NCBI GenBank assembly: GCA_964415355.1
Contig: CAYPYS010000001.1
Location: 215,399-279,398, forward strand
Length of the DNA: 64,000 nt
Direction: 5' to 3'
Origin: an uncultured Planctomycetia bacterium
Lineage (GTDB): Bacteria > Omnitrophota > Gorgyraeia > Gorgyraeales > Gorgyraeaceae
In this document: piece by piece, positions 1-64,000 of the stretch
Layout: the number at the start of each line of letters is the position of its first letter
Position numbering within the stretch: position 1 is the stretch's first letter
Translations under genes and position numbers: made by a program
The notes under the pieces: model-generated
What the model was told of the DNA's origin: nothing
Database searches by the model: none
The model's input: the letters and a program-made list of their open reading frames with translations, nothing else

Positions 1-819
1 TACTATCTCAAGCGCTGCATCAAGGTCAATGATGTTATTAAAAGAAAGTTCTTTGCCGTGCAATTGCCTTGCGTTGCTGATGCCGACCATATTCGCATTC
101 TTGTCCCTGTAAAAACTCGCCTTCTGGTGCGGATTCTCGCCGTAGCGCAAGCTCTGGACCTTGCCAAAGTTTAAACCTAATGTTTCCGGAAACTCCGCAT
201 CTTTAGCCTTTTGGCCTTTGCCGTTTGAATTTTGACTTTCTAGATACGCATGTATCGCAGCGTCATATTTTGAGGTCTTCTCAAAGACCTCAACGGCAAG
301 CTTAAAATGCAGTTTATTCGATATTGACCCATTATTTTTCTTAAGCTCTTCCAGTACCTCTTTGTAGCTATCAGGGTTACACACGATGACAATATCTTTG
401 AAATTCTTTGCTGCTGAACGCAACATGCTCGGCCCGCCTATATCTATATTTTCAATGGCCTCCTCGAATTTAACATCCTTTTTAGCCACTGTCTTCTCGA
501 AGGGATAAAGATTGACGACCACCATGTCAATCAGCTCAATGTCATGTTTATCAACCTGCTCCATATGACTCTTGTTTTCACGAAGAGACAAAAGAGCACC
601 GTGTATTTTTGGGTGCAATGTCTTGACCCTCCCATCCAGCATCTCTGGAAAACCAGTGTAGTCAGAGACAGACCTGACAGGTATGTTGAGACCTTTTATA
701 AGTTTTGCCGTTCCACCCGTCGACAATATCTCAACGCCAAGCTCGCTCAAACCTTTTGCGAATTCCTCCAGCCCACTCTTGTCTGATACGCTCACAAGCG
801 CCCTTCTTACCTTCCTCAT
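1..819 (-). CDS. purH: Bifunctional purine biosynthesis protein PurH (AICAR transformylase/IMP cyclohydrolase), N-terminal ~273 codons; 3' end outside window
   Basis: Minus-strand translation from ATG at 817-819 gives MRKVRRALVSVSDKSGLEEFAKGLSELGVEILSTGGTAKLIKGLNIPVRSVSDYTGFPEMLDGRVKTLHPKIHGALL..., the PurH MGS-like N-terminal domain. A GGGGGAG Shine-Dalgarno lies 5 nt upstream. The frame stays open to position 1. This ORF is not in the supplied track. Confidence 0.85.
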   Translation of the reverse strand, partial: MRKVRRALVSVSDKSGLEEFAKGLSELGVEILSTGGTAKLIKGLNIPVRSVSDYTGFPEMLDGRVKTLHPKIHGALLSLRENKSHMEQVDKHDIELIDMVVVNLYPFEKTVAKKDVKFEEAIENIDIGGPSMLRSAAKNFKDIVIVCNPDSYKEVLEELKKNNGSISNKLHFKLAVEVFEKTSKYDAAIHAYLESQNSNGKGQKAKDAEFPETLGLNFGKVQSLRYGENPHQKASFYRDKNANMVGISNARQLHGKELSFNNIIDLDAALEIV

Positions 820-836
820 TACTCCCCCCTTCTCTT

Positions 837-873
837 TAACTTTACATTTCAACAACGTTAAAGTGTAAAGTTA
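837..873. repeat. PIE copy 1 (37-bp imperfect palindrome TAACTTTACATTTCAACAACGTTAAAGTGTAAAGTTA)
   Basis: Read directly. It lies between the ychF-like stop (871-873, TAA = rc of the element's terminal TTA) and the purH start (819). The arms TAACTTTACA and TGTAAAGTTA are complementary. Confidence 0.9.
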
Positions 874-1872
874 GATGTTGAACCTGATGTTTATTATGTC
901 TCCGTCTTTTACTATATATTCCTTTCCTTCTACTTTCAGCAAGCCTGCTTCGCGGGCCTTGGGAACAGAGCCGCATTTAATAAAATCTTCGAAATTGAGC
1001 ACCTCTGCCCTTATAAAACCTCGCCTCATATCAGAGTGTACTTTACCTGCTGCCTCTATTGCCGATAATCCAGCTTTTAAATACCAGCCACGCGTTTCCT
1101 TTTCTCCGGTCGTGAAAAAGGTGACAAGATTTAATTTCTTTAAAATCAATTGCGAAAGCCGTTCTCTAAAATTATAGCCAGCGCCTAGTTCTTTTAAAAA
1201 TTTCTCTCTTTCTCCCGGAGCCAGCTCAAGAAGTTCTGATTCTGTCTTTCCAAAAAACCGAATAGACCTGATGTCTTTTAAGCTAGCGTGTTCCTCCAGC
1301 GCCTTTATTTTGGTTTCAGCCTCTTTATCCTCGTCTGAAACATTGATTGCCAAAATCAAGGGTTTTAAACTCAAAAATACCAGGCCGGAAAGCAGCTTTA
1401 TATCTTCGTTGCCTAGCCCGGCCTTTGATAAAAACTTTCCGTCCGAAGCGATCGCCTGACATTTCTCCAATATCTCTAGTTCACGTTCTGAGTCAGATTT
1501 CTTCCCCTCTTTTTCTATCCTCTTGATCCTATTTTGTATAAGGTCAAGGTCTGATATTATGATATCCGTAAGGCAATTTTCGAATTCCTTTTTAGGGTCC
1601 TGGCTAAAAAAAGCGCCTATAACACATATAAAAAGATCCACATCGTGCAGGTCAGACAGATCCTTTTTGCTAAAAGTCGAAGTGGATCCAATATCCACAA
1701 AGGTAAATTCAGGATATGTTGCTTTTTTCGACGAAAAAACTTCACGAATCTTATCTATGCGCGGATCCAATGCCCTAAAAACGCCGATGTTACCCGAGGC
1801 GTCTTTATTTAATAAGATTTTAAATAAAGTAGTCTTTCCGCTCTGAGGAGAGCCGATTATTCCTATCTTCAT
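871..1872 (-). CDS. YchF/Obg-family GTP-binding protein (divergent P-loop GSPQSGKTT; TGS-like C-terminus)
   Basis: 333 aa. MKIGIIGSPQSGKTTLF Walker A motif. C-terminal ...TRGWYLKAGLSAIEAAGKVHSDMRRGFIRAEV... resembles the YchF TGS domain. Its ATG at 1870-1872 nearly overlaps the upstream pseudopilin stop TAG (1874-1876), which suggests translational coupling. Confidence 0.7.
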   Translation of the reverse strand: MKIGIIGSPQSGKTTLFKILLNKDASGNIGVFRALDPRIDKIREVFSSKKATYPEFTFVDIGSTSTFSKKDLSDLHDVDLFICVIGAFFSQDPKKEFENCLTDIIISDLDLIQNRIKRIEKEGKKSDSERELEILEKCQAIASDGKFLSKAGLGNEDIKLLSGLVFLSLKPLILAINVSDEDKEAETKIKALEEHASLKDIRSIRFFGKTESELLELAPGEREKFLKELGAGYNFRERLSQLILKKLNLVTFFTTGEKETRGWYLKAGLSAIEAAGKVHSDMRRGFIRAEVLNFEDFIKCGSVPKAREAGLLKVEGKEYIVKDGDIINIRFNI

Positions 1873-1873
1873 T

Positions 1874-2491
1874 CTACGCAGTCTTAAGGTGGGTTACAAC
1901 CTCAAACATCTCGCTTTCTTTGCCTGCTTTATCTTCTATTTTTATCTTTATTCTGACAGCCTTTGGCAAAATACTTTCGTCTATTCCTTGCTCTTCTTCG
2001 ATCTCCTCTTCTGCATCTTCTTCGATTTCAATCATATTCCACGCCTCGCTCCACGTTGAGCCATTATAATATGAAAATTCCAATAGAGCTATATTTTCCG
2101 CTAAGATGTCACTATTGTCCTGCGTTGAAAAGTCAAAGTCAGGATCGATGTCCTCGTTGCGCATTATAAATCTTCCCTCTTTATCTAGCCAATATTCTAT
2201 CTCGACAAGCTCAAACACCCCTCCGGCGGTCGAGACAAAAGAAACAAAACCCACCTCTTCTTTATTTCCGATAAATTTACTAAGTTTATTTTCACTCACA
2301 ACTGCCTGAGAGATCTCCGCGCTCATCTTGCCAACAGCAACCCTCGCATTATGATAACGCTCGCTTCGCTTTTCGCCTTTTTGCCACGATTTGGAAGAAC
2401 TTCTGAAAATCACAAAGGTAGAAGTAACGATAACAGCAAGGATAGCCATCGCGATCAAGATCTCAACAAGTGTAAAGCCTTTTTCTCTCAT
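1874..2491 (-). CDS. Type II secretion / type IV pilus pseudopilin with prepilin-type N-terminal methylation motif (GspJ/K-like minor pseudopilin)
   Basis: The real start is probably ATG at 2489-2491 (MREKGFTLVEILIAMAILAVIV). The track start at 2521 (MLKCKVKVWS) lies inside a PIE copy. The class III signal shape is KG^FTLVE followed by a hydrophobic helix. A GGAG Shine-Dalgarno sits between the PIE and the ATG. Confidence 0.7.
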   Translation of the reverse strand: MREKGFTLVEILIAMAILAVIVTSTFVIFRSSSKSWQKGEKRSERYHNARVAVGKMSAEISQAVVSENKLSKFIGNKEEVGFVSFVSTAGGVFELVEIEYWLDKEGRFIMRNEDIDPDFDFSTQDNSDILAENIALLEFSYYNGSTWSEAWNMIEIEEDAEEEIEEEQGIDESILPKAVRIKIKIEDKAGKESEMFEVVTHLKTA

Positions 2492-2502
2492 ACTCCAAAC
2501 CT

Positions 2503-2539
2503 TAACTTTACATTTTAACATTGTTGAAATGTAAACTTA
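2503..2539. repeat. PIE copy 2 (TAACTTTACATTTTAACATTGTTGAAATGTAAACTTA)
   Basis: Read directly. The stop of pseudopilin 2537..2917 (TAA, rc of TTA 2537-2539) lies in its right end. The next gene's start (2491) is 12 nt beyond its left end. Confidence 0.9.
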
Positions 2540-2917
2540 GCGAATGACATGCGTCACAAAATCCTTTGACCTTGTCCTGTTACGCTCGACCCAAGACACC
2601 GTCGCCGTGATCTTTCTGATATCGTCTGTAGATTCTACGCCTTCCAGCTCAGCTTCGTCAATAAATATCTCCCACTCAAAATCTCCCTCTGTCCCTGAAA
2701 GCTCTATCTTGGGTGGAAGCTCTGTTATTACATCAAATCCTGCCATCTTCACTTCTTCTAATTTATTCTGCCCCAAAAATGCAGCTTTTGTCATCATGCC
2801 TGCGCGGTATGAAGCACGGAGACCAACAGGAAATATCTGCAGAACGCCCACGAGCCCAATAGCCAGCACCCCTATAGCTATAATCAGTTCTAAAAGCGAA
2901 AATCCTCTTTTATGCAT
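2537..2917 (-). CDS. Pseudopilin (GspG/H-like) with prepilin-type N-terminal cleavage/methylation motif
   Basis: 126 aa. MHKRGFSLLELIIAIGVLAIGLVGVLQIF is a canonical G^FSLLE prepilin signal followed by a hydrophobic helix. Confidence 0.75.
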   Translation of the reverse strand: MHKRGFSLLELIIAIGVLAIGLVGVLQIFPVGLRASYRAGMMTKAAFLGQNKLEEVKMAGFDVITELPPKIELSGTEGDFEWEIFIDEAELEGVESTDDIRKITATVSWVERNRTRSKDFVTHVIR

Positions 2918-2928
2918 ATGTTTTTACT

Positions 2929-2980
2929 ACTTATACACACTGTAGGGGAGCCTTAAGGCTCCCCTACAGTGTGTATAAGT
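2929..2980. repeat. 52-bp perfect palindrome ACTTATACACACTGTAGGGGAGCC-TTAA-GGCTCCCCTACAGTGTGTATAAGT (family D)
   Basis: Read directly. It lies between the pseudopilin start (2917) and the gspF stop (2987-2989). It shares the core GTAGGGGAGnCTTAAGnCTCCCCTAC with 28213-28264. Confidence 0.85.
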
Positions 2981-2986
2981 ATCAAG

Positions 2987-4063
2987 TCAACCGATGAGCT
3001 TAGCCAGCGAGAACAACGGCATGAACATCGATATGACAATAAAACCTACCACAAGGCCCATAAACACTATAAGTATTGGTTCCAATAGGGCGGTGAGCCC
3101 GGTTATCGCAACGTCCACTTCTTCCTCAAAATTATCAGCGATCTGAACAAGCATCTTATCCAGCTGTCCAGTCTCTTCGCCTATATTTATCATCTTTGTG
3201 ACAAGCTGAGGAAAGGCCTTGCTAGCCTCCATCGGCCCTGACACGCTCTCCCCCTCTTTTATGCTGTCACGCAACTGCATCACTGCGCGCCCCATAAATT
3301 CATTACCCACGATATCGCGTACAGTCTGCAGCGCGTTTAATATCGGCACGCCGCTCGAAAGCAATGTCCCGAGCGTCCTCGAAAACCTGGCGACTGCAAC
3401 CTGATGTATAAGATTTCCTATTACAGGAAGCTTTAGTTTAAATTTGTCAACAACTGCTTTCCTGTCGGGACTTCTCAGTAAAAGTTTATACAGCAAAATG
3501 AATGCAACCGGGACAAGCGGAAGCAGATACCAGAATTTCCTGATAATATTGCTTGTAGTTATAAGTATCTTTGTCGGGAGCGGCAACGCGCCACCCAACT
3601 CTGAAAACATATTGGTGAACGTCGGGATCACAAACACCATGAGCATTATAAGTATAAGGACAGCTACCGTGAGCACAAAGGCGGGATACATAAGAGCTGA
3701 CTTTATCTTGTCCTTTAGCTTCTGATTCTTATCCAGAAATTCAGAGAGCCTCCTGAGGATGCCCTCTAACATGCCGCCGACCTCTCCTGCTTTTATCATA
3801 TTTACATAAAATTCTGGAAATACACCTGGAAAATGAGAAAGCGCCTCTGAAAAATTTGTTCCGCTTTCTACTTCTCCGGCTAAATCACTGATTATATCCT
3901 TCAAGGTGCCGGTTTCCAATTGATCATGAAGTGTCCTAAGCGCTTTTACGAGAGGCAGGCCTGCTGCTATGAGAGTGGAAAGCTGTTTCGTGAATACAAC
4001 GAGAGATTTTGTGCTGACGCGTTTCTTAGGATTTAAGAATGAGAGGTATTTGGTGAGATCCAT
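2987..4063 (-). CDS. gspF: Type II secretion system / type IV pilus platform protein GspF/PilC family
   Basis: 358 aa polytopic protein. ...LVVFTKQLSTLIAAGLPLVKALRTL..., ...FSRTLGTLLSSGVPILNALQTV... and the C-terminal ...GLTALLEPILIVFMGLVVG... are the typical duplicated GspF domains. Confidence 0.8.
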   Translation of the reverse strand: MDLTKYLSFLNPKKRVSTKSLVVFTKQLSTLIAAGLPLVKALRTLHDQLETGTLKDIISDLAGEVESGTNFSEALSHFPGVFPEFYVNMIKAGEVGGMLEGILRRLSEFLDKNQKLKDKIKSALMYPAFVLTVAVLILIMLMVFVIPTFTNMFSELGGALPLPTKILITTSNIIRKFWYLLPLVPVAFILLYKLLLRSPDRKAVVDKFKLKLPVIGNLIHQVAVARFSRTLGTLLSSGVPILNALQTVRDIVGNEFMGRAVMQLRDSIKEGESVSGPMEASKAFPQLVTKMINIGEETGQLDKMLVQIADNFEEEVDVAITGLTALLEPILIVFMGLVVGFIVISMFMPLFSLAKLIG

Positions 4064-4071
4064 TACCTGTG

Positions 4072-5223
4072 CTACCGAGCTATTAAATCGTCAACTTCTA
4101 TTTTATAGCCATCCTTCATATGTTTTATATCGCAGGCAGAGATCCTATCTCGGACCTGAATCACTTCTATAGAGCCAACCGCAAGACCACCTTTATGGAC
4201 ATCGAAGTATGTGCCTACGTCAATGCCATCCCGCCTGCCCAGGTCTATAACAACAAAATCATGCTCCCTGTTTATCGTAATTATCCTCCCCTTTAAATAA
4301 GAGGAAGAATTGGTTATCTTCTCGAGAGGCGACGTGCGCGTTCTGGTCGTAGGCCGCGAAGAATATTTCCCTTCTACAAAAATAGGCGGCAGCTCGACTT
4401 CAGCAGGCGCCTGATAAGTCTCAGCCCGGATATCGTCTACGCCCATTTTAGTTTTATGACTAGCGAAAGCTACCTTAAGCCTCTCTATCTGATCCTCTTT
4501 TTCTGCGAGGAGTTTATCAAATTTGCCAATTGCTCCTTCGAATTCTTCCAGCTTTGCTCTTAAAAGGCGATTCTCAGCCTTCACTTCCTCAAACTCCTGT
4601 ATTCCTTCTTCGCCCCTGCTTTTCTCTTCTAATAAATCCATGCTCAATGCCTCTGCGACCTGACCCGAGTCAGCAATCTTCTGTTCTAATATAAAATTTT
4701 CTTTTTCAAGCTTTGAAAGTTTTATGCTAAAATCCATATTTTCTGCCTTTAGCTTCTCCATCTCGGAATTCTTTGGCTCGAGTAAACCCATCAGCCTTTT
4801 CAGTTCCACTTCCAGCGAAACCTTCTCTTTCAAAAGCTTAGCGACAAATCTATCCGATTCCATTTCCTTTAGCCTCTTCTCAACAAAAAACTTACCCTTC
4901 TTGACCCTCACGAGTTCCTTGTCCAGATCATCCTTTTCCTTCAGAAGCTCCTTGTATTCTGACTTAAGATCCTCGTTTCGAGACTCTAAAATACCGAGTT
5001 CCTTCTTTACTGCATCAAGTTTTGCCTCTAATTCAGCATTCTTTCTCCTGGAAACAGTAATCTCCCGATTCTGCCTCTCTAGAGTAGTCTTGAAAAGAGT
5101 CTCTAAATCCACAAAATCACCGTAAAGCTTTTCTTTGGACACGAAAAACCATCCGGCGCTGAAACTACTTAGTATAACAAGCGCCACTAATATCCAAAGT
5201 ATCGAACGCAAAGTTCTATCCAT
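4072..5223 (-). CDS. Membrane-anchored long coiled-coil protein with a C-terminal beta-rich domain (MreC-like/pilus-assembly-like); function unknown
   Basis: 383 aa. The N-terminal TM is ILWILVALVILSSFSAGWFFV. About 250 aa of E/K/L-rich heptad sequence follow. The C-terminus ...FVVIDLGRRDGIDVGTYFDVHKGGLAVGSIEVIQVRDRISACDI... ends the protein. The stop is 8 nt before the gspF start, which suggests the same operon. Confidence 0.45.
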   Translation of the reverse strand: MDRTLRSILWILVALVILSSFSAGWFFVSKEKLYGDFVDLETLFKTTLERQNREITVSRRKNAELEAKLDAVKKELGILESRNEDLKSEYKELLKEKDDLDKELVRVKKGKFFVEKRLKEMESDRFVAKLLKEKVSLEVELKRLMGLLEPKNSEMEKLKAENMDFSIKLSKLEKENFILEQKIADSGQVAEALSMDLLEEKSRGEEGIQEFEEVKAENRLLRAKLEEFEGAIGKFDKLLAEKEDQIERLKVAFASHKTKMGVDDIRAETYQAPAEVELPPIFVEGKYSSRPTTRTRTSPLEKITNSSSYLKGRIITINREHDFVVIDLGRRDGIDVGTYFDVHKGGLAVGSIEVIQVRDRISACDIKHMKDGYKIEVDDLIAR

Positions 5224-5248
5224 ACAGCCCTTTCGGTATAATAAGCAC

Positions 5249-5285
5249 TAACTTTACATTTTAACATTGTTGAAATGTAAAGTTA
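5249..5285. repeat. PIE copy 3 (TAACTTTACATTTTAACATTGTTGAAATGTAAAGTTA)
   Basis: Read directly. The RND gene stop (5283-5285) lies in its right end. The coiled-coil gene start (5223) is 25 nt beyond its left end. Confidence 0.9.
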
Positions 5286-8200
5286 GGCGGGATGGTTCCG
5301 GGATTTCACTTTTATTATACCATAAATCCTGTTTTGAACAAATAATATTAATTGCATTGGATTAAAGCTTCTTCTGAGATCATCGAAGATCAAATAAAGG
5401 CTGGGAATTAAAAATAATGTGAGGACGGTGGAAGAGATAAGCCCCCCTATGACAGTTATCGCCAAAGGAGACCATAGATTAGCTGACTCGCTCCTGTCAA
5501 ATGCCATTGGCAAAAGCCCCAGGATAGTCGTAGAGGTAGTCATTACTATAGGCCTGAAGCGGTCTTCTCCTGCCTCCAGCACTGACTTTAAAATAGTCCC
5601 TCGTTTCCTTTTTTCTCTCGTCTTAAGCCTTTCCATTCTAGGAAGATGGAAAAGCGGGCCCCTTTTCTTTCTCCCTCTTAAAAAATTAATCCTGTCCACC
5701 AGGACAATGGAATTATTCACGACGATACCGGCCAGCATAATCGCACCTATTATAACTCCGCGGCTGATGGGTTTTTTCGTGATCTCAAGCGCCAAAACCA
5801 CCCCGATCACTGCCAGCGGAACCGCGATCATTATAACAAAAGGCTGCACATATGACTCGAAGAGGGACGCCAGCACAAGGTATACCAAAAATATCGTTAT
5901 CCATAAAACACCTGTGGGAAAGGCCCATAATTCCTTCTCGCTCTCCTTCAATCTTTCATAATCTCCGCCTATCCTATAATAATAATCCCTTGGGAATGTC
6001 ATGTCGGATAGATTCGACTTTATCCTCTTCTCCGCATCCACAAGCGTGCCCTTTGTAACAAGAGCCGTAATGTGCACGACCCTCATCTTATTTTTTCTTA
6101 CTATCTCACTCGAGCCTATCTGAGGATTAAACTCTGCCACCTGCTCAAGTATCAGAGGATCTCTGTCTTTCGAAAAAAGTATTAATTTTCTTAGATCATC
6201 GAGGCGCTCCCTGTCTTCTTTTCTTAGACGCGAAATAGTCTCTATCTCTCTCGCTTCCGTATGATATAATGTCGCTCTCAAGCCCCTTATCTCAGTATGA
6301 AGCGTCGTCGCTATGTCTCTGGTCGTCAAACCGAGCATGGCTGCCCTTTCTTTGTCGACTACGACGCCCCATTCCGGCCTGCCGCTGATCCTGGACATCC
6401 TGATATCTTCAAAGCCCTGCATTGCGCCTAGCCGCGTCGCAATCGAGACTGAAAGCTCCCTCAATACGTCATAATCATACCCATAAAGATCTACTACCAT
6501 CTCTTTCAAACCCTTTTCCTCTATTTCAGAAAAATAGATAAAACCCCCTCTGTATTTTTCTTCGACTGAGTGGGCGACATTCCGGATATCCTCTATGATG
6601 ACCTTTGTAGAACGCTGCCTCTGCATAAGAGGCAGAAGTTTTATATATATCTTCCCTGACCACGGCTCCACGCGTGAGGTAAAAGTCTTTATTTCCGGGA
6701 GCTCATCCAGCAACACCTCTATCTCCTTCACCATCTGGTCAGTCACATCGAGCTTTGCGCCAGGCTCCAGCTCGACAAAAATAGTAAATCTTCCCTCCTC
6801 TGTACCTATCATAAATTCCCTGTCCAAGAAAAATCCGCGTAACAAGACCAGCGCGAACAAGAAGAATGCTATCCCTGTAGCTATATATCTAAACCTCAGC
6901 CCGTAACCAAGAAATCTCCGATAATAAATCTTCAATCTCGTGAGCGTGTATTTTTTAAACATTAGTTTTTCGGATTCTTTCAGTCGAGGCATTATCTTCA
7001 TGCGGTCCGACAGCATGGGCACGAGCGTCAATGCTACGAACAGCGAGCTTAGGAGCGAATATGTCACTGTCAATGACAGCCCGCTCCACAGCATTCGCGT
7101 GGCCTTGTTTACAAAGACAAAGGGCAGGAATACGATTATAGTTGTAACAGTAGATGCGAATATCGCGAGGCCCACCTCGGATGTCCCGCCAACAACTGCG
7201 CTGGTGTATTTAGCCTTCCAGTCTTTTTTAGAATAATCGATAGCGCTTTTTTTCTTTTGAATATTATCGAGCACGACTATAGAATTGTCGACTAGCATGC
7301 CTATACCGAGCGCAAGGCCGCTGAGTGTCATAACGTTTATAGTTATCTTGTAAAAATACATCAGCGCAAACGTGAGCATGACTGATATGGGTATAGAAAC
7401 GGCTATGATCGAAGTCACATAGGGATCTCTCAAGAAGAGAAACAGTATCACAATGGCCAGGATCGCGCCGTACAGAAGAGACGTCCTAACAGCGACTATC
7501 GCCTCTTTTATCGCCTCAGATTTATTCAAAGTCGACTTTATAAATATATCCTTGTCCAGCGTCCTTTTTAAGCGGTTAAGCTCTTTCTGTATGCTCGATA
7601 TGACCTGGATTGTATTAGCGGTCGACTCTTTTTGAATATATATAGAGACGACGGGCTCTATGTCTGTCCTCGCGTAACTCGTGGGTTCCAAAAAAGAATC
7701 CCTCACCTTTGCGATTTCTTTAAGCCTGACTATGGAGCCATGAGCAGTGGTGGCGATGCCCAGATTTTTTATATCCTCGACAGACTGGAATTCTCCTATT
7801 ATCCTTACCAGAAATTTATTCTTGCCGTGCTTAATATCTCCTGCGAGCAAATTCAGATTGTTTACGCCAAGAAGATTGACAACCTGCTCAATAGGGACAT
7901 TGTACTGATGCAGTTTGTTCTTATCTATCTCGACGAGAATCTTTCGCTCCCTGCCCCCGTATATATCCACATTCGCAACGCCTTCCACGCGCAGCACTCG
8001 TTCTTTCACCTGTTCGTCTACGACTTTTCGCAACATCTCCGGCGAATAATTCTTTCCGGTGACTGCCAGGACCAGAATAGGCATGTCGGATTCTTTATAC
8101 TGTGCTATTATCGGTTTCTCTATCTCCTGCGGGAGTTTTTCTCTTATCTTTGAAAATTTTTCTCTAACTTCGAGCGCGGCAAAATCCATATTAGTGCCTG

Positions 8201-8492
8201 GCTCAAATTCAAGCCAGATCCTGGACTCTCCTGATTTTGAAGTGGAATAGATATTTTCCAGATGACTTACAGAGCTGACCGCCTCCTCAATGGGCTTAGT
8301 TACCATGACCTCTACTTCCTGCGGAGGCATGCCGCCTCTTATCCCGACGATAATACTTATGTCGCCGTAGGCTATGTTCGGCTTTAGATCAACTGGAAGG
8401 TTTAATAGAGACACGAATCCCACCAGCAATATGCCAATAAAAAGCATAGCTATGGTAACCGGCCTCCTGACTGAAAAACCTGATAGGCTCAT
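5283..8492 (-). CDS. Efflux RND transporter permease subunit (AcrB/MdtC/CzcA superfamily), second of a tandem pair
   Basis: 1069 aa. It starts MSLSGFSVRRPVTIAMLFIGILLVGFVSLLNLPVDLKPNI. It shows the 12-TM RND architecture with two large periplasmic loops, and internal motifs such as ...VLDNIVVVENI-like VVLDNIQKKK and AVPLAVIGVVLALEITKKPIS. Confidence 0.85.
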   Translation of the reverse strand: MSLSGFSVRRPVTIAMLFIGILLVGFVSLLNLPVDLKPNIAYGDISIIVGIRGGMPPQEVEVMVTKPIEEAVSSVSHLENIYSTSKSGESRIWLEFEPGTNMDFAALEVREKFSKIREKLPQEIEKPIIAQYKESDMPILVLAVTGKNYSPEMLRKVVDEQVKERVLRVEGVANVDIYGGRERKILVEIDKNKLHQYNVPIEQVVNLLGVNNLNLLAGDIKHGKNKFLVRIIGEFQSVEDIKNLGIATTAHGSIVRLKEIAKVRDSFLEPTSYARTDIEPVVSIYIQKESTANTIQVISSIQKELNRLKRTLDKDIFIKSTLNKSEAIKEAIVAVRTSLLYGAILAIVILFLFLRDPYVTSIIAVSIPISVMLTFALMYFYKITINVMTLSGLALGIGMLVDNSIVVLDNIQKKKSAIDYSKKDWKAKYTSAVVGGTSEVGLAIFASTVTTIIVFLPFVFVNKATRMLWSGLSLTVTYSLLSSLFVALTLVPMLSDRMKIMPRLKESEKLMFKKYTLTRLKIYYRRFLGYGLRFRYIATGIAFFLFALVLLRGFFLDREFMIGTEEGRFTIFVELEPGAKLDVTDQMVKEIEVLLDELPEIKTFTSRVEPWSGKIYIKLLPLMQRQRSTKVIIEDIRNVAHSVEEKYRGGFIYFSEIEEKGLKEMVVDLYGYDYDVLRELSVSIATRLGAMQGFEDIRMSRISGRPEWGVVVDKERAAMLGLTTRDIATTLHTEIRGLRATLYHTEAREIETISRLRKEDRERLDDLRKLILFSKDRDPLILEQVAEFNPQIGSSEIVRKNKMRVVHITALVTKGTLVDAEKRIKSNLSDMTFPRDYYYRIGGDYERLKESEKELWAFPTGVLWITIFLVYLVLASLFESYVQPFVIMIAVPLAVIGVVLALEITKKPISRGVIIGAIMLAGIVVNNSIVLVDRINFLRGRKKRGPLFHLPRMERLKTREKRKRGTILKSVLEAGEDRFRPIVMTTSTTILGLLPMAFDRSESANLWSPLAITVIGGLISSTVLTLFLIPSLYLIFDDLRRSFNPMQLILFVQNRIYGIIKVKSRNHPA

Positions 8493-8504
8493 AGTAACTC
8501 TTTG

Positions 8505-8550
8505 TCATTCCCGCGAAGCTTGTCCCCGTGAAAACGGGGAGCGGGAATCC
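8505..8550. repeat. Nested hairpin GTCATTCCCGCGAAGCTTG-TCCCCGTGAAAACGGGGA-GCGGGAATCC (family B) in the 5' leader of RND gene 5283..8492
   Basis: Read directly. The outer stem is ATTCCCGC/GCGGGAAT. The inner stem is TCCCCG/CGGGGA with a TGAAAA loop. Confidence 0.8.
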
Positions 8551-8560
8551 ATATCTCGCG

Positions 8561-8597
8561 TAAGTATACATTTTAACGTTGTTGAAATGTATACTTA
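8561..8597. repeat. PIE copy 4a, GTATAC-stem variant (TAAGTATACATTTTAACGTTGTTGAAATGTATACTTA), first of a tandem pair
   Basis: Read directly. Both arms carry GTATAC in place of CTTTAC/GTAAAG, a compensatory double change. Confidence 0.9.
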
Positions 8598-8599
8598 CG

Positions 8600-8636
8600 T
8601 AACTTTACATTTTAACAATGTTAAAGTGTAAAGTTA
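8600..8636. repeat. PIE copy 4b (TAACTTTACATTTTAACAATGTTAAAGTGTAAAGTTA), second of a tandem pair
   Basis: Read directly. The stop of RND gene 8634..12437 (TAA) lies in its right end. Confidence 0.9.
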
Positions 8637-11600
8637 TTTTAATGCGTACCACCTGCCTGGGCCGAGAGGGCCGTGGGCTTCGAGCATACCGCGATCCACA
8701 AGCTCCTTCAGGTCCCTGGCTGCAGTAGGCACAGATATATTGAAACGCTCAGCGTATTCTTTGCGCGTGATTTTCTTTACTTCTTTTAAAAGCTCTAAAA
8801 GCTCTTCTTGTCTCTTTTTGAGAAGCGGCAGTTCTTCTGGCGCTTGAGGAGTGGGCTCAGGTTCTGGCTCGGGAGGCGCGGGTTCTGGCGGAGCAGGTTC
8901 TGACAGAGCAGGTTCAGGTGGTGCAGGTGGCGGCGGTGGAGGCAATTCTATTTTTGGCTCTTTTGGCGGCTTTGGCGTCTCTGGTTCCTTTGGCAACTCT
9001 TTCTTTTCTTGCTCTTGCGCTCTTATCTGAGGTTTGTATTCTTCTGCCTCTTTCAGTGATTCCGGCTCCTTTGGCTCTTCTTTTGGTTTCTCTTTCTTCT
9101 TAATACTAAAAGGTTTTACTTTGACCTTGAACTCCCTCGCCTCATCCGCCGATAATTTAATATCCCGATCCCTTTTAACTACTGGCTTTGCAATTTTTTT
9201 TGCTGCAGTCCTTGGCGGCTCAGCCTTTTTAACCGGCATAAGTTTAAAAACCGGCTTTGGCCCAAAAATACCGGCCACGACCAAATATATGCAAGGTATA
9301 ACAAAAAGTGTCAATATCGTTGAAACCAAAAGTCCGCCCATGACCGTTATCGCCATTGGACTCTGTATCTCCGCCCCTTCTGCAATGCCTGCTGCCAGCG
9401 GCAAAAGCCCCAGCACCGTGGTCATTGTCGTCATGAGAATCGGCCTGAGTCGCATCTTGCCTGACTCTATAACCGCTTCCACGAGCTCGACGCCTTTAGC
9501 GCGCAGCCTGTTTATTGAATCAATCAAAATAATACCGTTATTGACAACGATACCTCCAAGGATTATCACGCCGAGAATCACAACGACGCTGACAGGGGTA
9601 CCTGTAATAAATAACGCGAACAACGCTCCGATCGCAGAAAGCGGCAGCGTAAACATAATAATAAACGGCTGCCACAATGACTCGAATTGCGAAGCCATTA
9701 TCATGTAGACCAAGAGCATCGAGAGAAGCAGCGCAAACCTCAGCGACTTAAAAGATTCGCTCATCTGCTGACTTTCCCCCGAGAGATCAATGGTAAAAAG
9801 CTTCTCTGAGTCTCCCATCTTGTGCGACACCACGATCTTTTCCCGCTCAATATCCTCTATCATGGCCTCTATATCCATGATCACTTTATCCAGCGCCCTG
9901 TCAGCGATGTTGGCAGTCAGAAGAATAACCCTCTGTTGATCCAGCCTCTTTATCTCGCTAGGCCCTACGCCTTGACTGATATAGGCGACCTCTGACAGCG
10001 GCACCTCGATCCCGAGCGGAGAATGCACAAGCACGTTTCTGATTTGCGAGAGGCGCGACCGGCTTTCCTTCCTCAGTCTGACCCTCACATCTATCTCGTC
10101 TCCTTCTTCCTTAAACTTCGTCGCGACCACTCCTTTTATAGCAGTGTGCGCGGCCTGAGCTATGGTTCCCGTCGACAGATTGTAAAGCGATGCCTTGTCC
10201 TTAAGCACATTGACCTTTGTCTCTGGCGAAGGACTGATGAGACTCGTGCGGATACCGTATATACCTTTAACGCTAGCGAGTTTTGCTTTGACATACCTGG
10301 AAAGTTCTTCTATCTTATCAAGGTTTTTTCCTTTTATTTCAATGACAATAGGCGCGCTGCCCTGCAGGGCTGTCTTAAAAATACTCTCCTGTAGAATATA
10401 TTCTACCTGCGCTCCCTGCAGATCCAGTCTGTCTAATTCGCGTTTCAATTTTTCTATTGTCTTAGATGTCGGAGGCTGGCCTTTTCCTTTCTCCAGCGTC
10501 ACTATTATCTGAGATTGGTTGGACCCCAATGTTTCAACGCCTTGAGAATAGTCTTTTCTCGCGCTCGAGCCAATATTAACAGCCACGCCTTCAACGCCCC
10601 CTGTTCCAAAAAGTACTTTTTCTATCTTTGCCACAGCACTGTCCGTGGCCTCCAGCTTTGTGCCGCTAGGCATGTTGACTTTCATGATAAATTCGCGCTG
10701 GTCTATCTTTGGCATAAATTCCTTGTCCAGCAAGGCAAAAAGCCACACGCTCACGGCAAAAATTATAAAAATAAGGATCAGAAAAGCCACTCTGAATCTT
10801 AAAATCGTAGGTATGAGTCTTGAATAAACAGGCTTGAGGCCGAATGTAAATTCGCTCTTTTCTTCTCTGGATGCAGCGTTCGAATTCGAAATAGATCTCT
10901 GGGCGCGAAGACCGCCAACGCCGGTCAGCCGCGGGATCAAAGAAAGTGCCACAACTAAAGACGCGATCAGCGAAAACGTGACAGTAAAGGCGAGCTCTCT
11001 AAACAGCTGTCCCGCGACGCCAACGACAAATATCATCGGCAAAAATACTGCGACAGTAGTGAGCGTCGACGAGAAAATAGCTCCCGACATCTCGCTGGCC
11101 CCGGACTTACTCGCGTCTTTTATATTTACGTCTTTGCCTTTTTGGAGATGGGCGTAGATATTTTCAATTACAACTATTGCGTTGTCCACGAGCATGCCTA
11201 TACCGAGGGCCAGCCCGCCAAGAGAAAGCATGTTCAGCGAAATACCGTTGAAATACATGAGGCAGAACGCGACCATGATGGATATCGGCATTGAAAACGC
11301 GACTATTAAAGAAGCCCTGACCCTTCTTATAAAAATAAAAAGCACTAAAAATGCGAGAGCGCCTCCGATAATCGCAGCCTGCATGACCCCGCGTATTGAT
11401 TTTTTAATCAGGAGCGACTGGTCATATATTATGTCTATTTCCATTCCTTCCGGCAGATCTGCTTCTATTTCCTTCAGCCTCGCTCTTACTTTTTGGGCTA
11501 CAAGCAGGATGTTAACGCCCGCTTGTTTCTGCACAGCCACTGAAACGTTTTCCCTGCCATTGTAACGCGAGATGCTCGTGCGGTCTTTAAATGTGTCCTT

Positions 11601-12437
11601 GAGTTCCGCTATATCCTTAAGGTATATCAGTCTTTCTCTTTCCTTTATATCCTGAGCTTGTCGGGGAAGGATCGCGCGTAGCCCTGAGTCCTCGATCTCC
11701 CTGTCTACAACGGTCTCCTCTATATCCGAAAGCACCTGGAATTCCCCCATTGTCCTTATGAGGTATTCGTAAAAATGCTCCTCTATTGTGCCTGCTGGAT
11801 AATTTATATTAGACGACCGCAGAGCCTCAACGACCTTTGTGATGGAAATATTGGAAGCGCGCAGCCTTCCTTCGTCTATGGAGACAAGTATTTCGCGCTC
11901 CAGTCCGCCGGCAAGGTTACACGACGCCACGCCGTCGACCTTTTCAAGTTCGTCTTTGATAAATTTTCTCGAGAGCCGCAGGAGTTCTGAAGGAGACTTG
12001 TCGCCTCTGACGCTCAACGTAAGGACAGGCAGCTCAAACGGGTTGAATTTCATTACTATCGGGTCTGAAGAACCTATAGGAAGTCGTTCTTTTATGAGGT
12101 CTATTTTTTCGCTCACGCCGAGAGAGGCAAAATCCATGCTCGTGCCCCAGCCGAATTCACCGGTGACGATCGAAACGCCTTCCTTCGAGATAGAGCTTAT
12201 GCGTTTCAGATTACTGACTGTGCCGACCGCTTCTTCGATAATCTTCGTAATCAGTGTCTCGACTTCTTCTGGCGCTGCGTTTTCGTATGTGGTAACTACT
12301 GTGAGTTGCGGATAGGTGATAGAGGGGAAGAGTTCCCTAGGAAGGCGCGTAAGCGAGATCAACCCTAATATCAGCGCCCCCAAAAAGAACATGGAGATCG
12401 TAACAGGCCGATTTACTGAAAATTCTGGAAGTCGCAT
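8634..12437 (-). CDS. Efflux RND transporter permease subunit fused to a C-terminal ~230-aa extension (K/E-rich, then a Pro-rich low-complexity segment, then a winged-helix HTH)
   Basis: 1267 aa. The RND core runs to about aa 1035. Then comes a ...KEKPKEEPKEPESLKEAEEYKPQIRAQEQEKKELPKEPETPKPPKEPKIELPPPPPPAPPEPALSEPAPPEPAPPEPEPEPTPQAPEE linker. The C-terminus is ...ITRKEYAERFNISVPTAARDLKELVDRGMLEAHGPLGPGRWYALK, a DeoR/Fic-C-type wHTH. Confidence 0.8.
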   Translation of the reverse strand: MRLPEFSVNRPVTISMFFLGALILGLISLTRLPRELFPSITYPQLTVVTTYENAAPEEVETLITKIIEEAVGTVSNLKRISSISKEGVSIVTGEFGWGTSMDFASLGVSEKIDLIKERLPIGSSDPIVMKFNPFELPVLTLSVRGDKSPSELLRLSRKFIKDELEKVDGVASCNLAGGLEREILVSIDEGRLRASNISITKVVEALRSSNINYPAGTIEEHFYEYLIRTMGEFQVLSDIEETVVDREIEDSGLRAILPRQAQDIKERERLIYLKDIAELKDTFKDRTSISRYNGRENVSVAVQKQAGVNILLVAQKVRARLKEIEADLPEGMEIDIIYDQSLLIKKSIRGVMQAAIIGGALAFLVLFIFIRRVRASLIVAFSMPISIMVAFCLMYFNGISLNMLSLGGLALGIGMLVDNAIVVIENIYAHLQKGKDVNIKDASKSGASEMSGAIFSSTLTTVAVFLPMIFVVGVAGQLFRELAFTVTFSLIASLVVALSLIPRLTGVGGLRAQRSISNSNAASREEKSEFTFGLKPVYSRLIPTILRFRVAFLILIFIIFAVSVWLFALLDKEFMPKIDQREFIMKVNMPSGTKLEATDSAVAKIEKVLFGTGGVEGVAVNIGSSARKDYSQGVETLGSNQSQIIVTLEKGKGQPPTSKTIEKLKRELDRLDLQGAQVEYILQESIFKTALQGSAPIVIEIKGKNLDKIEELSRYVKAKLASVKGIYGIRTSLISPSPETKVNVLKDKASLYNLSTGTIAQAAHTAIKGVVATKFKEEGDEIDVRVRLRKESRSRLSQIRNVLVHSPLGIEVPLSEVAYISQGVGPSEIKRLDQQRVILLTANIADRALDKVIMDIEAMIEDIEREKIVVSHKMGDSEKLFTIDLSGESQQMSESFKSLRFALLLSMLLVYMIMASQFESLWQPFIIMFTLPLSAIGALFALFITGTPVSVVVILGVIILGGIVVNNGIILIDSINRLRAKGVELVEAVIESGKMRLRPILMTTMTTVLGLLPLAAGIAEGAEIQSPMAITVMGGLLVSTILTLFVIPCIYLVVAGIFGPKPVFKLMPVKKAEPPRTAAKKIAKPVVKRDRDIKLSADEAREFKVKVKPFSIKKKEKPKEEPKEPESLKEAEEYKPQIRAQEQEKKELPKEPETPKPPKEPKIELPPPPPPAPPEPALSEPAPPEPAPPEPEPEPTPQAPEELPLLKKRQEELLELLKEVKKITRKEYAERFNISVPTAARDLKELVDRGMLEAHGPLGPGRWYALK

Positions 12438-12459
12438 TATTCACTTTAAATTAATCTCC

Positions 12460-12496
12460 TAACTTTACATTTCAACAACGTTAAAATGTAAACTTA
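12460..12496. repeat. PIE copy 5 (TAACTTTACATTTCAACAACGTTAAAATGTAAACTTA)
   Basis: Read directly. It lies between the adaptor-gene stop (12504-12506, 8 nt away) and the RND start (12437). GGAG is 10 nt upstream of that ATG. Confidence 0.9.
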
Positions 12497-12503
12497 GGGA
12501 CAC

Positions 12504-13685
12504 TTATTCTTCTAGTATATTTTCCTGAACCTCTATTATATTAACGACCATACCATCTTTTAGTTCCTGGGAATAATCAACGACCACCAAATCGTCCTCG
12601 TATATTCCGAAGGAAATAACCGTATAGTCGCTTGTGATATAGTCCACGTCTACAGAGCGGGAAGAGACAACATTATCTTCGTCAACCGTAAATACACTAT
12701 AACCCTCGTCAGTCCTCTCGAGACTTAGACTCGGCACGACTATTGCATTATTAAATTCAGCGACGGTGATCATAGCCCTGCAAAACATTCCTGGCAAAAG
12801 CATGGCGCCCGGATTCTCTACCCTCACTCTAACAGTGAGCGTCCTGGACTTGCCCTCGATGACAGGAAATACATTGTCTATAACGCCCGTAAACGTTTCG
12901 CCCGGATACGCGTCGACCGTGACGGAAACGCCCTGTCCAAGCGCAATCTTATCAATATCTTTTTCAACTATCCCAAGCTCTATAAACACCTCTTTTATGC
13001 CATAGAGCGTAGCAATCTTGTCATGCGGCGTCACAAACTCCCCTACCTCGACATCGCGAGAACCTAGCACGCCGTCGCGCCACGCGTAGAGATCTGTCTT
13101 TACAAGTTCTGACTCTGCAGACTTTAGTTCGACCTTGGCTGACTCGACCTGAAGCGCCGCGCTCTTTGTCTCGAGTTCTACCTCTTCCAGCTTTGCCTTT
13201 ATAATGCCGCCTATATCGTAAAGATTTTTGTGTATATCCAGTTTCTTTTTTGCTGCCAATGCCTGAAGCTTTATAGACTCTAATTTGCTCTTGGCATAAT
13301 CCACTTTTAGCTGTGAGTCTTTTTTATCCAGGCTAGCTATCAAGTCTCCTTTGTAAATAATATCGCCTTCCCTGAAGCCTATAGTCTCTACCACGCCATT
13401 GATCTCGAATTTAAGCCCGATCTCCAGCGCGCCTTTTACTGTGCCCAGTACTGGCAGTTCATCCTTGAAATCCGTAGGCGCAGCCCTGTAACATCTGACA
13501 TGAGCAGCTTCAACAGCCTGAGCCTGCTGGCTGCTGTCAACGATCTCCATTTCCTGCCCTATGTCTTTTGTTTTCTGGATGCTATCTTTTGTTCTATGCC
13601 TTAACAATGAGAATCCCCACACTGCCAAAAAACCCACTACCCATAAAAGTATAAATCCTATGATTATCGTTTTCGACTTCTTCAT
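12504..13685 (-). CDS. Efflux RND transporter periplasmic adaptor subunit (membrane fusion protein, HlyD/AcrA family)
   Basis: 393 aa. It has an N-terminal TM anchor (IIIGFILLWVVGFLAVWGFSLL). Lipoyl/coiled-coil hairpin segments (...KLESIKLQALAAKKKLDIHKNLYD...) and a beta-barrel/MP domain follow. Confidence 0.8.
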   Translation of the reverse strand: MKKSKTIIIGFILLWVVGFLAVWGFSLLRHRTKDSIQKTKDIGQEMEIVDSSQQAQAVEAAHVRCYRAAPTDFKDELPVLGTVKGALEIGLKFEINGVVETIGFREGDIIYKGDLIASLDKKDSQLKVDYAKSKLESIKLQALAAKKKLDIHKNLYDIGGIIKAKLEEVELETKSAALQVESAKVELKSAESELVKTDLYAWRDGVLGSRDVEVGEFVTPHDKIATLYGIKEVFIELGIVEKDIDKIALGQGVSVTVDAYPGETFTGVIDNVFPVIEGKSRTLTVRVRVENPGAMLLPGMFCRAMITVAEFNNAIVVPSLSLERTDEGYSVFTVDEDNVVSSRSVDVDYITSDYTVISFGIYEDDLVVVDYSQELKDGMVVNIIEVQENILEE

Positions 13686-13698
13686 AACCTTTCCTTAT

Positions 13699-13721
13699 GT
13701 CATTCCCGCGCAAGCGGGAAC
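13699..13721. repeat. Hairpin GTCATTCCCGCG-CAAG-CGGGAAC (family B) in the 5' leader of the adaptor gene
   Basis: Read directly. Stem TCCCGC/GCGGGA with loop GCAA. Confidence 0.8.
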
Positions 13722-13723
13722 CC

Positions 13724-13760
13724 TAAGTATACATTTCAACAATGTTAAAATGTATACTTA
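13724..13760. repeat. PIE copy 6, GTATAC-stem variant (TAAGTATACATTTCAACAATGTTAAAATGTATACTTA)
   Basis: Read directly. The TolC-like gene stop (13758-13760) lies in its right end. Confidence 0.9.
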
Positions 13761-15593
13761 GGGCTTTGGGTGTGAGGCCAATCGGAAACTTCCGTCATCC
13801 AGAAACAAAGTATAGCCCGTAGCCCTGTTCAACTTTGCCAATGCCTGGTACAAGCTGCCGACCGCTTCTATATAAAATGACTTCTCGTCTGTAAGACTGA
13901 TGCGCGCCTGCATAAGCGCTGAATACGGTATTTCATTGAGCCCTGTTCGCGCTTTCGCGACCTTGAGTTCTTCTTCCCGATAATTCACCTTGTCCAGGTT
14001 TGCCCTTGCCTGTATCAAGCCTTTCTCGTATCCATAATAAGCATCTTTTATCTCTCTTATAATCGAGGCCTTTAGTTTCTTCAGCTCTTCCTTTGCCTTC
14101 TTAAATCCTATGCTGGCAGACTTTTTCTCAGAAAAACTCTGGAGGTTATCGAGGATCCCTATTTCAACAGACTGGCTCGCTGACTCTGTCCTGGTGCTTT
14201 CGCCGTGTTTCTCGCTCGTCTTGTCCTCTGTATAACCAGCGGATATTGTGTTGCCGCCAAGAGGCTTTGTCACTTTTAACCCAAGATACCAATCTTGATC
14301 CAATTCCAGCGTCTCTGTTTCAAACGCGCCGCCGGATTTTCCGTAAGAACCAGAGAGATCCACCTTAAACTGATCTTTGCTCTTCGCGATCTTCTGCCCA
14401 TAATCGTTAAAATCCACTATGTGCTTCTTTGCCTTGAAATCAGGCCTGTAACCAAACGCCAGATCCATGCACTGGTTCAATGTAACATCGACCTCTATCG
14501 CCTCAAGATAAGTAAGCTCTCCTAAGATCAAAACTTCACCCATATCGTCAGAGTCTTCGATGTTCATTGCCTGCGCGAGAGTCAATTTTGCCATGTCCAG
14601 CTCATTCTCGCTCGATGAGACCTGGTAGGCGATCTGCTTCATCTGTGAATGGACCTGCAAGAATTCTGTCTTTGTGCTCAAGCCCAGGTCAAACCTTTTC
14701 TTTGCCATCTCAAATATAGCCTCTGCGTCTTTTAATAGCTCACGCTGTTCCTTGAGGTTTATGCTCTTTACAATATATGAATAAAATGCTGTCTCTACGT
14801 CCATCCTCAAATCCTGCAATACCCTGTCATAATTTTCCTTTGAGGCCTTCATATTAGACATTGCCTGATCTACCGCATATTTAAGCCGCCAGCCATAATA
14901 CAGCGGGTGCTCGAACTTTATTTTGTACTCCTTGTCTGTGAAATCCTGGGTCGTGCCAGTAGTCTTACCTGTGGTCTCCATGTAATTCAAGCTCGCGGAC
15001 GGGTACAGCGCGCGGCGCGCCTCTCTGATCTTCAGCTCTGAGAGCTCTATTTCTTCCTTGGCTATGTCAGTGGATAAATTATTCTCAAGCGCGATATCTA
15101 TGGCCTGACCAATGTGCAGTTCCTCGGGCAGCGAGGCAGCAAACTCCGGCTCTGGTTCCCTGCTTTCAGTATAGTCCTCGCCAGGCTCTTTTTTAGGACT
15201 GGTCGCAAAGAATATCACAGGCACATCCAGCCATAGTTCTTCGGCGCCCAACTGGGCTGGAAAAGGCTTGAATCTATCTAATTTAAAAGTTGCCCTGAGA
15301 CAGATCTTGTCTAGATTTTTATTGCCTGAGGACTCAGAAACATAGATATCCCTTAGCTCACCCTTAGGAGAAAGAAGCATCTTAAGTTTCATTTCGCCCC
15401 TGGAATTAGACACAATATACCTCTCAGGCTTTCCTATGGCCTCATTTATATCCTTTGAAAGCCCAATTATATACTGTGTTATTGCTTCAATATTAGACGA
15501 AGATACTTGGTAGGCAAAAGATACAGTGCTGCATTGCGCTATAACTATAATAAATACAATAAGATACAATAATTTTCTATGCCTTGTAATCAT
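13758..15593 (-). CDS. Outer membrane efflux protein (TolC/OprM family) with an extra N-terminal ~130-aa domain
   Basis: 611 aa. It has a signal peptide (LLYLIVFIIVIAQCSTVSFA). Two TolC-like repeats with coiled-coil segments are present (...LYPSASLNYMETTGKT..., ...LTDEKSFYIEAVGSLYQALAKLNRATGY). It is the first gene of the tolC-MFP-RND-RND operon. Confidence 0.7.
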   Translation of the reverse strand: MITRHRKLLYLIVFIIVIAQCSTVSFAYQVSSSNIEAITQYIIGLSKDINEAIGKPERYIVSNSRGEMKLKMLLSPKGELRDIYVSESSGNKNLDKICLRATFKLDRFKPFPAQLGAEELWLDVPVIFFATSPKKEPGEDYTESREPEPEFAASLPEELHIGQAIDIALENNLSTDIAKEEIELSELKIREARRALYPSASLNYMETTGKTTGTTQDFTDKEYKIKFEHPLYYGWRLKYAVDQAMSNMKASKENYDRVLQDLRMDVETAFYSYIVKSINLKEQRELLKDAEAIFEMAKKRFDLGLSTKTEFLQVHSQMKQIAYQVSSSENELDMAKLTLAQAMNIEDSDDMGEVLILGELTYLEAIEVDVTLNQCMDLAFGYRPDFKAKKHIVDFNDYGQKIAKSKDQFKVDLSGSYGKSGGAFETETLELDQDWYLGLKVTKPLGGNTISAGYTEDKTSEKHGESTRTESASQSVEIGILDNLQSFSEKKSASIGFKKAKEELKKLKASIIREIKDAYYGYEKGLIQARANLDKVNYREEELKVAKARTGLNEIPYSALMQARISLTDEKSFYIEAVGSLYQALAKLNRATGYTLFLDDGSFRLASHPKP

Positions 15594-15897
15594 GTCTTAC
15601 CCTCGTGAAAAAGAAGTATACCATATGATTATATAATTGTCAATATTGGGGTTACAAAAATTTTGATACAGTTATGATACGGTTGGTTTGTTGGTGAGTC
15701 CCTTAGCATAATGAAGATATGCTAAGGCATGCTTAGGTCAGTCTTCGGAGGCCTCTTTATTTTTTGCGGACATGGTGCTTAACTTTACACTTTAACGTTG
15801 TTGAAATGTAAAGTTAAGCGAGCAAAAAATAAAAAGGAGAGAAAGCCGCTTCGCTGGGAGCGGCTGAGCGTCCTACGAAGACTGGCCTAAGCATGTC
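15594..15897. promoter_or_regulatory. Structured 304-bp intergenic region upstream of the efflux operon, with long inverted repeats bracketing a PIE copy
   Basis: Small hairpins: CTTAGCATAATGAAGATATGCTAAGG (~15700-15727), CTAAGGCATGCTTAGG (~15722-15738) and CCTAAGCATGTCTTAGG (~15885-15901). The left arm GGCATGCTTAGGTCAGTCTTCGGAGGCC (~15726-15753) is nearly the reverse complement of CGTCCTACGAAGACTGGCCTAAGCATG (~15869-15895). Inner inverted A/T runs are CTCTTTATTTTTTGCGG and GAGCAAAAAATAAAAAGGAG. A PIE sits at the centre. Confidence 0.6.
15780..15816. repeat. PIE copy 7 (TAACTTTACACTTTAACGTTGTTGAAATGTAAAGTTA; centre in flipped orientation)
   Basis: Read directly. The central 17-mer CTTTAACGTTGTTGAAA is the reverse complement of the copy-1 centre. 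Confidence 0.9.
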
Positions 15898-17139
15898 TTA
15901 GGCGTTTACGAAGACATGCCTTATTACAATACTGGCTGCACCAAGGGCAACTGAGTTCGTGCCGAGCTGGGCAGGTATTATCTTTACGATATTGGCTGGT
16001 TCCTCAAAAGCCCACTTCCTGACTGTCCTTCTCAAGGGCTCGAGAAAGAGGCTGCCAGACTTCTCTACGCCGCCTCCTATGATCACTATCTCTGGGTTAA
16101 ATAGGTTCACTAGATAGGCTACTCTAACGCCTAGATTAACAGCCGCGTCTTCCAAGAGGTCGATCGCAAGCGTGTCACCTGACTTTGCTGCCTCTATTAT
16201 ATTATCAATGCTCAACTTGTTCAAACTGCTGGCTGACTTGTCAGAAATAGTGGACTTTACACCCTTTTCTTCTATTAGCTTCCTGGCTTGGCTCACAAGA
16301 CCCAGGTCCAATCCCAACGGGAGCAAAAACGACAGATTCTTAGATAGTTTCAGGTAATCACCGTTTCTAGGATAATTTATGCGCAGCTCACCCGCGCTGC
16401 CGCTTGCTCCAGAGTATACGCCTCCTTTAATAATAATCCCACTCCCAACATCAGAATACATATAGATAACATCCTCTATATCTATCGGAAGCGCGTACAT
16501 CTTTTCTCCAAAAGCAGCGTAAGTAGCATCATTGCCAAGAAAACACGGCACGCCATACCTTTGTGAAATAAGGTCTTTTATTGTAATATAACTTGTGCGT
16601 ATGCCATGCTTGGTCGAGTCTCTTACAGTGCCCAGGGCATCGTCTATAACACCGCCTATTCCTATGCCGACTCCCTTGATCTTGTCTTTCTTAACATCCT
16701 TTTTGTTAATCAATGTCTCTATCAGATCCATGGACTTCTCTATAATCCTGTCCATGCTTTCTTTTTCCCTGTTAGTCTCGACCCTGGCTATTACCTTACC
16801 AGAAAGATCCGTGACAATGCCCGCCATGCTCGCGCCGCTTGCACCCATATGGCCGAGGTCAATGCCTATCGCATAACCGTTTCCGCTATTTAACTTTACC
16901 AGAGTCGGCTTCCTGCCGCCAGAAGAAGCCTCCATGCCGCTCTCTATAACAAGCCCATCCTTAATATGAGTATTTATGTAATTCGATACTGTCACTATAT
17001 TCAGGTCTGTTATCTTAGACACCTCTGCCCTGGTAATAGGCCCATTGCGACGGATCAGATCCAGTATGGAAAAATTTTTCTTCTCATGGTCCGACAATAA
17101 ATACGTTTCAAAAAGCCTGTTCTTATTAGCAGTTGGCAT
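15898..17139 (-). CDS. ROK-family transcriptional regulator (NagC/Mlc/XylR-like; N-terminal HTH plus sugar-kinase fold)
   Basis: 413 aa. HTH: ...FSILDLIRRNGPITRAEVSKITDLNIVTVSNYINTHIKDGLV. ROK/glucokinase motifs: ...GIGIGGVIDDALGTV..., ...GGVYSGASGSAGELRI... and a C-terminal ...IIGGGVEKSG. Confidence 0.75.
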   Translation of the reverse strand: MPTANKNRLFETYLLSDHEKKNFSILDLIRRNGPITRAEVSKITDLNIVTVSNYINTHIKDGLVIESGMEASSGGRKPTLVKLNSGNGYAIGIDLGHMGASGASMAGIVTDLSGKVIARVETNREKESMDRIIEKSMDLIETLINKKDVKKDKIKGVGIGIGGVIDDALGTVRDSTKHGIRTSYITIKDLISQRYGVPCFLGNDATYAAFGEKMYALPIDIEDVIYMYSDVGSGIIIKGGVYSGASGSAGELRINYPRNGDYLKLSKNLSFLLPLGLDLGLVSQARKLIEEKGVKSTISDKSASSLNKLSIDNIIEAAKSGDTLAIDLLEDAAVNLGVRVAYLVNLFNPEIVIIGGGVEKSGSLFLEPLRRTVRKWAFEEPANIVKIIPAQLGTNSVALGAASIVIRHVFVNA

Positions 17140-17168
17140 GGCTCCCTCCTTTTTTAATTGCGCCCTTC

Positions 17169-17205
17169 TAACTTTACACTTTAACGTTGTTGAAATGTAA
17201 AGTTA
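17169..17205. repeat. PIE copy 8 (TAACTTTACACTTTAACGTTGTTGAAATGTAAAGTTA)
   Basis: Read directly. The stop of ORF 17203.. (TAA) lies in its right end. Confidence 0.9.
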
Positions 17206-19974
17206 GAAGACACCGTGATAATAGATACGCAGTATATGCTGCGTATCCAGCGTTGGGTAAAAATCTCCAAAAGGACTCATAACTATACCTGGTATAGAAG
17301 TAGAATCGATGCTGCCCTCTCCAAACTGTATTACCAGCGCCCCATATTCGGTAACATTGTAATCCAGCTCCATAAATACATTGTGATGTTTCTCGTATTT
17401 CAAGTCTCCGCTTGTATTTAATCTATATAAGTTGTACGCCCTTGAAAAGGTATATTTCAGAAACCCTTTCAGCCTGGGATTAAATTTGTATTTAAAGGTC
17501 GTGCTAAATTGGTTCATGTTGTTATCCATGCTTTGCGCAAATTTAAAGTCGTTCTTGGTATAATCAAGATCTATGCCAAGATTTTCTAATGGCTTAAGCG
17601 AAACGCCGAGCCTGTAAATATTAAAACGCTCATATGGCGGAAGGTCAAAAAATCCCTGCGAATACAGAAAAGGTACTTCGCTTCTTATCTGCTGGCCATT
17701 TTCAGCCGCAGTGGAAAAACTGATATTATTCAAAAGCCACCTGGGATAATTATTTGTCGCGAATGTGGAATCATTTGTATTTTCGTATATGCCAAAAACG
17801 CTTATCCAGTCCCATTCCGACGGAGAATATTCTACGCCTAAAGAATATGTGGATACAGACGGGTCTTTCCCGTCCTCGATGGCGGCATTTGACTTGAATT
17901 CCCCTGTATCTGCGTCGTAGATGATAGGATCTATGCCTCCTTTGGTCTTTGGGAGGTCGTGATATATAAATAAAAACTTGGAAGTCCACTCAGGGTTGAT
18001 CTCAAGGGTATTTTCCTCTCTAAAAACGCCCTCGACATATTTATGATCAGAATCCCTCACGTATCTATAGTCGATTAAATTCTTCATCCTGCCATCCAGC
18101 GCATCTTCTTTCTCTAATCTGAAATTAACTGCATCCCTGCCCACATCCACTCCATCGCCTATTCTAAATGGCTCAATATCTTCATATCTTAAAGGATCAG
18201 AACCCCACCTGCTATATTCTATCGGTTCTTTAAAATGAATGTGCCTGCCCCAGTATTGATCGTTCCTTGTCTGCCTATAACTTGCCAGCCCCGGATCAAA
18301 ACCTTTATCCATATGCGTAAAGGCTAATCTCGCGTCGCCCCACGTCGTTCCTCTCTTAACTGCGAGATGGGCCGCGGTTCCGTTTCTCTCTGTCTCGTAA
18401 GTGCTGTCTGATCTATCATCTTCGCTCTTACTCACTGCGATCTCACCGACTATATTAGTGGTTGGATTTAAATCATAACTGGCATCTACGCCAAATACAT
18501 TATTATACGAATCAGCCTTATCGTCTTCGTAACCTATCCTGAACGTGTCTATAAAGCCTAACGTCAACCTATCATTTATAGGTGTCTTTATCCTTATCGC
18601 GCCAGGCACTGCGTTGACACTGTCATATTCCTGCCACAATCCTTTAGGCGTCGCAAAGGTCGTCTGCAGCTCGCTGCCCCCAGCAAACTCAGACGCAAAG
18701 GAAAAGCCTCTCAGGGCTGTAAGCCTTTTTAGTTCCTCGCTCTCTCTTGTAAAAGTTGACAGGTCGCTTGACCATTGTCCTCGAGTAAAAGAAGCTGCGC
18801 TTGAATTTAAATTTCCGGTCTTCCATTCATCAAGCCACGGACTCGGCTCCCAGTAGATGTGATGGTTCGAAAGCCCCAATGGGTCGTCTGAAGAAAGAGC
18901 CTGGTCTTCCAAGCCAAACAGAAACGCCCTGGCTTTATAACTATCGGTATTATAATCAAACCATAGCTCCCTCATTGGCTGAAAACTTGTATCTATATCC
19001 AGCTCGGGTATGCTAAAACTCTCTCCCCATGTATCATTGACCGAAGTAGAAACCACCCTTCCGTCAACAACCTTTAATTCAGGTATATCTATATCATCTC
19101 CATCACTCAATGTTGGTATGGTTTCGTTTATTGTGCTTCTGTTGCCTGACCAGTACTTTAACTCTATCTCGGTCGTGTCTCCAGCGCTGCCGGTTATTGT
19201 AGTCTTTTCTGTTTTTCCTACGAAACTCCAAGGGTCCACTGTGATGTCGGAATGGAAATTCAAACCTTCCTCACTTTTATTTGTATCAAACACGACCTTA
19301 AATCTGTCATACACTCTTTTATCGAATGTATTTGCCTTTGGAAATTGGTGGTCTATTACTCTGAAGTTGCGCTCGACATGGTCTGCATTTGTATCCTTCC
19401 AGATCAAATCATCGCCTGTAACGCCAAAGGCCATCTTGTATTCACCCTTTATCTCGCCGGGCGCGATATTGTCATTGAGCGCGTCGGCTATGGCTTTTAT
19501 TTTATCTTCAGAATAACCTGGCGGATACTGGTATCGCGGCTCTGTCTGTGGTTTTATCTGTGGCTGGTGGGAATATTCATATTCTTCTACAGGCTCATAT
19601 CTTTCCTCTATATGCACCGGTCTGTCAAATTCTGGATTATCGCTATACTCTCCTCTATATATAGGTTGCGGCAACGCCTCTGACTCCCTGCGCAGCTCAT
19701 CGCTTCTCTGGTAAGTATCCAGCATCCCGCGCGCGCGCAGCCTGAGCTCCGCGTTCACAAGATCCAGATACGTCTGCGCGTCAGCGTTCCGCGAGTCGAG
19801 CTCGATCGCGCGCTCGAGGATCACCTTGGCCTCGTGCAGCTTGCCGGCGCGATAGTAGTCCACGCCCCTGCTGGACAAGCCGAAGCTCACGGCAATATCC
19901 TGCTCTTGCGCAAAGCAGGGCGCTGCCGCCACTAATACCAACACTGTCACTATCGCCGCAAATTTCCTCATCAT
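17203..19974 (-). CDS. Large (~923 aa) secreted protein, putative outer-membrane beta-barrel / oligosaccharide channel; N-terminal TPR-like helix pair
   Basis: The likely start is MMRKFAAIVTVLVLVAAAPCFA (ATG 19972-19974). The track start (MLKCKLTRV) lies inside the PIE. It is beta-rich and Asp/Gly/Tyr-rich throughout. It ends in ...YYHGVF (aromatic C-terminal residue, typical of OMPs). It is adjacent to the glycoside-hydrolase genes. Confidence 0.5.
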   Translation of the reverse strand: MMRKFAAIVTVLVLVAAAPCFAQEQDIAVSFGLSSRGVDYYRAGKLHEAKVILERAIELDSRNADAQTYLDLVNAELRLRARGMLDTYQRSDELRRESEALPQPIYRGEYSDNPEFDRPVHIEERYEPVEEYEYSHQPQIKPQTEPRYQYPPGYSEDKIKAIADALNDNIAPGEIKGEYKMAFGVTGDDLIWKDTNADHVERNFRVIDHQFPKANTFDKRVYDRFKVVFDTNKSEEGLNFHSDITVDPWSFVGKTEKTTITGSAGDTTEIELKYWSGNRSTINETIPTLSDGDDIDIPELKVVDGRVVSTSVNDTWGESFSIPELDIDTSFQPMRELWFDYNTDSYKARAFLFGLEDQALSSDDPLGLSNHHIYWEPSPWLDEWKTGNLNSSAASFTRGQWSSDLSTFTRESEELKRLTALRGFSFASEFAGGSELQTTFATPKGLWQEYDSVNAVPGAIRIKTPINDRLTLGFIDTFRIGYEDDKADSYNNVFGVDASYDLNPTTNIVGEIAVSKSEDDRSDSTYETERNGTAAHLAVKRGTTWGDARLAFTHMDKGFDPGLASYRQTRNDQYWGRHIHFKEPIEYSRWGSDPLRYEDIEPFRIGDGVDVGRDAVNFRLEKEDALDGRMKNLIDYRYVRDSDHKYVEGVFREENTLEINPEWTSKFLFIYHDLPKTKGGIDPIIYDADTGEFKSNAAIEDGKDPSVSTYSLGVEYSPSEWDWISVFGIYENTNDSTFATNNYPRWLLNNISFSTAAENGQQIRSEVPFLYSQGFFDLPPYERFNIYRLGVSLKPLENLGIDLDYTKNDFKFAQSMDNNMNQFSTTFKYKFNPRLKGFLKYTFSRAYNLYRLNTSGDLKYEKHHNVFMELDYNVTEYGALVIQFGEGSIDSTSIPGIVMSPFGDFYPTLDTQHILRIYYHGVF

Positions 19975-19982
19975 CACCCTTG

Positions 19983-20019
19983 TAAGTTTACATTTCAACA
20001 TTGTTGAAATGTAAACTTA
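19983..20019. repeat. PIE copy 9 (TAAGTTTACATTTCAACATTGTTGAAATGTAAACTTA; G..C paired stem variant)
   Basis: Read directly. It is followed by a GC-rich segment CGTCGCCCGCCGCGCTACCTGCGCAGCCGCGCC (20021-20053). Confidence 0.9.
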
Positions 20020-20060
20020 GCGTCGCCCGCCGCGCTACCTGCGCAGCCGCGCCAAACCTT

Positions 20061-21269
20061 TTATCTCCATAATTCCTTAAGCTTAAAGAACGCCTTCGTG
20101 GGCCTGCGCTCGTCAAACCCTCTCTTACCGCCCCGTTTCACCGCGCACACGCCCCACCACTCTTCATTTATATTAAGATTCTGAGGCGCTTTTATGTCAA
20201 AATAATACGCGCCATTGGACCAGCTAGCAGAAGTATTATGCACGCCCCACATGGCATCGTCTTCTTCATTGAACTTCCACCACTCATCTGTCCATTCGAA
20301 CACAAAACCTCCGAGACAATTTCCAGCCCCGCCCCCGCCATACACATTCTTCTCTATCTCGTTCCACTCCGCCTCTATAAACTCTGCCTGGATCCCCTCG
20401 TCTTCTTCCCTTAAAAATGCGTTATATCTATCGCATCCAAATTCTGTTATGACCACCGGACGACCAAATTTCATTGCCGCCTCTCGGAAAAAATTACCAA
20501 ACGATTTACCTCTATATACAGAGCAACCGAGGATGTCAATGTCAGGAGTCACCTCGCCCGCCACATCTATATCGTTCAGCTCCGCGTTCGCCAGCACCAC
20601 AGGATGCAGGGGATCGATCTTGTGGATCTCAGCCGCCACTTCATTTACAAATGAATAATAGATGCGCGCCCGCGCCTGCCGCTTCAGATATGGATCTTCC
20701 AGGGCCTCTATCTCGTCCGTGGTCCAAAGATTCATTGTTTGCGGGCCATAGGAAAAAGAAAAATTGTTTTCATTCCCGAGGATCCACGCCAAGATACCGC
20801 TCTCATTCTTGTACGTCTCCACCATCGCGAGCGCATCCTTTTTAACCTTTTCCCGGAAGGCTGCATCCGCATAATTCGGGTCATCCCAAAAACCAAGCCA
20901 ATGCCCCATTACGACGCGTATGCCAAATTTATCATGTAGGGTTCTCAGGACCATTTTTGTGTTCTCGACATTCTTGCTAGGCTGATACACCCTGATAGTG
21001 TTCACGCCAATGGATTTCATCATCCTCGCATCGTGAATATACGGCTTTGTCGTATCGCTCCAGAAATCATACAAGTGATTCTCTCCTATCGGCACAGGAT
21101 TATACACCATACCTTTAATAACGTAGGGCCTGTTGCCAACCATCAACTGAAAGCGCTTTCCTTCCAAAGTTTTTACATATACCTTCTCTGGCCCAGTCCT
21201 ACTAAAGATAAAAAATCCCAAAACTGATACTAGAATCAGAAAACTAGCTATAATAATTATTTTTTTCAT
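20061..21269 (-). CDS. Glycoside hydrolase, clan GH-A TIM-barrel (GH5/GH2-like catalytic motifs), membrane-anchored or secreted
   Basis: The likely start is MKKIIIIASFLILVSVLGFFIFS (ATG 21267-21269). The track start at 21278 is a GTG. It carries an acid/base-like ILGNENNF and a nucleophile-like VVITEFGCD. These are paralogous to the motifs in 22171..24486. Confidence 0.6.
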   Translation of the reverse strand: MKKIIIIASFLILVSVLGFFIFSRTGPEKVYVKTLEGKRFQLMVGNRPYVIKGMVYNPVPIGENHLYDFWSDTTKPYIHDARMMKSIGVNTIRVYQPSKNVENTKMVLRTLHDKFGIRVVMGHWLGFWDDPNYADAAFREKVKKDALAMVETYKNESGILAWILGNENNFSFSYGPQTMNLWTTDEIEALEDPYLKRQARARIYYSFVNEVAAEIHKIDPLHPVVLANAELNDIDVAGEVTPDIDILGCSVYRGKSFGNFFREAAMKFGRPVVITEFGCDRYNAFLREEDEGIQAEFIEAEWNEIEKNVYGGGGAGNCLGGFVFEWTDEWWKFNEEDDAMWGVHNTSASWSNGAYYFDIKAPQNLNINEEWWGVCAVKRGGKRGFDERRPTKAFFKLKELWR

Positions 21270-21282
21270 CTCTCTCACCCCT

Positions 21283-21319
21283 TAACTTTACACTTCAACA
21301 TTGTTGAAATGTAAAGTTA
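21283..21319. repeat. PIE copy 10 (TAACTTTACACTTCAACATTGTTGAAATGTAAAGTTA), flanked by CCCC/GGG extending the palindrome
   Basis: Read directly. A second hairpin GGTCTGGG...TGCCGACAGGCA...CCCAGACC follows immediately (21321-21356). Confidence 0.9.
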
Positions 21320-21367
21320 AGGGTCTGGGTCTCTGCCGACAGGCAAAGGCCCAGACCAAAAAATATA

Positions 21368-22087
21368 TTACTCGTACCTTATATCATCCAGATAAAAGGT
21401 AACGCCGTTCGGATTAACATCCAAGTTCGTGGACCAAGCAAATCCTCCGCTTATATAGCTCAGGTCTTTGCCTCTTAAATCGATTTCATACTGCTTCCAT
21501 TCCTGCGTGAGCATCACAGGCCCAATGCCTGCAATATCAGAATCAGGGTAGAGTCCGGTCAGGCCTCCGACCTTAAACTCCTCTATCCTCTCGCCCCCAT
21601 TCTCGCCCCTTGCCCAGAATACAAGCTTCGTGGCGCCTGTGAGGTCATAGCCGCCTTCTCTATCTCCCCAATTGTTGGCTGGATTCTGCCAATACATGCC
21701 GACCCACCTTGCGCCCTGACTTGCCAGGTTGCTATAGACTATCTTGATACAAGTCGTGCCGCCATGCGGATCTTCAAAAGAAGACCGCTCAACAGCGATG
21801 TCAGAATGATCCCCCATATATCCTGATGGCACATAATGATTGTCAGGAGACCTGCCATCCGTATAAATAGGGAACGGTTTAAATACGCTCACAACCTCTT
21901 GAACATCTTCATAAACATCCTCATAAGCGTAATAATCATCTTCGTATTCATAAGGATTATCCACTGCTGACTCATAATCCTCTGTTGCAGTATCTGCATA
22001 CTCTCTTTCACTGGAACCACAGCTCGCCAAGCTAAAGAGCATAAGCCCTGCGATCACCAGCAATGTTAAAGTTAAACTTTTTTTCAT
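21368..22087 (-). CDS. Lipoprotein with acidic Tyr/Asp/Glu-rich linker and C-terminal beta domain (putative carbohydrate-binding)
   Basis: The likely start is MKKSLTLTLLVIAGLMLFSLASCGSS (lipobox LASC). A perfect Shine-Dalgarno GGAGGAG lies 5-11 nt upstream of ATG 22085-22087. The track start at 22120 is further upstream. Confidence 0.55.
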   Translation of the reverse strand: MKKSLTLTLLVIAGLMLFSLASCGSSEREYADTATEDYESAVDNPYEYEDDYYAYEDVYEDVQEVVSVFKPFPIYTDGRSPDNHYVPSGYMGDHSDIAVERSSFEDPHGGTTCIKIVYSNLASQGARWVGMYWQNPANNWGDREGGYDLTGATKLVFWARGENGGERIEEFKVGGLTGLYPDSDIAGIGPVMLTQEWKQYEIDLRGKDLSYISGGFAWSTNLDVNPNGVTFYLDDIRYE

Positions 22088-22170
22088 TTTCTCCTCCTTG
22101 TGCATTTTTAAATTTTGCATTTTTAAATGTTAATTTTGCAATGTTAACCTCTTTACTGCACCTCCTTCCT

Positions 22171-24486
22171 CTACTCCGTCCATAATTCTTGATACATAAA
22201 ATATGATTTTTTCAACTGCCTCAAGAACGGACTGTGACTGCCGTCCCCTTGTCCAGCTATGCCAAGCCACTCTTCATAATTCCATCCGTCTGGAAAAGGA
22301 CCTGCCCAGTTTTTGGTTGCATCGTGCAGTAAAGGCTCGTACGCCTTCCACCACTCATCCAACCATTCAAAGTGAATACCGCCTATAGAATTGCCTATGC
22401 CCCTATGCCCTCCTGAATTATACACTATATCCTTCCAGCTCTCCTTTAGATATTCAGCCTGTCTCTCTTCTGCAACCTCTTTTGACTTACCTGACATGTA
22501 ACTCGGGCACCCATATTCAGTAATAATAACGGGCTTATCGCACGCCTTTTTCGCGTTGTTCCAAAAACTCCTCCCGAAACCATAGCTTCCTCTATATGCA
22601 TTAGCCCCATAGATATCGATGTCCGGAGCAAGCTCGCTAAACTTGTCCAGAAACAATAAATCGCCGCTACAGATCGCAACAGGATGATCCCTGTCAATAG
22701 ACTTTATCATCCTTGCGACTTCATTTGCAAATTTATAATACGCCTCGGGTTTTTTCTTCGCATTGTTCGCGACACCATAATTATTTTCATTTCCAAGCAT
22801 CCAGAACAACACATACGGCTCGTCTTTAAATTGCTCTACCATTGATCTCACGCTCTCTATCATGTTCTTTTTATGTTCCGGGTTTTCATAATCCGTGCCT
22901 TCATACCAATCCGCGCCAGACCCGACAGTGTATGCGCCCAACAGATCTCCCATTATGACCATCATGCCATACCTGTTATACAAGTCTTCCAGGAGTTCCT
23001 TATCCGAAGCATGGTGATATAGCCGCATCGCATTACAGCCCATATCTGCCATCAATTGAAAATCCCCCACTGCTTCCTCGTCCGCGTCCTGCACATTATT
23101 AAAATTCTTATCCACCCAGCTGTCGTAAGGCCCGTCGCTCCTTCCGTTGCCATTGCTATCTGCCTGCATCCAATCCTCTAAAGTGCCTTCGTCCGGGCTC
23201 TGTCCGATTTTACCTGGAGAATAAGCAATGCCTTTTACGATAAATGGTTTTCCTTCCAGCCTTAAGTGCCAGTGCCCGTTATTGTATTGCACGAGATCCA
23301 CCCTGCCGTCGCCAAGCTGCCTCACGACCCTGCCTGTCCTGACCGGTCTATTCTTAAACAAAGCCTTCTTTATATTATCGAAAAAACCCAGCTTCACAAG
23401 GCGGCCGGGGTCTACAAAAAATATATCATTGGAAAGGTCATTGTCAAACCCATTTTCAACAAATATCTCTGCGTCGCGCAACTCCATCTTTAACTCCGGG
23501 TGTTTTTCCAATAAAAAGTCGATCTTGTCTATAGCTACCTGCGCAATATACCAGGGCGTATGAAAATATGTCCAGCCAACTGATTTCGGGAAGTGCACAG
23601 CTATTGCGTAATATGCCTTTATTGCGTGCTCTGTGAGACCTGAACGTTCAAGCGCCATAGCTGCGTAAAAAAGCCTGACTCCCATTGGCTCTGCTGCCTG
23701 CGTCCATTTGTAAAAATTGGACTCAAGATCATCAGTATTCACAAAATCCCAATGATTACCTTCTAACCTGCCTTCCTTGCTCAGCTCTCTATAGCGCGGG
23801 TCCCACACCACCCCGGATGTATTCGGATAAATACCTTCACCTGCGGCCAGCGCCAAGCCTTCCGGGTCCTTTGCCACATACCTATATTTATCAGTGCCTC
23901 TTCCTTTAAAATATCCATATTTATTGTAGTTAACGGGAAACTCTTTGCCTGCATCATAAAGCGTGATCTTTGTCGCAGGCCTGATTATTGCAGGCGGCTT
24001 TTCTGCTTCTTTCTCGTCGCCAGCCTCGGCCTCTGTCTCTATCTTCTCGAGACTCTCCTGGCTCTTTTCCTTTACACTCCAGAACCAGCCGCGCGGATCC
24101 CAGTTCTGCGCGTATCCATACTCTTCTATCGCTGCCACAAACGCCTCTTTCGCCTCCTCTGTCTTCCCCTGCGAGAGAAAGAGCTCGCCTTGAATAAAAT
24201 AACTCGTCCCCACTGCGTTGAGCACTGCGTATTTCTCTATAGCGCCTGTCATCGGCAAGCCAGTCAGGCTCGCCTGCTCTTCTCTTGCCTCACCCGCGTA
24301 GAGCTCGATACATCTACTCGTGTAGTGAAAGGTTTTTTCAAGATCCTTTGCGCCCCAGGCCTCCCACGCGCGCATAAGCAGCTCTTTTGCAGAAAGCGGT
24401 GCAGTCTCTACAACTTCTTCAGCAGCCTGCACTGGAACCGCCATCACCATCACCAAAAATATCACAACTAAATTTATTTTTCTCAT
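22171..24486 (-). CDS. Secreted glycoside hydrolase, clan GH-A catalytic domain with N-terminal TPR-like region
   Basis: The likely start is MRKINLVVIFLVMVMAVPVQA (ATG 24484-24486, abutting the PIE). The track start is TTG inside the PIE. It has GNENNYG and VIITEYGCPS motifs. The N-terminal ~330 aa is helical and TPR-like. Confidence 0.6.
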   Translation of the reverse strand: MRKINLVVIFLVMVMAVPVQAAEEVVETAPLSAKELLMRAWEAWGAKDLEKTFHYTSRCIELYAGEAREEQASLTGLPMTGAIEKYAVLNAVGTSYFIQGELFLSQGKTEEAKEAFVAAIEEYGYAQNWDPRGWFWSVKEKSQESLEKIETEAEAGDEKEAEKPPAIIRPATKITLYDAGKEFPVNYNKYGYFKGRGTDKYRYVAKDPEGLALAAGEGIYPNTSGVVWDPRYRELSKEGRLEGNHWDFVNTDDLESNFYKWTQAAEPMGVRLFYAAMALERSGLTEHAIKAYYAIAVHFPKSVGWTYFHTPWYIAQVAIDKIDFLLEKHPELKMELRDAEIFVENGFDNDLSNDIFFVDPGRLVKLGFFDNIKKALFKNRPVRTGRVVRQLGDGRVDLVQYNNGHWHLRLEGKPFIVKGIAYSPGKIGQSPDEGTLEDWMQADSNGNGRSDGPYDSWVDKNFNNVQDADEEAVGDFQLMADMGCNAMRLYHHASDKELLEDLYNRYGMMVIMGDLLGAYTVGSGADWYEGTDYENPEHKKNMIESVRSMVEQFKDEPYVLFWMLGNENNYGVANNAKKKPEAYYKFANEVARMIKSIDRDHPVAICSGDLLFLDKFSELAPDIDIYGANAYRGSYGFGRSFWNNAKKACDKPVIITEYGCPSYMSGKSKEVAEERQAEYLKESWKDIVYNSGGHRGIGNSIGGIHFEWLDEWWKAYEPLLHDATKNWAGPFPDGWNYEEWLGIAGQGDGSHSPFLRQLKKSYFMYQELWTE

Positions 24487-24522
24487 AACTTTACATTTCA
24501 ACAACGTTAAAGTGTAAACTTA
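24486..24522. repeat. PIE copy 11 (TAACTTTACATTTCAACAACGTTAAAGTGTAAACTTA)
   Basis: Read directly. It directly abuts the GH start codon. The ABC permease start (25375) is on the other side, so this is not a stop-overlapping copy. Confidence 0.9.
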
Positions 24523-24526
24523 GCAC

Positions 24527-25375
24527 CTATCCTACAATCGCCCTTGCAGTTATACCTTTAATAATATGCTTCTGCATAAAAAGATATACCAGGATTATCG
24601 GCAACACTGTTATTGTTATGCCTGCCATAAGCAGTGGATACTCTGTTATATGCGTGCCCTGGAATATCATAAGACCTCTCTGTAGCGGCATTAAAGACTT
24701 GGAAGAAAAAATCAATGTCGCTAATATATATTCATTCCACACATTCAGGGAATTAAATATCACTATGACTGCGATCGCTGGCCGCGCGAGAGGCAGCGCC
24801 ACGTTCCACCATATGCCAAGCTTTGAGCATCCGTCGATGCGCGCCGCATCTTCAAGCGCCGCAGGCATCCTATCGAAAAACGTCTTTAAAATATATATAC
24901 TAAAGGAAAGCCCTACATTTATCATGCACAGGATATAACCTATGCGCGTATTCACCAGGTGCAGTTTTGTCATCAACACATACAAAGGCACAAAACTCCC
25001 TGGAAGCGGTATCATCATTGCCCCAAGAAACATGTAAAACAAAACATTTTTCCCGGGAAACTGCAGCCGCGAAAACGCGAACGCGGCCAGCGAAGAAATA
25101 ATCACTATGCCGAAAACAACTGTCACCGTATAGATAACGCTGTTTAAAAAATACATGCCAAAGCCGCCCTTGGTCCATGCATAATAAAAATTACTCCACA
25201 CAGGATTGCGCGGAATTATACTCATGTCTGAAAATATCGACTGCTGAGTCTTGAGCGCAGACCCTACCATCCACAAAAGCGGAAATACGCAGGTCACTGC
25301 CACGCTGATAAGAAATATGTGTATTAGCAGCGTCTTAACGCCTCTCTGCATTTTATATCCCATTGCCTCAGTCAT
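24527..25375 (-). CDS. Carbohydrate ABC transporter permease (CUT1 family, MalG/UgpE-like)
   Basis: 282 aa with 6 TM segments and the EAA loop ...LEDAARIDGCSKLGIWWNVALPLARPAIAV.... Confidence 0.8.
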   Translation of the reverse strand: MTEAMGYKMQRGVKTLLIHIFLISVAVTCVFPLLWMVGSALKTQQSIFSDMSIIPRNPVWSNFYYAWTKGGFGMYFLNSVIYTVTVVFGIVIISSLAAFAFSRLQFPGKNVLFYMFLGAMMIPLPGSFVPLYVLMTKLHLVNTRIGYILCMINVGLSFSIYILKTFFDRMPAALEDAARIDGCSKLGIWWNVALPLARPAIAVIVIFNSLNVWNEYILATLIFSSKSLMPLQRGLMIFQGTHITEYPLLMAGITITVLPIILVYLFMQKHIIKGITARAIVG

Positions 25376-25384
25376 AAAGTTTTT

Positions 25385-25408
25385 GTCATTCCCGCGAAAG
25401 CGGGAATC
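25385..25408. repeat. Hairpin GTCATTCCCGCG-AAA-GCGGGAATCC (family B; 8-bp stem, GAAA loop) in the 5' leader of the permease gene
   Basis: Read directly. Confidence 0.8.
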
Positions 25409-25409
25409 C

Positions 25410-25446
25410 TAACTTTACATTTCAACAACGTTAAAGTGTAAACTTA
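25410..25446. repeat. PIE copy 12 (TAACTTTACATTTCAACAACGTTAAAGTGTAAACTTA; identical to copy 11)
   Basis: Read directly. The stop of permease 25444..26331 lies in its right end. Confidence 0.9.
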
Positions 25447-26331
25447 GGCCTTGTTCATATGCTTCGATATACGGATCTGGATAAATGACACTGCCAAAAG
25501 TATCGCGCCGAAGATAATGCCCTGGCTGCACGCATATCCAAATCTCGACGAACCCACCATCGAAGACAAAATCCTGGTCACAGGGACCTCTGTATGGTAC
25601 CCTGGCCCTCCTCCTGTCATTGAAAGTATCAATACAAAAACCTGCATCGTGCCGAGCACCGTAAGGATCGACACCAGGACAAACACAGGCACCATAAGAG
25701 GCGCAGTAACCTTTTTAAATATCTGCCATGAGTTTGCTCCGTCCACGCGCGCGGCCTCGTACAGCTGCCTCGGTATAGTCTGAAGTCCTGCCAAAAATAT
25801 AATAAAACCCCAGCCAAATCCTTTCCAGCAATGGATCATTGCCACGCACGTCAGCGCGGTCTTTGGATCCGAAAGCCAGTCCCGCACCAAATGCGACAAT
25901 CCCATCGCATGCAGCCAATGATTCAAAAGTCCGAAATTCCCGTCGTAAATCCAGCGCCACACAAGCCCGACGACCACCGCAGAAAGAACAGGTGGCAGAT
26001 AAAATATCACTCTGTAAACATTCCCGCCTTTTATGTCTCTGTCGCACGCCCACGCCAGCGTCAGCGCCAAGGCGTTCTGAAAAGTAAGCGCGATCAGGGT
26101 AATATACCCTGCCTGGCCCATGGCCTGCCACCAGATTTTATCGTAAAAGAAAAGCTCTTTAAAATTCCTGAAGCCTATGAAATTTTTCGCAAAATCAAAA
26201 CCCATTATCCCGTCCCACTCACAAAGAGAAAGCATGAAGACCTTGTAGAAAGGATAAATATAAAATACTGAGAACATCAATACTGCCGGCAACACAAAAA
26301 AGTAATTTTCAACTGTAGATTTTATCCGCAT
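25444..26331 (-). CDS. Carbohydrate ABC transporter permease (CUT1 family, MalF/UgpA-like)
   Basis: 295 aa with an EAA loop ...LYEAARVDGANSWQIFKKVTAPLMVPV.... Confidence 0.8.
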   Translation of the reverse strand: MRIKSTVENYFFVLPAVLMFSVFYIYPFYKVFMLSLCEWDGIMGFDFAKNFIGFRNFKELFFYDKIWWQAMGQAGYITLIALTFQNALALTLAWACDRDIKGGNVYRVIFYLPPVLSAVVVGLVWRWIYDGNFGLLNHWLHAMGLSHLVRDWLSDPKTALTCVAMIHCWKGFGWGFIIFLAGLQTIPRQLYEAARVDGANSWQIFKKVTAPLMVPVFVLVSILTVLGTMQVFVLILSMTGGGPGYHTEVPVTRILSSMVGSSRFGYACSQGIIFGAILLAVSFIQIRISKHMNKA

Positions 26332-26344
26332 AATTATATCCGCC

Positions 26345-26381
26345 TAAGTTTACACTTTAACGTTGTTGAAATGTAAACTTA
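26345..26381. repeat. PIE copy 13 (TAAGTTTACACTTTAACGTTGTTGAAATGTAAACTTA)
   Basis: Read directly. A family-C element follows immediately. Confidence 0.9.
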
Positions 26382-26383
26382 CG

Positions 26384-26420
26384 TGTCATTGCAAGGCACG
26401 AAGCGCCAAAGCAATCTCAC
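26384..26420. repeat. Family-C element GTCATTGCAAGGCACGAAGCGCCAAAGCAATCTCAC (only intergenic copy)
   Basis: Read directly. It shares the GTCATTGC.AG...GAAGCAATCTC layout with the in-ORF copies at 34697, 49777 and 62722. Confidence 0.7.
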
Positions 26421-27751
26421 TACGTTTTCAGAAGCTCGCGTTCTTTTATGGCCTGAACCTCGGCTCCCAGTTCTTCCGGTGTCTTCTCGCCGATGATAAT
26501 AGACTGTATACCCTTGTCAAACCTCTCTATGACCACTGGAAATTCTGCCACGCCCCACACGTTTGGATGCGTAACAACATCCATATCGTCCGCAAACTGC
26601 GCCAGAATCTCTGGTATATCGCTTAAACTGTATCCATTGGAAGGTAAATTCCTCGTTTCTCTCGCCAGGAAAACCTGCTGCTCTGTATCGGTAAGCCATT
26701 CTAAAAACTCAACTGCCTTCTCGATATGAGACGAATTATTGTTGACTATAAAACTCGAACCAGCCCCGCCCCAGATCTTCATTGGAAATCTATCGCCTGC
26801 GGCCGGCGGTAACATTACCCCATAATTTAGATCAGGATTCATACCCTCGTACACATTCACGCACCACGATCCATTAAAAGCAAAGGCTGCGCGACCATTC
26901 GCGAAAAGCTGCTCCGCAGTCTTATTTACCATCGTAACAATCCCGCTCGCCAGAAGTTCCTCGTCGCGCATCTGGCGGAACAGATCAAACACCTTTATCC
27001 AATCAGGATCTGTATAAGGCACCCTCCCGCGGATCGTATCTAAAACCTTATTCTCACCCATAATATTAAAAGCATAATTAGACGCGATGCAATCAATTAT
27101 CCATTTCTCGCCCCAGCCGCTCACAAGCCCTTGGATACCATTTGCTTTTAAAAGCCTGTTAACTTCTAAAAAATCATCCCATGTCGCAGGAGGATTAGAA
27201 GCATCCCAACCAACCTGCGCTAATAAATCTTTATTGTAGAGCATCTGGATATTTGTAACATCGAGAGGCACACCGTAAATCCCGGGCACCACGCTAAAGG
27301 CATTGCCTTTGCCAAACTCATTCACAGCGAGCGCTTTTTCAAAAAACCTTTTCCTCCACTCGCCATCATTCGCATTTATCGCTTCTGTAAGATTATAGAT
27401 ATGGCCGGCTTTGATAAAACTCGCAAAATCTCTTTTTTCTCCGAGGATTCCAAATATATCGGGCAGGGTATTTGTCTGTGCAGCTGCTCTTACCTTTTGA
27501 GTGTAGGCATCAGAAGGCGCATAAAGTTCGAAATTTATCTTTACGCCTGTTTTGATTTTATATTTCTCAGCCAGCTCGAGTAAGACCTCTTCTTTGTCGC
27601 TCATCCAATGCCATACTGTAATGGTTTCGACGCCTTGGCCTTGTGAAGCGCAGCTAGCTAAAAAAATACTTAAGAAAACTACAAAGGAAGAGTATATAAA
27701 AAAAAGATAAATCTTCCTGTAGAGACAATTCATCTTTCCCCCGATTTCCAT
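26420..27751 (-). CDS. ABC transporter extracellular solute-binding protein (CUT1 family), lipoprotein
   Basis: 443 aa. Signal with lipobox ...SIFLASCASQG. Typical SBP_bac_1 features include ...TVWHWMSDKEEV... and ...GSWCVNVYEG.... Confidence 0.75.
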   Translation of the reverse strand: MEIGGKMNCLYRKIYLFFIYSSFVVFLSIFLASCASQGQGVETITVWHWMSDKEEVLLELAEKYKIKTGVKINFELYAPSDAYTQKVRAAAQTNTLPDIFGILGEKRDFASFIKAGHIYNLTEAINANDGEWRKRFFEKALAVNEFGKGNAFSVVPGIYGVPLDVTNIQMLYNKDLLAQVGWDASNPPATWDDFLEVNRLLKANGIQGLVSGWGEKWIIDCIASNYAFNIMGENKVLDTIRGRVPYTDPDWIKVFDLFRQMRDEELLASGIVTMVNKTAEQLFANGRAAFAFNGSWCVNVYEGMNPDLNYGVMLPPAAGDRFPMKIWGGAGSSFIVNNNSSHIEKAVEFLEWLTDTEQQVFLARETRNLPSNGYSLSDIPEILAQFADDMDVVTHPNVWGVAEFPVVIERFDKGIQSIIIGEKTPEELGAEVQAIKERELLKT

Positions 27752-27770
27752 ATTTTAAATCACGACTCGA

Positions 27771-28112
27771 TCAATTGGCTGCAAAAAGCCTTGACATGCC
27801 TTCGCCAAACTTAAGGCCAACGCCATCCTTCTCAACCCTTACAACCTCAGCCTCTCCTGTGAGTCGTGAAAAAGGAAAATCTCTTCTGTCGTCCTTAGGC
27901 ACTGATAAGTATATATTGAGCTTATCCTGGGGCTTGATATTCTTAATATCTATATTTATTACATATGCACCATGATAACTTAGGTTCAGAGTAAGCCCCT
28001 CTTGTGCCTCTCGCTTCTTATCGGCTGCGCCACGGTTAACGTTTACGGGAAGAGATAAATCTATCCTTTTAGACTGCCTCTTCTCCATAAAATCTCCAGC
28101 CCTCATCAACAC
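27771..28112 (-). CDS. PilZ domain protein (c-di-GMP binding)
   Basis: 113 aa. RQSKRIDLSLPVNV is an RxxxR-like motif. The ...TLNLSYHGAYV... beta-barrel and a downstream D.SxxG-like ...ISEGGV region follow. It is only 19 nt upstream of the SBP gene with no PIE between them. Confidence 0.6.
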   Translation of the reverse strand: MLMRAGDFMEKRQSKRIDLSLPVNVNRGAADKKREAQEGLTLNLSYHGAYVINIDIKNIKPQDKLNIYLSVPKDDRRDFPFSRLTGEAEVVRVEKDGVGLKFGEGMSRLFAAN

Positions 28113-28212
28113 CTCCTTTTTGAAAACGCTTTCTTGCTATGACTATACCACAACCCTTAAGATTTTAAAAGCTTTTTTTTATTTTTTTTCACCTTAACCT
28201 CACATTTTGTCG

Positions 28213-28264
28213 TTTCCCTCTCTTCGTAGGGGAGACTTAAGTCTCCCCTACGAAGAGAGGGAAA
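28213..28264. repeat. 52-bp perfect palindrome TTTCCCTCTCTTCGTAGGGGAGAC-TTAA-GTCTCCCCTACGAAGAGAGGGAAA (family D)
   Basis: Read directly. It is preceded by a T-run (TTTTTTTTATTTTTTTT at 28172-28190) and lies just 3' of the giant ORF. Confidence 0.85.
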
Positions 28265-28266
28265 GC

Positions 28267-28305
28267 TTAAGCATACACTTCAACATTGTTGAAGTGTATA
28301 CTTAA
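28267..28305. repeat. PIE copy 14, GCATAC/GTATAC variant (TTAAGCATACACTTCAACATTGTTGAAGTGTATACTTAA)
   Basis: Read directly. The giant-ORF stop TAA (28302-28304) lies in its right end. Confidence 0.9.
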
Positions 28306-31300
28306 GGGCACCAAGAAGCAGCTACAGGTGCTACCTCAGGATCTTCTGGGGGATTGATATTATTTCGCTCAGATTTAAAGAATTTAATAGTATGAATACC
28401 AGCGTATATTAAGAGAGCGATCAGAAAAATGATTAAAAGGGCAGTAATTGCTTCTGTGCCTGACGTTAGCGACGGTGAATGATTCTCGACATAACGGTGT
28501 AAGATTTGGTGAATATCAAAAAACGACATAAAGAACATGCTAAATCCGGATAGATAATCAAGCGTTTCTCTCTGCCCCAGAGAGCAAATTTCTAAAAACT
28601 CCTGTACATCATGAGTAGTATATTCATAACCATTATTCCCTACAGCATCTATTATCTCATCAATCCTAGGCTTTCTATCTAGCGCGAACTCTAATCTTTC
28701 AATCTCGTATTCAATTACAAGGCACAAATCAGCTGTATCAAACATTGGATCAAAAGCCCCATCTCTTTTACTATTTAACAAAACAAGCCTATCTCCATCT
28801 TTCGGAAACGGGCCATACTCCTGCCTTAGAGCTATAGCCTCGACAATAAAATAACGAATAGAAGACTTTAAATATGCCCTGAAAGAAGCTACTCGCACCT
28901 GATCTTTGAGTAAAAAGTAGAATAAATTAAAGTGACGACTTGCAAATATCAATTTATCCTCAGCCACTAAGCGTCTCATATCAGACCTAAATTTATGCAC
29001 GAATGGAAGATGAGCTTTGATCAATTCCTTGCTGACCTTACTTCTAATTGAACGACTTAGAGACAACAGTAAAATGCCAGATTCCATGCAATTTTTTTCT
29101 GTCCATTCTATATATGATCTGTCGCCTATCTGCTCCAAGAAAGATTCCAATCTTTCTTCATCTTCTGTAATCCTATCTGAAATATGCCTCTGTAGAGTTT
29201 TTGCTTCAGGTCTATCAAGAAAGATCTCACTCAATGCATAAAGAGAATTTTTATTAAGGCCTCTTAAAATAAGTCGCAATTTAATATGCAACTTGTCAGC
29301 TTCTGTGAGTAGCTGTGATAAATCTAATATTGGCAACGCGGCACTGCCGGCTAGCATATTTTGAAAACCAACCGTCACTTCTTCAGGATTTATTATAACC
29401 TTAGCAATCCAAGAATCAGATATCTCAAAATCAAAATCACTATTTTTAAATATTTCTACAGCTTTTGCATAATGTACAATTTCTTTTTCAGGACGACCGC
29501 TTCTTATGATTTTGGCAAGACAACTATCTTCTTCAATTCCCCTATTTCTTAACATGTTAATTAGCCTTAGAATCTCGACTTCGGAACGGCTGCTTTTTAT
29601 GATTTGAGCAATATGCACAGACCCTGTAACTCCTTTGTTTCCTTTTAGCTGTTCAATTAACCTTAAAATCTTATCTTCGGCACGACTAGAACCTATTATA
29701 TAAGCAATATGCGCACACTCTGCGATTTCTTTTGCCCGTAATGCGGTAATCAATCTTAAAATCTCATCCTCGGAACGCTTAGTGCTTATAATTTTAGCAA
29801 TATGCGCACCTTCTATAATACCTTTGTCTTCTAACTTGTCAATTAGGCTTAAGATCTCAGTTTCGGAACGCCTGCTTCTCATGATTTGAGCAATATGGGT
29901 AGTCTCTGTAATTCCATTCTCTTTTAGTACATTAATTACAGTCCAAATCTCATCTTCAGAACGACTACTACATATAATTAAAGCAACATGCGCACTCTCT
30001 GTAATCTCTTCTACTTTTAACTTGTCAATTAGGTTTAAGATTTTATCTCGAGAACGTTCGGTGTTTATAATTTTAGCAATATGCGTAAGTCCTGTGATTT
30101 CCTTTGCCCTCAGTGCAACAATTAGACTTAAAATATCATTTTCAGAACGACCACTTCTTATAATTTGAGCAATATGAGTACCTTCTATAATACCTTTGTC
30201 TTCTAGCTTGTCAATTAGTCTTGATATCTCATCTTTTGAACGCCTACTAGCTATGATCTGAGCAATATAAGCATTGTTTACAATTCCTTTTCTCCGAAGC
30301 ATCTCTATTACATCCAAAATCTTCTCTTCAGAACGACTGCTTCTCGCAATCATGGCAATATGCGCTCCTTTTGCAACCTTTCTTTCTTGCAATACATCAA
30401 CCAGGCTTAAAACATCCTCTTTAGAGCGCTTGTTACTTATTATTGTAAAAATTTGATAACTATTAAATAGGTAGCTATGATGTTGCGTTTCTCTTTTTCT
30501 CATAGTAATTAAAGCTTGCAAAGTGTCGAGCTTTATTTCAAGTCTTTGAAACCGTGAAATGCGCATAGCCCTCTCATTGTCAAACAGAAGCTTCCCGTCT
30601 CTTTTAATTCTACTAATAAATACCTGAATCTGAGGATTTATTTCGTTTCTTTCTTTCTCTGAATCAAACAGGAGTCTAATATTATTTATATTTTCCTCTA
30701 TCTGTGCTATCTCTCGAGACATCACAGATGAATGCGCCCTCTTAGGCGTCCCTGCAAAGGATGTCGTTGTCATGACAAAAAATACAAATCCATACACACC
30801 TGACATCACGAACATCTTAGAGATCGCTTCGTCTACTTGTAATAAATTGATAATAGCTCCTAAGCCTAAATATATAAGTACAGCAACTCCCAGGGCAATG
30901 AGAAGGTATCGTCGTTGGCGGGTTTCTTTGGCTGATTCCTTAGAAAGAAAGTCTAGTATCTCTTTAATATCTGCTTTGACTCCCTCAGGAACATTTGGTC
31001 CCGTATGCCAGCTTTTAACGATCATACCGGCTATCTCTCTATTTCTTTCTGCTTGTTCTCTGTTCTCTTCGGCGTGATTACGTAAAGATTCTGCTTGTCT
31101 GCGTCTCAGATCTGCCATTGAATAATCATTTTTCCTATCATATTCAAAAGCTTGTCTCTCTAATCTCTCAACTTCCTCATCTTGTTCTTTTGCCCTTTCC
31201 TCTAATTCTGCGGCCTTAGCTAAAAACTTTTCTACTTTTATAGAATTTCTCATGCGATACGCCGCACCTAACTCTCTTATTGCATCTTCAGTAGGCATTC

Positions 31301-34300
31301 TACGAGACAACCACCAGCTACGCAAACTAAAAACTATAAGCCAAACAAAAATTATAACTGCAACAATGGCAGAGACCATCTGCAATATCGAAAGCCACTG
31401 AATTATATCCGAAACTTCATAGCTGGAGAAATCTACAAACGGGGCAAAGGGTATAACTAGAGGAATATACTTAGTAATGTTTTCTCTTAAAGCCTCTATA
31501 ACATGTTCTTTATATCTCTCATAAGCATATTTAGGGGATATAGCTAAGTGCACCATTCTAACGCTGATGCCTTTTTTATCAAGAACACTAAAAATATGAT
31601 CAATTTCTCTTGCGATATTCTTAGAAGACGGTTTCTTCTTTTCTCTCTTTTTCCTCTTGTCCCTTCTTCCTTTAGGCCATTTTCTATTCGTAAAATAATC
31701 AAGGCAAAATGTTAACACTACTTGTCTTCTAATATTAGGCAACTCATTGACACTAGAGAAAATGCCTTCGAAATCCCTAAGGCCGAGCAAGCCATAATCC
31801 ATAATATCTAATCTGCTCCAAGACGGTCTAACCCACCAGATATTACAACCCTTGCGCCTAGCCCATACCACCCAGTTGGATTCATCTACCCTTGAAACCA
31901 AATTATGATCCGGATCATCTGAGTCATAATCAAATGCAATAACTGAATCACCGCCCCATAATAAATCCAATACTTTATCATGCGTATAAGTAACTTTTAA
32001 GTATTTCTCTTTTATTAAATAGCCACGTTTTCTTTTAAATATTATCCAATATAAAACAACTACAACAATAATCCAAAACACAATAGACCGAATATTTGAT
32101 AAACTCCCTCCACCAGAAGGCGAGCCAAACTGCAAGATCTCTGCGCTACTAAAACCCAAACCAAGCGTCGTTGCGCAAACATATGTAGCATCCTTTGTCT
32201 TGCGCCTCAGCCACTTTGCTACGTTGACTAAAGCTGCGCTTCCTATGATAATCGCCAAGGGGCTAAATTTTACCCGCCACATCAATCTACGACCAGCTCT
32301 TCTTTGCTCCTCTTCAAAATCCTCTATACCTAATTCCTCTTTATACCTCTCACCCTCTTGCTTCAGCTCTTCCATATGCTCTAATGCATTATATGCAGTC
32401 ACTGCATAGCCAAGATCTTCAGCATCGCAAAATCCCAGCTCTTCCATAACAATCCTCATGAAAACTCTCTTCATCGCATCCATCTTCAAATCCTCGTGCG
32501 TAATATCTCCTTTGATCCGAACTACCCGAATGCCTTCTAGAAATCCCCTGGCCTCTTCGTTTTCCGGAAGTCTTTCGAAAGCATCCGGATTTACCATGCC
32601 GTCTCCGAGCCCCCCGCTTCTCCCGCAGCCCAGGATACGCAAATCTTCAAAATCCAGAAACGGGAAGTCCTTATTTAACCAGTTGAATATCGCTGAATTA
32701 GATGAAGCTGCACATATAAGTGTGATATGAGGCAGGCCAGGATTATCTCTCTTTGCCTTATACATCCCCTCCTGCACCTCTTTTAAGAATTCGCTATCAT
32801 CGAGCGACTGCAGTAAGATTGTAAGATCTTCTTCAGGCGCCTCGCCTTCAAACCAGAACCATTTCTTTGATAGGCCCATAAGCCTCCAGAAAAGCGCCTG
32901 GCCCAAACCCTTCATCCATGTCGTGCCTAAAGTCGAAAGCCCATTTAAGGCAGGCGCGCCAAGCATAACCTCTGAAATCCTCTCGGCTATATGAGGATAC
33001 TGAGGCAGATCCTTGTACAGCGACCCTACGACAAGGCTCCCTATGCTTATGCCGAAAAGGACTATATCTCTATTTAACAAAAACGGGAAATCTAAAATCT
33101 CTTCTAAAAGTGGTATGATTTTTTCAATTTGGTTTTGTCCATACGTATACCTGCCTGCGTCAATATATCTATCCTTGTAGCAACCTATTGTTATGACTAT
33201 TGTTTCTTCCGCAAGTTCTCTCGCCCCTGAATGCGGATGCCATAAAACAAAATCTCCTTTTAGAGAAGGGTCCATGATTTCTTTTACCTTGACATTGCCC
33301 CAGGCAAAAAATTCAAGCGCACCATAGCCCGGGATATGTATGATGACTTTTTTATTACTATGCCCGCCGTTCATTTGTCCGACCGGGCCTCCTATGTGGA
33401 CCTCAAAAGAGCCGACATCCAACTGAATGATCTCTTGCCTAAACACCTTATCTCCCCTCACTCGCTCACCACTGCCTTCTATGCCATGAAACGGCATCTT
33501 CCATATCGCCAATTCTTCTTTAATAGAACTAAGGAGTTTTTTATTTCTTCTTTGGAGTTTCTTCTTTAGCTCCTCCAGCGCTTCTGCAGATTCTTTTGTG
33601 TATATATCTCCAAGGGCCTTTACAGCATCCATACGCTCTTCTGATCCCAGATCTCCCCGCAACACAATCTCTTTTAATTCATCTATGCGAGACGGCTCCC
33701 TGGCTTTGTGTGCTTTGTGCGTAAAAAAGTCTCTAAAGGTTTTCCAAATAACCAATAAAACCAATAGAGTTAAAAGATGTCTTGTCTCGCCGGGATTTTT
33801 TACGCGTAGACACGTGCAAGCTTCTTCTGCCTTTACATCATTACCAGCCTTGCCAAAACCATCGCCAAAATGACAAGCCTCCTCGACAAATCCATCTTCT
33901 CCGACCCTAACATCTAAATACTGCGCCAATAACCTGATCCCAATTGCTTTATTGCCAATATCTACGAATACGTCATGACTGCTACTAAAGGCAACAAAAG
34001 GCAAGGCGTGTTTTTTTCTTGCAGAATGTTTATTGACCCGTTCTGTAACTTCCAAAGCTATATATTCCAACAATGAACCAGCAACGCGTCCTTTCGGCAC
34101 CATGCCAACCGCCAGTTCTTTTCGAATTATTGTTGCCCCTACGCTTAATCTCTTTACGCTTTCTTCCAGCGCCTCTTGAGCAATATCCAATATCCTGCGA
34201 ACACTTCTTTTATCCCATCGCGTCTTGCCGCTCGGGTCCCATTCTTCTTTCGGAATCTCTTCTATGCGCCCTTCTCTATCTATCCTATACAAATAATTGC

Positions 34301-37300
34301 ACTGGCCTCCCATGATGTAAAACTTACCTATATCTTTTCTCTCAGGATAGTCAGGGAACACTTTCATCATCATGTCAATGATCCCCTGGAATTTTTGTCT
34401 ATATTTATGTGGCTCGTCAGGATGACTCAGCGCAGTCACAACAGCCACATTTATGCGAAACATCAATAGTATAACTATTAATGCCGCTAATAGGCCCTTT
34501 TTCAAAACACTGCCGCCCTGTTTATATAATGTGCCATCGCCGTCAAGAGTAACTAATTTTGGTCCTCTGGCAACAATTTTTCTCAATAGGAATTTCACTG
34601 TTGCCGCAAGAGGAGGCGAATGGAACATGCGGGCCAGGTATTTTAATATGCCGGATTTGTAGATAAGGTATGCGATTAGTAATAAAACAACGACTGTCAT
34701 TGCGAGAAGCAACAACGGCGAAGCAATCTCTAACTTTACATTCCAACGTTGTTGAAGTGTGAAGTTAAAGAGTAAAAACATAGGCATGGACATGGAGCTG
34801 CCTGGCCCATGAGTGTCTCTTTTTGTTCTCTCAGAAACCTTAAGCCTTTCGATAATATTTTTGCGTACCGAGTCAATGTCAAAACCACTCCCCGGGCCTT
34901 CTCCTATGAATCTTTCCACAAAATCGCCGCCCATCTCTTCAGTAGAAGGAGATTTCTTACCAAAACCCCCAGCCAACTCTGGCCCTATATGCGCCAATGC
35001 CTTCTTTTGATATGATGCAGCTTCTATCTTATCTGCATCTGGTACCAGACCTTTCATTGTCACATTATCTCTAGAATAGAAATAGAAATTGAATCCACCA
35101 GCCCATGGAGCGAGATAATATAAAACAATAATCTCCACATCCTTAAGACCCTCTGATTCACTTGACAAGTCTGTTAATACACTAAGTATCATGTCTGTAA
35201 CTACATTATGAGTGGGATGACCGTCTTCTCTATGCGGCATTATTACTACAAACTGCCCTTCTTCTCTAATAGCATCTTGATAGGCTTTTATAAATTCCTG
35301 AAACCTAATCTTCAATTTTCCAGCTGCTTCTATAAGTTCCTCACGGGATGGCATTACATCTGGGCTAGGTATATCAGGAATAATATTAAGATTCTCGACT
35401 ATTACAGCGCCTTCTCTCTCGCCAGATAAAACCACGCCGGCATTTCGCGCCTCCTCCCCTCTTATCTTTATTTTAAGGCTCTTTTCATCTACATGAGGCC
35501 TTGCCCTGTCTACATCATTCAAGATTATCCCTGCTTCGCCAGCGCTGAATACCATATTAATCATTATCACCTCATTCTCTGCGCCTGCTATAGCCATGCC
35601 ACCAGCTGCAATTTCCATGTCATCAGGGTGAGGCGAAGTAAAGATAAGCGGTATTCTTCTGGTTATTCTTATAGGGATAAATCCTTCGGGGGCCTTCTCT
35701 CCTTCAAATACAATAGCATGAGGCTGTTGTGAATCTGCGAGCACGCGTTCCCCATTTTTTATCCTGCCCACAACAAATGAATGAGCATATTCATAATCCA
35801 CTGCATCTCTTTCAGGAATCAATCCGTATCTTTTACCTAGCGTAGCAGCATGCTTCATGACCCAGTGAGTAATTTTTACATATTCGGTTCGGCGCGTCTG
35901 GCTTTTATGCTTACCGACAGCCTTTTTAACTCTATCTGCGATTTTTTTGCCAAAAGTGAAAACTAGGTTTACATATGAAGGATACTCAAAAGATTCATAA
36001 TAAAAGGTATATACATCCGGATAAACCTCGGCTCTATACTCTGTGACAAGCTCTCTGTTTTCTGGCGAATATGGCATCATAATAAAATCTGGCCTATAGT
36101 CGCCTAAAATATCTCCCAAGGCCTTTGCACTGTTTAATCTATACACCCTTATTTCGTTTCCATTAAGCCTTAATGCCTCAACAACATTACCGGCAAATAC
36201 CATATAATCATTTTCTACGACTTCAAACACTGCTACTTTCTTTCGTGCAGGCAATGGACATTTATTTATAGCCTCTGGTAAGTCAGGTTTATCGCTAAGA
36301 ATCACATTGCCGGATAGAGGAGACCAGTTTGACTCAGTATACCGAAGACAATTTAGATTTGCATTAATGTCATCTCTAAGACTCCTGACTTTCAAGACAA
36401 GAGATTCATCCTCTATGTTCCTCGCCATTGCCCCTAGAGTATCAAGTAGCGTTTTCTCTAAAGCAGGGAGCTCAGCAGGAATCCTCCCTGCATGGATAAA
36501 CGCAAAGAGTCTCTGAACACTTGAGGAGGGATAGGTTTTATTACGTTTCCGCAGGTCTTCTTCTAGAGACTGCCAGATTTGTTCGCAGTCCTGTTCCTTA
36601 AATACTCCTATAGCTTTTCCAGTCTCAAAAGTCAGCTGAACCGCTTCAAGGGCTTTGGGGTATAATGGACTCTCGGGATCAAGTACCATCCCTACCCAAA
36701 GTTCTTCAATCCTACGCAACAAACCATCTTCTTTAAAAAGATTGGCAAGCGGCACGACATTGACTGCCATAGTAACCATGGCCTTCACCCACTCATGCCA
36801 AATTGAATCAGCATTCTTGCCTGCATCCTCTGGAATGATTGCAGGATAATCTCTTTCTTCAAGGATTTCTTTAACGCGCCTTCGCTGAGCAATGTTATTA
36901 ATGCCCAGTCCTGCTGCTGCCAGAATAACCTTACCCTTCTTGCCTGGTATATAGACCATTGTCGGAACACCGTCTATTTCTCGCTCTTCTCTCCTGCCAG
37001 ATTGTCCTACAATTCCCCGAATCACGCATCCAGCAATGGATGTTTTGGTCTCATCAGACAATGTCTTTAACTGCTTTGAAGCACAGATTCTTTTAAATAA
37101 AGTATCAATAAACTCCTTATAATAAATCCCATTGCTCAAAAGAATAAACTTTGGTACCAATAGTTGAACGTCACCTTCGATCGCAAAATATCCCTGCCCT
37201 GCCATCACTTCTAAGAGCTCTACTAGTTCGTCCATGAAGCTCGTTAGTATCTTATCTGTATGCGGCGCAACAAAGACAACATCAGGGAGATGTCTGCTGC

Positions 37301-40300
37301 TAGAGGCCTCAGTGAGAGAAATTGATGCTCTATCCACAGTAATTTTCTGAATTTCGCCATCAACTTCAAGATATAATCCGCGTACTGGCCCGTTTAGTTG
37401 CTCAGCGCTCCTGCTTCCCTCCTGAACAATGATTACATCTGCCTTAGCATGATAAAACATAGCTATGTTCAGAGCACCGATTGGGTAAACACCTATAATA
37501 GTCCCGGTGCTACTATTTCCGGCCTGCTGTTTCTGCTCAGTAAAATAACCGAACAACTCATTGCTACTAAGCATAACCCCAGTAATAAAGCCTTGGCCGA
37601 GCCCAAAGAAATCCCCACCAGCCACGGATGAGGTGATTCCCAGCGAAGCCCACCCGGGCCATATTGCTATTCTTAAAACCTGCATAAGTGCAAAAATTAC
37701 AAAAGCTATCCAAAGAATATGCTCAATGATCTTTAAAGCACTGTTAATCTTCTGAAGACGAATTATCCTTTGAGACCTCGGTAGAACTATAGCTCCTCCG
37801 TCTGGCATTTCAATCAATCTGGACTGCACTTCATTCCAAAATTCCTTATACACATAAGCCCCGAACCTGATTCTTGCAATGCTAAATACAAAGAAACACA
37901 ACCCCAACCCTTGTCCTAATTCGGATGAAAGACCAAAAAACCCTCCTGCTTCTCGCCCTAACAGCCTTAGAAAAACAAATTTTCCTATGATTATAAATAA
38001 GTCCGCTATATTCGTCCAACCTCCAAAACCAAAGGGGATATAGTCACGATTATATTTATATACAATTTCTTCCCAGAAATTTGAAAACCAACTGCCTAAC
38101 ATTAAACCAAATAAAGCTAGATAAAAATTTGAAAATAATCCAAAGATTTGACTCTGGATAGCAATTTTCCATATAAATACGCCTAAGGTTATAAATACTA
38201 GTGCTGCGCTTAAAAAAGTCCTTAAAGGATTTTCTAAACGTGGGGTTTTAATTCCCCAGTCTTTCTTATCTGCTATGTAGCCAGCTACCCTCGCTATCAG
38301 AAACCCGACCAAAACAGACATGCCAATAACAATAAGCGGTGGTGCAGTCTCCCATAAAAAGTAGTGTAACTTTTCAAGCATATCAAATCCTGTCCTTGAA
38401 GACAGGTTTAATCTTGAAATCAAGGACAGGTTGCCAGCTGAAATAGCAAATGGTACAAGCAACAAGGCGTTGTTTTTCTGTTTTAAACTAAAAAAGATAT
38501 AATAAAAAAGCGAGACTAACATACTGGTGGCCAAGATTAAACCCCATATCAGCAACGTAGAATCAGATTGTATGGCTACCCATGTAACAGCCCATCGATA
38601 ATATAACCAATACGTCACTAGCATAGGCCCGACTGTAAGTATTAGTGCTCGCGCCATAGTTTTGCCTCGATCAGGGAAGAAAGAATTCTCAGACCAAAAA
38701 GCTCGTCTAAGCGACTTCGCTGCTATGGCCGTAGGTATAAAAACTGCTATGATGAGCCAACCAGCCATGGGAAGAGACAATAAACCTCTATAAATTGCTA
38801 AGGTAAAAGCCGTCAAACTAAACACGACCAAGGTATGTTTCTTACGCTGCGTATTATTAAACCACGCTTCATCATGTTCGCACCATCCGCTATAAGCTTG
38901 AATTTTTTGTCCCGAAATTTGTAACCATCTCCATGAAATTGTCAACATAAGGACAATTATTGGCAAGACAAGGATAACTAGTAGGTCAAATTCTGACAAG
39001 CCATATACCGCGCCATACAAAATCGTACCGGTCCCGAGCATCAAGATAACCAGGATAAAGATCAATACAAAAGATCTCCAGCCTAAAGATATCCAGCGCG
39101 GGACCTTTGATGCGTATTGTTCGTAATCACTTCCAAACTTATCTTTTAAATAACTCTCTTCTTTTATCGACTCTTTTTTAACAGACGAGCTAGTTTGAAG
39201 CGCCACGAATAATCCTGATATTAACGCGATTATCCAGGTAAGGGTCTTAGCATCCATTGGATAGAATAGCGTTGCAATAATAGAGGTTATAAAGCTAGAG
39301 AAAATTATAACATAACTAATGTATATGGGATTTCTGGTCCATCTGTAAGGGCCTTTGGCAACAAGGGCATCGGGGTAAATTTCACAACGAGTAATGATAA
39401 GATGTGGATCTATATATAGGTGTGCGTAATTGAGGAAAATACAGCTGGCAACTAAAATGCTTGCCGGCCAAAGCAAGATAGGATCGATAAGACCTAGAAT
39501 AAAGGCAAAAATTACAGAAACAAGCAACTGTCTTTGTTCGCACTTAAGATACCGCCATAGACGTATAAGGGCATAAGCAGAAATACCTAAAATGACAGCA
39601 ATCAGTTTTATGTTCACCTCTGGCGGTGGCTGATTCTCGACAAAGTGCCGTAAATTTTCAAGGATATTGAGCTGACTAAATCTGTCATTGCGAGCAATGA
39701 CAGATGGAGACACCTTAGCAAACAAGGAAACGCCTAACATGAAGCTTGAATTATCCTGATCGGATATGAGGGTGATTGCCGCAAGATTTGCCAGAGGGTG
39801 AGAGGCAATAAGGCTATGCTGTATGCGCAATGGTTCAGGATCAGCTTTAATAAGTCCCAGCTTTATAGCTAGTTCTACAGTCTCAAGACGTTTTTGAAGT
39901 CTGATAGTAGGTTTCACAGCCCGTCCCAAATGAGATAGTCCTAGATGTTCTCTTGCATTACTAAAGGTTATGCTAACATTGGACTGCGGGATAGATATCC
40001 TCTTGGAAATCTCTTTATTTGTCAGCCCTTGAGCCATAAGGGTTAATATTTCTTTTTCCCTATCAGTAAGCTGAGACATCTTTACAAGCTTTTTAAGTGG
40101 CTCAGGATCAGCTTTAATAAGTCCCAGCTTTATAGCTTCTTCAACAGTCTCAAGACGTTTTTTAAGTCGTGCAAGCAAGTTTCCCCATCCCAAAGGAGAT
40201 AGCCCTAGATGTTCCCTAGCACTTCGATAGAGTGCATTAATATTTGGCACTGTAGTAGAAAGCTTCTCAGCGATCTCTTCAATTGTCAATCCTTGAGCCA

Positions 40301-43300
40301 TAAGAATCAATATCTCTTTTTCTCTATCAGTAAGCTGAGACATCTTTACAAGCTTTTTAAGTGGCTCTGGGTCAGCTTTAATAAGTCCCAGCTTTATAGC
40401 CCGATTAACAGTCTCAAGACGTTTTTTAAGTCGCGTAGCCAAACTCTTACCATGTCCCAAAAGAGGTAGTCCTAGATGTCCTCTGGCGCCTCGATAGCGT
40501 GCATTAATATTTGGCACTGTAGTAGAAAGTTTCTCAGCGATATCTTCGATTGTCAATCCTTGAGCCATAAGGATCAATACCTCTTTTTGCCTCTCACTTA
40601 GACGAGGTGTATTGATAAGCTCTCTAAGTGATTTAGGATCAGCTTCAATAAGTCCCAGTTTTATAGCCCGCTCTACAGTCTCAAGATATTTTCTAAGCTG
40701 CATAACCAAGGTCTTGCCACGTCCCAAAGGAGGCAATCCTAAATGTTTTCTGGCATTACTAAAGGTTATGCTAACATTGGACTGAGAAATAGAAAATTTC
40801 TCAGCGATCTCTTCGATTATCAGTCCTTGAGCCATAAGAATCAATATCTCTTTTTCTCTATCAGTAAGCTGAGACATCTTTGCAAGCTTTCTAAGTGGCT
40901 CAGGATCAGCTTTAATAAGTCCCAGCTTTATAGCCCGCTCCACAGTCTCAAGACGTTTTTTAAGCCTGATAACATGGCTCACGCTTTTTCCTAAATGAGA
41001 TAGCCCTAGATGTTCTCTGGCGCGTTGATAGTGTTCATGAATAGTGTCTATATTAATAGCGATTTCTTCAGCGATCCTTTTATTCGTCAGTCCTTGAGCC
41101 ATAAAAGTTAATACCTCTTTTTCCCTCTTACTTAGACGAGGTGTATTGATAAGCTCTCTAAGTGATTTAGGATCAGCTTCAATAAGTCCCAGTTTTATAG
41201 CCCGCTCTACAGTCTCAAGATATTTTCTAAGCTGCATAACCAAGGTCTTGCCACGTCCCAAAGGAGGCAATCCTAAATGTTTTCTGGCATTACTAAAGGT
41301 TATGCTAACATTGGACTGAGAAATAGAAAGTTTCTCAGCAATTTCTTTATTCCTCAGCCCTTGAGCCATAAGGGCTAATACCTCTTTTTCCCTGTCAGTA
41401 AGCTGAGACATCTTTACAAGCTTTCTAAGTGGTTCAGGGTCAGCTTTAATAAGTCCCAGCTTTATAGCTAGTTCTACAGTCTCAAGACGTTTTTTAAGCC
41501 TGGTAGCAGGTCTAACAGCTGGTCCCAAATGATCTAGCCCCAGATGTTTTCTGGCGTTTCCATAGATTACATGAATATTGGAAGAGGAAACAAGAGAGAA
41601 AGTCTTAGCAATCTCTTTATCTGTTAACCCTTGAGCCATAAGGATCAATACCTCTTTCTCTCTATCAGTAAGCTGAGACATCTTTACAAGCTTTCTAAGT
41701 GGTTCAGGGTCAGCTTCAATAAGTCCCAGCTTTATAGCCCGCTCTACAGTCTCAAGACGTTTTTTAAGTTGTACAAGCAAGTTCCCGCGTCCAAAATGAG
41801 TCCGCCCTAAAAGATGTTTGTGGGTATTCCGGAAGATTTGACCAACATTACCCTTGGTAATAGAAAGCTCTTTAGCGATCTCTTCATCCCTCAGCCCTTG
41901 AGCCATAAGGGTCAAGATCTCTTTTCTTCTTGGAGACAAGTAAGGTGGATTTATAATTTGCCTCAATAGCCTGACATCAGCATCAATCAATCCGCGCTCT
42001 ATGGCTTGGTTTAATCCATAATCAGTTGAATAGGCTCTGTCCAGGGCCTGCCTAAACGCGATATCTATATCCTGGGTATGTTCAAGGCCTGATCGCTGTA
42101 AGGCCTTTACCCATATGAGAAATGCGTACAAAAACTCTCCGCCTTTTAGTTCTTCAAATGCATCCGTAACATCCCCATAGCTTTGTCCTATAAGTCTGCC
42201 CTTCCACGCCTTCATCAAGTTAACTACATCTTCTTCCATCTCCTCTGTTTTTATTGAAAATATAATCGCATTCCTCAGCTTATTAATTAACTGATCACTC
42301 AATGCTTTCCAGCGCTGGCGCTTCATGTGCCAGAAATCATCCGAACAATCAAGAATCTCATCCCAGCCGTCAAACCTAACAAATGCCCTACAAAATAGCC
42401 TGAGAAGCGATTCTGTTTCAGTATCGGCGGAAAGAATTCCCTCAGGCACAGAACTTGAACTAACAACAAGATCCGCATATTGGTCGTGTCCGTCCATTGG
42501 CAGATCTTTAACTATCTGTTCCGGAAAGGCTACGGCCACCTTAAAGGCCTCCGGCATCTCTTCAAGAAGCCTGTCATAATATCCGCCTCCTCTTCCAAGG
42601 CGCTTCCCCTCCCTTGTGAACAGAAGCCCTGGGACAAGGATCAGGTCAGGGGCCCCACAAAACAACTCGCACGATTCTTTGGGCTGCAAAATGTCATACG
42701 GACCGGTCTCCAGATTTTCTCCAAGATTCTGTATTATACGAAATAGGAGAGCATGCGTTTCATCTTCTTTATCTACGCAGGGAAGGGCTACGGTTTTACC
42801 CTGTTCGAGAGCTTCTTCAATTAAGGGGACAATTTGTGGTTCAAGAGGCATAGGATAATACAGAAATACCACTTTTGTTTTCTCCCAGCGCTGCTGAAAC
42901 AACTGGTGTTCTTCCAAGGCTTTAAAAAGAGATTCGTTTCTTTGAATTGCTGCTCTTTTATCGAGCTTTCTTAAGCGCTTCTTCGCCATCGCCCTCAGCT
43001 GCTCTTTTTGCTCGTGAATATTAAGTTTCTTTCCTTTTTTAATAGCTATTACTACCGCTATGATTGCAAATGAAGAAACTGCCTGCGAGTGTAAGACGAA
43101 CTGCTTTAAAAAACGCAATGATATAAAGTCATAGAATTTCAGCAAAATAAATACAAAAATAATCCCCAATATTATACGAAAGATAAGATTCCTAATAGTA
43201 TTTCCTTGAGCAACCACTATATCGTCTTCCTGGTAACCTGCTTTCTTAAGATTTTCAACCGCTCGACCTTTTATCCTCTTCATTTCTCTTAAACCCAATG

Positions 43301-46300
43301 CGCTTTTGATGATAAGAGCCGCGCTCAAAATTAGAAATATTGAAAAAGCTATCGATATAAATAGAAATCTTCTATATATATCCTGAATAAAAACGGCCCG
43401 GGCAAGCCCAAAGAAATCCCCACCAGCCACGCCCCGTACGAAATCTCCGATTTGCGTACGGGGCACGGTTGAAGCGATCCCCAAAGTAGCCCACCCGGGC
43501 ACAAATACCTTTGTCATTGCGAGGCCAAAGAGCGCAGTGACTCTTGTAGAAGTTTTCTTATCCGCAATGAGGCCACCTTTAATATCTTTATAAGAGAAAG
43601 CAGCGGCAGCCGCCGCTACAACTCTATTTCCCACCTCAAGTTTCCTTAAAATAGATGACACATTATTCATGGCAGGCGCTCTTCCTTCTCCAATGCCTAA
43701 TACTTCTGTTATCTCCCTATTGCTTAGGCCTTTCATTACTAATTGCAAGACTTCTTTTTCTCTGCCGCTGAGTTCATCAAAACCTTTCTCGCGATAAAAA
43801 GCATCATCTAACCTTATCAGCCCTTTTCTAATGGCTATTACCACTGCTTCTATTTTATTTGCTGCTTGTAGTTTTTTAAGAATAGGCTTTCTGTGTTTTA
43901 ACCCAAATGACTTATATCCTAGAGCAAGCGCCATTTCCTTATCAGAAAGGCCTTGCGCAAGAAGCAAAAGAATTATTCCTTGAAACACTGTCAACCTTGT
44001 TTTAAAAATCTCTTCGGTCGCAATCGAAAGGTTCCCGACAGATATCGTCTCAGCTTGACTACTAGCTCTCCCATCTGAATCCACATGCCTGCTAACATCA
44101 GGGAGAAATAAAACCTCGGCTACGCTGCAAGAAATGCGGCATAAGAAACCAATGCCCAAAGGAGTCCTGATGTATTTCCATATATAAGAAAGAAGTTGCG
44201 TTAGTTCATCTATAGCCTCTTGACATGGATTTAAATAAAGCTCCTCAACCGAAATCGAACTGAGCCCATAGGCCTTTGTAGCGGCATTTTTAAACCGTTT
44301 TATGTTATCCAGAACTTTTTGCAATAATGAGCTTATGCACGCTAATTGCAGCGGCGACTCTTTTATCTCTGTTTCTATAAATAATAAACAATCTAATAAA
44401 CTATTTAAAAGTTCCTTTGTTTCCCATAGGGTTTTCTTTTTTAATGTCCTCCTTCCGCGCCCGGATCCATTCTCATCCACGAATTCAAATAAGGCATTGA
44501 TTTTTATTCTTGCGATTGAAAAAGCAGTAATGATCTTGGTAAAATGAGGCCCCGCGCTCCCAGGAATTCCCGAAATATCATATGCTTTTACCCAACCAGG
44601 CGCAGGAGACCTTAAAAACTCCTCTGTTGCGTCGATCCATTTTCTATAGTAATCAAAAGCAGCATCCTTCACCAGGTCTATAGAGCGTGACGATAGAGGA
44701 AAATCTTTTTCTGTCAATACATTGCCTCTTTTAAAGTATCTTATGCGGATCGCATCTTCGCCCCAATATAAATCAACCACCTTCTCCGAAGTAGGCAGCC
44801 AGACTAAGACAGCATATTTTGTCACCCCGCCTATAAATAAACGACGCAGAGCCAAACCTTCCCTTAAAATAACCTGGGCAGATCTGGCTTCTGAATCTTT
44901 CACCGTAGCCTTTGTGCTCAAGAAACGAATTTTAGCCCCATTAATCCATATGCTTCTATGTGTTTCGCCGATAAAAGTCTCTTCCAAAACTGCAGGATAT
45001 GCCCTATCTAAATCCATATCAAGAATCAGGCCAACAAGATAATCTTGCAGTTTCATGCTATATTTATACACAGGCACCTCTTCCTTAATACCAATAATGC
45101 CCATATCGCGGCCATCTACGATAACATGCCTTTTCCCATTTTTAAAAGGGAACTCTAGACTACAAACCAGCTCGCAAACATCTTCCTTATACGCAACAAT
45201 CTCAGCCGATACTAGCTGCTTTGCTCCTGCCTTTTTATATACAAGTTTCCAAATTACCTTAAACCTTTCCATTCCCGGAAGAGAAAGCATATTGGAAGGC
45301 GCGACCCTTAAACACAAGCCCTCTAAGCCCGCACGTCCTCTTGCATCAAGGTCAGCTTCCTGATAGCCGATTAACCCCTCTTCCAAAAGCGATGGCACGC
45401 TTGCGATAGCCGGAGCAAATGCCATTGAAGCCAAAAATGGAACTACATTTCCTCTTATAGCCTCCCAGAATACAATACACCCATAGACTAACAAAGACGT
45501 CATGAGTAAGAAAAGCACAAGAAATAGCCAGCCTCTATACTTAAGCTTGCTAATATAGGCCTTATAGGCCTTGCCTTCTGGTGTTTTATGCGCTCCTAAA
45601 AATAAAATAGCTATAAATTCCGGGTATAGCCTGCCCAATAACGACAATAAACCAAGCATGCTAAACCAGGCCACAGCTATTCCAGCTACCCCCCATGCTG
45701 CCTGAAGCGCCAGGGTATATGGTAAAATAAATATTGATATTAAAAACGTAAGGAAATAGCTTCCAACCCCCCAATATAAAACAGCAAATGCAAAATGTTC
45801 CAATCTCCCATGCCTAAACATACGAATTCCAAACGATATAATATAAAAAATTAAAATTGCAAGCAAAATCATAGTAAACCAAATTCCCGGTTTGTCAAAA
45901 AGCGCGATCAATTTATCTATATCCGGATCCGGCGGGCCGTTTTCCCATAGAGAATAACGCAGGATTTCCTGGATGCTGGAGAATGAAACCCACAATGCCG
46001 CCAGAGAAAAATTTAAATTCGAACCTGATGAGTCTTGCTTGCCAATGCGGTCGTCAACTGACGTAGTCAGTATTTCCAAACATTCATCTTTAAGCATAAG
46101 TTTGGTTAAAGATGGTATTATTTTCTCAAAATCGCTTATAATGCGATTTGCCGTATCTACCTGTTCATCTGTAGCTACTCTCTCTCCATCAAACTCCCAA
46201 TGCTCTACTCCCCATGACCAATATCTTAAGAATACCCAGAAGTATATAATGACAAAAATCGGCTGGATAGCAACACTGGGTTCATAGTCTGAAAATATAG

Positions 46301-49300
46301 GTATCCATATACCGTTAAAATGTGATTTCAATCTAAAATAATCTAAAGAACAAAAACTGCTTATTGTGCTGTGACTTCTGCTCCCACCCCTAACCCATTG
46401 CTCAAGAAGCCAATCAGCCCCGTCTTCCTGCGCTTCGACTGACAGATACACTCGTATTGGCTCATCCTTCCTATTTCTAAACTCTAACCCACATGCCATA
46501 TCTTTTTCTGCTTCTCTACTAAGATAGTTTTCGATTTGCTTTAAAGCTACATCGGAATCGCCAACAATACCAAGCTTTTCCTTTAGTGCGCGCATCAGAC
46601 CTCTTGCAACTATGGGTTCATATGAGTAAAAGAAAAGTTTTGCTACATGCGCCATGAACTCTGATTCTAAAGTTTCCTCAAAAATATCAAAAGGATAAAT
46701 TTGTAAACCTATCTCATCAAATACACGCGTCAATATGCCATTCTTGACTTCAGCAAAGCCTCTTTCGATCCTTATTTCTTTTCTACCCTGCCATAGTATT
46801 TGACCGGCTAAGAAAAAGCCACCATTTGGACCTGTTGCAGCATTCTCAATGACGCCGTCAGGATGTTCCTCTAATACTCGCCCGGGCATTACAAATGGAT
46901 ACGCTTTCACAAACCTGCCTTCTACGCGCCTTGCCAACCCATCCACTATCTCTATCTTCGCGCCTGACCATAAAGCATTCCTAGAATCAGGACCATTATG
47001 ATAAAGATGAGTGCCAACTGCGCCATATATATCGGTACACCTATAATCCTCGAATACTATAATGCCATTATTTACTTTTATATTATGGGCCCACGCCAGG
47101 GCGCCTACGCCCCCTCTTCCAGTTTTAACCTCATTATTCGAATCTGAAGAGATCCCTGTTATCACGCAATAGCCTTTTTTGCCATACCTATCGAGAAAAT
47201 CTCCTGGTACCATGCCTGGAAAGGCATTTATAAAAGTACCCTCTACCAGCTTCCCATCCTCTATTACCGCATCCACAAATAGCGCATTTTTTCCTTCTGG
47301 GCCAATATCGCGGATCAATTCTCCTGTTGCATTATAGACCTTTGTTACACGCCCTTCTTTATCATCTGAGTTTACCTTTTCTACTCGCAGCATTAGTCCT
47401 TCCTCATTCTCATGTCCTTTCCACTTATCCCACCATGGCTTTACTAAATAAAGGCCTCCTCTATTATTCAACTTTGCATCGAGCACCACACAATCAGGGT
47501 AACGTTCAAATAAATCTCCTGGCACACGAGGAGGAAACGTCCCTACAAAAGTACCTCCGACTAACTGACCGTCTACTATAGTGCCTCCATCATATATAGC
47601 ATTTATTCCTTCACCTCTGCGATAACTGCGGATATCTCCTTCGTCTCCTTCTAGCATTACCATCGATATAAACATTAAACAAAATTCCTGACTAGGCAAC
47701 AATCCTTGCGTCATTGTGAGTGCCGTAAAAATAATGCCCAAGAGCAAGGTGAGATTATTTTGGTCGAATTCAGGAGGTTTATTAAATAACGCCATGATTA
47801 CTATGGCGACAGAGGCTATTAGCAGAAATACATCTGCCAGGTTCGCCACATCAAAACCTAGAATAACTATCCAATTTACAACATAGCCTGTAGTTAATTT
47901 TTCTGTAATGTTACCCAAAGTGCCTCCTGCTAAGATACCGAGCATAGCTAGCATAAAAGGCCAGGCTTTTGTATTTTTCCAGTGCAAGAGAAACCATAGG
48001 ATAAGAGAGAACATTAGAGTAGTTAGAATAATAGTAAAAAATACATTCTCATTATCTTTTATAACTTGTATATGCGTAAGCTGAATAACTTGTCCAAATA
48101 ATGGTGTCTTAAGAAGGCTTTTAATGATATCTACATAAGAAAGCCCCTGCTCTGATAGCACATCAAGCTGTGCAGCCGTAAGTGCAACGGGAATATTCAA
48201 CTTAACCCACAGCTTAGTGCCAATATCTATCGCAAAGGCAAGGCATGCTGCAATAAACGCCATCAACCTGCGTCTATGCTGTTTAAGCCATGACCATAGA
48301 AATGGAAAGATAATAATAGGAGCTTGAGAAGCAAACCTTACGCTGGACCTGAACATCGCGATAGGGTTAAAATTTATACGTGAACTATGCAAGAAAACTA
48401 TTTCTCCTCCCACAGATTGATATAATATAAAACATCCTTTAAAGAATAAGGAAAACATGAGACTCAAAATCCCGCACCAAAAAATAAACTTCCATTGAAG
48501 CCCAGTATTTTCCATTCCTGATATATCCAAAGAATATGCCTGTCTGTCCAGTGCATCTGTAAACTGTGCCAGCATTCTAGAGCACTCTGAATATGACGCA
48601 GCCATACCAAACCAGCCCAATACAATTATGTAGATACCCTGCGCTGCCTGAATAGCTAAATTTTGCGGCAATATAAGGCTCGATACAAAATATACCGCTA
48701 AATAACTCAAAGCGCTTTCTAATAAAGTCACGATCAAGAATCGCCGGAGTGACCAGCCTTGCTTTGCCCCGCGAATCCCAGAGAATACAATATAAGTAAT
48801 TAAAGTTGCAAGTAAACCCATAGTAAACCAAACTTCTATGTTGTCAAAAAGTCTGAATTCATGCGCAACCGACAAACATTTTTCTAAGCTCCCACTTTGA
48901 CATTGTTGAAGCGCAAGCTTAATGTTATCAGATAAAAGCGCAACTGGTGCAAGAAATAGGCCATATAATGGAGCTTTCTCTTGTTTTCTTGCTGAAGCAC
49001 ACGAAAAAATTGGTCTGTCAAAGTATAATAAATACACCAGAAAAACAAAAAACCCTACTATTTCCCCGGATATCATGCCGATGAAATCCAAAGGATCTTT
49101 TACCCTGCCAGCTATCCCTCCTAGAAAGTCTTTTGACCTATAGAATTCTAACCATAAGAAAATAAAAATAAACACAACAAACAAACCTGCTAATTTTATA
49201 ACAAGCTGTAATAGCGGCCTGTTATTTTGTGAAGGCCTGTCAAAAAACAAATAACCCATTATAAAAACAATTCCAGTCAGGCCAATAGAAATCCCATAAT

Positions 49301-52300
49301 GACTCAGCCAGCCATATATTGGGTAATAATTAACGATCAATTTTAGCTCTTCTGAACCCTGGTGTCGGATAAAATTACCTATAAAGCCAATTGCCAACGA
49401 TATACAGAGGGCTATGGATAAATAAAATATGACACGCTTTTCTTCTGCATAGTTACTCTTTTGATAAAGCTTTCCGCGGATATAGATAACGAATCCTATG
49501 AACATTGCTAATCCTAACAACATCCAACCAACCGGAATCAACCCAGGATCACCGAATCTAGACTGCCAGAAGGCAAGACATGCAAAACCAGCTATAAGAA
49601 GCGCATCGACTATGCCGACTATGATCGTTACAATGCGGGATTTTTTTGAGAGGTGCAATAAGAGGAAACCAATGCCTACTACTGCGACTATTAAGAAGAA
49701 GAATCCAAGTAAAAGCGCCCAATCAGGCGGGCCATGTTGCCAGATAGAGTGATAGAAGATTTTGTGGATGCTGAATATGTCATTGCGAGTAAAGTGACGC
49801 AATCCCGTTGAGATTGCTTCGTCGCCCATAGCTCCTTGCAATGACATGCTTGTATCAACAATAGGTGCAGAGATAATAAGCAAGCCTTTGCCAGAAAAGC
49901 CACTAGGTTTGCCTGCATCCAAGGAATATACCGACATAATCCAGCACGCAAAGGCAACAAATACACCTCCGAGCATTGCTACTACATCCAATACATCATT
50001 ACTAAATACACCTTTTAGAAAAGGACCTACATCATATAGCTCATTAAGGGTGAATAAATAAATTACTCCCACAACACCTAAGCAACGCACTAACCACACA
50101 GCCCAATTATATAGTTTCAACTTCAACAAAAATCTACACAATACTTCAATAATTATAAAAAATAATATGGCGATAAAAATCGCTGAACCAAAATTAGGAA
50201 ACCAACCGTATATGGGTTTATAATGATCGATAATACCGATACAACCTAAGCCTTGAATCACGTCGCCTGCTAAGGTAATTATTAATCCTAGCATAATACC
50301 AAAAAGACTAAGCGTAATAGCATTGGCCATAATATATTTTTTATTTTTATACGAATCCTTGATAAACTCGTCGACGTAGACTATAAATTTAAACGATAAG
50401 GCCACACAAATTACGCCCATCGTTCCAACAAGAAAAAGTCCTGCATCAACTTTTATGCCTTGTACAAATATAAACGCGAACCCAATAACTAAAAGAGCTA
50501 CGTTTGTTATCCCGACTATCTTGGCCAAAGGGCTAAAGGTCTTCATAATAACGGGTAATTTTTCTTTGTCTCTTGATAGCACTTCATTAGAAATCCATAA
50601 TGCCGTCATAAAAAATAAAAGCATCAGGCCAAAATATATAAAAGTAGCTGTGTCCCTCTCCGCACAGCTAGAAACCAAAGCCACATTATCTGTATCCAAA
50701 TAAAACAAGCTTCCGGTGATCCATCCTGGCTGCGTCGCCATTGCAAACATCTTAAAGATTTCTGAAAATCCATATATCGAACCATACAAAAGCGTACCAG
50801 TCAGAATAGTCAAGCCAATAAAGATAGAGATCAATGCAAAAGACCGCCAGTGCAAAGATATCCAGGCTGGGACTTTAGAGTTATACTGGTCATAATCACT
50901 TCCAAATTCACCTTTTAAATAGTTTTCTTCTTTCGCTCCTTCTTTTTTAAATAACGAGCTTGCTTCAAGCATTCCGCATAACCCTGATATTAATGCTATT
51001 GTCCAGGCAAGAATCTTGTTAGCATCTATCAGATAGAATGCCCCTGCGGAAATAGATACTATATAGACAGAAAAGATTATAATGTAACTAATATATTTAG
51101 GATTTCTAGTCCATCTATAAGGACCTTTGGTGGCAAGTTTATTAGAGTAAATTTTATAATCAGTAAAGACAAAATGTTTATCTATATGCAGGCATGCCCA
51201 GTTGAGTAATATATAGCTAGTAATCAAAACGGCTGCTGGCAAAAGTAAAATAGGGTCAATAAAACCTACTGCAAAGGCAAAGGCTATGGAGATAATCAAC
51301 TGCCTCTGTTCGCACTTCAGATGCCGCCATAGCCGCATCAGTGCGTAAATAGAAAGAACTAAAAGTACAGCGATCAGTTTTGTGTTCGCCTCTGGCGGCG
51401 CCTGAGGCTGGACAAAGTTCCGCAAATTTTCAACGGATGGAGACACTTTGCCAAATAGACTCGTAATTGGTATAAGCATAAGCACATCGTCCCAGACATC
51501 ATCATCTGGATTCCGGCTATTATGTCCTCCGCTTGTCTCTAATTTTTTCAGGTACGCAAATGCGCTGCGCATCTGTTTTGGGGTAAATTTTATTGTGACA
51601 TCTAGATCTAATCCCCATACAGTCCGTCCCCTGCTCCAATCTTCTAAGTCGCGAAGTTCCCCATGAAGCTCTTTTCTTCGTAGTTCTGATATATATTTAA
51701 CAGCCTCTCTTATATCAGGAGAAAATATATTACGAAACATAGCAAGGCCCACAATAAAGAAAATAACGGGCCATAGATTTAAATTTGGCAGCCTTGTACC
51801 GTTTTGGAATCCGTGCGCAACCTGTCCCAAGCCCCCAACCGAAGCGAGCAAGGAAACGCCTAACATGAAGCCTGAATTATTCTGGCCGGATTTGTGATAT
51901 TGAATCAAAAGCCTGATCAAAGGAATGCTTAATAAAATAACGCTCAAAAGAAATATATCTGCCATATTTGTAGGATAAGGATCATTAATGATAGACCACA
52001 GCCACCAGTCTGTGACTGAGCCCTGAACGACAATTTCCGTTATATTGCCAAGAGCACCACCTATAGCTAATCCACCTATGATATGCCAAAACGCCTTATT
52101 TGTTATTTTTAAACTTATCCATATAGCTAAGATGCCGATCAACAAACCTCCGAATGCAGTAGAGATTTCTGAATTAGTTGCAACATGCAGATAATGCGTA
52201 ACTTGAATAGCGCCTTCAAGCAGTGATGTCTTTGGAAGGTTTTGTATAATATCTACCCTTGAAAGTCCGCTACTTACTAATTCATCTACCTGAATAGACG

Positions 52301-55300
52301 TCAATGCAACAGGAATATTCAGCTTCACCCACAGCTTAGTGCCTATATCTATTGCAAAGGCAAGGCATACTGAAATAAACATTATTAGCTTATGGTTTGG
52401 TTTTTTCAGTCGCGGCAATAGACGGACAAGGAGGAGTGCAAGAACTATCAAGGAAATAACAAAAAGAATAGTGACTGTCGTTATATGTAAGTCTAGAGGC
52501 GGTGCGTTAGGCTCGACAAATGCAATGACAGATGGAGATACCTTCAGGCCGGGTAAAGGCGCTCCATAATAAGGGGTCGTGGTCATTTTCAGGATACCCT
52601 CATAAGGCATAGATTCGTATTGTTCCATAAGGGAAAAAACTTCTTTTCTGAAGAGAGTGGAAAAATGATTCCTATAGAAACAAAAGCTCATGAAAGCGAT
52701 GCTTAAAACCATGATGAGTATATACTGCCACCCTGCCTTTTTAAGTTTCTGGGCAAAAAGCTTCAAAGAGGAAAATACCTTTCGTAGAGTGTTTTCACGG
52801 GAATAAAATGTCTCTGATTCCAATACTACGAGTAAATCTCTTTCTTTCATCCAATTAAAAATAGCATCGACCATTTCTTCGCCCTGACCGTACTCCCAAC
52901 TAATATTACATACTTCTATTATTGCTTTAAGAGTACGATAGAGCTTGCTCTCCGTAATATTGTTTAACTTACAACGTATATAAGCCCAACTAAACTCCTG
53001 GTCAAAATAAGATGATGCTATGATCTTCAATGTTTCTATCTCTATCGGCAGCAATCCCTCTAACAGCTCATGAGGGTAAAGTGATATCTCTAAATCCGGA
53101 TCCGAAATGTATGTACTAGCAGCCTTTAATATTATAAAACGTCTTTTTATCTCCTCTCTCTTCCCGCCGCCTTGATAAGCAGGTATCTCATGTCCCAGAT
53201 TTTTAAGGATATTCACGATCTCAGGAATATAATAAGTTCTTAACCCCGCCAACATTTTATCCACATCTTCGGTTACATCTTCCCCTCGTGATTTTCTCCA
53301 GTCGATAAAAACTTGCGCAACTTCTTTTCTGTCTATAAACTTTCCTAATTGCCGTAACAAGAATATCAGCTTCTCACTAAATACTTCCGGCAATACTTCC
53401 GGTAATACTTCCGGCTCCTCAGGCTCTCTAATCTCAGAATATGCTATGAAGCTTGCAGGATCCAATGATAAAGGAATTTTTTGCCCATTTTTTATTGTAA
53501 CTAAACCTCGCGCTATAATGACCAGTTGTTGATATTGCTCTCTGGGCCTGGGATATTCTTTTGCTTTTGAAAAATGAGGATTTCTAAGCAAACGCTCGAT
53601 TATCAGTTCTATTTTTCTATTCGAGATTTTTCCAATGCAAGTGCTGTTAGAGCCGTCCAGTGCATTTATAATCTGATGAAATTCAAGGATCCCACTCGCC
53701 ATGACTTTTAAAACATCCAATTGTTTAAAATCTATATTATGTTCCATCATTATTCTTAACTGAGGCGATATCTCCAGATATGGCATATAAAGCATTCTGA
53801 CGATCTCCAATATAGCAAGGCGCATATCAAGGCCGCGGCGGCTATCTCTAAGTCTGAAGATCTCGCCTTCCATCTGTCCTGATTCCTTTAGTTGTTCTAG
53901 CAAAGATCCTTTTAATTGGCTAATAGAATTTCTAATGGCACTTATTGTGCTAATAATTAAGAGGCGATCGATTTCTTCTGGTTTTTGTACTCTTATGCCA
54001 TCTGACCTCTGCTGCCATCGAATATATGAAATTGCAATTTCTGCTAAATTCTTTTGTTCTGCAAATTCTCTAATTAGAAATATCAGGCTATCTGAAAAAG
54101 GAATGCTTTCGCGCTCTAGCAGCATAGCAGAGTCTACGCCTTCTATCTTTCCGGCTTCTATAGCTGCTAGAACAGTTTCTTTGTGCACTCTACGAACTTC
54201 TGATGCCTCTAACGACCGCGGAGGAGGCACTTCCATCTTACGCCTTGCAGAATTATAGCAAACACGTACATTATTTTCACTTGTGCCCAATTTATGGGCA
54301 ATCTCCTTAGGCGACAATGCTTTAGCCAAAAGCTCTAATACTTCTTTTTCCCTAGGAGTCAGCCAATGAGTTTCTTTGCTTCTAGTATACTTAAAGAAAA
54401 AACCAAAACCTGATTTAAAAACGCGAATTCCAAATAATATAATAGAAAAAATTAAAATTGCAAGCAAACCCATAGTAAACCAAACTTCCGCGTTGTCAAA
54501 AAGTGCGAATTTAAAACTGCCTGATAATGCTGCAACCGGCGTAAGGACTAAACCATTTATATAACCTCTTCCATTATTGCTTCGTCTTGAGCTTCTGCTC
54601 TTCTCTTTTTCTGAAAGAGCCGAAAAGCCTTCTTTTTTCAGACGTGGCAAATATGCCAGAATATCAAAGAGAGCTATCATCTGTCCACACACCATGCCAA
54701 TAAAATCTAACGGATCCCTGATTGTTCCGAAAAACTGTGTCAGAAAATCCTCTGGCCTAAGAAATTCTACCCAGTAGAAAAACGCCATAAACCCAAAGAA
54801 TAAAGTGATGAATCCTAAGGAAGCTAACCATGGCAAACGCCAGCGTAGCGAAAGGCTACGTAAAACTAAATATCCTATCAAAAAAGAAGGACCAGTCCTG
54901 GCAATAGCAAGTCCATAGTGATTCAGCCAACCATATATTGGATAATAATGGATGATCGACCTTTCTTTACCCAAAACTTGTATAAAATCACCAAGATGGC
55001 CGATTGCAAATCCTAGAAAAAGGCATATAAACGAATAATATAAAACAGACATATTGTTGCTGAATTTATTCACTGTGTATCTAGCTGTCTTTGCGTATAT
55101 ATAAGTAGTAAATCCAGCACCTGATGCTGTGCCTGCCAATATCCATGCAATCTGTTCTAATCCTGGGTTGCCGAGTTGTACCTGCCAAAAAGCAAGGCCA
55201 GCAAAACCAGCTATAAGAAGCGCATCGACTATGCCGACTATGATCGTTACAAGGCGGGATTTCTTTGAGAGGTGTAACAAAAGAAGGCCAAGGCCTACTA

Positions 55301-58300
55301 CTGCGGCTATTAAGAAGAAGAATCCGAGTAATATGACTATATCCGGCGGGCCATGCTGCCATAGAGAATAACGCAATATCTTCTGGATGCTGGATATGTC
55401 ATTGCGAGCAATGACAGGCTGGGATAAGAAACCTGTAGCTGGAGCAAGAAAGAGAGGCGCGACATTGGAAAACATATTCTTATTTCTTTCTTTTTTAAAT
55501 CTCCTTCTATCTCGACGCAGAGATATTTCTAAAAATATTCTGTAACCGATGATTACAGGTATGAACAAAAACAATATGTCGAATATGTTAAAGAAAAAAT
55601 ACGGCGTGCCGCCGTTGTTCATGTATACAAAATAAACAAATTGTGCAAATATCTGGCCGGAGGGCAAAAATACCATAACCTGACTATAGATAATGCCTAT
55701 TGCGAACGGCAGTGCTATTTTATAGAGCATGAATAGTCTATTTATCCTTCGATCTCTTTCGATTGTATCTTTATATATATGCATTTTAGTGACTTTTACT
55801 ATAATATATAATGCGATGCAAAATTTTAATGGCATAAAATCATTTTTGTTATAGAAATGAACTAAATGCAGGCCTTTTATATTTAACGGAAACGGAATAG
55901 ATCCACTCATAAAATACCGGTCTATGCCTATAAGAACAAGCGTCATAATAACGATCTTTGCAAGGGTCAGCATAGATGATCTATTGGTTATATAATCCTT
56001 TATTTTTTCCCAAGATGTGGATCTACTAAATGCACTTTCAGCTTCAGCAAGGATTGAAGGATCAAGGCGCCTGGTCCCGGGCACAGGCCATTCGTATTTC
56101 TGATGATAGATCAACCTGTCATTTCCATCGCGTCTCTCTATCACTAAACATCCTGGCTCGCCACGCACGTCGATTCTATTTCCTCTCGCAGTTACTAAAG
56201 TAACTCCATCGACTATGCTGCCTATTACTCTCTTTTCTGCTACTTCCAGGCCTTCGGCATTTATTGTCTGGTTTGCGCCTATGAATAGATCCTTTTCCAT
56301 GCTAACAATTTCTTCTTTCGGGAGAATTTCTATAAATAAATCGTAAAAACGCGGCCTTAATAAAAATCCTTCTCTTGAGCGCTCAGTAGCGATATCAAAG
56401 ATCTTTATGCGGCTATTCTTGCCTTCGGGTATATAGATCGGGGCTTCGCAAGTCTCAAACCTTGCTCTATTATCATATTTCATCCTGTATTGAGCTGTCA
56501 TTTGTAATTCCTCTGCTTCAGCATGATTTTTCATTCTGCTATAACGATCGAGTCGCACGATCAAAAACTCTTGTTTTTCTGACTCAAAAACTACTGTACC
56601 GAATCCCTCCGGTAAAACGCAATAACCTAACGGAATATTCCCTGAATTATTCGGTAACCTGGGTTTCCATCCAGGCATAATAAGCTTTAAGATCCTCCGC
56701 GCCTCTAAAGCGGCCTGAAAAGTTTCCTCTCTCGTAAGTGCAGCTTTAAGCCTATTCCTTACTTCATCAATTGCCTCCCGGTCATTACCTAGCCATTTGC
56801 TTGCTGCATAAAGGATATCCCGGTCAAGCGCGCCTATTAATTTAAATGAAACATTGCTATCAAAAGTATACGCTATTAGATCTTGAAGAGCCGGGCTGTC
56901 TAACAATAGCTCCACTGCTGAGATTTCTCCTGGCTCATTTGCTGGATGCCACTCGTCGCCTATATAATAACCATCTGGCTTGCCCTCAATAACCAGGCTT
57001 TGTCCGTTGGAATAAAGCGTAACGTTAATAATGCCGCGGCCTATACGCACTCGCTCGCCTATCGCAAAAGGAAGCCCATTGCGCGCCAATCTCCATCCAT
57101 TACCAAAAGATAAGCTCTTAGGAGTCTCATATAAATGTACCTCTTTATCAGCAAAGAATTCACTAAGAACAGGGAAATCACCTGAGCAGGCCATTTTGAA
57201 CAAAGGAATGCATCTGGTCCCGGCGTTAGGATGCAATATCCCATCTGTCATGTGGGCAAAACCTTGCTCTGTAAAAGTCAATTCATAAGACTGCTGCGTA
57301 TCTGTACGGTAAAAGATTAAATCCCTGCCTGTCCAGCTTTTGAATATGCGTATATGATACCTATGGTAACTGCCTAAATAAATATCTGCATCTTTTAAGG
57401 TAATTTCCCCTGAAGAATGGTAACTTTGCTCGATCCACCAATCAGCCAAAGGAGTATCTACCGCCCAAGAAACCGGCTTTAACCTGTCCTCTGATTCATA
57501 TCCTGACAAATTATAGCCAACCGAAAAAACGCCTGCCTCTATTGACCAGCGGTTTATCATTAATATATCAACATTCTTCCTGCCACTGTTAATTATAATA
57601 ATATCCAGCATATTAGGCGTAACTGCTATATTTACATTTGTTATGTCACTAGGTGTCCTTAGGCTTACAGATCTACCGCCCAAAGAGGTATCCAAGTTAA
57701 TATCTTTCCCTCTTTCTAACCTTAAGATATAAGGACCTTTGTTTCCTCTCAAGTTTTTATCCGTAACCTCCAGTTCATTTAAAATCGATTGGCTCATTAC
57801 ATCTTCATCGAAACAACCATCTTCGATTATCAGAGAGGCAATCCCGCCCGTGTCTCTATCAAGGATGATTATAAGTTCTTTGTTATTCTGCCTTCCTCTA
57901 AGAATCTGAAGATTACGGCCCTCTAAGCATATTTTTCTGTCAGGTTGCTCCCAGATAATCTCTTCACCTAAAAGCTGATGGGCTAATATGGGATATTCCG
58001 CCTCCACACTAGTTGCTAGACATGCATTCGAGGCCATCAGGAGCTCAGGCGTCTCTTCAATGGCGCGACTAAAATCTATAGCAAACGGGATATACTGAGA
58101 ATAAGCAAGGCTTGCTTCTAATAAACGCTCTATGATTTCCTCGCTCGCATATGTAGCTGTCATATCCATAGCGATATGATCCGTCCAGCCAGCCATCATC
58201 AAAAGTTTCATGCGTCTGGCCAAAGCATATACTATTTCTTTTAATCGATCCTCACTTACTACAAGCCCTCGAAGCGCATTAGGTAGGCATCTTGAAACAG

Positions 58301-61300
58301 CCATATGCAACCGATCATCTTCTATCAAATCCCTGCCATCGCCGTTCCAGAATGCAAGCACCAGCTGGAATTTATCGCGCACTGCTTTTATCTCTTCTAA
58401 AGATATTTTGTCTCTATTTCTAGCGTGTATTCTTCTATCTATTGCTTCTACATCGCTTCTTCTATGATCCTCACCTAACATATAAATAAATATTCTCATT
58501 TCATGTGGAGTCAAAAGCTCTTCGAGACATTGTACGAATAGTTCGCCATCTTGTTTAGCAATAAGAATTTCTTCTGTGGGTCGATGACGAGGCGCGCCAA
58601 GCCATTCATGCGAATCTCCATCGCTCTCGTATACAGAAGGCGCATCAAGAGAAAAATACTGCCCCAGACTTATCACAGCTAGGGCCTGTTTCCAATCTTC
58701 TGCCTGCAACGTAAGGCTTTCCAGTTCTTGTAGTATTTCTTCATAAGCAGCATCAGGGCCTAATCTAAAAATAGCGTCTCTTAATATACCTAATACATGT
58801 CTGCCTCTTTCCCTGAAAGGGCAACGTTGAGGCTCGATAAACATACCTTCTCGGAACAAAACATAACCCACGATCGGCAATAAGCCGCCTTCTCTCCCTG
58901 CCAATATCTGCACGCCTCTTATCCCCCCGGAAAATTCTATAGGTTCTATTATTACTTCGTTACCAGCCAATTCAGTACTCACATGAACTTTTATAGCTCT
59001 GCCGTTTATCTTATATAGGTATATCGTTCCATCCGCGCCAACCCTTTTGGTTTTTCTGGTAGGGGCTTTATCGCCATTGATCTGAAACAGCACAAATTCA
59101 GACTGCCATTTGCTTTTTACCTGGATATTAAGGCCTTTATGTTCAATATAAGTTACGAAAGGTGTATTTCTATGCTCTTCTCTTTCATAAATACGAACGC
59201 TTTGTCTTATCTTATTTGCATCTATTTCCTCATTCATCAGAGTATCTTTATCATAAAAGCAAAAATCCTTGAGAGGAAAAACTGGCTCATCATGCTCATC
59301 TACTACCCAGTAACGCAAGAAATGCTGCATTTTACCTCCGACTCGCAGGACAAATGGCTCTTCATATGCCCTTTCAAGCCCATTATGTACGTGGAGATTA
59401 AGACGTCTGCCTTTAAAACCAGGCAACTCTCTTTCACCTGCAATTAAATCTACAGGCTGACTTTTCGGCATGGCCTTTCCTGTTAAGAACCAATATATCA
59501 ATTGATAATCTCTCATTGCCAATGGCCCTTTGAGCCCATCAGCCACAAATGGAATCTTTTCATTCCTCATATTAAATCGCCTGCGGCTCGCTCTCGCTTC
59601 TCCAGCAGTTAAAAACCTATCATTAGAATAAAGGACATAGCTGACAAAAGGAAATTCAGTCTCTGTGCCTTCTTCTCTGACCCAGTATATTACCCCTCGC
59701 TCGCCGTTTCCAAAGTCTGCTGCCTGACGATATGTATCTGGTAAAGACGGGTGGATAGGACACTGCACGCGAGTTCCGCTTAAAGTATATAAATACTCTT
59801 CACCGTCTCTATAAAATTTGGTTACTTCCTGTTTTCCAATAGGCCTATCTTCTCCTGTTTCAACAAAATATGATAATTCTGCTATATCCTTTCGGCTGCT
59901 ACTAAACCGCGGCCTTGCCTCAGCAACTGATTCTCCGGTCCCATCCATCACGATGCATGCGAACCAGGCTGCCTGCAAGGCAAACTGGCTCAAAAAACGC
60001 AATGATACATAGTTATAAACTTTCAGTAAAATAATCACAAAAATAATACCTAATATTATACGAATGACGAGATCTCTGGTGGTATTTGCGTGGGCTATCA
60101 GTATATCTTCTGCTTCGTAACCTGCTTTTTTAAGTTTATCTGCCGCTCTATCTTTTATCTGCTTCATCTCTATTAAGCCAGATATGCTTTTGACTATAAG
60201 ACGCACAGCTAAAATTAGAAATATTGCAGAAGCTATAGATATAAGCAGGAAGAATCCGAGCAAGACTACTATATCCGGCGGGCCATTCTGCCAGATAGAG
60301 TGATGGAGGAAGTCCTGGATATTAAGCTGAGCAAAGATGTCATTGCGAACAAGCGCATCCTTTGTCATTGCGAAACCAAAAGCAGAAGCAATACCAGCTC
60401 TCATCACAGTGCTCTTTGGAAATTCCAAAGCCTGCCTGAGTTCACTAAACTTATCACCTATAGCAACAACTATATGGTCACCTGCTTTGATATGATTCAG
60501 ACGCCTCTTTAAGCATGCTCTTACTCCGGTCTCTCTTATAAAACCCCAATCTCGTGCTAACTCTTCTAGGGTTCTATCTCTTTTCTGCGCGGCATGCGCT
60601 TCTTCTATTGCCCAGTCTAATATTGCCAGTGGCACAGCATGCATCCACTCATCCAAAAGGCCGCAGACTCCTTCAGGAAGTTCGTCAGAATCCTCAAGCG
60701 CTTCTCTTTCTTTTATGAATTCTTCTCTTATAAGTTCATACCAGTCCAGCCATTCACAAAATAATACTGTGTCTTCTTTGATTTCAGAAAGCATTTGAAC
60801 TTTATAGGGATCTTCCATTTGGTCAACCACTCTAAATAAAACCCGCAATATAAGACGCGTTCTTGTATCAACTTCTATGAGTCCCCATTCTACGGCTCGA
60901 TTCACAGTCCTGAGGCGTTCTACGAGAGCTTTAATGCGATCCAAGCGCTTGGTTATACGAGATAGACCTAAAGCTTCTCTAATATCGTTGTATGCTTGGC
61001 TAACAAATTTATGAGAAGAATAAGAAAGCCCCTCAGCTATTTCGTTATTCGTCAATCCTAGAATTATAAAAGTCAATATCTTATCTTGTGCACAAGTAAT
61101 ACGCGGAGTCTCTATAAGTTCTACAAGCGGCGTAGTGTCAACTTTTGGAATACGTTTTAGCTTTATAGCTATATTCACGGCCTTAAGGCGTTCTTCTAGA
61201 TCGGTAATGTAATCTGGGCGTTCTGTTATACGAGACAGACCTAATCGCTCTCTGGCATCGTTGTAGAATTCACTGACAGTTTTTTCAGAAATACCAAATC

Positions 61301-64000: not shown

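Follow-up and report, generated by a model that had tools for sequence, protein, structure and literature searches.

A PIE-centred long imperfect palindrome in the spacer between a ROK gene and an efflux operon of an uncultured Omnitrophota bacterium

Introduction

Between a ROK family gene and an efflux operon encoded on the same (minus) strand, the 64,000-nt stretch of DNA analyzed here (hereafter the window) carries a gap of 304 bp, running from the ROK stop codon to the ATG of the OEP/TolC-like gene (15594-15897), that is rich in inverted repeats. How did these repeats arise, and do they serve to regulate the operon, to move as an element or to shape a transcript end? An earlier note on this DNA described long inverted repeats bracketing a repeat termed PIE, together with small hairpins, and proposed that the region was either a composite MITE or a complex operator/promoter of the efflux genes. 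The setting it gave was accurate: the neighboring genes are indeed a ROK gene (PF00480) and, all on the minus strand, an OEP (TolC-like, PF02321)-MFP-RND-RND series, and the gap is the longest of the 18 gene junctions between 1 and 28.3 kb, the runner-up measuring 189 bp.

Every homologue of the ROK protein at 69-80% identity carries the label Candidatus Omnitrophica or Omnitrophota, and the name given is ROK family transcriptional regulator; judged by sequence, the source organism is an uncultured member of the Candidatus Omnitrophota. The ROK gene carries a helix-turn-helix domain, and the gene order ROK-OEP-MFP-RND is kept in Omnitrophota relatives.

Results

Anatomy and folding of the spacer

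A repeat finder identified three nested inverted repeats and two perfect small hairpins in the spacer, and about 180 bp (15722-15901) form a single long imperfect palindrome with the 37-bp PIE at its center (Table 1). Long inverted repeats around a PIE are therefore present as described, according to both the repeat finder and the folding z-scores, and so are the inner inverted A/T runs. The outer arms, previously given as about 28 bp, are inverted as claimed and in fact measure 35 nt, with the ROK stop codon inside; they are 86% complementary, differing at 5 of 35 positions. The central palindrome itself reaches slightly beyond PIE, to 15777-15819 (15777-15796 against 15800-15819, 20 nt, 90% complementary). 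Read along the gene strand, the elements follow each other in the order stop codon, proximal arm, GC hairpin, U-rich tract, PIE and distal arm. Three small hairpins of the CTTAGCAT type had been listed. Two of them, h1 and h3, are perfect, and the third amounts to the short palindrome CTAAG-N5-CTTAG that lies within the end of each outer arm (16-17 bp when read as CCTAAG-N5-CTTAGG); the CTTAGCAT 8-mer as such occurs in the window no more often than expected (4 copies versus 4.0). In h1, the final codons of ROK pair with the bases just past its stop codon, which makes h1 and the outer stem mutually exclusive.

Table 1. Positions of the features discussed in the text (window coordinates).
Feature	Positions	Strand	Remarks
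ROK family gene	15898..17139	-	413 aa; PF00480
ROK TAA stop codon	15898..15900	-	inside outer arm
OEP/TolC-like gene	13758..15593	-	611 aa; PF02321; MFP and two RND pump genes next
Shine-Dalgarno GAGGG (15604-15600) and ATG (15593-15591) of the OEP/TolC-like gene	15591..15604	-	
Outer arm, distal copy (3' arm, gene strand)	15722..15756		unique in window
Outer arm, ROK-proximal copy (5' arm, gene strand)	15867..15901		diverged orthologous copy in L064
Inner arm, A-run on gene strand	15752..15767		pairs with 15822-15837; 16 nt, 94% complementary
U-rich tract UUCUCUCCUUUUUAUUUUUUGC after GC hairpin	15822..15843	-	distal 16 nt (15822-15837) double as inner arm
PIE, 37-bp imperfect palindrome TAACTTTACA-N17-TGTAAAGTTA	15780..15816		center of structure
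Small hairpin h1, GCATGTCTT / AAGACATGC	15891-15899/15911-15919	-	9 bp, perfect
Small hairpin h3, CCTTAGCATA-N7-TATGCTAAGG	15701-15710/15718-15727		10 bp, perfect; outer arm overlapped by 6 nt
GC hairpin AGCCGCU-cccagcga-AGCGGCU	15844..15865	-	terminator-like stem; ROK-proximal half only
Lineage-specific extra segment, 215 bp	15683..15897		alignment and comparison of the 26 orthologous loci
Two operator-like boxes, CCGTATCA and CTGTATCA	15664..15682	-	11-bp period; conserved in orthologous loci
Sigma-70-type promoter of the efflux operon	15615..15643	-	TTGACA, 17 nt, TATACT, with TG

When one half of the palindrome is aligned with the reverse complement of the other, 46 of 50 positions are identical (92%) and two indels are found. 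The larger is a 34-nt segment present only in the ROK-proximal half, which holds the GC hairpin and the first part of the U-rich tract; the other consists of 8 nt present only in the distal half.

The folding of the region was compared with that of shuffled sequences. As RNA, 15594-15925 gives z-scores of -9.4 on the minus strand and -9.2 on the plus strand; as DNA, 15700-15922 gives -11.8. In neither case was the native value equalled by any shuffle, and the nested inverted repeats are genuine and far beyond chance. The GC hairpin taken by itself has an ordinary fold energy (-11.5 kcal/mol, z of only -1.5, 19 of 200 shuffles folding as well) and is not a canonical terminator: only 4 U are found among the first 8 nt after its stem, and the long U-runs start 10 nt past it, which explains why a terminator scan made no call there. 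Searches against Rfam 15 returned no match at the gathering threshold for the window and only chance-level matches (E >= 0.5) for 15000-16500; with both thresholds blank, 6S RNA, riboswitches and retron-like RNAs are unsupported. The small open reading frames of the spacer are frames of 26-36 codons without support.

Assembly and amplification are known to yield chimeras in the form of long inverted repeats, and the resemblance raises the possibility of a fold-back artefact produced by amplification or by the assembler. The same 401 nt, however, recur without a difference in six contigs, assembled from six samples under two listed sources (JGI and ENA), with the spacer 100% identical across all six strain-level contigs; normal genes lie on both sides, and the two halves are not exact copies, with 8% divergence and two indels between them. 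On the strength of the six identical assemblies we exclude an artefact, to which we assign a negligible probability.

The conserved regulatory block lies outside the inverted repeats

In order to separate inherited regulatory DNA from lineage-specific sequence, 26 orthologous ROK-to-OEP spacers of Omnitrophota, the window's own among them, were compared. On the gene strand they share a block that starts with CCGTATCA-N3-C(C/T)GTATCA, continues with a variable stretch of 0-25 nt and ends with TTGACA-N14-TGATATACT, about 12 nt, AGGAG and ATG, so that boxes, -35 element, extended -10 element and Shine-Dalgarno sequence are common to all 26 loci. In the window this block occupies 89 bp (15594-15682). 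The -35 hexamer TTGACA lies at 15643-15638 and the extended -10 element TGGTATACT at 15623-15615; the promoter is the top sigma-70-type site in 1-20 kb (11 of 12 positions plus TG), and the operator-like boxes are the sole such pair in the window. From its sequence, the efflux operon is credited with a conserved promoter of its own and an operator-like direct-repeat pair.

In nine loci, which we take as the base state, the conserved block starts 2-5 nt past the ROK stop codon, and the distance from the stop codon to the -35 element is 30-45 nt in the base state versus 257 nt in the window, the largest value among the 26. Because the block is conserved and begins right after the ROK stop codon in the base state, the 215 bp interposed in the window are a lineage-specific extra and not part of the operator/promoter. 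The fill between the ROK stop codon and the boxes is non-homologous across lineages. Nine of the 26 loci have no hairpin at this junction; the site is empty in distant relatives (L061, L062, L063, L065, L077 and others), other and different hairpins occur in L066, L067, L068, L070, L071 and L081, and PIE-like palindromes occupy it in L079, L084 and L092.

These comparisons bear directly on the proposal that the spacer is a complex operator/promoter. That proposal holds insofar as promoter and boxes do lie within the spacer; it fails for the hairpins, since promoter and boxes fall outside every inverted repeat that had been named, and the hairpins are unconserved in the other 25 loci. A more specific version would make the CTAAG/CTTAG-CATG motifs an operator array through which ROK, or another dimeric DNA-binding protein, controls efflux. 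The palindromic ends of both outer arms and the CCTTAGCATA-N7-TATGCTAAGG arrangement of h3 have the appearance of such sites, and they adjoin a gene with a helix-turn-helix domain. Yet the motifs are missing from 25 of 25 other orthologous spacers, in which ROK is 69-80% identical and the promoter nearly invariant, and they lie 80-260 bp upstream of the promoter, whereas the candidate operator that is conserved, the CCGTATCA pair, sits beside the -35 box; the lack of CTTAGCAT enrichment weighs on the same side. Given that the hairpins are missing or replaced by unrelated sequence in these relatives, a conserved role as ROK operator is very unlikely, and we consider the operator array as a whole highly improbable.

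The outer arms are single-copy in the DNA searched and inherited at the site

The earlier note had suggested searching the genome for the arm sequence as a test of the MITE interpretation. With the outer arm as query, no second copy was found in the 64-kb window or in a further 9 kb of this genome, which together amount to about 73 kb and probably to a few percent of the genome. Nor was there any copy in 663 kb of other Omnitrophota loci except at the orthologous site of L064, and matches were absent for the arm in IMG/VR viral contigs and, by BLAST, for the insert in plasmid and phage sets. A metagenome scan with the arm core gave zero matches; it missed the source contig too and hence carries no weight. 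No target-site duplication is found at 15721/15722 and 15901/15902 (flanks ...GATATG|CTAAGG and CTTAG|GCGTTT), and the ends of the 215-bp segment (TAA|GACATG ... AACCAA|CCGTATCA) share no direct repeat.

L064, from Logan run SRR28106056, is a relative with a 95% identical ROK protein (91% nucleotide identity). It carries a diverged ROK-proximal arm at the same position (AGCAATACTTAAATCAGTCTTCGGAG), with TAGAGCAATACTTAAATCAGTCTTCGGAG where the window has TAAGACATGCTTAGGCCAGTCTTCGTAGG; its contig ends soon after this arm, before the rest of the structure. The presence of this diverged copy in place indicates that the arm was inherited at the site and not freshly transposed. A search with the N-terminal part of the OEP protein for the full spacer of this relative yielded only three distant matches.

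Could the structure nonetheless be a low-copy MITE of about 180 bp (215 bp with h3) that transposed into the spacer, with 35-nt terminal inverted repeats and PIE inside? Parts of the composite-MITE proposal stand: terminal inverted repeats are present, PIE is multi-copy, and the DNA is extra relative to the orthologous spacers of most relatives. Several small-hairpin repeat families occur in these genomes, the insert of L067 recurs in the MAG locus L017 (98% over 51 nt), and a second module, TCATTCCCGCGNAAGCGGGAA, is found twice in the window. A 10-mer of the arm, TCTTCGTAGG, is also present in both arms of an intergenic palindrome at 28213-28264; this is marginal (p of about 0.01, with counts not above those of shuffles), and since only this one 10-mer is common to them, kinship of the arms with the 28.2-kb palindrome was rejected. 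The multiple copies and target-site duplication of a MITE, in contrast, are not seen in the data searched, the arms overlap the ROK stop codon, and the arm is orthologous and diverged in L064. Transposition of a MITE thus appears unlikely to us. As for other sources of the arm sequence, its similarity to the 3' coding end of ROK (AGGCATGTCTTCGTA versus AGGCCAGTCTTCGTA) is marginal (p of about 0.02) and a hint at most.

PIE belongs to an abundant family of intergenic hairpin repeats

The element at the center of the palindrome is common in the window. Its half-site occurs 29 times versus 5.3 expected, 15 full copies are found in the first 35 kb, and PIE is present at 12 of the 18 gene junctions of the first 28 kb, or at 13 if a diverged copy at 28268-28304 is included. 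At some of the same efflux-operon junctions, relatives have genes that overlap. An exact-pattern scan of species-representative genomes placed nearly all of the matches listed in a single MAG, CAYULJ01 ("uncultured Planctomycetia"), which accounts for more than 110 copies among them and has no DNA-level similarity to the window besides PIE. Nearly all the listed copies are extragenic, and 104 of 114 sit between co-directional genes. Comparison of these 104 shows that the element is really about 41 bp long, CTTAAGTTTACACTTTAAC-ATT-GTTGAAGTGTAAACTTAAG, that in 34 of them the upstream gene takes its stop codon from the element's first TAA, and that the next start codon usually follows 10-25 nt after it.

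Paired positions of PIE co-vary among copies through compensatory changes: positions 4/34 are G-C in 81 copies, C-G in 18 and unpaired in 5; positions 7/31 are T-A in 92 and C-G in 11; and positions 6/32 are T-A in 99 and A-T in 4. From its abundance, its extragenic sites and these compensatory changes, PIE is best described as a REP-like hairpin repeat. Other Omnitrophota have 37-bp palindromes with PIE-similar ends and different inner stems. A scan of viral sequences gave no match to PIE, no transposase is among the Pfam families listed for the window genes, and our literature searches returned no description of an Omnitrophota palindrome repeat family. We also considered whether PIE might be a promoter (TTTACA-N17-TGTAAA) and rejected this reading, as start codons 10-25 nt after most copies leave no room for a -10 box and a leader.

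The long flanks are peculiar to the spacer. Among 130 PIE copies, only the spacer copy is bordered by long inverted repeats (local alignment score 22.5, with the next at 12 and a median of 7), so that a long form of every PIE could be rejected. What the spacer contains, then, is an inverted duplication centered exactly on PIE, single-copy in the DNA searched and lying outside the conserved block.

Origin and present role of the palindrome

On balance, and with modest confidence, we read the structure as a local inverted duplication around PIE, neither operator nor demonstrably mobile, that is now at most a hairpin at the end of the ROK transcript. Starting from the arrangement usual in this phylum, in which the two CCGTATCA boxes and the strong sigma-70 promoter of the OEP-MFP-RND operon come 2-3 nt past the ROK stop codon, the PIE hairpin would have served as a fold-back point, with a template switch during replication copying the flank in inverted orientation. 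Judged by the pattern, fold-back at the PIE hairpin, or a switch of template there, is the most likely origin. One half would then have gained, or the other lost, the 34-nt segment with the GC hairpin, and the arms would have diverged since by about 8-14%. Where the arms differ in terms of wobble versus mismatch, two positions favor the plus strand and one the minus strand; the lack of a consistent strand bias fits neutral divergence of a DNA duplication, and the divergence of the arms looks like neutral decay of this kind. As to its present role, on the ROK transcript the GC hairpin, the U-run and the long stem may mark or stabilize the 3' end, and the hairpin module may shield the separately promoted efflux operon from read-through, making a transcript-end or insulator module ahead of the efflux promoter a probable function.

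A stronger role would be that of a selected RNA structure on a joint ROK-efflux transcript, either as a stem whose cleavage by RNase III parts the two messages or as an attenuator in which h1 competes with the long stem and ROK translation controls read-through. The folding is extremely stable, h1, the long stem and h3 cannot all form together, each excluding the others, and a hairpin just after the ROK stop codon has been gained independently in many lineages. One orthologous locus, L060, has an unrelated sequence with a similar nested layout, in which outer arms surround a canonical terminator and a half-PIE (z of -8.3); its outer stem has 3 wobbles and 1 mismatch in the sense direction versus 1 wobble and 3 mismatches in antisense, and its layout hints that the architecture may be selected rather than accidental. 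Set against this, the 5 differences among the 35 arm positions show no consistent preference for the gene strand, and it is the plus strand that folds better (-124 versus -106 kcal/mol). The six contigs show zero spacer variation from which covariation might be read, no Rfam family matches, and the hairpin-free junctions make up 9 of the 26. A selected RNA structure is accordingly an unlikely account, ranking for us slightly below the MITE.

Discussion

Comparison with known systems places the two components of the spacer in somewhat different company. PIE itself resembles the REP/BIME repeats of Escherichia coli and Pseudomonas in being a short imperfect palindrome that is present in very many copies, nearly always extragenic, sometimes in tandem (as in the copies at 8561 and 8600) and combined with small motifs at operon ends. 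REPs can act as 3'-end stabilizers or partial terminators, and by analogy PIE could do the same. It differs from them in its nearly perfect stem of 17-19 bp with a 3-nt loop, in a terminal TAA that doubles as the upstream stop codon in about a third of the copies, in its presence at two thirds or more of the gene junctions surveyed here, and in the 180-bp palindrome that is unmatched among the other copies.

The whole structure recalls the Correia elements (CREE) and NIMEs of Neisseria, which are intergenic, have terminal inverted repeats, form long hairpins and alter transcript ends. Correia elements are reported to be RNase III substrates; they measure 100-155 bp and occur in hundreds of copies with TA duplications; the spacer structure shares the intergenic location, the terminal inverted repeats and the long hairpin, but is single-copy in all data and lacks a duplication. 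Elsewhere in the window, an ATTCCC-N8-GGGAAT module beside two PIEs resembles the dRS3 pattern. As a mosaic at the edge of an operon, the spacer as a whole is comparable to BIMEs or NIMEs.

With respect to origin, the closest likeness is to quasi-palindrome extension in the Ripley model, given the hairpin at the exact center, the inverted flank copies and the 92% identity of the two halves. Classical quasi-palindrome template switching corrects a few bases, whereas the present case would require the templating of at least 50 bases on each side, and no intermediate is seen. The GC hairpin, in turn, resembles intrinsic terminators in its GC-rich 7-bp stem, its U-rich tract and its location past a stop codon and before the promoter of the next operon; it differs in the 10 nt that separate the stem from the uninterrupted U-runs and in that the stem-loop is embedded in the arm of a longer hairpin.

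The observations on PIE and on the spacer may also be joined in a broader reading, which we put forward as speculative and rather unlikely. PIE-type palindromes of 37-41 bp would then be an Omnitrophota-wide class of intercistronic hairpins, and the 180-bp structure a case in which such a hairpin has seeded a long palindrome. Hairpins of this type, bringing their own stop codon, would loop out between the stop codon and the next ribosome-binding site, and could by these two properties invade even tightly coupled operons. If this were true, the 180-bp structure would be a new transcript-boundary element caught in the act of arising between a regulator gene and the adjacent operon.

For the regulation of efflux in this organism, the candidate regulatory DNA moves from the hairpins to a plain 89-bp block whose promoter is almost invariant and whose two CCGTATCA boxes would be a sensible target for ROK or another regulator. 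The spacer itself is of little weight and ordinary in kind; its wider value lies in illustrating how operon boundaries are reshaped by the small palindromic repeats with which Omnitrophota intergenic regions are filled. Because the Omnitrophota are uncultured, their transcript ends and operon structure can be approached through hardly anything but signatures in the sequence, and here the PIE family, which overlaps stop codons, occupies most gene junctions and is conserved across species, is a more interesting lead than the spacer in which it was found.

PIE repeats at gene junctions

PIE, a multi-copy, REP-like palindrome of 37-41 bp, occurs at 12 to 13 of 18 gene junctions in the window. About a third of the copies supply, with their terminal TAA, the stop codon at which the preceding gene ends, and the next Shine-Dalgarno sequence and start codon mostly follow within 10-25 nt. 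Comparison of copies revealed compensatory changes at paired positions of the stem, and at positions 14/24 the sense strand presents U-G in 44 cases versus C-A in 18. More than 110 copies were counted, among the matches listed, in CAYULJ01, a second Omnitrophota MAG that has no other DNA similarity to the window. No published description of PIE was found in the literature searched.

Two further small hairpin repeats were observed. The first, TCATTCCCGCG(C/A)AAGCGGGAA, follows the pattern ATTCCC-N8-GGGAA, reminiscent of the dRS3 element of Neisseria; both of its window copies directly adjoin a PIE, and the module is also present in CAYULJ01. The second, GCACAGCAACTTATG...CATAAGTTGCGTGC, was identified after the ROK stop codon of an orthologous locus (L067) and at an unrelated CAYULJ01 site (L017), the two instances being 98% identical over 51 nt. 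The contig of the closest relative (L064) ends in what resembles the start of this same family.

Location of repeats and associated features (window coordinates unless a locus is named)
Feature	Position
PIE, window	837-873, 2503-2539, 5249-5285, 8561-8597, 8600-8636, 12460-12496, 13724-13760, 15780-15816, 17169-17205, 19983-20019, 21283-21319, 24486-24522, 25410-25446, 26345-26381
PIE, outside window	loci L007-L059
Diverged PIE, within giant ORF	34731-34767
Diverged PIE, end of giant ORF	28268-28304
Perfect palindrome	28213-28264
Giant ORF (- strand)	28302-63917
TCATTCCCGCG(C/A)AAGCGGGAA module	13700-13720, 25386-25406; L046 4761-4781
GCACAGCAACTTATG...CATAAGTTGCGTGC hairpin	L067 about 2315-2365; L017 3134-3184
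CCGTATCA box pair	15664-15682
Efflux gene spacers with PIE	12438-12503, 13686-13757, 8493-8633
PIE upstream of ROK, compared segments	17139-17260; L064 1-75
Nested hairpin, ROK-OEP junction	L060 6240-6390

Giant ORF and its downstream end

More than half of the window is covered by a single ORF of 11,871 codons; the Omnitrophota are known to carry giant genes. A diverged PIE, TAACTTTACATTCCAACGTTGTTGAAGTGTGAAGTTA, lies within this ORF, whose frame passes through the element without a stop, the in-frame TAA having been removed by substitutions relative to the consensus. Another diverged copy starts with the stop codon of the giant gene and is followed by a perfect palindrome with 24-bp arms, TTTCCCTCTCTTCGTAGGGGAGAC-TTAA-GTCTCCCCTACGAAGAGAGGGAAA, which has the 10-mer TCTTCGTAGG in common with the outer arm of the ROK-OEP spacer palindrome. 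An A-run and a promoter-like site are located further downstream, beyond the 28213-28304 interval.

Operator-like boxes and junction turnover in the efflux operon

Directly ahead of a nearly invariant promoter, TTGACA-N14-TGATATACT, 26 Omnitrophota loci carry a pair of CCGTATCA boxes that repeat every 11 bp, at the same relative position in the window and in the orthologous spacers (L060-L095). Most relatives carry two further boxes within the first codons of OEP (ATGCGTATCAAGCGTATCA), which the window has lost. The boxes likely constitute an operator.

The OEP, MFP and RND genes of the window are spaced 66-141 bp apart, with PIE copies in between, whereas in relatives some of the corresponding gene pairs share a 4-nt overlap: L062 shows it at both junctions, L061 and L063 at one junction apiece. 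PIE has therefore invaded junctions that are tightly coupled in other genomes.

At the ROK-OEP junction of L060 (ROK 80% identical), a nested hairpin non-homologous to that of the window (fold z = -8.3) has 22-bp outer arms, between which lie a terminator of canonical form (AAAAGCCAAAGCU...AGCUUUGGCUUUUUU) and, in addition, the half-PIE TTGTATACTTA; wobble pairs in its outer stem favor the gene strand. In L064 (ROK 91% identical at the nucleotide level), the PIE upstream of ROK is cut down to its first 12 nt, TAACTTTACAT.... While assembly collapse of the hairpin could also have produced this short remnant, taken at face value it shows that PIE-type elements are gained or lost over short evolutionary distances.

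Follow-up and report, generated by a model that had tools for sequence, protein, structure and literature searches.

The Neisseria Transformation Sequence (NTS, consensus CGTCATTCCCGCGMAVGCGGGAATCYRG) extends the dRS3 repeat ATTCCC-N8-GGGAAT into an oriented motif, and a degenerate version of the motif, the "Ssn-related motif" or SRM (HGTCWYN(0-2)YYVSBRHN(0-5)WNVSBRGN(0-2)RNCYNB), has been proposed for other phyla (PMC11893778). The Ssn proteins that recognise it are small single-domain GIY-YIG proteins (cd10448), which bind the NTS hairpin in ssDNA only and cleave just upstream (5') of it, in the GTCATT orientation only; the reverse strand, dsDNA and RNA are non-substrates (PMC11893778). The 3 nt that precede the palindrome on its 5' side are the main determinant of cleavage, and the C immediately 3' of the palindrome is that of binding; the loop can be lengthened or dispensed with (PMC11893778). 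In other bacteria, the NTS element flanks ssn genes as inverted copies and is also scattered through the genome, and the dRS3 repeat of Neisseria has been described as a phage recombinase target, for neisserial filamentous prophages (summarised in PMC11893778).

The window, by which we mean the whole 64,000-nt stretch of DNA analysed here, contains a 12-mer, GTCATTCCCGCG, that occurs three times, always on the plus strand (at 8504, 13699 and 25385), and in none of 100 dinucleotide-preserving shuffles (expected count 0). A full-text literature search with this 12-mer led to the NTS as described by Chenal et al. (Nat Commun 2025; PMC11893778). The three hairpins that begin with it (Table 1) are probably members of the known NTS/dRS3/SRM kind, newly found in Omnitrophota, and not a conserved RNA leader. 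Taken as a whole, we consider it quite probable that these are solo NTS/dRS3-type repeats inserted in the junctions between genes, where they would serve as Ssn sites and would have been dispersed by an NTS-ssn-NTS element. The copies are discrete insertions of ~24 nt in once-tight intercistronic junctions, often next to an unrelated palindrome, PIE, that is found at most gene ends. The function of the hairpins would be exerted in DNA, where Ssn would recognise and cleave them on ssDNA arising in replication, in repair or as incoming DNA, and their effect on mRNA, if any, would be a side effect. Under this explanation a known DNA-level element would take the place of a speculative riboregulator, the NTS/Ssn-motif family would come to include Candidatus Omnitrophota, a phylum that is uncultured and has giant genes, and such hairpins should not be labelled in annotation as leaders, terminators or small ORFs.

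Table 1. Positions in the window of the three hairpins, the neighbouring PIEs and the genes downstream
Feature	Position	Strand	Remarks
NTS-type hairpin copy 1	8504-8550	+	GTCATTCCCGCG-[AAGCTTGTCCCCGTGAAAACGGGGA]-GCGGGAATCC; parsed GTC-ATTCCCGC-[25-nt loop]-GCGGGAAT-CC
Inner hairpin nested in copy 1 loop	8523-8540	+	TCCCCGT-GAAA-ACGGGGA
Two tandem PIEs near copy 1	8559-8599, 8600-8636		second holds stop of gene 8634-12437
AcrB-family transporter gene downstream of copy 1	5283-8492	-	ATG 11 nt past hairpin GAC
NTS-type hairpin copy 2	13699-13723	+	GTCATTCCCGCG-CAA-GCGGGAACCC; parsed GTC-A-TTCCCGC-GCAA-GCGGGAA-CCC
PIE abutting copy 2	13721-13763		holds stop codon of gene 13758-15593
RND membrane-fusion protein (adaptor) gene downstream of copy 2	12504-13685	-	ATG 12 nt past hairpin GAC
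NTS/dRS3-type hairpin copy 3	25385-25409	+	GTCATTCCCGCG-AAA-GCGGGAATCC; parsed GTC-ATTCCCGC-GAAA-GCGGGAAT-CC
PIE abutting copy 3	25408-25448		two C's common to NTS 3' flank; holds stop (25444-25446) of gene 25444-26331
ABC permease gene downstream of copy 3	24527-25375	-	ATG 9 nt past hairpin GAC

Hairpin sequence and fold compared with NTS and dRS3

The first-pass annotation had described three hairpin copies with short stems, and this description holds, given the three occurrences of the 12-mer against 0 in the shuffles and stems of 7-8 bp. The starts that it gave for the second and third copies (13699 and 25385) are right, but the first site, which it began at 8505, is off by one and starts at 8504. 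As is asked of NTS/SRM elements, the window copies are semi-palindromes that form a hairpin in ssDNA, with a stem of 8 bp at 25385 (folding energy -9.0 kcal/mol), of 7 bp at 13699 (-8.5 kcal/mol), and with an outer stem of 8 bp and a nested inner stem of 7 bp at 8504 (-15.4 kcal/mol), for a z of about -4 versus shuffles. The inner hairpin of the first copy was seen at this site alone among all the loci fetched.

With NTS/SRM, these elements have in common a 25-nt core that forms the hairpin, GTCATTCCCGCG-MAV-GCGGGAATC-Y, oriented unpaired flanks (GTC on the 5' side, C on the 3' side), an extragenic position in the window and a variable loop. The copy at 25385 agrees with the NTS consensus at 25/28 positions, all three mismatches being the outermost positions, and the copy at 13699 at 24/28. 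Unlike the consensus, the window copies have T for C at the 5' end and TA for RG at the 3' end, and with 3-4 mismatches to the NTS 28-mer they are missed at the published search threshold of one mismatch at most (PMC11893778). The degenerate SRM pattern is fitted by the copy at 13699, which makes one match in the window versus 0.13 expected; the copy at 25385 departs from it at the last base alone, and that at 8504 has exact arms around a 25-nt loop longer than the pattern allows. Compared with dRS3, the copy at 25385 is an exact ATTCCC-GCGAAAGC-GGGAAT and is likewise intergenic, the copy at 13699 has one mismatch, as it ends in GGGAAC, and the copy at 8504 has N33 between its arms.

Nine copies were compared across the lineage, all of them intergenic as NTS/SRM elements should be. 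The unpaired GTC and the 3' C are each conserved in 9/9, and the loop sequence is free to change (GAAA, GCAA, AAAA, GTAA and two long loops of 25-26 nt with nested hairpins); one copy, in a related MAG, shows a compensatory stem change (ATTCCCGT/ACGGGAAT). Fixed flanks combined with free loops form the pattern that is foreseen by the published enzyme determinants, and not the one foreseen by an RNA tetraloop.

In other respects the window copies differ from the described NTS/SRM elements. Their host belongs to Candidatus Omnitrophota, a phylum absent from the text of Chenal et al. 2025 (PMC11893778), their copy number is low (four in ~74 kb of the window species, and four in 332 kb of a distant MAG), and two copies of the lineage, one of them in the window, carry a second hairpin in the loop. 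A further difference concerns the ssn gene itself: we found no Ssn-like GIY-YIG ORF by regular expression, phmmer or hmmsearch with a 4-sequence Ssn profile in ~410 kb of non-redundant lineage DNA, made up of the window, a 10 kb extension and 332 kb of the distant PIE-bearing MAG, and for this reason we infer, rather than observe, the action of Ssn in this organism.

The same result, together with the invariance of the copies in 16 strain contigs, would also suit an inert relic of a lost element, and the recombinase role ascribed to the neisserial dRS3 raises the possibility of an attachment or target site for a site-specific recombinase or an IS110/Piv-type transposase. We give either reading very little credence. 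No integrase, transposase or prophage gene is found by the window copies, whose neighbours are RND efflux and ABC transport genes; unlike dRS3, the copies are single, among housekeeping transport genes, rather than set in NIME-like arrays with RS elements between, and neither a filamentous prophage nor a Piv-type recombinase is near them. As to a relic, the GTC and 3' C found in 9/9 copies and the compensated stem change point to continued constraint rather than decay.

Junction layout in the window and in relatives

All credible genes of the window are on the minus strand, and include those for YchF, T2SS pseudopilins, GspF, two AcrB-family pumps, an RND adaptor, an OEP and a ROK regulator, as well as glycosidases, an ABC sugar transporter, PilZ and a giant ORF extending past the window end. 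The AcrB-family transporter encoded at 8634-12437 has 1,267 aa, with a DeoR-type HTH domain at its C-terminus (residues ~1208-1253), an unusual fusion for an RND pump that is kept in the sister species (1,276 aa). At 3/3 junctions the hairpin was found where the earlier reading had placed it, between a PIE and the start codon of the downstream gene, the order on the coding strand being a stop codon inside the ~40-nt PIE, then GGATTCCCGC-UUUC/UUGC-GCGGGAAUGAC, then 9-12 nt, then the ATG.

Syntenic Omnitrophota loci were retrieved by way of permease and RND adaptor homologues, and the homologues of window proteins at 82-92% identity are labelled Candidatus Omnitrophota. The permease/permease junction of the window species measures 68 nt and holds a PIE and the hairpin. 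In a sister species (L205, 92% aa), a PIE variant is followed directly by AAAACTTT-ATG, and the alignment contains one clean 24-nt gap, GATTCCCGCTTTCGCGGGAATGAC, which is exactly the hairpin, the PIE being kept. The spacer at this junction shrinks to 7 nt in L203/L204 (90%), 14 nt in L194 (89%) and 4 nt in L196 (85%), and L198 and L195 have unrelated short spacers; neither PIE nor hairpin was found at the permease junction of any of these. The OEP/adaptor junction of the sister species (83% aa) holds a PIE variant and a hairpin with intact stem, whose loop on the coding strand is TTTT versus TTGC in the window (AAAA on the forward NTS strand), and in relatives at 69% the two genes either overlap at ATGA or are separated by a hairpin unrelated to this one. 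At the AcrB/AcrB junction, two PIEs and the hairpin occur in the window species only: three relatives have neither NTS nor PIE, the sister species showing an unrelated palindrome and the others 13 nt or an ATGA overlap. The MAG CAYULJ01, whose GspF is 44% aa identical to that of the window, is too distant for a comparison of orthologous junctions.

The hairpin is thus missing from the orthologous junctions of 4-6 related Omnitrophota, where a leader should be conserved, and the hairpins are therefore insertions specific to this lineage, in junctions that were once tight and probably under translational coupling. The 24-nt presence/absence at the permease junction means that the hairpin is a discrete unit, gained or lost without the neighbouring PIE at this site. 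A single NTS hairpin as a precise 24-nt indel, independent of its neighbours and located in tightly coupled operons, is new with respect to the text of the Ssn paper (PMC11893778), and bears on how the repeats spread and on whether Ssn is a nuclease only or a part of mobilisation.

The first-pass annotation had favoured a conserved leader RNA with GNRA-type loops, that is, a hairpin in the polycistronic mRNA that would control how the downstream cistron is processed, stabilised or translated. The three window copies, located 9-12 nt upstream of the ATG and all in the same orientation to the gene, would agree with such a role, as would the 7/8 independent lineage copies in that orientation and the sister OEP/adaptor copy, which keeps its stem while the loop has changed. 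We nevertheless find a leader very improbable. With every gene on the minus strand, the mRNA has UUUC/UUGC loops, which are not of the GNRA type, the GAAA/GCAA loops belonging to the antisense (plus) strand, and the Shine-Dalgarno region is outside the hairpin stem. Rfam (E-value mode, positions 1-29000) gave nothing at the hairpins and only spurious miRNA matches on other palindromes, and a promoter/terminator scan of 8000-27000 gave neither a site at the hairpins nor a terminator-like tail. In relatives the orthologous junctions lack the hairpin, several of them being ATGA overlaps or spacers of 4-14 nt, a fourth copy from the same species (L190) has the opposite orientation, and the orientation in viral contigs is even among the matches listed, as detailed below. 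The conserved unpaired GTC and 3' C also fit the determinants of a DNA enzyme rather than an RNA fold (PMC11893778).

Seen from the side of Ssn, the bias in orientation means that the non-cleavable strand is on the coding strand in 7/8 independent lineage copies. This suggestive bias could reflect avoidance of the cleavable strand on the strand that is exposed as ssDNA (the non-template strand, also the lagging-strand template for co-oriented genes), or it could reflect an RNA effect. Two other candidates were dropped: a mini-ORF or translational coupling through the ATG inside GGAATGAC, for which the frames disagree among the three copies, and a -35-like ATGACA in the 3' arm, which is too near the ATG to serve the downstream gene and has no support from the scan.

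How the repeats were dispersed is a separate matter, for which REP/REPIN elements and their RAYT enzymes offer a comparison. Like these, NTS-type repeats are short, oriented, extragenic hairpins that act in ssDNA, occur as solo copies in operon spacers, and are tied to a small single-domain enzyme gene between inverted copies. The head is GTCATT, not the GTAG of REP/REPIN, and the enzyme is a GIY-YIG nuclease, unlike RAYT, an IS200/IS605-like HUH Y1 transposase; Ssn is not known to transpose. The hairpin might be viewed as a mobile unit of ~24 nt, with a GIY-YIG Ssn of this lineage as a RAYT-type mobiliser, in addition to an ssDNA restriction enzyme, that would copy or paste single hairpins into ssDNA at operon junctions and at the apical loops of other hairpins. 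Such a mobiliser would fit the data because of the clean 24-nt difference in the sister species and of the hairpins nested in NTS and PIE loops, and it would be the first evidence of a GIY-YIG nuclease driving a REPIN-like repeat expansion, although we regard it as unlikely. No difference separates the 16 strain contigs of this population at any of the three sites, and no ongoing mobility is therefore visible.

PIE and the motif in viral contigs

PIE is a near-perfect palindrome of ~40 nt with the core TACAYTTYAACRWYGTTRAARTGTA, present in 16 copies in positions 1-28300 of the window (843-28298). It occupies 15/19 intergenic spacers (~80%), and its outer TAA/TTA usually gives or overlaps the upstream stop codon. 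The same core recurs in CAYULJ01, the distant MAG, as well as in two other MAGs with an Omnitrophota label, and a PIE scan of the viral contigs returned no match. PIE is missing from the syntenic Omnitrophota loci at 69-90% aa, yet occurs in the far-distant CAYULJ01 (GspF 44%), a distribution that speaks for a MITE/REP-like element which spreads horizontally and has expanded recently.

The first-pass annotation had also proposed, as an alternative to a leader, a second small repeat family that co-inserts with PIE. The first half of this proposal is borne out, the hairpins being a family of repeats distinct from PIE and located in intergenic spacers; the second half is not, and we consider it highly improbable that the hairpin is a part of PIE or always travels with it. 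Adjacency is real: PIE is within 20 nt of 7/8 independent lineage copies, three of these copies share the same geometry, in which GGGAAYCY is directly followed by the TAAS of PIE, and a scan of 332 kb, nearly all of it from CAYULJ01, gave four hairpin copies that are all within 20 nt of a PIE. The association that had been put forward for checking thus exists, but at a frequency close to what the ~80% occupancy of spacers by PIE predicts, and 13/16 PIEs in positions 1-28300 are without hairpin. Copy 1 is separated from its tandem PIEs by 8 nt (8551-8558, TATCTCG plus the preceding A), and the four copies of the 332 kb scan include both hairpin-PIE and PIE-hairpin orders. The sister species has a PIE without the hairpin at the same junction, with the clean 24-nt gap described above. 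The fourth copy of the window species (L190, 17503-17555), in the extension 10 kb to the left of the window, has no PIE; its forward strand is the coding strand, its loop contains a nested hairpin, and it is 13 nt before an ATG. A metagenome scan for the hairpin followed by PIE gave one chance match (L189), and a loose scan for 'GTCWY + stem' was too noisy for use.

Viral contigs, in which PIE gave no match, are rich in the hairpin motif. At least 120 stretches carry it, in sequence backgrounds that are very different from one another, with the consensus GTCATTCCCGCG-(CAG/AAG/AAA)-GCGGGAATCCAG among the matches listed. Among the same matches, 133/183 copies are intergenic by crude ORF calls, and the orientation relative to co-directional flanking genes is the same in 30 cases and opposite in 30, which implies a motif without a general sense-strand requirement. 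At four viral-contig loci among the matches listed (L048, L112, L009 and L045), the motif flanks an ORF of ~100 aa with a GIY-YIG domain (PF01541, E ~1e-15). In 3/4 of these loci a forward copy precedes the GIY motif by 52-61 nt, in 3/4 a reverse copy follows it by ~300 nt, and 2/4 have both copies. These viral loci independently reproduce the published NTS-ssn-NTS arrangement.

Other palindromes and the giant ORF

The giant minus-strand ORF (28302-63917) covers 11,871 aa in the window, which is part of the JGI contig Ga0118727_1000073 (173 kb), and the gene call on that contig has 28,837 aa; in relatives, giant genes of 15,237 and 21,048 aa are called at this position, which is upstream of those for PilZ and the ABC sugar transporter. 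At 34696-34775, inside this ORF, a GTCATTGCGAG...GAAGCAATCTC hairpin and a degenerate PIE are translated in frame (...LFNFTLQQRWNVKLEIASPLLLLAMT...). The degenerate PIE has TGG where the canonical PIE would give an in-frame TGA, a difference that looks like an adaptation of the insertion to being translated, as in the Rickettsia palindromic elements.

The GTCATTGCGAG-N-GAAGCAATCTC hairpins form a second family headed by GTCATT, with an NTS-like head and tail, that is outside the published SRM pattern. Its members are found at 26385-26416, 49779-49848, 62724-62790, 39684-39701, 55398-55415 and 60339-60395, and at position 3068 of L149 and position 4350 of L174; one intergenic copy adjoins a PIE. 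The giant ORF contains two inverted pairs and several short palindromes of this family, all in frame. The in-frame copies encode motifs such as VIARAQSEAISTGLHYFARND and a recurring ARNDxFxQL, and may be either insertions or a coding repeat of the giant protein.

A third palindrome family, REP-like, has a GTAG head (…TGTAGGGGAG-CTTAAG-CTCCCCTACA…), often with TTATCCACA/TGTGGATAA at its flanks. It is common to the window (2935-2974 and 28204-28274) and the distant MAG, with further sites in L141, L159, L160, L170 and L188, and gives rise to spurious Rfam miRNA matches (mir-3914, mir-3688).

The apical loops of these palindromes look like preferred places of insertion or replacement. Small GC-rich hairpins occur within the apices of other hairpins at 8523-8540 of the window, as well as at 17514-17529 of L190, 9159-9243 of L199 and 40-75 of L205. 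Two NTS loops hold such an inner hairpin, and two PIEs of the sister species have TCCGCC-CGAG-GGCGGA or ACCGCTTCGTGGCACAGGC in place of their centre.

Follow-up and report, generated by a model that had tools for sequence, protein, structure and literature searches.

The giant gene and its surroundings

The analysed window, a stretch of 64,000 nucleotides, contains a single stop-free frame at positions 28302-63998 of the minus strand, on which all features described below are located. It consists of 11,898 sense codons and ends with a stop codon at 28302-28304, with the C-terminus of the product inside the window. A very long open frame had been recognized by the sequence-only reading, and it is real: the probability, estimated from base composition, that 11,898 codons contain no stop is ~1e-367, the other two frames of the coding strand contain 64-113 stops per 3 kb, and the codon-position signature is uniform along the whole 35.7-kb ORF. 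That reading rightly left the frame open at the window edge; however, the ORF is on the minus strand and the open end at position 64000 is therefore the 5', N-terminal side and not the C-terminal one. The GC content, previously put at ~37%, is 40.4% for the ORF, with regional values from 37% to 44%. An alternative genetic code was considered and rejected, as TAA, TAG, and TGA are all absent in frame and the neighbouring genes give normal full-length family matches under table 11. The RNA gene search revealed no tRNA or Rfam element in the 64-kb window.

On a near-identical 173-kb JGI contig (Ga0118727_1000073), the product of the giant gene is called at 28,837 aa and reaches the contig end; the part of the gene outside the window corresponds to positions ~122,191-173,006 of this contig. 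The gene has, therefore, at least 86.5 kb (at least 28,837 aa), a lower bound since the 5' end is unassembled. With 35.7 kb in the window alone, it is longer than the >20 kb used as size criterion for giant genes of Omnitrophota (Seymour 2023, PMC10066038); membership of the >90 kb “giant” set (West-Roberts 2023, bioRxiv 10.1101/2023.11.21.568195) cannot be shown, as the 86.5-kb call lacks the 5' end. As independent support, sequences from four JGI samples (L001-L004) and one ENA assembly (L085) are at least 99.9% identical over up to 11.9 kb from the 3' end, and inside the giant gene they show no differences from the window except at one contig end. The short contig L085 reads TAA at the codon of aa 7953; this site is inside a tandem array of helix-turn-helix units and no more than ~100 nt away from the contig end. 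The last 3,925 aa of the giant protein are matched identically by the protein P0001. Farther than 11.9 kb from the stop, the sequence is supported by the window and the near-identical JGI contig only.

Directly downstream of the giant gene lies a gene for a 111-aa PilZ-domain protein (27771-28106; JGI precomputed PF07238 on an identical gene), kept in the closest relatives at 50-65% identity. It is followed by a carbohydrate-uptake cassette (22171-27751; Pfam), which consists, in this order, of a solute-binding protein (26420-27751), two ABC permeases (25444-26331 and 24527-25375), and a GH2-like hydrolase (22171-24504), and whose order and sequence are conserved in Omnitrophota relatives. Type II secretion/pilus genes (1874-4063), namely GspF-like (2987-4063; Pfam T2SSF, 223.8 bits) and one for a pseudopilin carrying an N-methylation motif (1874-2521; N_methyl and T2SSJ), belong to the same string of genes, ~24 kb downstream of the giant gene. 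For the flanking GH2, 474 relatives were counted in GTDB species genomes; the best 80 of the 474 are mostly labelled as Candidatus Omnitrophota MAGs/SAGs, with identity of up to 75-77%. Eight further downstream genes are syntenic in the closest relatives (50-89% identity), and ~20 related genomes have a syntenic long ORF at the position of the giant gene. The GH2 relatives and the conserved downstream gene order thus point to Omnitrophota as the probable source, as had been guessed before. [quoted passage not shown]

Taken as a whole, the 35.7-kb frame is the 3' part of a single genuine giant gene, at least 86 kb long, of an uncultivated Omnitrophota bacterium from the sea.

Modules of the encoded protein

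The product had been described as a mosaic membrane protein, composed of modules that are normally separate small proteins, and Pfam, NCBIfam, and PDB searches confirmed most of them. By hydropathy alone, the 11,898 aa contain 50-92 TM-like segments (hydrophobic 19-mers), depending on the threshold, which agrees with the dozens of TM helices proposed earlier. Between the TM blocks, of 1 to ~35 helices, lie soluble blocks of 200-1,350 aa. A recurrent linker-plus-TM element was also observed ahead of several TM blocks. RNDIF…WQHGPPD is a recurrent anchor element of the protein.

Among the membrane modules, three are LspA-like. Module 1 (aa 3864-4052, 51843-52409; motifs GNITE and TNMAD by inspection) and module 2 (aa 5238-5426, 47721-48287; motifs GNITE and ANLAD; aligned to Staphylococcus aureus LspA, PDB 6ryo) score 33.1 and 37.1 bits with Pfam Peptidase_A8, above the threshold. 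The third, degenerate copy (aa 8530-8700, 37899-38411; motifs SNFWEE and TNIAD) is just below it (24.3 bits, cutoff 25). When compared to LspA (PDB 6ryo, 5dir), the C-terminal half of the fold aligns, and each of the three copies retains the GxxGN and N-x-A-D motifs as well as the second catalytic Asp. However, the catalytic dyad (GNxxDR ... FNxAD) is altered, with Glu at the position of the first Asp in each copy, and the copies are embedded in the giant protein, whereas LspA is a stand-alone protein of ~170 aa. The NCBIfam LspA scores of the three modules are 16-29 bits versus cutoffs of 74-321. As judged from these features, they are homologous modules and not demonstrable LspA enzymes. The syntenic giant-ORF tail of one relative (L008) likewise contains Peptidase_A8 and GNAT, and its LspA-like copy has Asp at both catalytic positions.

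The signature of ICMT/PEMT proteins is GxYxxxRHPxY, followed by the C-terminal EExxLxxxFGxxYxxY. Two modules resembling this family had been proposed, and two copies, with 64% identity, are indeed present, with bona fide small ICMT/PEMT relatives found by full HMMER at E = 2e-8 to 1e-3; the Pfam scores of both copies are, however, sub-threshold, at 21 bits, with PEMT 21.2 and ICMT 19.7 bits for module 1 (aa 4180-4413, 50760-51461). Module 2 (aa 8091-8336, 38991-39728) is its internal paralogue, with the family-like C-terminal motif EESYLKDKFGSDYEQYASKVP. Both copies carry this motif in the form EE(S/N)YLK(D/G)(K/E)FGSDY(E/D)QY, and both contain GPYRWTRNPxYISY, in which RNP replaces RHP of the family (His to Asn). 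Since signature residues are altered in the LspA-like as well as the ICMT-like modules, these modules may not be catalytic.

The 5-formyltetrahydrofolate cyclo-ligase (MTHFS) module, expected from the first inspection, was found at aa 6998-7179 (42462-43007; Pfam 126.8 bits; PDB 2jcb, E = 7.6e-20). It matches NCBIfam TIGR02727 over the full length with 127.7 bits, above the equivalog cutoff of 84.9, and its intact motif GRGGGYYDR aligns to GYGGGYYDR of 2jcb. By sequence, it belongs to the MTHFS family. Enzymes of the PIG-L/LmbE family have zinc-binding HPDD and HxxH motifs and target GlcNAc substrates. The proposed PIG-L/LmbE-type deacetylase module (aa 9453-9606, 35181-35642) scores 46.1 bits with Pfam PIG-L (cutoff 28.2) and contains both zinc-site motifs (SPHPDD, aa ~9456; HPTH, aa 9594). 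What had been called HAD-like is, more specifically, an ISN1-type (IMP-specific 5'-nucleotidase family) HAD phosphatase module (aa 9788-10082, 33753-34637; Pfam ISN1 172.6 bits, cutoff 25). In comparison with ISN1 (PF06437; Plasmodium falciparum 6rn1, yeast 8j6h), 295 residues align with 6rn1 at E = 5e-37 and HAD motifs I (DxDxT), II, and IV are conserved (DGDGT, VTA, and GDxxxxxGND, aligned to PfISN1). In contrast to ISN1, the match covers the C-terminal catalytic part alone (profile positions 145-407 of 407), and the domain is placed in a bacterial membrane megaprotein, while the characterised members are soluble eukaryotic enzymes. All three modules, MTHFS, ISN1-type, and PIG-L, keep their catalytic motifs.

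The similarity to GNAT acetyltransferases, also suggested before, is weak. The module at the window edge (aa 34-107, 63678-63899) scores 21.3 bits with Acetyltransf_1, just over the cutoff of 20.7, and 21.7 bits with Acetyltransf_7 (cutoff 27). The proposed alpha/beta hydrolase was not confirmed. In the candidate block (aa 10180-10560, 32319-33461), there are motif-level hints, VIIHIPGYG and IVLFGISIGSLV, with a GxSxG motif after a hydrophobic strand, but no Pfam match at E <= 5 and no PDB match at E <= 10 were obtained, and the single-sequence AF2 model, with pLDDT of 38.6, is unusable.

The most numerous domain is the LuxR/GerE-type HTH. Pfam, phmmer with an array unit, and alignment with GerE and NarL reveal 13 clear units and one marginal; the many units of the sequence-only reading are thus confirmed, but of the 14 or more that it counted, the 14th is marginal. 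Three are located at aa 778-1054 (60837-61667; Pfam GerE 74 bits over two stretches, three units by phmmer), and single ones at aa 3209-3297 (54108-54374; 37.8 bits, with a PDB match to NarL) and aa 6738-6826 (43521-43787; 51.7 bits). The remaining eight, of 89 aa or 267 nt each, form the tandem array at aa 7349-8060 (39819-41954; TRF period 267, 7.3 copies; Pfam GerE 239 bits over eight stretches; unit alignment). The soluble block around this array has a net charge of +34, dN/dS between its units is 0.27-0.85, and the recognition helices of the HTH units are diversified. The GerE unit of this protein contains an insertion of 13 aa.

Near the C-terminus, ~11 repeats of 31 aa (aa ~11158-11498, 29505-30527; TRF period 93/186 nt; self-BLAST) are predicted to form helix-loop-helix hairpins. 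According to the AF2 model (pLDDT 59), they may build an alpha-solenoid of helical hairpins. The top Foldseek matches of this model are PPR proteins; however, TM-scores of just 0.2-0.3 and the pLDDT of 59 led to rejection of both PPR and HEAT as the family of these repeats. For the HEAT-like region proposed before, the best support is a sub-threshold Pfam HEAT_PBS match of 15 bits.

Sequence turnover and possible function

Approximately 60% of the protein is lineage-specific orphan sequence. Its internal paralogues share 30-75% aa identity, with dN/dS mostly between 0.3 and 0.6 (self-BLAST; dN/dS); by both values, these paralogues evolve as protein under selection. Word-indexed homologue searches that used aa 1-5000, the unannotated soluble blocks joined to 4,837 aa, or the PIG-L plus ISN1 cassette were empty. 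The last result was obtained despite PDB matches of ISN1 down to 1e-35, so the word-indexed method misses real relatives, and these empty searches are therefore weak negatives and no proof of orphan status. Scans of metagenome contigs, one with a window-edge segment and one with the ICMT-like paralogue alignment, recovered neither a relative nor the source contig. When the whole protein, its modules, and the C-terminal 2,200 aa were compared by tblastn, blastp, and phmmer with 80 related Omnitrophota loci and 21 syntenic ORF tails, no similarity was detected except for one weak match in L049. At the same time, nine flanking genes are 36-89% identical to the closest relatives (mostly >58%), while the syntenic giant-ORF tails lack detectable similarity. 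Relative to its flanking genes, the giant gene shows extreme sequence turnover, and conservation of the flanks versus turnover of the tail provides a clear quantitative contrast.

The explanation that we consider highly probable is that a single Omnitrophota giant gene, residing at a conserved locus, encodes a polytopic inner-membrane multi-module protein. The locus is the conserved giant-gene locus of Omnitrophota, with PilZ, sugar ABC importer, GH2, and T2SS/pilus genes near. The product would be an inner-membrane protein in which TM blocks alternate with soluble blocks, the soluble modules having presumably been captured from ordinary small proteins and partly duplicated within the gene. 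It is probably translated as one polypeptide with co-translational insertion. The HTH array and the modules that depend on cofactors (ATP and IMP and, as judged from their families, SAM and acetyl-CoA) are most likely placed at the cytoplasmic face. Such a protein would fit the [quoted passage not shown] class (Nielsen & Lui 2026, bioRxiv 10.64898/2026.06.07.730766), and the most likely role of the locus is in the host-dependent way of life, episymbiotic or predatory, that has been proposed for Omnitrophota giant proteins. Estimation of topology by the positive-inside rule was dropped as internally contradictory.

A debatable issue is the side of the membrane on which the soluble blocks act. 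From the LspA-like, ICMT-like, and PIG-L modules, chemistry of lipid, lipoprotein, and envelope modification had been deduced. The modules are present; however, the first LspA Asp is Glu, the ICMT-like copies have RNP and not RHP, and the modules with the best conservation, MTHFS, ISN1 nucleotidase, and LuxR HTH, have functions of cytoplasm type unrelated to the envelope, which makes this deduction weak. In an alternative reading, the protein is an outward-facing effector or “coat”, with soluble blocks located in the periplasm, on the cell surface, or reaching the prey, whose envelope they modify. PIG-L would then act on GlcNAc polymers, in accordance with the known substrates of its family, and the LspA- and ICMT-like modules on lipoproteins and lipids, in concert with GH2, the sugar importer, and T2SS. 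The sugar ABC importer, GH2-like hydrolases, and T2SS/pilin genes of the flanks would suit such a role, and a 147-kAA multi-enzyme giant predicted to have SP+TM, with its content outward, was described (Nielsen & Lui 2026). However, Pfam and NCBIfam searches of the 11,898 aa detected neither an adhesin nor a CAZyme, dockerin, or lectin domain, the substrates required by the best-conserved modules are cytoplasmic (ATP and 5-formyl-THF for MTHFS, IMP for ISN1), the 13 basic HTH units are DNA-binding-type domains, and no LspA-like copy has the first catalytic Asp. We regard the effector reading as unlikely, although it is the strongest of the alternatives. The intact modules, which are individually expressible, provide handles to tell a cytoplasmic multi-enzyme scaffold from an outward prey effector.

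It can also be assumed that the chain is a polyprotein, cut into many membrane and soluble proteins, either by the peptidase-like modules that it contains or by C39/S8 domains near the N-terminus, outside the window. The modules are normally stand-alone proteins, three of them are LspA-like, the linker-plus-TM element recurs ahead of several TM blocks, and West-Roberts et al. (bioRxiv 10.1101/2023.11.21.568195) suggested that N-terminal C39/S8 peptidases might cleave giants. However, the only peptidases detected in the window are the LspA-like modules, whose catalytic dyad is altered. Self-processing at internal lipoboxes was rejected, as lipobox-like motifs are not enriched (5 observed versus 2.4 +/- 1.5 expected). 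Cleavage of this kind thus seems improbable, more so than outward orientation.

A more speculative version of the membrane-bound multi-module protein is an apparatus for contact-dependent action on the contents of host or prey and not on the envelope, in which the cytoplasm-type modules (folate enzyme, IMP-type nucleotidase, deacetylase, and the 13 HTH units) would be functional parts, e.g., a membrane-tethered platform that would bind DNA and salvage nucleotides and folates at the attachment site, with the locus kept and its sequence almost fully replaced between species under an arms race. The intact motifs, the strongly basic HTH block, and the unrelated sequence at syntenic positions make it tenable, but we would assign it a very low probability.

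The assumption that the long ORF arose from chimeric joins, or from collapse or expansion of repeats, when short reads of a metagenome were assembled is hardly credible: although a 267-nt tandem array is present, with two units 92% identical in aa, the independent contig L085 breaks in it with end mismatches including the stop codon, and just two near-identical assemblies extend beyond 11.9 kb from the stop, a stop-free single frame with uniform codon signature would not survive 35.7 kb of chimeric joins, five other assemblies concur at the 3' end, and ~20 related genomes have syntenic long ORFs. The collapsed-repeat variant was rejected, since the internal repeats other than the array are far too diverged for collapse and the 267-nt unit is a multiple of 3, so that a copy-number error would leave the frame unchanged.

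Comparison with published giant genes of Omnitrophota

The earlier remark that giant genes had been reported in Omnitrophota was correct, and the present gene matches the published giants. These are TM-rich multi-enzyme proteins whose content includes GNAT, HAD, signal-peptidase-II, and HEAT domains (Seymour 2023, PMC10066038; West-Roberts 2023, bioRxiv 10.1101/2023.11.21.568195; Nielsen & Lui 2026, bioRxiv 10.64898/2026.06.07.730766). Most of them are followed by PilZ and then by genes for a solute-binding protein, for binding-protein-dependent permeases, and for a glycosyl hydrolase, T2SS being near; they are preceded by a T2SS/T4P-like secretion locus with >10 subunits, and most contain a divergent SecA_DEAD/SecA preprotein-binding domain and an N-terminal C39 or S8 peptidase (West-Roberts 2023; Seymour 2023). 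In the present case, the region upstream of the giant gene is located outside both the window and the 173-kb contig. The sequence-only reading knew of no characterised protein with such an architecture; TM-rich multi-enzyme giants with exactly this locus layout have, however, been published, and the architecture is not unprecedented.

The closest parallel in the locus is the Archaeovorin type, represented by the 39,678-aa protein of Velamenicoccus archaeovorus LiM (West-Roberts 2023). Both belong to the same phylum and are encoded by ORFs of tens of kb with numerous TM segments; a small PilZ gene, solute-binding protein, permeases, and glycosyl hydrolase come next, with T2SS genes nearby, and in both the domains have diverged strongly from the respective families, with the greater part of the sequence unannotated. 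Of the domains by which Archaeovorins are defined, Pfam detected no glycosyl transferase, glycosyl hydrolase, NUDIX, or TPR, and HEAT no better than sub-threshold (HEAT_PBS), in the 11,898 aa of the window, where just methyltransferase-like (ICMT/PEMT) and peptidase-like (LspA) modules are present besides. SecA_DEAD and C39/S8 peptidase domains were not detected in these 11,898 aa either, while at least 17,000 N-terminal aa, more than half of the protein, are located outside the window. Conversely, LuxR/GerE HTH, MTHFS, ISN1, and PIG-L, present here, are not mentioned in the Archaeovorin paper.

Similarities can also be seen to the “multi-enzyme metabolic cluster” and “tandem-repeat scaffold” classes of giants of at least 10 kAA (Nielsen & Lui 2026), although these classes were assigned from DeepTMHMM topology and the likeness here is based on hydropathy and Pfam. 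Many distinct Pfams are arranged along a TM-rich polypeptide, GNAT, HAD, and signal-peptidase-II are part of the content, the repeats are diverged at the nucleotide level, and the flanks contain GH2, GspF, and TonB-domain genes. Giants were reported to be poorly conserved and mostly sequence singletons (Nielsen & Lui 2026), and the protein described here is a singleton too. It differs in being a hybrid of classes 1 and 2, with many Pfams and GerE dominant by copy number (13), and in coming from the marine water column rather than Fennoscandian groundwater or the Baltic Sea; GerE/LuxR, MTHFS, PIG-L, and ISN1 are not mentioned in the Nielsen & Lui text. The giant gene opens no new category. Omnitrophota giant genes are among the longest coding sequences known, and the marine representative described here, whose product has at least 28,837 aa, adds to them a set of modules not highlighted before: 13 LuxR-type HTH units, MTHFS, an ISN1-type nucleotidase, and a PIG-L deacetylase.

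A single, selected reading frame

On the minus strand, 35,694 nt of the window (28302-63998) contain no stop codon, and the second-longest stop-free stretch found by the six-frame scan measures 3.8 kb. The stop codon is located at 28302-28304 and the frame remains open at the window edge (64000), so the absent part is the N-terminus; the in-window translation, used here for numbering, comprises 11,898 aa. The sequence-only reading had recognized this very long frame, and its judgement is borne out, as the probability of encountering no stop over these codons, given the base composition of the ORF, is ~1e-367. Two points are corrected: the ORF is on the minus strand, and its GC content is 40.4%, not the proposed ~37%. 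Codon-position composition is uniform across twelve 3-kb bins (GC1 0.43-0.55, GC2 0.34-0.39, GC3 0.30-0.39, position-1 purine 0.57-0.68), and the two alternative coding-strand frames contain 64-113 stops per 3 kb. The dN/dS values between paralogous modules (0.27-0.85, mostly 0.3-0.6) indicate constraint at the protein level, though a fairly relaxed one. The giant ORF is genuine: it forms one frame, is under selection and specifies a polytopic membrane protein. Its GC3, 0.30-0.39 in all 3-kb bins, can be compared with 0.46-0.52 in five neighbouring genes, to which GC1 and GC2 are similar; codon usage is thus clearly shifted towards AT in the giant gene relative to its neighbours, and relaxed selection, a faster turnover or a separate origin could each account for this.

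Exact-match lookup with the adjacent solute-binding protein retrieved the locus from four JGI contigs, which come from different samples. In one of them, Ga0118727_1000073 (173,006 bp), the called product of the giant gene has 28,837 residues, which is a lower bound, since the gene extends to the contig end. Only 3 mismatches in 21.3 kb, none within the giant gene, separate this contig from the window, which is thus a near-identical sibling assembly. An ENA assembly from another BioSample (L085, 14.9 kb) spans the 11.9 kb at the 3' end of the gene, and its 3,925-aa gene call (P0001) matches the window at 100% identity; further than 11.9 kb from the stop, support comes from the window and the JGI gene call. 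The sole intra-gene differences among the assemblies are two mismatches less than ~100 nt from the L085 end, within the 267-nt GerE tandem array (L085:1-100, window ~40100-40170), where the first 43 nt of L085 align non-collinearly. One of them would create a TAA stop at aa 7953, but both are probably a contig-end repeat artefact. The GerE array is the one fragile place of the assembly and its copy number of eight could be wrong; the unit consists of 89 codons, so such an error would leave the frame unchanged. TRF detected no tandem repeats beyond this array, the 31-aa repeats at the C-terminus and a trivial 12-mer, and the remaining internal repeats have diverged to 30-75% aa identity.

Modules of the giant protein

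The view of the product as a mosaic membrane megaprotein holds. Hydropathy analysis showed soluble stretches 200-1,350 aa long alternating with TM blocks that comprise 1 to ~35 helices; the number of TM-like segments is 50-92, depending on the threshold. Overlapping 1,200-aa chunks were searched against Pfam, NCBIfam and PDB sequences, and the per-module Pfam search, proposed earlier as a check, matched GerE, Peptidase_A8, MTHFS, PIG-L, ISN1-type HAD and, weakly, GNAT (aa 34-107, 21 bits), all on the minus strand. The MTHFS module (aa 6998-7179, 127 bits, above the NCBIfam equivalog cutoff) has an intact GRGGGYYDR motif, and the PIG-L module (aa 9453-9606, 46 bits) contains HPDD and HPTH. In the ISN1-type HAD phosphatase module (aa 9788-10082, 173 bits; E = 5e-37 against Plasmodium ISN1), the motifs DGDGT, VTA and GD...GND are all intact. 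This ISN1-family domain (window 33753-34637, minus strand), with every HAD catalytic motif preserved, lies within a bacterial protein; the characterised members of the family are the yeast and Plasmodium IMP 5'-nucleotidases.

Thirteen LuxR/GerE HTH units were found, at aa 778, 875, 966, 3209 and 6738 and, eight in tandem, at aa 7349-8060. They keep the scaffold residues of GerE/NarL, carry a ~13-aa insertion before the last helix and vary most in the recognition helix; the units are net basic, with a net charge of +34 for the array block. Three Peptidase_A8 (LspA)-like copies were found (aa 3864-4052, 5238-5426 and ~8530-8700; 33, 37 and 24 bits), all retaining the second catalytic Asp (N-x-A-D) but having Glu in place of the first in alignment with S. 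aureus LspA. The two ICMT/PEMT-like modules (aa 4180-4413 and 8091-8336, 64% identical) are sub-threshold in Pfam but are tied to small ICMT/PEMT proteins by full HMMER; in both, RNP replaces RHP and the C-terminal EE..L...FG..Y..Y motif is kept.

Other proposals fared worse. The alpha/beta-hydrolase found no Pfam match at E <= 5 and no PDB match at E <= 10, and its AF2 model was unusable; the HEAT-like region comes down to a single 15-bit sub-threshold Pfam match, and the inference of envelope-modification chemistry does not hold. The C-terminal array, with ~11 copies of a 31-aa repeat, is predicted to form helix-loop-helix hairpins (AF2 pLDDT 59). Foldseek matches PPR-like structures locally, but with TM-scores of 0.2-0.3, and the PPR assignment was rejected; the array is best described as a predicted helical-hairpin solenoid with no family named. 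Some 60% of the protein could not be assigned to any family. An element of the type (A/S)EAISTGL(H/R)xF(A/T)RND(I/V)F ... S(I/L)WQ(H/N)GPPD, followed by TM helices, recurs where TM blocks start or resume (aa 423, 1218, 2865 and 4738; window ~62730, 60345, 55404 and 49785), with partial copies at aa 6021 and ~8100. This element may be a cassette reused for membrane entry or anchoring; it was not found among 21 syntenic tails of relatives.

Conserved surroundings, divergent sequence

Word-indexed searches with aa 1-5000, the unannotated soluble blocks and the PIG-L and ISN1 cassette returned no relative; these are weak negatives, because one search missed known ISN1 relatives. Full HMMER with aa 3756-4955 against 1.84 billion representatives gave 19 matches at E <= 1e-3. 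Seventeen are small proteins aligning solely to the ICMT/PEMT-like module, one is the giant protein's own C-terminal fragment, reached via an internal paralogue, and one is a 335-aa protein without a Pfam family (P0009), aligning to query residues 2-61. No relatives of the LspA-like module or the other TM blocks of this segment were detectable in that search.

Apart from the giant gene, the window carries an ordinary diderm-bacterial gene string on that same strand: PilZ, a sugar ABC importer (solute-binding protein and two permeases), GH2-like hydrolases, ROK, a TolC-like outer-membrane protein, HlyD, two AcrB-like pumps, GspF, a pseudopilin, YchF and PurH. All family-assigned ORFs in window 1-64000 are on the minus strand, each 2-kb bin shows a negative GC skew, and neither tRNA genes nor Rfam matches were found anywhere in the 64 kb. 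One AcrB/RND pump gene (8634-12437, minus; 1,267 aa, ACR_tran 795 bits) has an added C-terminal DeoR-type HTH (aa 1209-1253, 29.9 bits vs. cutoff 21), an unusual fusion. The TolC-like efflux protein (13758-15593, minus; OEP 159 bits) carries a TonB_C domain at its N-terminus (aa 60-128, 27.2 bits vs. cutoff 24.6); giant-gene neighbours with a TonB domain are mentioned by Nielsen and Lui (2026; bioRxiv 10.64898/2026.06.07.730766). Two genes without a Pfam match (17203-20001, minus, 932 aa, with a faint Porin_4 match in the JGI listing; 21368-22120, minus, 250 aa) have syntenic counterparts in Omnitrophota relatives, with identities of 36-71%. GTDB species genomes contain 474 relatives of the GH2 protein, and the best 80 of them are mostly labelled Candidatus Omnitrophota (identity up to 75-77%), in agreement with the earlier assignment to this phylum. 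SAMN10231904, one of the source BioSamples, was taken from the marine water column, and PMC12220078 gives oxygen-minimum or oxygen-deficient zones as the origin of the water-column MAGs in that study.

Downstream of the giant gene, the genes are collinear in the seven closest relatives, with aa identities of 50-65% for PilZ, 66-75% for the solute-binding protein, 82-89% for the permeases, 67-76% for GH2 and 70-78% for ROK. At about 20 loci with a complete upstream flank (L005, L008, L009, L012, L013, L016 and L017, positions 1 to ~6400, and ~13 more), an edge-open ORF ends at the syntenic stop position. These tails (1,400-2,100 aa) have no detectable similarity to the giant protein and almost none among themselves, whereas their flanks are 50-89% identical. 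The L008 tail contains GNAT and a Peptidase_A8-like module with the canonical Asp-Asp dyad, and the L016 tail a PRK/uridine-kinase domain. What is conserved, therefore, is the position and the building-block style, not the sequence.

Sidedness and published giant genes

Several enzyme modules are catalytically plausible, the HTH array is basic and the giant-gene locus is conserved. There is a nearly even chance that the cofactor-dependent modules and HTH units face the cytoplasm, in which case the protein would be an inner-membrane-anchored multi-enzyme and regulatory scaffold. Its main rival, an outward-facing effector acting on the prey envelope, is the reading that published work prefers for the whole locus and is supported by the flanking genes, but not by the domain content of the in-window segment, and we regard it as rather unlikely. 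A processed polyprotein is possible and compatible with either sidedness; internal lipoboxes were not enriched in the enrichment test.

The novelty of the ORF was earlier overstated, as giant genes of like kind and their locus are already published for Omnitrophota. Most Omnitrophota classes have ORFs >20 kb, whose products contain TM helices, carry little domain annotation and are poorly conserved (Seymour et al., 2023; PMC10066038). West-Roberts et al. (2023; bioRxiv 10.1101/2023.11.21.568195) described TM-rich giant genes of up to 85,804 aa, in a locus where PilZ, a solute-binding protein, permeases and a glycosyl hydrolase come next, a layout that is exactly the one found here. The catalogue of Nielsen and Lui (2026) comprises 916 proteins of at least 10 kAA (longest 147,155 aa), 94% of them with TM helices or a signal peptide and 80% singletons at 30% identity; GNAT, HAD and signal peptidase II occur in its "multi-enzyme" class, the repeats show nucleotide-level divergence, and GH2, GspF and TonB-domain genes are among the flanking genes. 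Given this match, the giant ORF belongs to an already described kind. LuxR/GerE arrays, MTHFS, PIG-L and ISN1 are unmentioned in the text of West-Roberts et al. (2023) and Nielsen and Lui (2026), and their presence adds new details to that kind rather than a new category.

Follow-up and report, generated by a model that had tools for sequence, protein, structure and literature searches.

Apparently intact PIG-L/LmbE and ISN1-type enzyme modules in a giant membrane mosaic protein of Candidatus Omnitrophota

Introduction

The giant proteins of Omnitrophota (Archaeovorin-like; 10.1101/2023.11.21.568195, 10.64898/2026.06.07.730766) exceed 10,000 aa and carry dozens of TM helices, and unrelated cytosolic-type enzyme domains (GNAT, HAD-type, signal-peptidase-II) tile a single polypeptide with internal duplications, encoded next to T2SS and carbohydrate-import genes. 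Nielsen & Lui 2026 (10.64898/2026.06.07.730766) described among them the architecture class 'multi-enzyme metabolic cluster'. Two enzyme families are also relevant here. The PIG-L/LmbE (CE14) enzymes, including Dac (3WE7, 4XM2, 8BGN), TT1542, BshB and MshB, carry PHPDD and HPxH motifs, and the ISN1 nucleotidases (PF06437; 6RMD, 8J6H), which combine a HAD catalytic domain with a C2 cap, are described as a eukaryote-only family (PMC7320144). Here we describe a giant protein that houses modules of both families, and propose as its probable nature a membrane-tethered mosaic of two intact enzymes and a third module, brought together by shuffling and acting separately.

Results

A giant Omnitrophota membrane protein hosts all the modules

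The window (the whole 64,000-nucleotide stretch that was analysed) contains a single giant ORF, taken from the ORF list and its translation, that hosts all of the modules.

28302..63917, minus strand: giant ORF (11,871 aa, 35.6 kb)
42462..43007, minus strand: 5-formyltetrahydrofolate (5-FTHF) cyclo-ligase module (aa 6971-7152; Pfam PF01812, E 1.2e-36)

The genome is that of a Candidatus Omnitrophota bacterium, and the product is a mosaic protein that is polytopic in the membrane. A Kyte-Doolittle scan found ~75 TM-like hydrophobic segments along the protein, which also contains three PF01252 (LspA-like signal-peptidase-II) domains. The gene is flanked by genes for a sugar ABC importer, ROK, GH2-like, porin, RND, T2SS F and pseudopilin proteins, a neighbourhood that matches the giant-gene contexts reported by West-Roberts et al. 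2023 (10.1101/2023.11.21.568195). The protein belongs to the known 'multi-enzyme metabolic cluster' class and shares with the described giants all of the traits listed above, the Omnitrophota taxon included. It differs from them in lying at the small end of their size range (11.9 kAA), in having at least 13 LuxR-type HTH units, and in that no SecA-DEAD, C39/S8 peptidase, HEAT-array or dockerin domain was found in it; its PIG-L, ISN1 and 5-FTHF cyclo-ligase modules are absent from the main text of both preprints.

A first-pass annotation had proposed a cluster of soluble hydrolase modules in the C-terminal third of this protein. All of the motifs that it quoted are present in the giant ORF frame, and the PIG-L and HAD modules do lie towards the C-terminus of a genuine giant ORF. 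The annotation had also named a GNAT and a 5-FTHF cyclo-ligase: the latter is well matched, with GRGGGYYDR at aa 7108 (nt 42596), while the GNAT is weak and falls below its cutoff (20.5 bits vs 20.7).

The PIG-L/LmbE unit

The deacetylase domain was recognised correctly and scores 45.9 bits in Pfam (cutoff 28.2); it is, however, half of a larger conserved unit that begins ~220 aa upstream of where the module had been placed.

34908..36311, minus strand: two-domain unit (aa 9203-9670); N-terminal half Rossmann-like and lacking catalytic motifs, C-terminal half a PIG-L/LmbE domain
35181..35642, minus strand: PIG-L (PF02585) catalytic core (aa 9426-9579; Pfam E 9.9e-12)

Profile searches of the PDB matched the unit to Dac (E 1.4e-11) as well as TT1542, BshB and MshB, and with the AF2 model (pLDDT 83.6) the top 34 Foldseek matches were all of the LmbE family. 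PHPDD (aa 9429, nt 35633) and HPTHN (aa 9567, nt 35219) line up with the PHPDD and HPDH motifs of both TT1542 and Dac, and P-H-x-D-D and D-x-H-x-x-H are invariant in an alignment of nine family members. H9430, D9433 and H9570 are predicted to bind zinc and D9432 to serve as the general base; H9567 supplies the first His of the HPxH motif. With these zinc ligands, the catalytic Asp and the R..E helix motif of CE14 enzymes kept, the module looks like a catalytically intact PIG-L/LmbE-type deacetylase, its His-Asp-His metal site complete.

The unit also departs from the CE14 enzymes. It forms part of a giant membrane protein, shares only 14-21% sequence identity with the solved members, and carries a long inserted helical segment that separates strand 3 from the HPxH strand. 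PIG-L domains of this type invariably follow a ~200-aa non-catalytic Rossmann-like domain, and it is this N-terminal domain that instead holds the H-x-S-Q motif known from canonical members; the two halves show no significant profile similarity to each other (hhalign E 0.05). Homologues of the unit also occur as stand-alone proteins of 490-704 aa. The best of these, L002 (704 aa), places a NagB-like domain ahead of this two-domain unit, a layout like that of the PRK02122-type NagB-LmbE fusions ('glucosamine-6-phosphate deaminase-like protein'). The window protein differs in this respect: the region upstream of the unit (aa 8753-9200) gave no matches and no detectable NagB domain, and NF002557 matched the unit only at E 0.065.

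De-N-acetylation of a GlcNAc-type sugar is the most likely activity of the unit: diacetylchitobiose deacetylases are among its closest solved relatives, its best stand-alone homologue carries a fused NagB-type GlcN-6-P deaminase, and the sugar ABC importer, ROK protein and GH2-like hydrolases adjoin the gene. The reaction would use a zinc-activated water, with the Asp as general base.

The ISN1-type nucleotidase module

The HAD phosphatase-like module proposed by the annotation was confirmed and could be sharpened to the ISN1 type, with the Asp nucleophile and all four HAD motifs intact and almost every IMP-binding residue kept.

34659..34715, minus strand: strongly hydrophobic helix (aa 9735-9753; Kyte-Doolittle score 2.85), separating the PIG-L unit from the ISN1 module
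33771..34565, minus strand: ISN1-type HAD module (aa 9785-10049), catalytic domain and C2 cap, Pfam PF06437
33735..33779, minus strand: short hydrophobic segment HLLTLLVLLVIWKTF (aa 10047-10061) that follows the ISN1 module

The Pfam match (E 1.8e-50; 172.5 bits against a cutoff of 25) covers profile positions 145-407 of 407, and the PDB matches are PfISN1 (6RMD, E 2.7e-36) and yeast ISN1 (8J6H, E 1e-26); over ~285 aa the module is ~33-40% identical to the family. DGDGT (aa 9792, nt 34544) and GDGFGKAGND (aa 10018-10027) both lie in the giant ORF frame. Residue roles were assigned from the PfISN1 study (PMC7320144), and in the alignment with PfISN1 the module keeps 13 of the 17 functionally probed residues. 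Equivalents are present in motif I (D9792, D9794; Pf D170, D172), motif II (T9828, A9829, S9831; Pf T204, A205, S207), motif III (K9990; Pf K371) and motif IV (D10019, F10021, N10026, D10027; Pf D394, F396, N401, D402). In the base/ribose site (D9982, F9984, D9986), the ribose 2'-OH-binding D363 and the base-binding D367 are kept and Pf W365 is F, a tolerated change that retains an aromatic base-stacking residue. By contrast, the 3'-OH-binding Asp is replaced by Gln (D178->Q), and Q395->G and H398->K are also changed. The module thus looks like a catalytically intact ISN1 IMP-specific 5'-nucleotidase catalytic and cap module; it most likely hydrolyses IMP or a related purine/pyridine mononucleotide, in which case a phospho-aspartyl intermediate would form on D9792.

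Unlike PfISN1, the module lacks the N-terminal regulatory (NTRD) and oligomerisation (OD) domains (Pf residues 1-143). The helix at aa 9735-9753 occupies their place, with PfISN1 homology starting ~10 aa past it, so that, in contrast to eukaryotic ISN1, the module is tethered N-terminally via a TM helix. A PfISN1-style tetramer with ATP regulation is therefore unlikely, and the enzyme, anchored in the membrane, would work constitutively and without forming a tetramer. Removing the N-terminal 59 residues of PfISN1 strongly impairs it (PMC7320144), and the window module might therefore be weakly active or differently regulated. The hydrophobic stretch at aa 9809-9827 is, from the PfISN1 alignment, part of the ISN1 Rossmannoid core rather than a TM helix, while HLLTLLVLLVIWKTF may be one. 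The description of the modules as soluble thus holds in that they are globular, but they are separated by TM-like helices (aa 9735-9753 and ~10047-10061).

All the named homologues found for the module are eukaryotic, whereas its host is bacterial. The module is probably of eukaryotic origin ultimately, and it places in a bacterial protein a nucleotidase type so far reported from eukaryotes only.

The GISIG module

The third module is conserved and 470 aa long.

32277..33686, minus strand: GISIG module (aa 10078-10547)

It had been annotated as an alpha/beta hydrolase within 33800-35660; the GISIG meant is at aa 10289 (nt ~33053), outside that interval, and a second GISIG (aa 4875) lies inside a TM segment. 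GxSxG occurs four times in the giant protein vs 3.5 expected by chance. We found no Pfam, NCBIfam or PDB sequence match to the module, even at E<=10, and hhalign gave no support for an alpha/beta-hydrolase. The AF2 model (pLDDT 39.5) is unusable, and Foldseek returned weak matches only (E>=4e-3), mostly DPP4, CE7 and other esterases. With the motif at chance frequency and neither profile nor fold support, the alpha/beta-hydrolase assignment was not sustained. The module is 34-41% identical to residues 986-1462 of Omnitrophica PIQ87974.1 (P0002), which has AESTA at the GISIG position, so that the glycines of GxSxG are not kept, and which conserves GDGM and HED. The candidate residues S10291, D10439 and H10474 are conserved in both sequences, in the canonical nucleophile-acid-His order of alpha/beta hydrolases. 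Further likenesses to that fold are a small-x-Ser-x-small elbow after a hydrophobic strand and an H-x-P-G motif at a possible oxyanion-loop place. The GISIG module may be a serine hydrolase.

Module order and alternative readings

Module co-occurrence was assessed among the best 150 of 540 matches from 1.84 billion representative proteins. Within this set, the giant protein alone contains more than one of the three modules (PIG-L, ISN1, GISIG), and a search of related loci found no co-occurrence. Large homologues found by BLAST each have one module in common with the giant protein, and the neighbouring domains differ (LpxC-WbqC-GNAT-module-EamA vs methyltransferase-aminotransferase-PIG-L vs NagB-PIG-L). 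The modules look as if domain shuffling had recruited each of them independently, and would act co-localised but separately, not as sequential steps of a pathway.

Of the alternatives, the one that survives best, itself unlikely, is a polyprotein cut by proteases after insertion (e.g. by its own three LspA-like domains) into anchored or released separate enzymes. The presence of the PF01252 domains in the same ORF, the hydrophobic helices bounding the modules, the stand-alone PIG-L homologues, and the post-translational cleavage proposed for Omnitrophota giant proteins (10.1101/2023.11.21.568195) favour it, but no lipobox-type Cys was found in the sequence after the module-flanking helices, and such cleavage is compatible with our preferred mosaic rather than exclusive of it.

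Somewhat more doubtful is that the modules face outwards onto prey or host material, with PIG-L acting on cell-wall glycan and ISN1 as an ecto-nucleotidase; if true, ISN1 would supply a host-dependent bacterium with importable nucleosides made from released nucleotides. Omnitrophota are reported to be predatory or episymbiotic with partial biosynthesis, earlier TMHMM-based work (10.1101/2023.11.21.568195) predicted most giant-protein domains to be extracellular, and single TM-like helices between modules would put neighbours on opposite membrane sides. However, positive-inside charge counts around these helices are mutually contradictory, and the same polypeptide has domains that require ATP, acetyl-CoA or DNA (5-FTHF cyclo-ligase, GNAT, LuxR HTH). 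To our knowledge, the characterised relatives (Dac, MshB, BshB, ISN1) are all cytosolic enzymes. The 2026 catalogue (10.64898/2026.06.07.730766) also favours the cytoplasmic face for TM-helix proteins without a signal peptide.

We consider it improbable that the modules have lost catalysis and persist as relics or scaffolds that retain motifs by chance, or that GISIG is coincidental and the third module no hydrolase. The GISIG findings, the lack of the NTRD and OD needed for full PfISN1 activity (PMC7320144), and the N-terminal half of the PIG-L unit, devoid of catalytic motifs, point that way. Against it, the PIG-L metal-binding and catalytic residues are all invariant across homologues at ~30% identity, the 13 probed ISN1 residues are kept at ~35% overall identity, and Ser, Asp and His persist in order in both GISIG-module sequences. 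Coincidence and loss of catalytic residues, which the first-pass annotation had itself raised, fail for PIG-L and HAD, whose motifs are far beyond chance; coincidence may apply to the GxSxG motif of the third module.

Least probable of all is the fused assembly line that the annotation had favoured, in which PIG-L, HAD, alpha/beta hydrolase, GNAT and 5-FTHF cyclo-ligase would work stepwise on one glycan/lipid substrate: sugar-related domains do occur in these giants (PIG-L here; LpxC, WbqC and GNAT in P0002) and sugar import and hydrolase genes adjoin the ORF, but the comparison of module order that the annotation had suggested went against it, since no homologue examined preserves the order or the co-occurrence of the modules and each recurs alone elsewhere, domain profile searches found no carrier, condensation or docking domains in the giant protein, thousands of residues, with TM bundles and at least 13 HTH domains, separate the modules that the annotation had combined, the alpha/beta hydrolase is unsupported, and the glycan/lipid theme is broken by the folate chemistry of the cyclo-ligase and the nucleotide chemistry of the HAD module, which keeps the base-stacking and ribose-binding residues of an IMP nucleotidase.

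Conservation of the locus

A diverged orthologue of the giant ORF was looked for and none was found, while its last 9.4 kb (C-terminal) is 100% identical at the nucleotide level in four independent assemblies. Next to the ORF, the ABC permease falls in a cluster at ≥90% identity that includes an NCBI Candidatus Omnitrophota protein.

Modules of the giant ORF and its genomic context

All of the motifs under study lie in a single uninterrupted minus-strand ORF (28302..63917, 11,871 aa; nt = 63917 - 3(aa - 1)), in which 33800-35660 corresponds to aa 9420-10040, and every motif quoted in the first-pass annotation was recovered in frame in its translation. A hydrophobicity scan marked ~75 TM-like segments along the protein. 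The Pfam matches, obtained by scanning the complete protein in overlapping chunks, are listed below together with the neighboring genes.

Pfam matches in the giant protein and genes near it
aa 41-80: GNAT, weak (20.5 bits against a cutoff of 20.7)
aa 6971-7152: 5-formyl-THF cyclo-ligase (E 1.2e-36)
aa 9426-9579: PIG-L/LmbE, CE14 (PF02585; 45.9 bits against a gathering cutoff of 28.2, E 9.9e-12)
aa 9785-10049: ISN1 (PF06437; 172.5 bits against a cutoff of 25, E 1.8e-50, profile positions 145-407 of 407)
aa 10050-11250: no Pfam match
giant protein, several sites: at least 13 LuxR/GerE HTH units
giant protein, three sites: signal-peptidase-II-like domains
giant protein: PEMT/ICMT, weak match
27771-28112, minus strand: small PilZ ORF between the giant ORF and the sugar ABC solute-binding protein, conserved in 4 of 4 related contigs
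downstream, same strand: sugar ABC importer (solute-binding protein and two permeases)
downstream, same strand: GH2/GH72-like proteins
downstream, same strand: porin-like protein
downstream, same strand: ROK protein with HTH
downstream, same strand: TolC/HlyD/2xAcrB efflux set
downstream, same strand: T2SS protein F and pseudopilin

The 5-formyl-THF cyclo-ligase of the first-pass annotation is borne out by a strong match, and its GNAT module is present but weak, scoring below the cutoff. The PIG-L and HAD motifs are not chance occurrences, because they are parts of strong profile matches. TM-rich, multi-enzyme giant ORFs adjoining T2SS and carbohydrate-import genes have been described for Omnitrophota (10.1101/2023.11.21.568195; 10.64898/2026.06.07.730766), and the present ORF, which exceeds 10 kAA (the class has ≥10 kAA), carries many TM helices and many enzyme Pfams, comes from that taxon and has T2SS and sugar-import neighbors, fits their ‘multi-enzyme metabolic cluster’ class. 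At ≥90% identity, the neighboring ABC permease clusters with a protein that NCBI assigns to ‘Candidatus Omnitrophota bacterium’. An object of this kind is already known; the new detail is a two-domain PIG-L unit, a truncated bacterial ISN1 core and an unnamed 470-aa module, and the ISN1 observation is the sole part surprising to a specialist.

The giant ORF is not an assembly artefact, because four metagenome assemblies, made independently from different samples, carry its C-terminal 9.4 kb without a single nucleotide difference. Since the four covering contigs are 100% identical and offer no diverged orthologue, dN/dS is undefined for this part. These contigs (L001, L033, L034 and L036; up to 9.4 kb identical to 28302-37750) come from ENA SUTE22-1 SAMN10231904, SAMN10231903 and SAMN10231893 and from JGI 3300009374, which indicates one clonal population, repeatedly sampled.

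A two-domain PIG-L unit with a complete active site

We searched 1.84 billion representatives exhaustively with HMMER, using aa 9380-10559 as the query, and then used BLAST. Homology to other proteins reaches well upstream of the Pfam PIG-L domain, and what is conserved is an entire unit of ~470 aa (aa 9203-9670). Eight other proteins contain this unit, some of them large fragments (1,566-5,403 aa) and some stand-alone (492-630 aa), and it is also present in GTDB genomes, Omnitrophota and Planctomycetales MAGs among them. Of the stand-alone homologues from genomes, the best is a 704-aa protein of an unclassified bacterial MAG (locus L002, 9224-11338), in which a NagB-like GlcN-6-P deaminase domain precedes the two-domain PIG-L unit; its gene has PBP2/MreBC genes on one side and tRNA synthetase and SecA genes on the other.

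In the nine-sequence alignment (~30% identity) the invariant columns include P-H-x-D-D and D-x-H-x-x-H, which in the window protein comprise H9430, D9432, D9433, D9565, H9567 and H9570. This site aligns with PHPDD and HPDH of TT1542 and of diacetylchitobiose deacetylase (Dac), and by that alignment the six residues would be the LmbE metal ligands and the catalytic Asp and His. From the literature on MshB, BshB and Dac we take the zinc ligands to be His, Asp and His and the general base to be Asp. Against the PDB, the top match of the unit’s profile was the Thermococcales diacetylchitobiose deacetylase (E 1.4e-11), followed by TT1542, BshB, LnmX, BC1534, GalB and MshB. An AlphaFold2 model built from the nine-sequence alignment was confident (pLDDT 83.6, pTM 0.86) and predicts the Rossmann-like fold of LmbE; the top 34 PDB hits in Foldseek were all of the LmbE family. 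The PIG-L/LmbE deacetylase proposed in the first-pass annotation therefore stands, with its family, active site and predicted fold in agreement.

The similarity to Dac, the NagB fusion in the L002 protein and the adjacent sugar importer and ROK protein together point to amino-sugar de-N-acetylation. The unit would hydrolyze the N-acetyl group of a GlcNAc-type sugar by means of a zinc-activated water, with D9432 as the predicted general base.

The first ~200 aa of the unit are a distinct alpha/beta domain that lacks the catalytic motifs. Its ‘HKSQ..RT’ motif aligns weakly with the C-terminal H-x-S-Q of canonical PIG-L proteins, and these alignments, together with inspection, suggest a degenerate duplicated PIG-L domain; we treat this as a lead and not as a result, because hhalign found no significant similarity between the N- and the C-terminal half (E 0.05).

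The last TM bundle is followed by 448 aa (36318-37661, aa 8753-9200) that lead up to the PIG-L unit and for which Pfam, NCBIfam and the PDB gave no match at E ≤ 10. The stretch looks soluble and, by eye, starts with a Rossmann-like GxGxxG-type sequence. The equivalent position in the L002 protein holds the NagB domain.

The HAD-type module is an ISN1 core

The DGDGT module had been annotated as HAD phosphatase-like. All four HAD motifs are indeed present, but the module belongs specifically to the ISN1 family of IMP-specific 5'-nucleotidases, and a generic HAD phosphatase was rejected on the Pfam match and on a phmmer search of PDB sequences, in which ~285 residues aligned with PfISN1, the P. 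falciparum enzyme (E 2.7e-36), and with yeast Isn1 (E 1e-26). We mapped the functional residues of PfISN1 reported by Carrique et al. (PMC7320144) onto the window alignment.

Functional residues of PfISN1 and their equivalents in the window protein
Nucleophile, motif I: D170, D9792
Second Asp of motif I: D172, D9794
Motif II: T204/A205/S207, T9828/A9829/S9831
Ribose and base contacts: D363/D367, D9982/D9986
Base stacking: W365, F9984
Motif III: K371, K9990
Motif IV: D394/F396/N401/D402, D10019/F10021/N10026/D10027

The four HAD motifs (D9792-G-D9794-G-T, T9828, K9990 and D10019...N10026-D10027) are kept, as is the IMP-recognition set (D9982, F9984, D9986, A9829 and S9831). The W365F mutant of PfISN1 is active (PMC7320144). 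Four other residues differ from PfISN1 (D178 to Q, R218 to K, Q395 to G and H398 to K), and the D178V mutant of PfISN1 showed only a mild effect (PMC7320144). Checking the catalytic residues, as the first-pass annotation had proposed, thus found both the PIG-L and the ISN1 sites complete on alignment. A possible TM helix at aa 9809-9827, within the module, was discarded; this segment aligns to a core helix and strand of PfISN1.

The match covers the catalytic and C2-cap domains alone, starting at about residue 138 of PfISN1. In PfISN1 the regulatory and oligomerization domains occupy residues 1-143 and are the basis of the tetramer and of ATP activation (PMC7320144). The window module, in contrast to the eukaryotic enzymes, lacks these N-terminal domains and has a strongly hydrophobic helix (aa 9735-9753) in their place, and BLAST of the 1,090 aa upstream of the module against 75 ISN1 N-terminal regions found nothing similar (E > 0.5). 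We infer that the substrate of the module would be IMP or another, related mononucleotide, hydrolyzed by way of a phospho-aspartyl intermediate at D9792, and that the module would not depend on an ATP-regulated tetramer as found in the eukaryotic enzymes.

Distribution and origin of the ISN1 module

ISN1 ‘is present only in eukaryotes’ (PMC7320144). The host of the present module is Candidatus Omnitrophota, not a eukaryote, and an ISN1 core in a bacterium contradicts this distribution. About 139 of the best 150 representative hits (of 540) were ISN1 proteins, with 29-43% identity, and every ISN1 homologue found here that carries a name is eukaryotic, including those of green and red algae, moss, Rhodelphis, fungi, an ichthyosporean, an apicomplexan and a diatom. 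One unnamed top match lies on a contig that also has a SNARE gene. Short ‘prokaryote-like’ hits starting at DxDxT were rejected, as they proved to be eukaryotic genes whose calls were split or truncated.

The module is in frame and has no introns. A foreign composition was rejected, since its GC content (0.431) resembles that of its neighbors (0.414 and 0.445). It lies about as far from each eukaryotic group as the more distant of these groups lie from each other. A eukaryote-to-bacterium origin appears plausible. As a tentative reading, which we regard as possible rather than probable, the bacterium may have taken the catalytic core of the eukaryote-only ISN1, minus its regulatory and oligomerization domains, and welded it by a TM segment into the giant protein, beside a chitobiose-deacetylase-like unit and adjoining a sugar importer. 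If true, no prokaryotic ISN1 would precede it, and a domain would have passed from a eukaryote to Omnitrophota; nucleotides and amino sugars from host or prey could be processed on such a platform.

The GISIG module is conserved and possibly a serine hydrolase

The alpha/beta hydrolase of the first-pass annotation, assigned to 33800-35660 on a GISIG motif, was not confirmed. The copy in question is at aa 10289 (nt ~33053), beyond that interval, and GxSxG occurs in the giant protein at chance frequency (4 observed, 3.5 expected from its size and composition). The surrounding aa 10078-10547 have no Pfam match at E ≤ 10 and none in NCBIfam, and searches of the module and its core against the PDB (phmmer, hmmsearch) returned only noise, even at E 10. 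An hhalign comparison of its profile with B. subtilis LipA gave a probability of 0.15%. The AlphaFold2 model, built from two sequences, was unusable (pLDDT 39.5), and Foldseek with this model gave only weak hits (E ≥ 4e-3, TM ~0.25), mostly to the alpha/beta-hydrolase-containing DPP4, CE7 and esterases.

The region is nevertheless a real conserved module, with 34-41% identity to residues 986-1462 of an Omnitrophica protein (P0002, PIQ87974.1), which is its only homologue among the best 150 of 540 hits from the 1.84 billion representatives; a metagenome scan found no further relatives. G-I-S-I-G aligns with A-E-S-T-A of P0002, with the Ser kept, and S10291, D10439 (GDGM) and H10474 (HED) are common to both sequences (n=2). 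Their Ser/Asp/His order is that in which alpha/beta hydrolases have their nucleophile, acid and His, and there is an H-x-P-G after an earlier strand. On these residues, a serine hydrolase is possible but unproven.

Independently recruited modules rather than an assembly line

The first-pass annotation likened the giant protein to a fused multi-enzyme assembly line. Among the best 150 of 540 hits from the 1.84 billion representatives, more than one module was matched only by the giant protein itself, and in BLAST each of the large hits had one module in common with it, set among differing neighbor domains.

Domain layouts of proteins sharing one module with the giant protein
P0002 (large Omnitrophica homologue): LpxC-WbqC-GNAT-[GISIG module]-EamA
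P0098 (large homologue): methyltransferase-aminotransferase V-PIG-L
P0102 (large homologue): methyltransferase-PIG-L
L002 (704-aa protein): NagB-PIG-L

No ISN1 or GISIG module was found in the related loci. The 11,871 aa contain no carrier (PP-binding), condensation/KS or adenylation/AT Pfams, and the protein has neither the features of an NRPS/PKS-type assembly line nor a conserved module order. The chemistries of the modules, amino-sugar deacetylation, IMP hydrolysis and folate salvage, are mutually unrelated. The assembly-line reading thus fails on module order, the check proposed in the first-pass annotation, on the single shared module per homologue and on chemistry. A better description is a toolbox tethered to the membrane, whose parts were recruited independently of one another, a pattern previously reported for Omnitrophota giant proteins (10.1101/2023.11.21.568195; 10.64898/2026.06.07.730766). 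As to the side of the membrane, positive-inside counts around the modules gave contradictory orientations, and the cofactors that the sister domains need favor the cytoplasmic face, a placement also proposed by the 2026 catalogue (10.64898/2026.06.07.730766).

Taken together, alignments and models place complete predicted active sites in two modules and assign their families and folds with confidence. For giant-gene biology, this means that at least two modules of the mosaic keep complete active sites and recur independently in other proteins, which speaks for a membrane-tethered, ‘shuffled’ toolbox rather than for an ordered pathway. In enzymology, ISN1 has been studied as an antimalarial target and as a yeast NAD/purine-salvage target, and a core that lacks the regulatory and oligomerization domains is a natural minimal version of it. 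Annotation could define two new families, since both the ~470-aa unit of pseudo-domain and PIG-L domain and the GISIG module of 470 aa are conserved and unnamed.

Additional features of the giant ORF and its neighborhood

The LuxR/GerE-type HTH units are sited at 39825-42014 (aa 7302-8031), 60858-61694 (aa 742-1020), aa ~3186 and aa ~6640-6760. Eight are arranged in tandem as ~89-aa repeats, 50-65% identical among themselves; these DNA-binding-type units thus lie within a polytopic membrane protein. The LspA-like (PF01252) membrane domains lie at 51924-52367 (aa 3851-3998, E 9e-8), 47784-48248 (aa 5224-5378, E 5e-9) and 37971-38207 (aa 8571-8649, E 4e-5), and could be relevant to self-processing of a polyprotein.

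TM-rich internal duplications, 42-59% identical, pair aa 2837-3173 with 4710-5057, 4152-4397 with 8063-8319, 1140-1316 with 6757-6944 and 3837-4025 with 5211-5399, and one of them carries the weak PEMT/ICMT-like matches. The region of the modules (aa 9200-10560) has no internal paralogue in the giant ORF. Near the C-terminus, about ten ~34-aa repeats, ‘HIAQIIRSxRSExEILxLIxxLxxKGI’ (29475-30527, aa 11131-11481), gave weak MarR, RPA_C and GvpJ-like matches and nothing stronger. Farther along, an AcrB-type RND transporter (8634-12437, minus strand, 1,267 aa) carries a C-terminal DeoR-type HTH (~8679-8813, E 5e-7), an unusual fusion.

Follow-up and report, generated by a model that had tools for sequence, protein, structure and literature searches.

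A healed reading-frame break built of intergenic-type repeats in a giant bacterial open reading frame

A giant reading frame and the two modules that meet in it

The window analysed here, a 64,000-nucleotide stretch of DNA from an uncultured bacterium, carries on its reverse strand a giant open reading frame (ORF) whose stop lies at 28302. A length of 11,871 codons does not hold for this ORF, as the frame runs off the window end: on the 173-kb JGI contig Ga0118727_1000073 it is called as 28,837 residues, and there too the contig end truncates the product. Residue numbers of the giant ORF, including that of M9740 below, are counted from 63917. The features at the junction studied here are:

28302–64000, reverse strand: giant ORF, open to the window end, with 85 hydrophobic segments
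34908–35642, reverse strand: upstream module, a PIG-L-like deacetylase (residues 9426–9579; Pfam PF02585, E 1.5e-11)
34731–34767, reverse strand: relic of PIE, a palindromic intercistronic-type element of 37 nt, sequence TAACTTCACACTTCAACAACGTTGGAATGTAAAGTTA
34743–34745, reverse strand: lost stop, now the TGG codon of W9725, at PIE positions 23–25 (TGA or TAA elsewhere)
34695–34730, reverse strand: E3 repeat, GAGATTGCTTCG - CCGTTGTTGCTT - CTCGCAATGACA, touching the PIE relic without a gap
34698–34700, reverse strand: in-frame ATG (M9740), within the E3 right arm GCAATGACA
34659–34721, reverse strand: predicted transmembrane (TM) segment SPLLLLAMTVVVLLLIAYLIY, residues 9733–9753, its first third derived from E3
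33771–34565, reverse strand: downstream module, an ISN1-like HAD domain (residues 9785–10049; Pfam PF06437, E 1.5e-50)

Pfam searches resolve the giant ORF as a mosaic of divergent domains which elsewhere occur as separate enzymes. The last conserved motif of the PIG-L-like module, GGDFVERF, occupies residues 9663–9670, and the PIE TAA lies about 47 residues beyond it; the homologues P0085, P0104, P0105 and P0113 stop 12–38 residues past the same motif. The ISN1-like module covers only profile positions 145–407, with the TM helix replacing the family's N-terminal region, and its nearest relatives are 28–41% identical, stand-alone, mostly eukaryotic proteins with a different N-terminus. The combination of a PIG-L-like with an ISN1-like module occurs in no other protein among 1.84 billion representatives.

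The earlier note had proposed comparing orthologous loci to see whether two genes exist there. No orthologue of the junction was found in any collection searched; the PIG-L-like module is C-terminal in four of its seven nearest homologues, all of them distant. A word-index search for homologous proteins with the junction and the PIG-L module as queries returned no matches, the protein itself included, while a homologous-protein search with the ISN1 part retrieved distant relatives only, mostly eukaryotic. The junction protein found no related loci among genome contigs and metagenome contigs, the C-terminal fragment clusters at 90% with strain-level fragments only, and the giant ORF contains no paralogue of the junction.

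Two intergenic-type repeats and a lost stop codon

PIE has a core of 37 nt, which complementary flanks (TCTT/GAGA) extend to a palindrome of 45 nt, so the length in multiples of three ascribed to it earlier applies to the extended palindrome and not to the element itself. The consensus holds stop codons in all three frames, or in six counting both strands. That PIE is otherwise intergenic is borne out by 123 of 124 full copies (15/15 in the window and 108/108 in loci from other MAGs). Where a copy has a gene on either side, the pair is co-directional in 95 cases, divergent in 3 and convergent in 3. About three quarters of current intergenic regions contain a PIE. The upstream gene was said to find its stop in the end of the element; this holds for 8 of the 15 copies in the window and for 37 of 101 when all are counted, and not for the remaining copies, and in just 5 of 101 intergenic copies does the upstream gene enter PIE in frame 2. 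The giant ORF itself takes its TAA stop from an intact PIE at 28268–28304, and at 13724 and 25410 real intergenic regions show PIE followed by another repeat, E2. The PIE pattern occurs in the Omnitrophota MAG UBA10183, and mostly in a MAG labelled Planctomycetia. No Rfam family matches PIE, E2 or E3, our literature search found no PIE-like element described for Omnitrophota or Velamenicoccus, and reading the flanks of the copies revealed no consistent target-site duplication for PIE. Among loci of other PIE-bearing MAGs, some 340 kb in all, no more translated PIE relics came to light; the apparent cases (L055 1748–1782, L016, L010 and L048) are antisense ORFs or ORF-start artefacts.

The copy at 34731–34767 is the sole full PIE, of the 124, within a long ORF. 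As had been claimed, it is a degenerate copy read in frame: it matches the family profile along its full 37 positions (nhmmer, E 6e-9) and scores 44 bits with a covariance model (E 1e-7), intact copies reaching 52–67 bits. The giant-ORF frame passes through it as ...LLF NFTLQQRWNVKL E..., of which (F)NFTLQQRWNVKL is the PIE part, and its 5' TAA is indeed out of frame. Its stem retains 14 Watson-Crick pairs and one G-U pair with two mismatches, a degeneracy among the highest of the 124 copies and a mismatch count (2,1) in the tail of the family distribution, and its TCTT/GAGA flanks still pair. The predicted RNA fold has -15.8 kcal/mol (z -4.9), compared with -20 to -30 kcal/mol for intact copies, and the 86-nt composite of PIE and E3 folds with -24.7 kcal/mol (z -3.4).

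The relic is open in frame because PIE position 25, which is A in 123 of the 124 copies, is G solely here, turning TGA into TGG; among 248 strand-reads of PIE copies frame 2 is stop-free in one, the read of this copy. The stop loss suspected at the junction is therefore genuine. Since the consensus PIE shuts all three frames and this copy was opened by the TGA to TGG change, the frame was interrupted just before the substitution, and the junction is a healed ORF break built of intergenic-type repeats.

What had been read as a spacer with an ATG is a second repeat element, E3, which is new here, so that two intergenic-type repeats, the PIE and a REP-like E3, make up the junction. The E3 arms (GAGATTGCTTCG and CTCGCAATGAC(A)) agree with the family consensus at 24 of 24 positions, and an HMM built on 137 independent metagenome copies gives this copy its top match in the window (E 7.7e-10). 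Its inner hairpin is gone (fold z -0.5, against -3.2 and -2.0 for intergenic copies). E3 is translated as EIASPLLLLAMT, and NFTLQQRWNVKL-EIASPLLLLAMT together form a 25-residue linker and the start of the TM helix, between the PIG-L-like module and the TM-anchored ISN1-like module.

The ATG proposed as a start after the PIE is in frame and precedes TVVVLLLIAYLIYKSG, the frame continuing for 2,132 codons before its stop at 28302; it lies 30 nt, not 28, beyond the element. These 30 nt are 37% purine, the first percentile of 105 real PIE-to-start spacers (mean 69%), and contain no motif resembling a Shine-Dalgarno (SD) sequence. The anchor-like helix said to follow the ATG does exist as a hydrophobic segment (Kyte-Doolittle peak 2.85 in a 19-residue window), but it is centred on M9740 and begins 7 residues before it, and thus needs residues encoded upstream. 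Because the ATG lies in an E3 arm, without a ribosome-binding site and in mid-helix, it is not a fossil start; it reflects chance and repeat content at most, and the junction has no recognisable fossil start codon. Of the fossil boundary proposed in the earlier note there remain an intergenic-type relic at a module junction and its lost stop; the fossil gene start, with its signal anchor, is not supported.

A sequencing or assembly frameshift could conceal a true stop and wrongly join two genes, as the earlier note had suggested; a T5 homopolymer (34774–34778) does sit 7–11 nt upstream of the PIE, and one added T there would bring the PIE TAA into frame. Three assemblies (L001, L003 and L004), two of JGI samples and one from ENA, are nevertheless 100% identical to the window over 500 nt spanning the junction, although elsewhere, in neighbouring genes, 3, 19 and about 20 SNPs set them apart from it; the last 8 kb of the giant ORF contain no strain SNPs. 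As three assemblies with different SNPs agree at the junction, a sequencing frameshift is effectively excluded, and we consider this explanation very improbable; if the frame were untranslated, the removal of its frame-2 stop by a substitution absent from 123 other copies would be an unexplained coincidence. That coding sequence should resemble PIE and E3 by chance is a negligible prospect: nothing beyond the AT-rich composition speaks for it, and it would have to account for E values of 1e-7 to 6e-9 (PIE) and 7.7e-10 (E3), and for 11 matches to the E3 arm where 0.16 are expected.

Further repeat relics in the giant frame and elsewhere

Relics of both repeats recur in the giant ORF, and one intergenic E3 serves as a reference for the normal state:

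48885–48921, reverse strand: a second PIE relic, older than the first, TAAGCTTGCGCTTCAACAATGTCAAAGTGGGAGCTTA, translated in the same frame to (I)KLALQQCQSGSL
48859–48918, reverse strand: 60-nt (20-residue) segment LALQQCQSGSLEKCLSVAHE in module A (residues ~4690–5080)
26383–26420, reverse strand: the only intergenic E3 in the window, adjoining an intact PIE (26345–26381)
49777–49847, both strands: junction cassette, an antisense E3 (49808–49847, forward strand) and behind it the right arm of a sense E3 (49777–49799)
62722–62783: E3 pair cassette of the same kind, translated ...SEAISTGLHYFARNDVF
39681–39699, reverse strand: E3 right-arm relic, the perfect palindrome TGTCATTGC-TC-GCAATGACA (VIARND)
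55396–55413, 43510–43525, 60337–60348 and 60362–60373: further right-arm relics of this type

The second PIE relic is recognised by the covariance model with 33.5 bits (E 3e-5) and by nhmmer with E 0.03, and folds with z -3.6. Here too the stop has been destroyed: positions 23–25 read CAA (48897–48899) where other copies have TAA or TGA, and position 23, T in all 124 other reads, differs in this relic. A paralogous module B (residues ~2820–3200) lacks exactly the 60 nt of 48859–48918 and has TTTAAA at their site, in the same phase, and DNA and protein alignments are colinear on both sides. The relic at 48885 therefore looks more like an insertion than a gene boundary. The flanks of the two relics share no similarity outside PIE, so the two are not copies of each other carried along with their flanks. 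By eye the 26 nt behind the second relic resembled a mini-E3, a reading rejected when the E3 HMM gave no match.

E2 (GGATTCCCGC...GCGGGAATGACA) and E3 (GAGATTGCTTCG...CTCGCAATGACA) are widespread, occurring at no fewer than 120 metagenome loci, and 115 of 139 metagenome copies of E3, among the matches listed, lack an open frame of at least 50 codons on both sides. The intergenic E3 of the window still folds as a nested hairpin. At no more than one mismatch, CTCGCAATGACA has 11 matches against the 0.16 expected, 10 of them at seven sites in the giant ORF and 1 in the adjoining intergenic regions. The cassette at 49777–49847 is translated ...MSLQGAMGDEAISTGLRHFTRNDIF..., with WQHGPPD and a TM helix following. 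In the MurB gene of an unrelated contig (L140), an E3 cluster lies in frame and splits the FAD_binding_4 domain.

Origin of the junction and its known parallels

The reading we prefer, at about an even chance, is that repeats secondarily colonised an existing linker between the two modules. E3 would probably have entered the linker first and become part of the TM segment; the PIE would later have landed beside it, at an out-of-frame TAA, splitting the ORF, and the stop-loss substitution would then have repaired the split. The ATG and the apparent anchor would be by-products of the E3 sequence, with no former gene start. About 3 changes separate the PIE relic from consensus, and of the inner hairpin of the adjoining E3 nothing is left; these unequal apparent ages suggest sequential arrival. 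In favour of colonisation are the presence of a true PIE with a unique stop-destroying change at an otherwise invariant position, a sequence that is genuine, being the same in three assemblies that differ elsewhere, and an ATG that lies inside E3 behind an atypical spacer and within the span of the TM core. The paralogue of the 48885 relic is colinear, 60 nt shorter and carries a TAA at this site in the matching phase, and E3-type repeats do enter ORFs in frame (MurB on L140; seven giant-ORF sites). Both relics retain the 5' TAA and are read in frame 2, when fusion by read-through would come most cheaply in frame 1, through mutation of the TAA, that being the gene stop in 37% of copies. On the other side, colonisation assumes that PIE is mobile, a 37-nt insertion would shift the frame, and neither a target-site duplication nor an empty orthologous site was found for the PIE at 34731–34767.

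A primordial gene boundary we regard as a serious possibility, though one falling somewhat short of even. An upstream cistron would have ended in or just before the PIE, a downstream cistron would have encoded the TM-anchored ISN1-like protein, and in the normal PIE+E3 intergenic region between them the TGA to TGG change, possibly with a T6-to-T5 slip at 34774–34778, would have fused both; the giant gene would then grow by read-through fusion of adjacent cistrons. Two different repeats in gapless contact reproduce the layout of real intergenic regions (PIE then E2, at 13724 and 25410), and by a rough estimate independent landings at one spot of so long an ORF would have a probability below 1%, unless they are targeted or the pair moves as a unit. 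The site is where the PIG-L-like family ends in four of the seven nearest homologues, the PIE TAA lying about 47 residues past the motif and their ends 12–38, the two-module combination is found nowhere else, and the ORF as a whole is a mosaic of domains that stand alone elsewhere. The two PIE relics lie 6 and 15 residues ahead of a TM start, the helix at the junction thus coming within 6 residues, as at most gene starts here: about 14 of 18 ordinary genes have a TM segment or signal peptide at the start, against 17% of random giant-ORF positions. The relic at 48885 lies where three paralogous units recombine, upstream of 'LFDxxxxWFTM', and one T more in the T5 run would make the PIE TAA an in-frame stop. 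What tells against fusion is that it leaves no start-codon or SD relic, the ATG belonging to E3; that the TM helix depends on E3-encoded residues; that two events are required, in the less common frame; and that the paralogue of the 48885 relic is continuous without PIE. Moreover, a mere 2 PIE relics occur in 35.6 kb, when PIE is present in about three quarters of intergenic regions, and no split orthologue was found in the collections searched. Secondary interruption and repair fits at least as well as a stop-loss gene fusion. Whichever origin applies, the locus might still behave partly as two units, with the relic hairpin marking a place of mRNA processing or pausing, and with additional, separate synthesis of the C-terminal ~2,130 residues, from M9740 or from an in-frame TTG (34713–34715 or 34710–34712). 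The persisting folds of the relic and of the composite, the succession of in-frame TTG, TTG and ATG after the PIE relic and, by inference, the awkward topology of a single TM helix flanked by enzyme domains of cytoplasmic type would fit such behaviour, which we nevertheless consider improbable, given that there is no SD-like motif and that the hairpin is weaker than every intact copy.

Extended to the lineage, the fusion reading would have its giant ORFs grow by serial read-through fusion, with PIE as a cistron insulator and PIE relics and E3 cassettes as intergenic scars. We put this forward tentatively and think it rather unlikely, yet if it were true, the EAIS...ARND...WQxGPPD-TM cassettes and junctions of the >28,000-residue protein would record its assembly history.

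Intercistronic RNase III sites and hairpins occur in polycistronic mRNAs, for example in the early mRNA of phage T7. By analogy, the intact PIE, with 17 bp and 2–5 bp of complementary flanks, forms a hairpin near the upstream stop and lies between nearly every pair of co-directional genes. It differs in being palindromic without strand preference, in holding stops in all frames and in keeping its sequence across genomes whose single comparable protein (GspF) is only ~45% identical. E2 and E3 resemble REP/BIME and REPIN elements as short hairpins with conserved arms and a variable inner stem, usually extragenic and often in inverted pairs; unlike REP/BIME, E3 is translated here as a recurrent junction cassette (EAIS...ARND), and its intragenic copies lack the inner hairpin. 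With stop-loss gene fusions the junction shares a TGA to TGG change between modules and a formerly non-coding repeat that is now a linker; it differs in that no split orthologue, relic start or ribosome-binding site was found.

Rickettsia palindromic elements (RPEs) and other intragenic MITE/REP insertions are short palindromic repeats that lie in frame within genes and are translated, loops and linkers being where they are tolerated (Ogata et al. 2000, reviewed in PMC10969869). Both PIE relics are likewise translated, in the same frame, as an extra peptide that leaves the flanking frame undisrupted, the relic at 48885 has a paralogous empty site, and the E3 in MurB (L140) behaves alike. The differences are that PIE measures 37 nt against about 100–150 nt for RPEs, to which it is unrelated in sequence, and that PIE is otherwise strictly intercistronic. 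With stops in all six frames, PIE is therefore unreadable without a rescuing mutation, unlike an RPE.

The ORF of >28,000 codons, with its dozens of TM segments and its mosaic of enzymes, resembles the giant proteins of Omnitrophota, of more than 10,000 residues ('archaeovorin'-type; 10.1101/2023.11.21.568195, 10.64898/2026.06.07.730766). Most of these contain a SecA_DEAD helicase domain (10.1101/2023.11.21.568195), which was not found in the 11,871 residues encoded by the window, upstream of which lie about 17,000 more. The words fusion, intergenic, palindrome, hairpin and inverted repeat are absent from both accounts (10.1101/2023.11.21.568195 and 10.64898/2026.06.07.730766).

The junction bears on how bacterial genes of 30,000 to >100,000 codons come about, and offers a concrete, datable molecular scar in such a gene, with two kinds of repeat translated and the stop-removing base identifiable. 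The scar may record a fusion of cistrons, or selfish or regulatory palindromes that repeatedly break giant ORFs, which then heal again; REP-like repeat sequence in any case builds many linkers of the giant protein. For annotators, the junction is no assembly error, and PIE and E3 profiles may help to flag true and healed boundaries. The predicted tryptic peptide reaching into the PIE is DTHGPGSSMSMPMFLLFNFTLQQR, and that spanning E3 is LEIASPLLLLAMTVVVLLLIAYLIYK.

A palindromic element translated inside the giant ORF

The junction consists of two abutting repeats within the giant ORF, which also holds a second copy of the first:
34767-34731, minus strand, translated copy (relic) of the 37-nt palindromic intercistronic element, PIE
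34730-34695, minus strand, REP-like hairpin repeat E3, directly following the relic
34700-34698, minus strand, in-frame ATG within E3
48885-48921, second PIE relic, read in the same frame

The first relic (TAACTTCACACTTCAACAACGTTGGAATGTAAAGTTA) was found at E 6e-9 with a profile built from the 15 other window copies, and scores 44 bits (E 1e-7) against a covariance model of 69 copies. It is translated within the open frame as ...MSMPMFLLF NFTLQQRWNVKL EIASPLLLLAMTVVVLLLIAYLIYKSG..., bearing out the claim of the earlier note that a degenerate PIE is read through in frame. By coordinate arithmetic the ORF is the 28,837-aa product called on JGI contig Ga0118727_1000073, reaching the contig end; a start at 63917 is ruled out, the frame being open up to the window end. 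A separate long perfect hairpin (28239-28267, TTTCCCTCTCTTCGTAGGGGAGACTTAAGTCTCCCCTACGAAGAGAGGGAAA), right after the PIE that supplies the ORF stop, is a candidate for the giant gene's actual transcription terminator.

The 15 other window copies are all intergenic and lie downstream of the giant ORF, over 28 kb. The consensus, TAAsTwTACAyTTyAACrwyGTTrAArTGTAwAsTTA, is a near-perfect palindrome with stops in three frames on both strands, and follows almost every gene in co-directional arrays. In a pattern scan of GTDB species genomes, three MAGs carry PIE among the matches listed: it is abundant in CAYULJ01, labelled Planctomycetia, with one listed match each in Omnitrophota UBA10183 and DRR093005_bin.42. 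These MAGs have no further DNA similarity to the window. Between the genomes PIE keeps 95-97% identity, against about 45% for GspF, the one protein that could be compared. Of 124 full copies, 95 are flanked by co-directional genes, 3 by divergent and 3 by convergent ones, and the remainder lie close to contig edges or distant from any called gene, except one within a gene, the copy under study; PIE is thus otherwise strictly intergenic, as the earlier note had it. The next start typically follows 10-40 nt downstream, also as described there, and the description of the upstream stop as part of the element end applies to 37 of 101 copies (8 of 15 in the window), and not to the remainder. Stops occur in all three frames in 236/248 strand-reads, and intact copies have folding energies of -20 to -30 kcal/mol and covariance scores of 52-67 bits; stem pairs 4/34, 6/32, 7/31 and 11/27 covary, and the flanks are variable yet complementary. 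No Rfam family matches PIE and a literature search found no description of it; the family (window 837-28304, 15 copies; database loci L005-L055) appears undescribed. In CAYULJ01, 56-nt variants have the same arms, with the loop swapped for a GC-richer insert of ~19 nt (…ACCACTTCGTGGCACAGGCTTTCCC…; L030 1234-1289, L033 2857-2912, L008 2626-2681, L020 454-509, L014 142-197, L053 4419-4474), and window 8561-8636 holds a tandem pair of differing subtypes (GTATAC, CTTTAC) 2 nt apart.

The ORF reads the relic in frame 2, where its positions 23-25 are TGG (W9725, 34745-34743), against TGA or TAA in all the others. At position 25, 123/124 copies carry A, and the junction copy alone has G. The one substitution required to open this frame of >28,000 codons thus falls on an otherwise invariant base, which is a prediction of selection for read-through and not of a mis-assembled gene boundary. 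The other two departures, one synonymous (position 7 or 31) and one conservative (position 11 or 27), jointly break two stem pairs. The possibility raised earlier that a sequencing frameshift conceals a real stop is contradicted by three strain-level contigs (JGI 3300009128, JGI 3300009374 and ENA ERZ23499057) that are 100% identical over 500 nt across the junction, yet differ from the window in neighbouring genes by 3, 19 and about 20 SNPs; the junction sequence is not an artefact. Among these contigs and a shorter fourth, there is no SNP over the last 8 kb of the giant ORF (28302-36331; 5 kb for the shorter contig, L002), against 9 to about 20 in the adjoining ~9 kb of ordinary genes (15444-28301). 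This points to a recent sweep or recombination, or else to exceptional constraint on that part of the giant gene.

The E3 repeat and the supposed start codon

E3 at the junction reads GAGATTGCTTCG-CCGTTGTTGCTT-CTCGCAATGACA, and 34694-34732 is the best E3 match in the window (E 7.7e-10, HMM of 137 independent metagenome copies). Intergenic DNA with both arms is found at window 26383-26420, beside an intact PIE (26345-26381), and in CAYULJ01; the arm pair occurs in at least 120 metagenome loci, with inner stems variable but self-complementary. The right arm alone has 11 window matches against 0.16 expected, and all instances of a recurrent ORF peptide motif, ...(V/F)(I/A/T)(A/T)RND(I/V)F..., are encoded by ...CGCAATGAC.... 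Every E3 copy carries an ATG within GCAATGACA, and that at 34700-34698 is therefore E3's own. Purines make up 37% of the 30 nt preceding it, a stretch at the 1st percentile of real PIE-to-start spacers (mean 69%, n=105) and with no SD-like motif; the Met falls at the centre of the hydrophobic segment (aa 9733-9753), which depends on the E3-encoded SPLLLLA. The ATG and anchor-like helix, proposed in the earlier note as a fossil start, therefore do not stand as one.

E3 arms recur in the window's 35.6 kb of ORF at aa ~380-398, 1180-1193, 2837, 4692-4713, 6800, 8075 and 9730-9741, some as antisense plus sense pairs translated ...DEAISTGL(R/H)xF(T/A)RNDIF..., after which come W(Q/E)xGPPD and a TM helix. 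Folding of two complete intragenic copies shows the arms retained and the inner hairpin lost (z -0.5 and -0.06); intergenic copies give z of -3.2 and -2.0. The metagenome sample is mostly extragenic (in 115/139 no frame stays open for at least 50 codons both before and after the repeat), and 10/139 are read through by ORFs of at least 100 codons on each side. In one of these ten, on a 9.4 kb contig (L140 1583-1620), an E3 cluster lies in frame within a MurB gene and splits its FAD_binding_4 domain, and long ORFs that read through such repeats are also present on the unrelated contigs L101 (open for at least 2,394 codons), L138, L077, L127 and L087. Coding sequence is therefore open to colonisation by E3-type repeats, a behaviour known from Rickettsia palindromic elements (PMC10969869). 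Another hairpin repeat, E2 (GGATTCCCGC-loop-GCGGGAATGACA, conceptual translation IPAFAGMT), lies at most 14 nt from PIE in 7/7 copies seen (window 13695-13723, 25381-25409, 8504-8550; L007, L013, L043, L045), three abutting it with essentially no gap.

Giant Omnitrophota-type ORFs, REP-like repeats, in-frame repeat insertions and stop-loss fusions are already known kinds; new here are a six-frame-stop intercistronic palindrome caught within a giant ORF, where the rescuing mutation can be pinpointed, and the finding that many giant-protein linkers are translated REP-like repeats. The assembly of giant genes thereby becomes a question testable with comparative data.

Origin of the junction

The second relic (33.5 bits, E 3e-5, covariance model), translated as KLALQQCQSGSL, has also lost its frame-2 stop: it has CAA at positions 23-25, the first of which is T in every other copy. 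It falls within a duplicated unit about 340 residues long (module A), whose paralogue (module B, aa ~2820-3200) is colinear across both flanks and shorter by exactly 20 residues (60 nt), the homologous site being TTTAAA in the phase of the relic's TAA. The simplest reading of this alignment is that module A gained the segment at an out-of-frame TAA already present; a clean loss in module B is possible, and the segment exceeds the palindrome by an unexplained ~26 nt. It is also at this site, shortly before 'LFDxxxxWFTM', that three paralogous units exchange partners.

At the junction, a PIG-L-like module (PF02585) lies upstream of the relic, and a TM helix followed by an ISN1-like HAD domain (PF06437, profile positions 145-407 only) downstream. 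Among 1.84 billion representative proteins searched with HMMER, the only one spanning both parts is the giant protein itself, others matching one side. Of the PIG-L-like module's seven nearest relatives, four end 12-38 residues past the last motif, GGxF(A/V)ERF, and three extend into further sequence, one directly into TM helices; here the PIE TAA falls about 47 residues past it. The relic therefore sits at a genuine junction between modules, for which none of the protein, genome and metagenome collections searched yielded an orthologue.

Two origins would share an ancestor in which an intact PIE with TGA parted two reading frames, and a final TGA-to-TGG step; they differ solely in what preceded that ancestor. 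In this limited sense the 'fossil boundary' of the earlier note is retained, without its fossil start. We give about an even chance to secondary colonisation by repeats, to which point the lack of a start codon or RBS relic together with a TM helix that needs E3, the paralogous empty site of the second relic, the reading of both relics in frame 2 with TAA intact and not by the one-step frame-1 route, the in-frame E3 insertion elsewhere and greater frequency of E3 in the ORF than in adjacent intergenic DNA, and a PIE relic about 3 changes off consensus beside an E3 whose inner stem is fully gone. A primordial gene boundary, with the cistrons later fused, is a reading we hold more tentatively: the gapless PIE-E3 composite mirrors real intergenic layout (PIE plus E2 at 13724 and 25410), the relic is placed where the upstream PIG-L-like family ends, a TM helix comes next as in about 14/18 ordinary gene starts (17% of random ORF positions), and the giant protein is a mosaic in make-up. 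The small remaining probability falls to other or unknown histories. With either origin, the PIE hairpin could possibly have a residual role, as a putative processing site or in internal initiation.

Other modules of the giant ORF

Eight tandem 89-residue (267-nt) LuxR/GerE-type HTH repeats occupy 39831-41950, with further single copies at 60876-61670, near the ORF's window-proximal end; such DNA-binding domains are unexpected within a membrane-threaded giant protein. Near the C-terminus, 29475-30383 is a tandem array of about ten copies with a 93-nt (31-residue) period and the motif …HIAQIIRSxRSExEILxLIxxL…, for which Pfam matches are weak only. Three signal-peptidase-II-like (Peptidase_A8) modules (51600-52000, 47800-48250, 37970-38210) and two ICMT/PEMT-like methyltransferase modules (50900-51300, 39300-39600) are also embedded; these enzymes are normally small, stand-alone and membrane-bound, and their presence here is consistent with module accretion and internal duplication.
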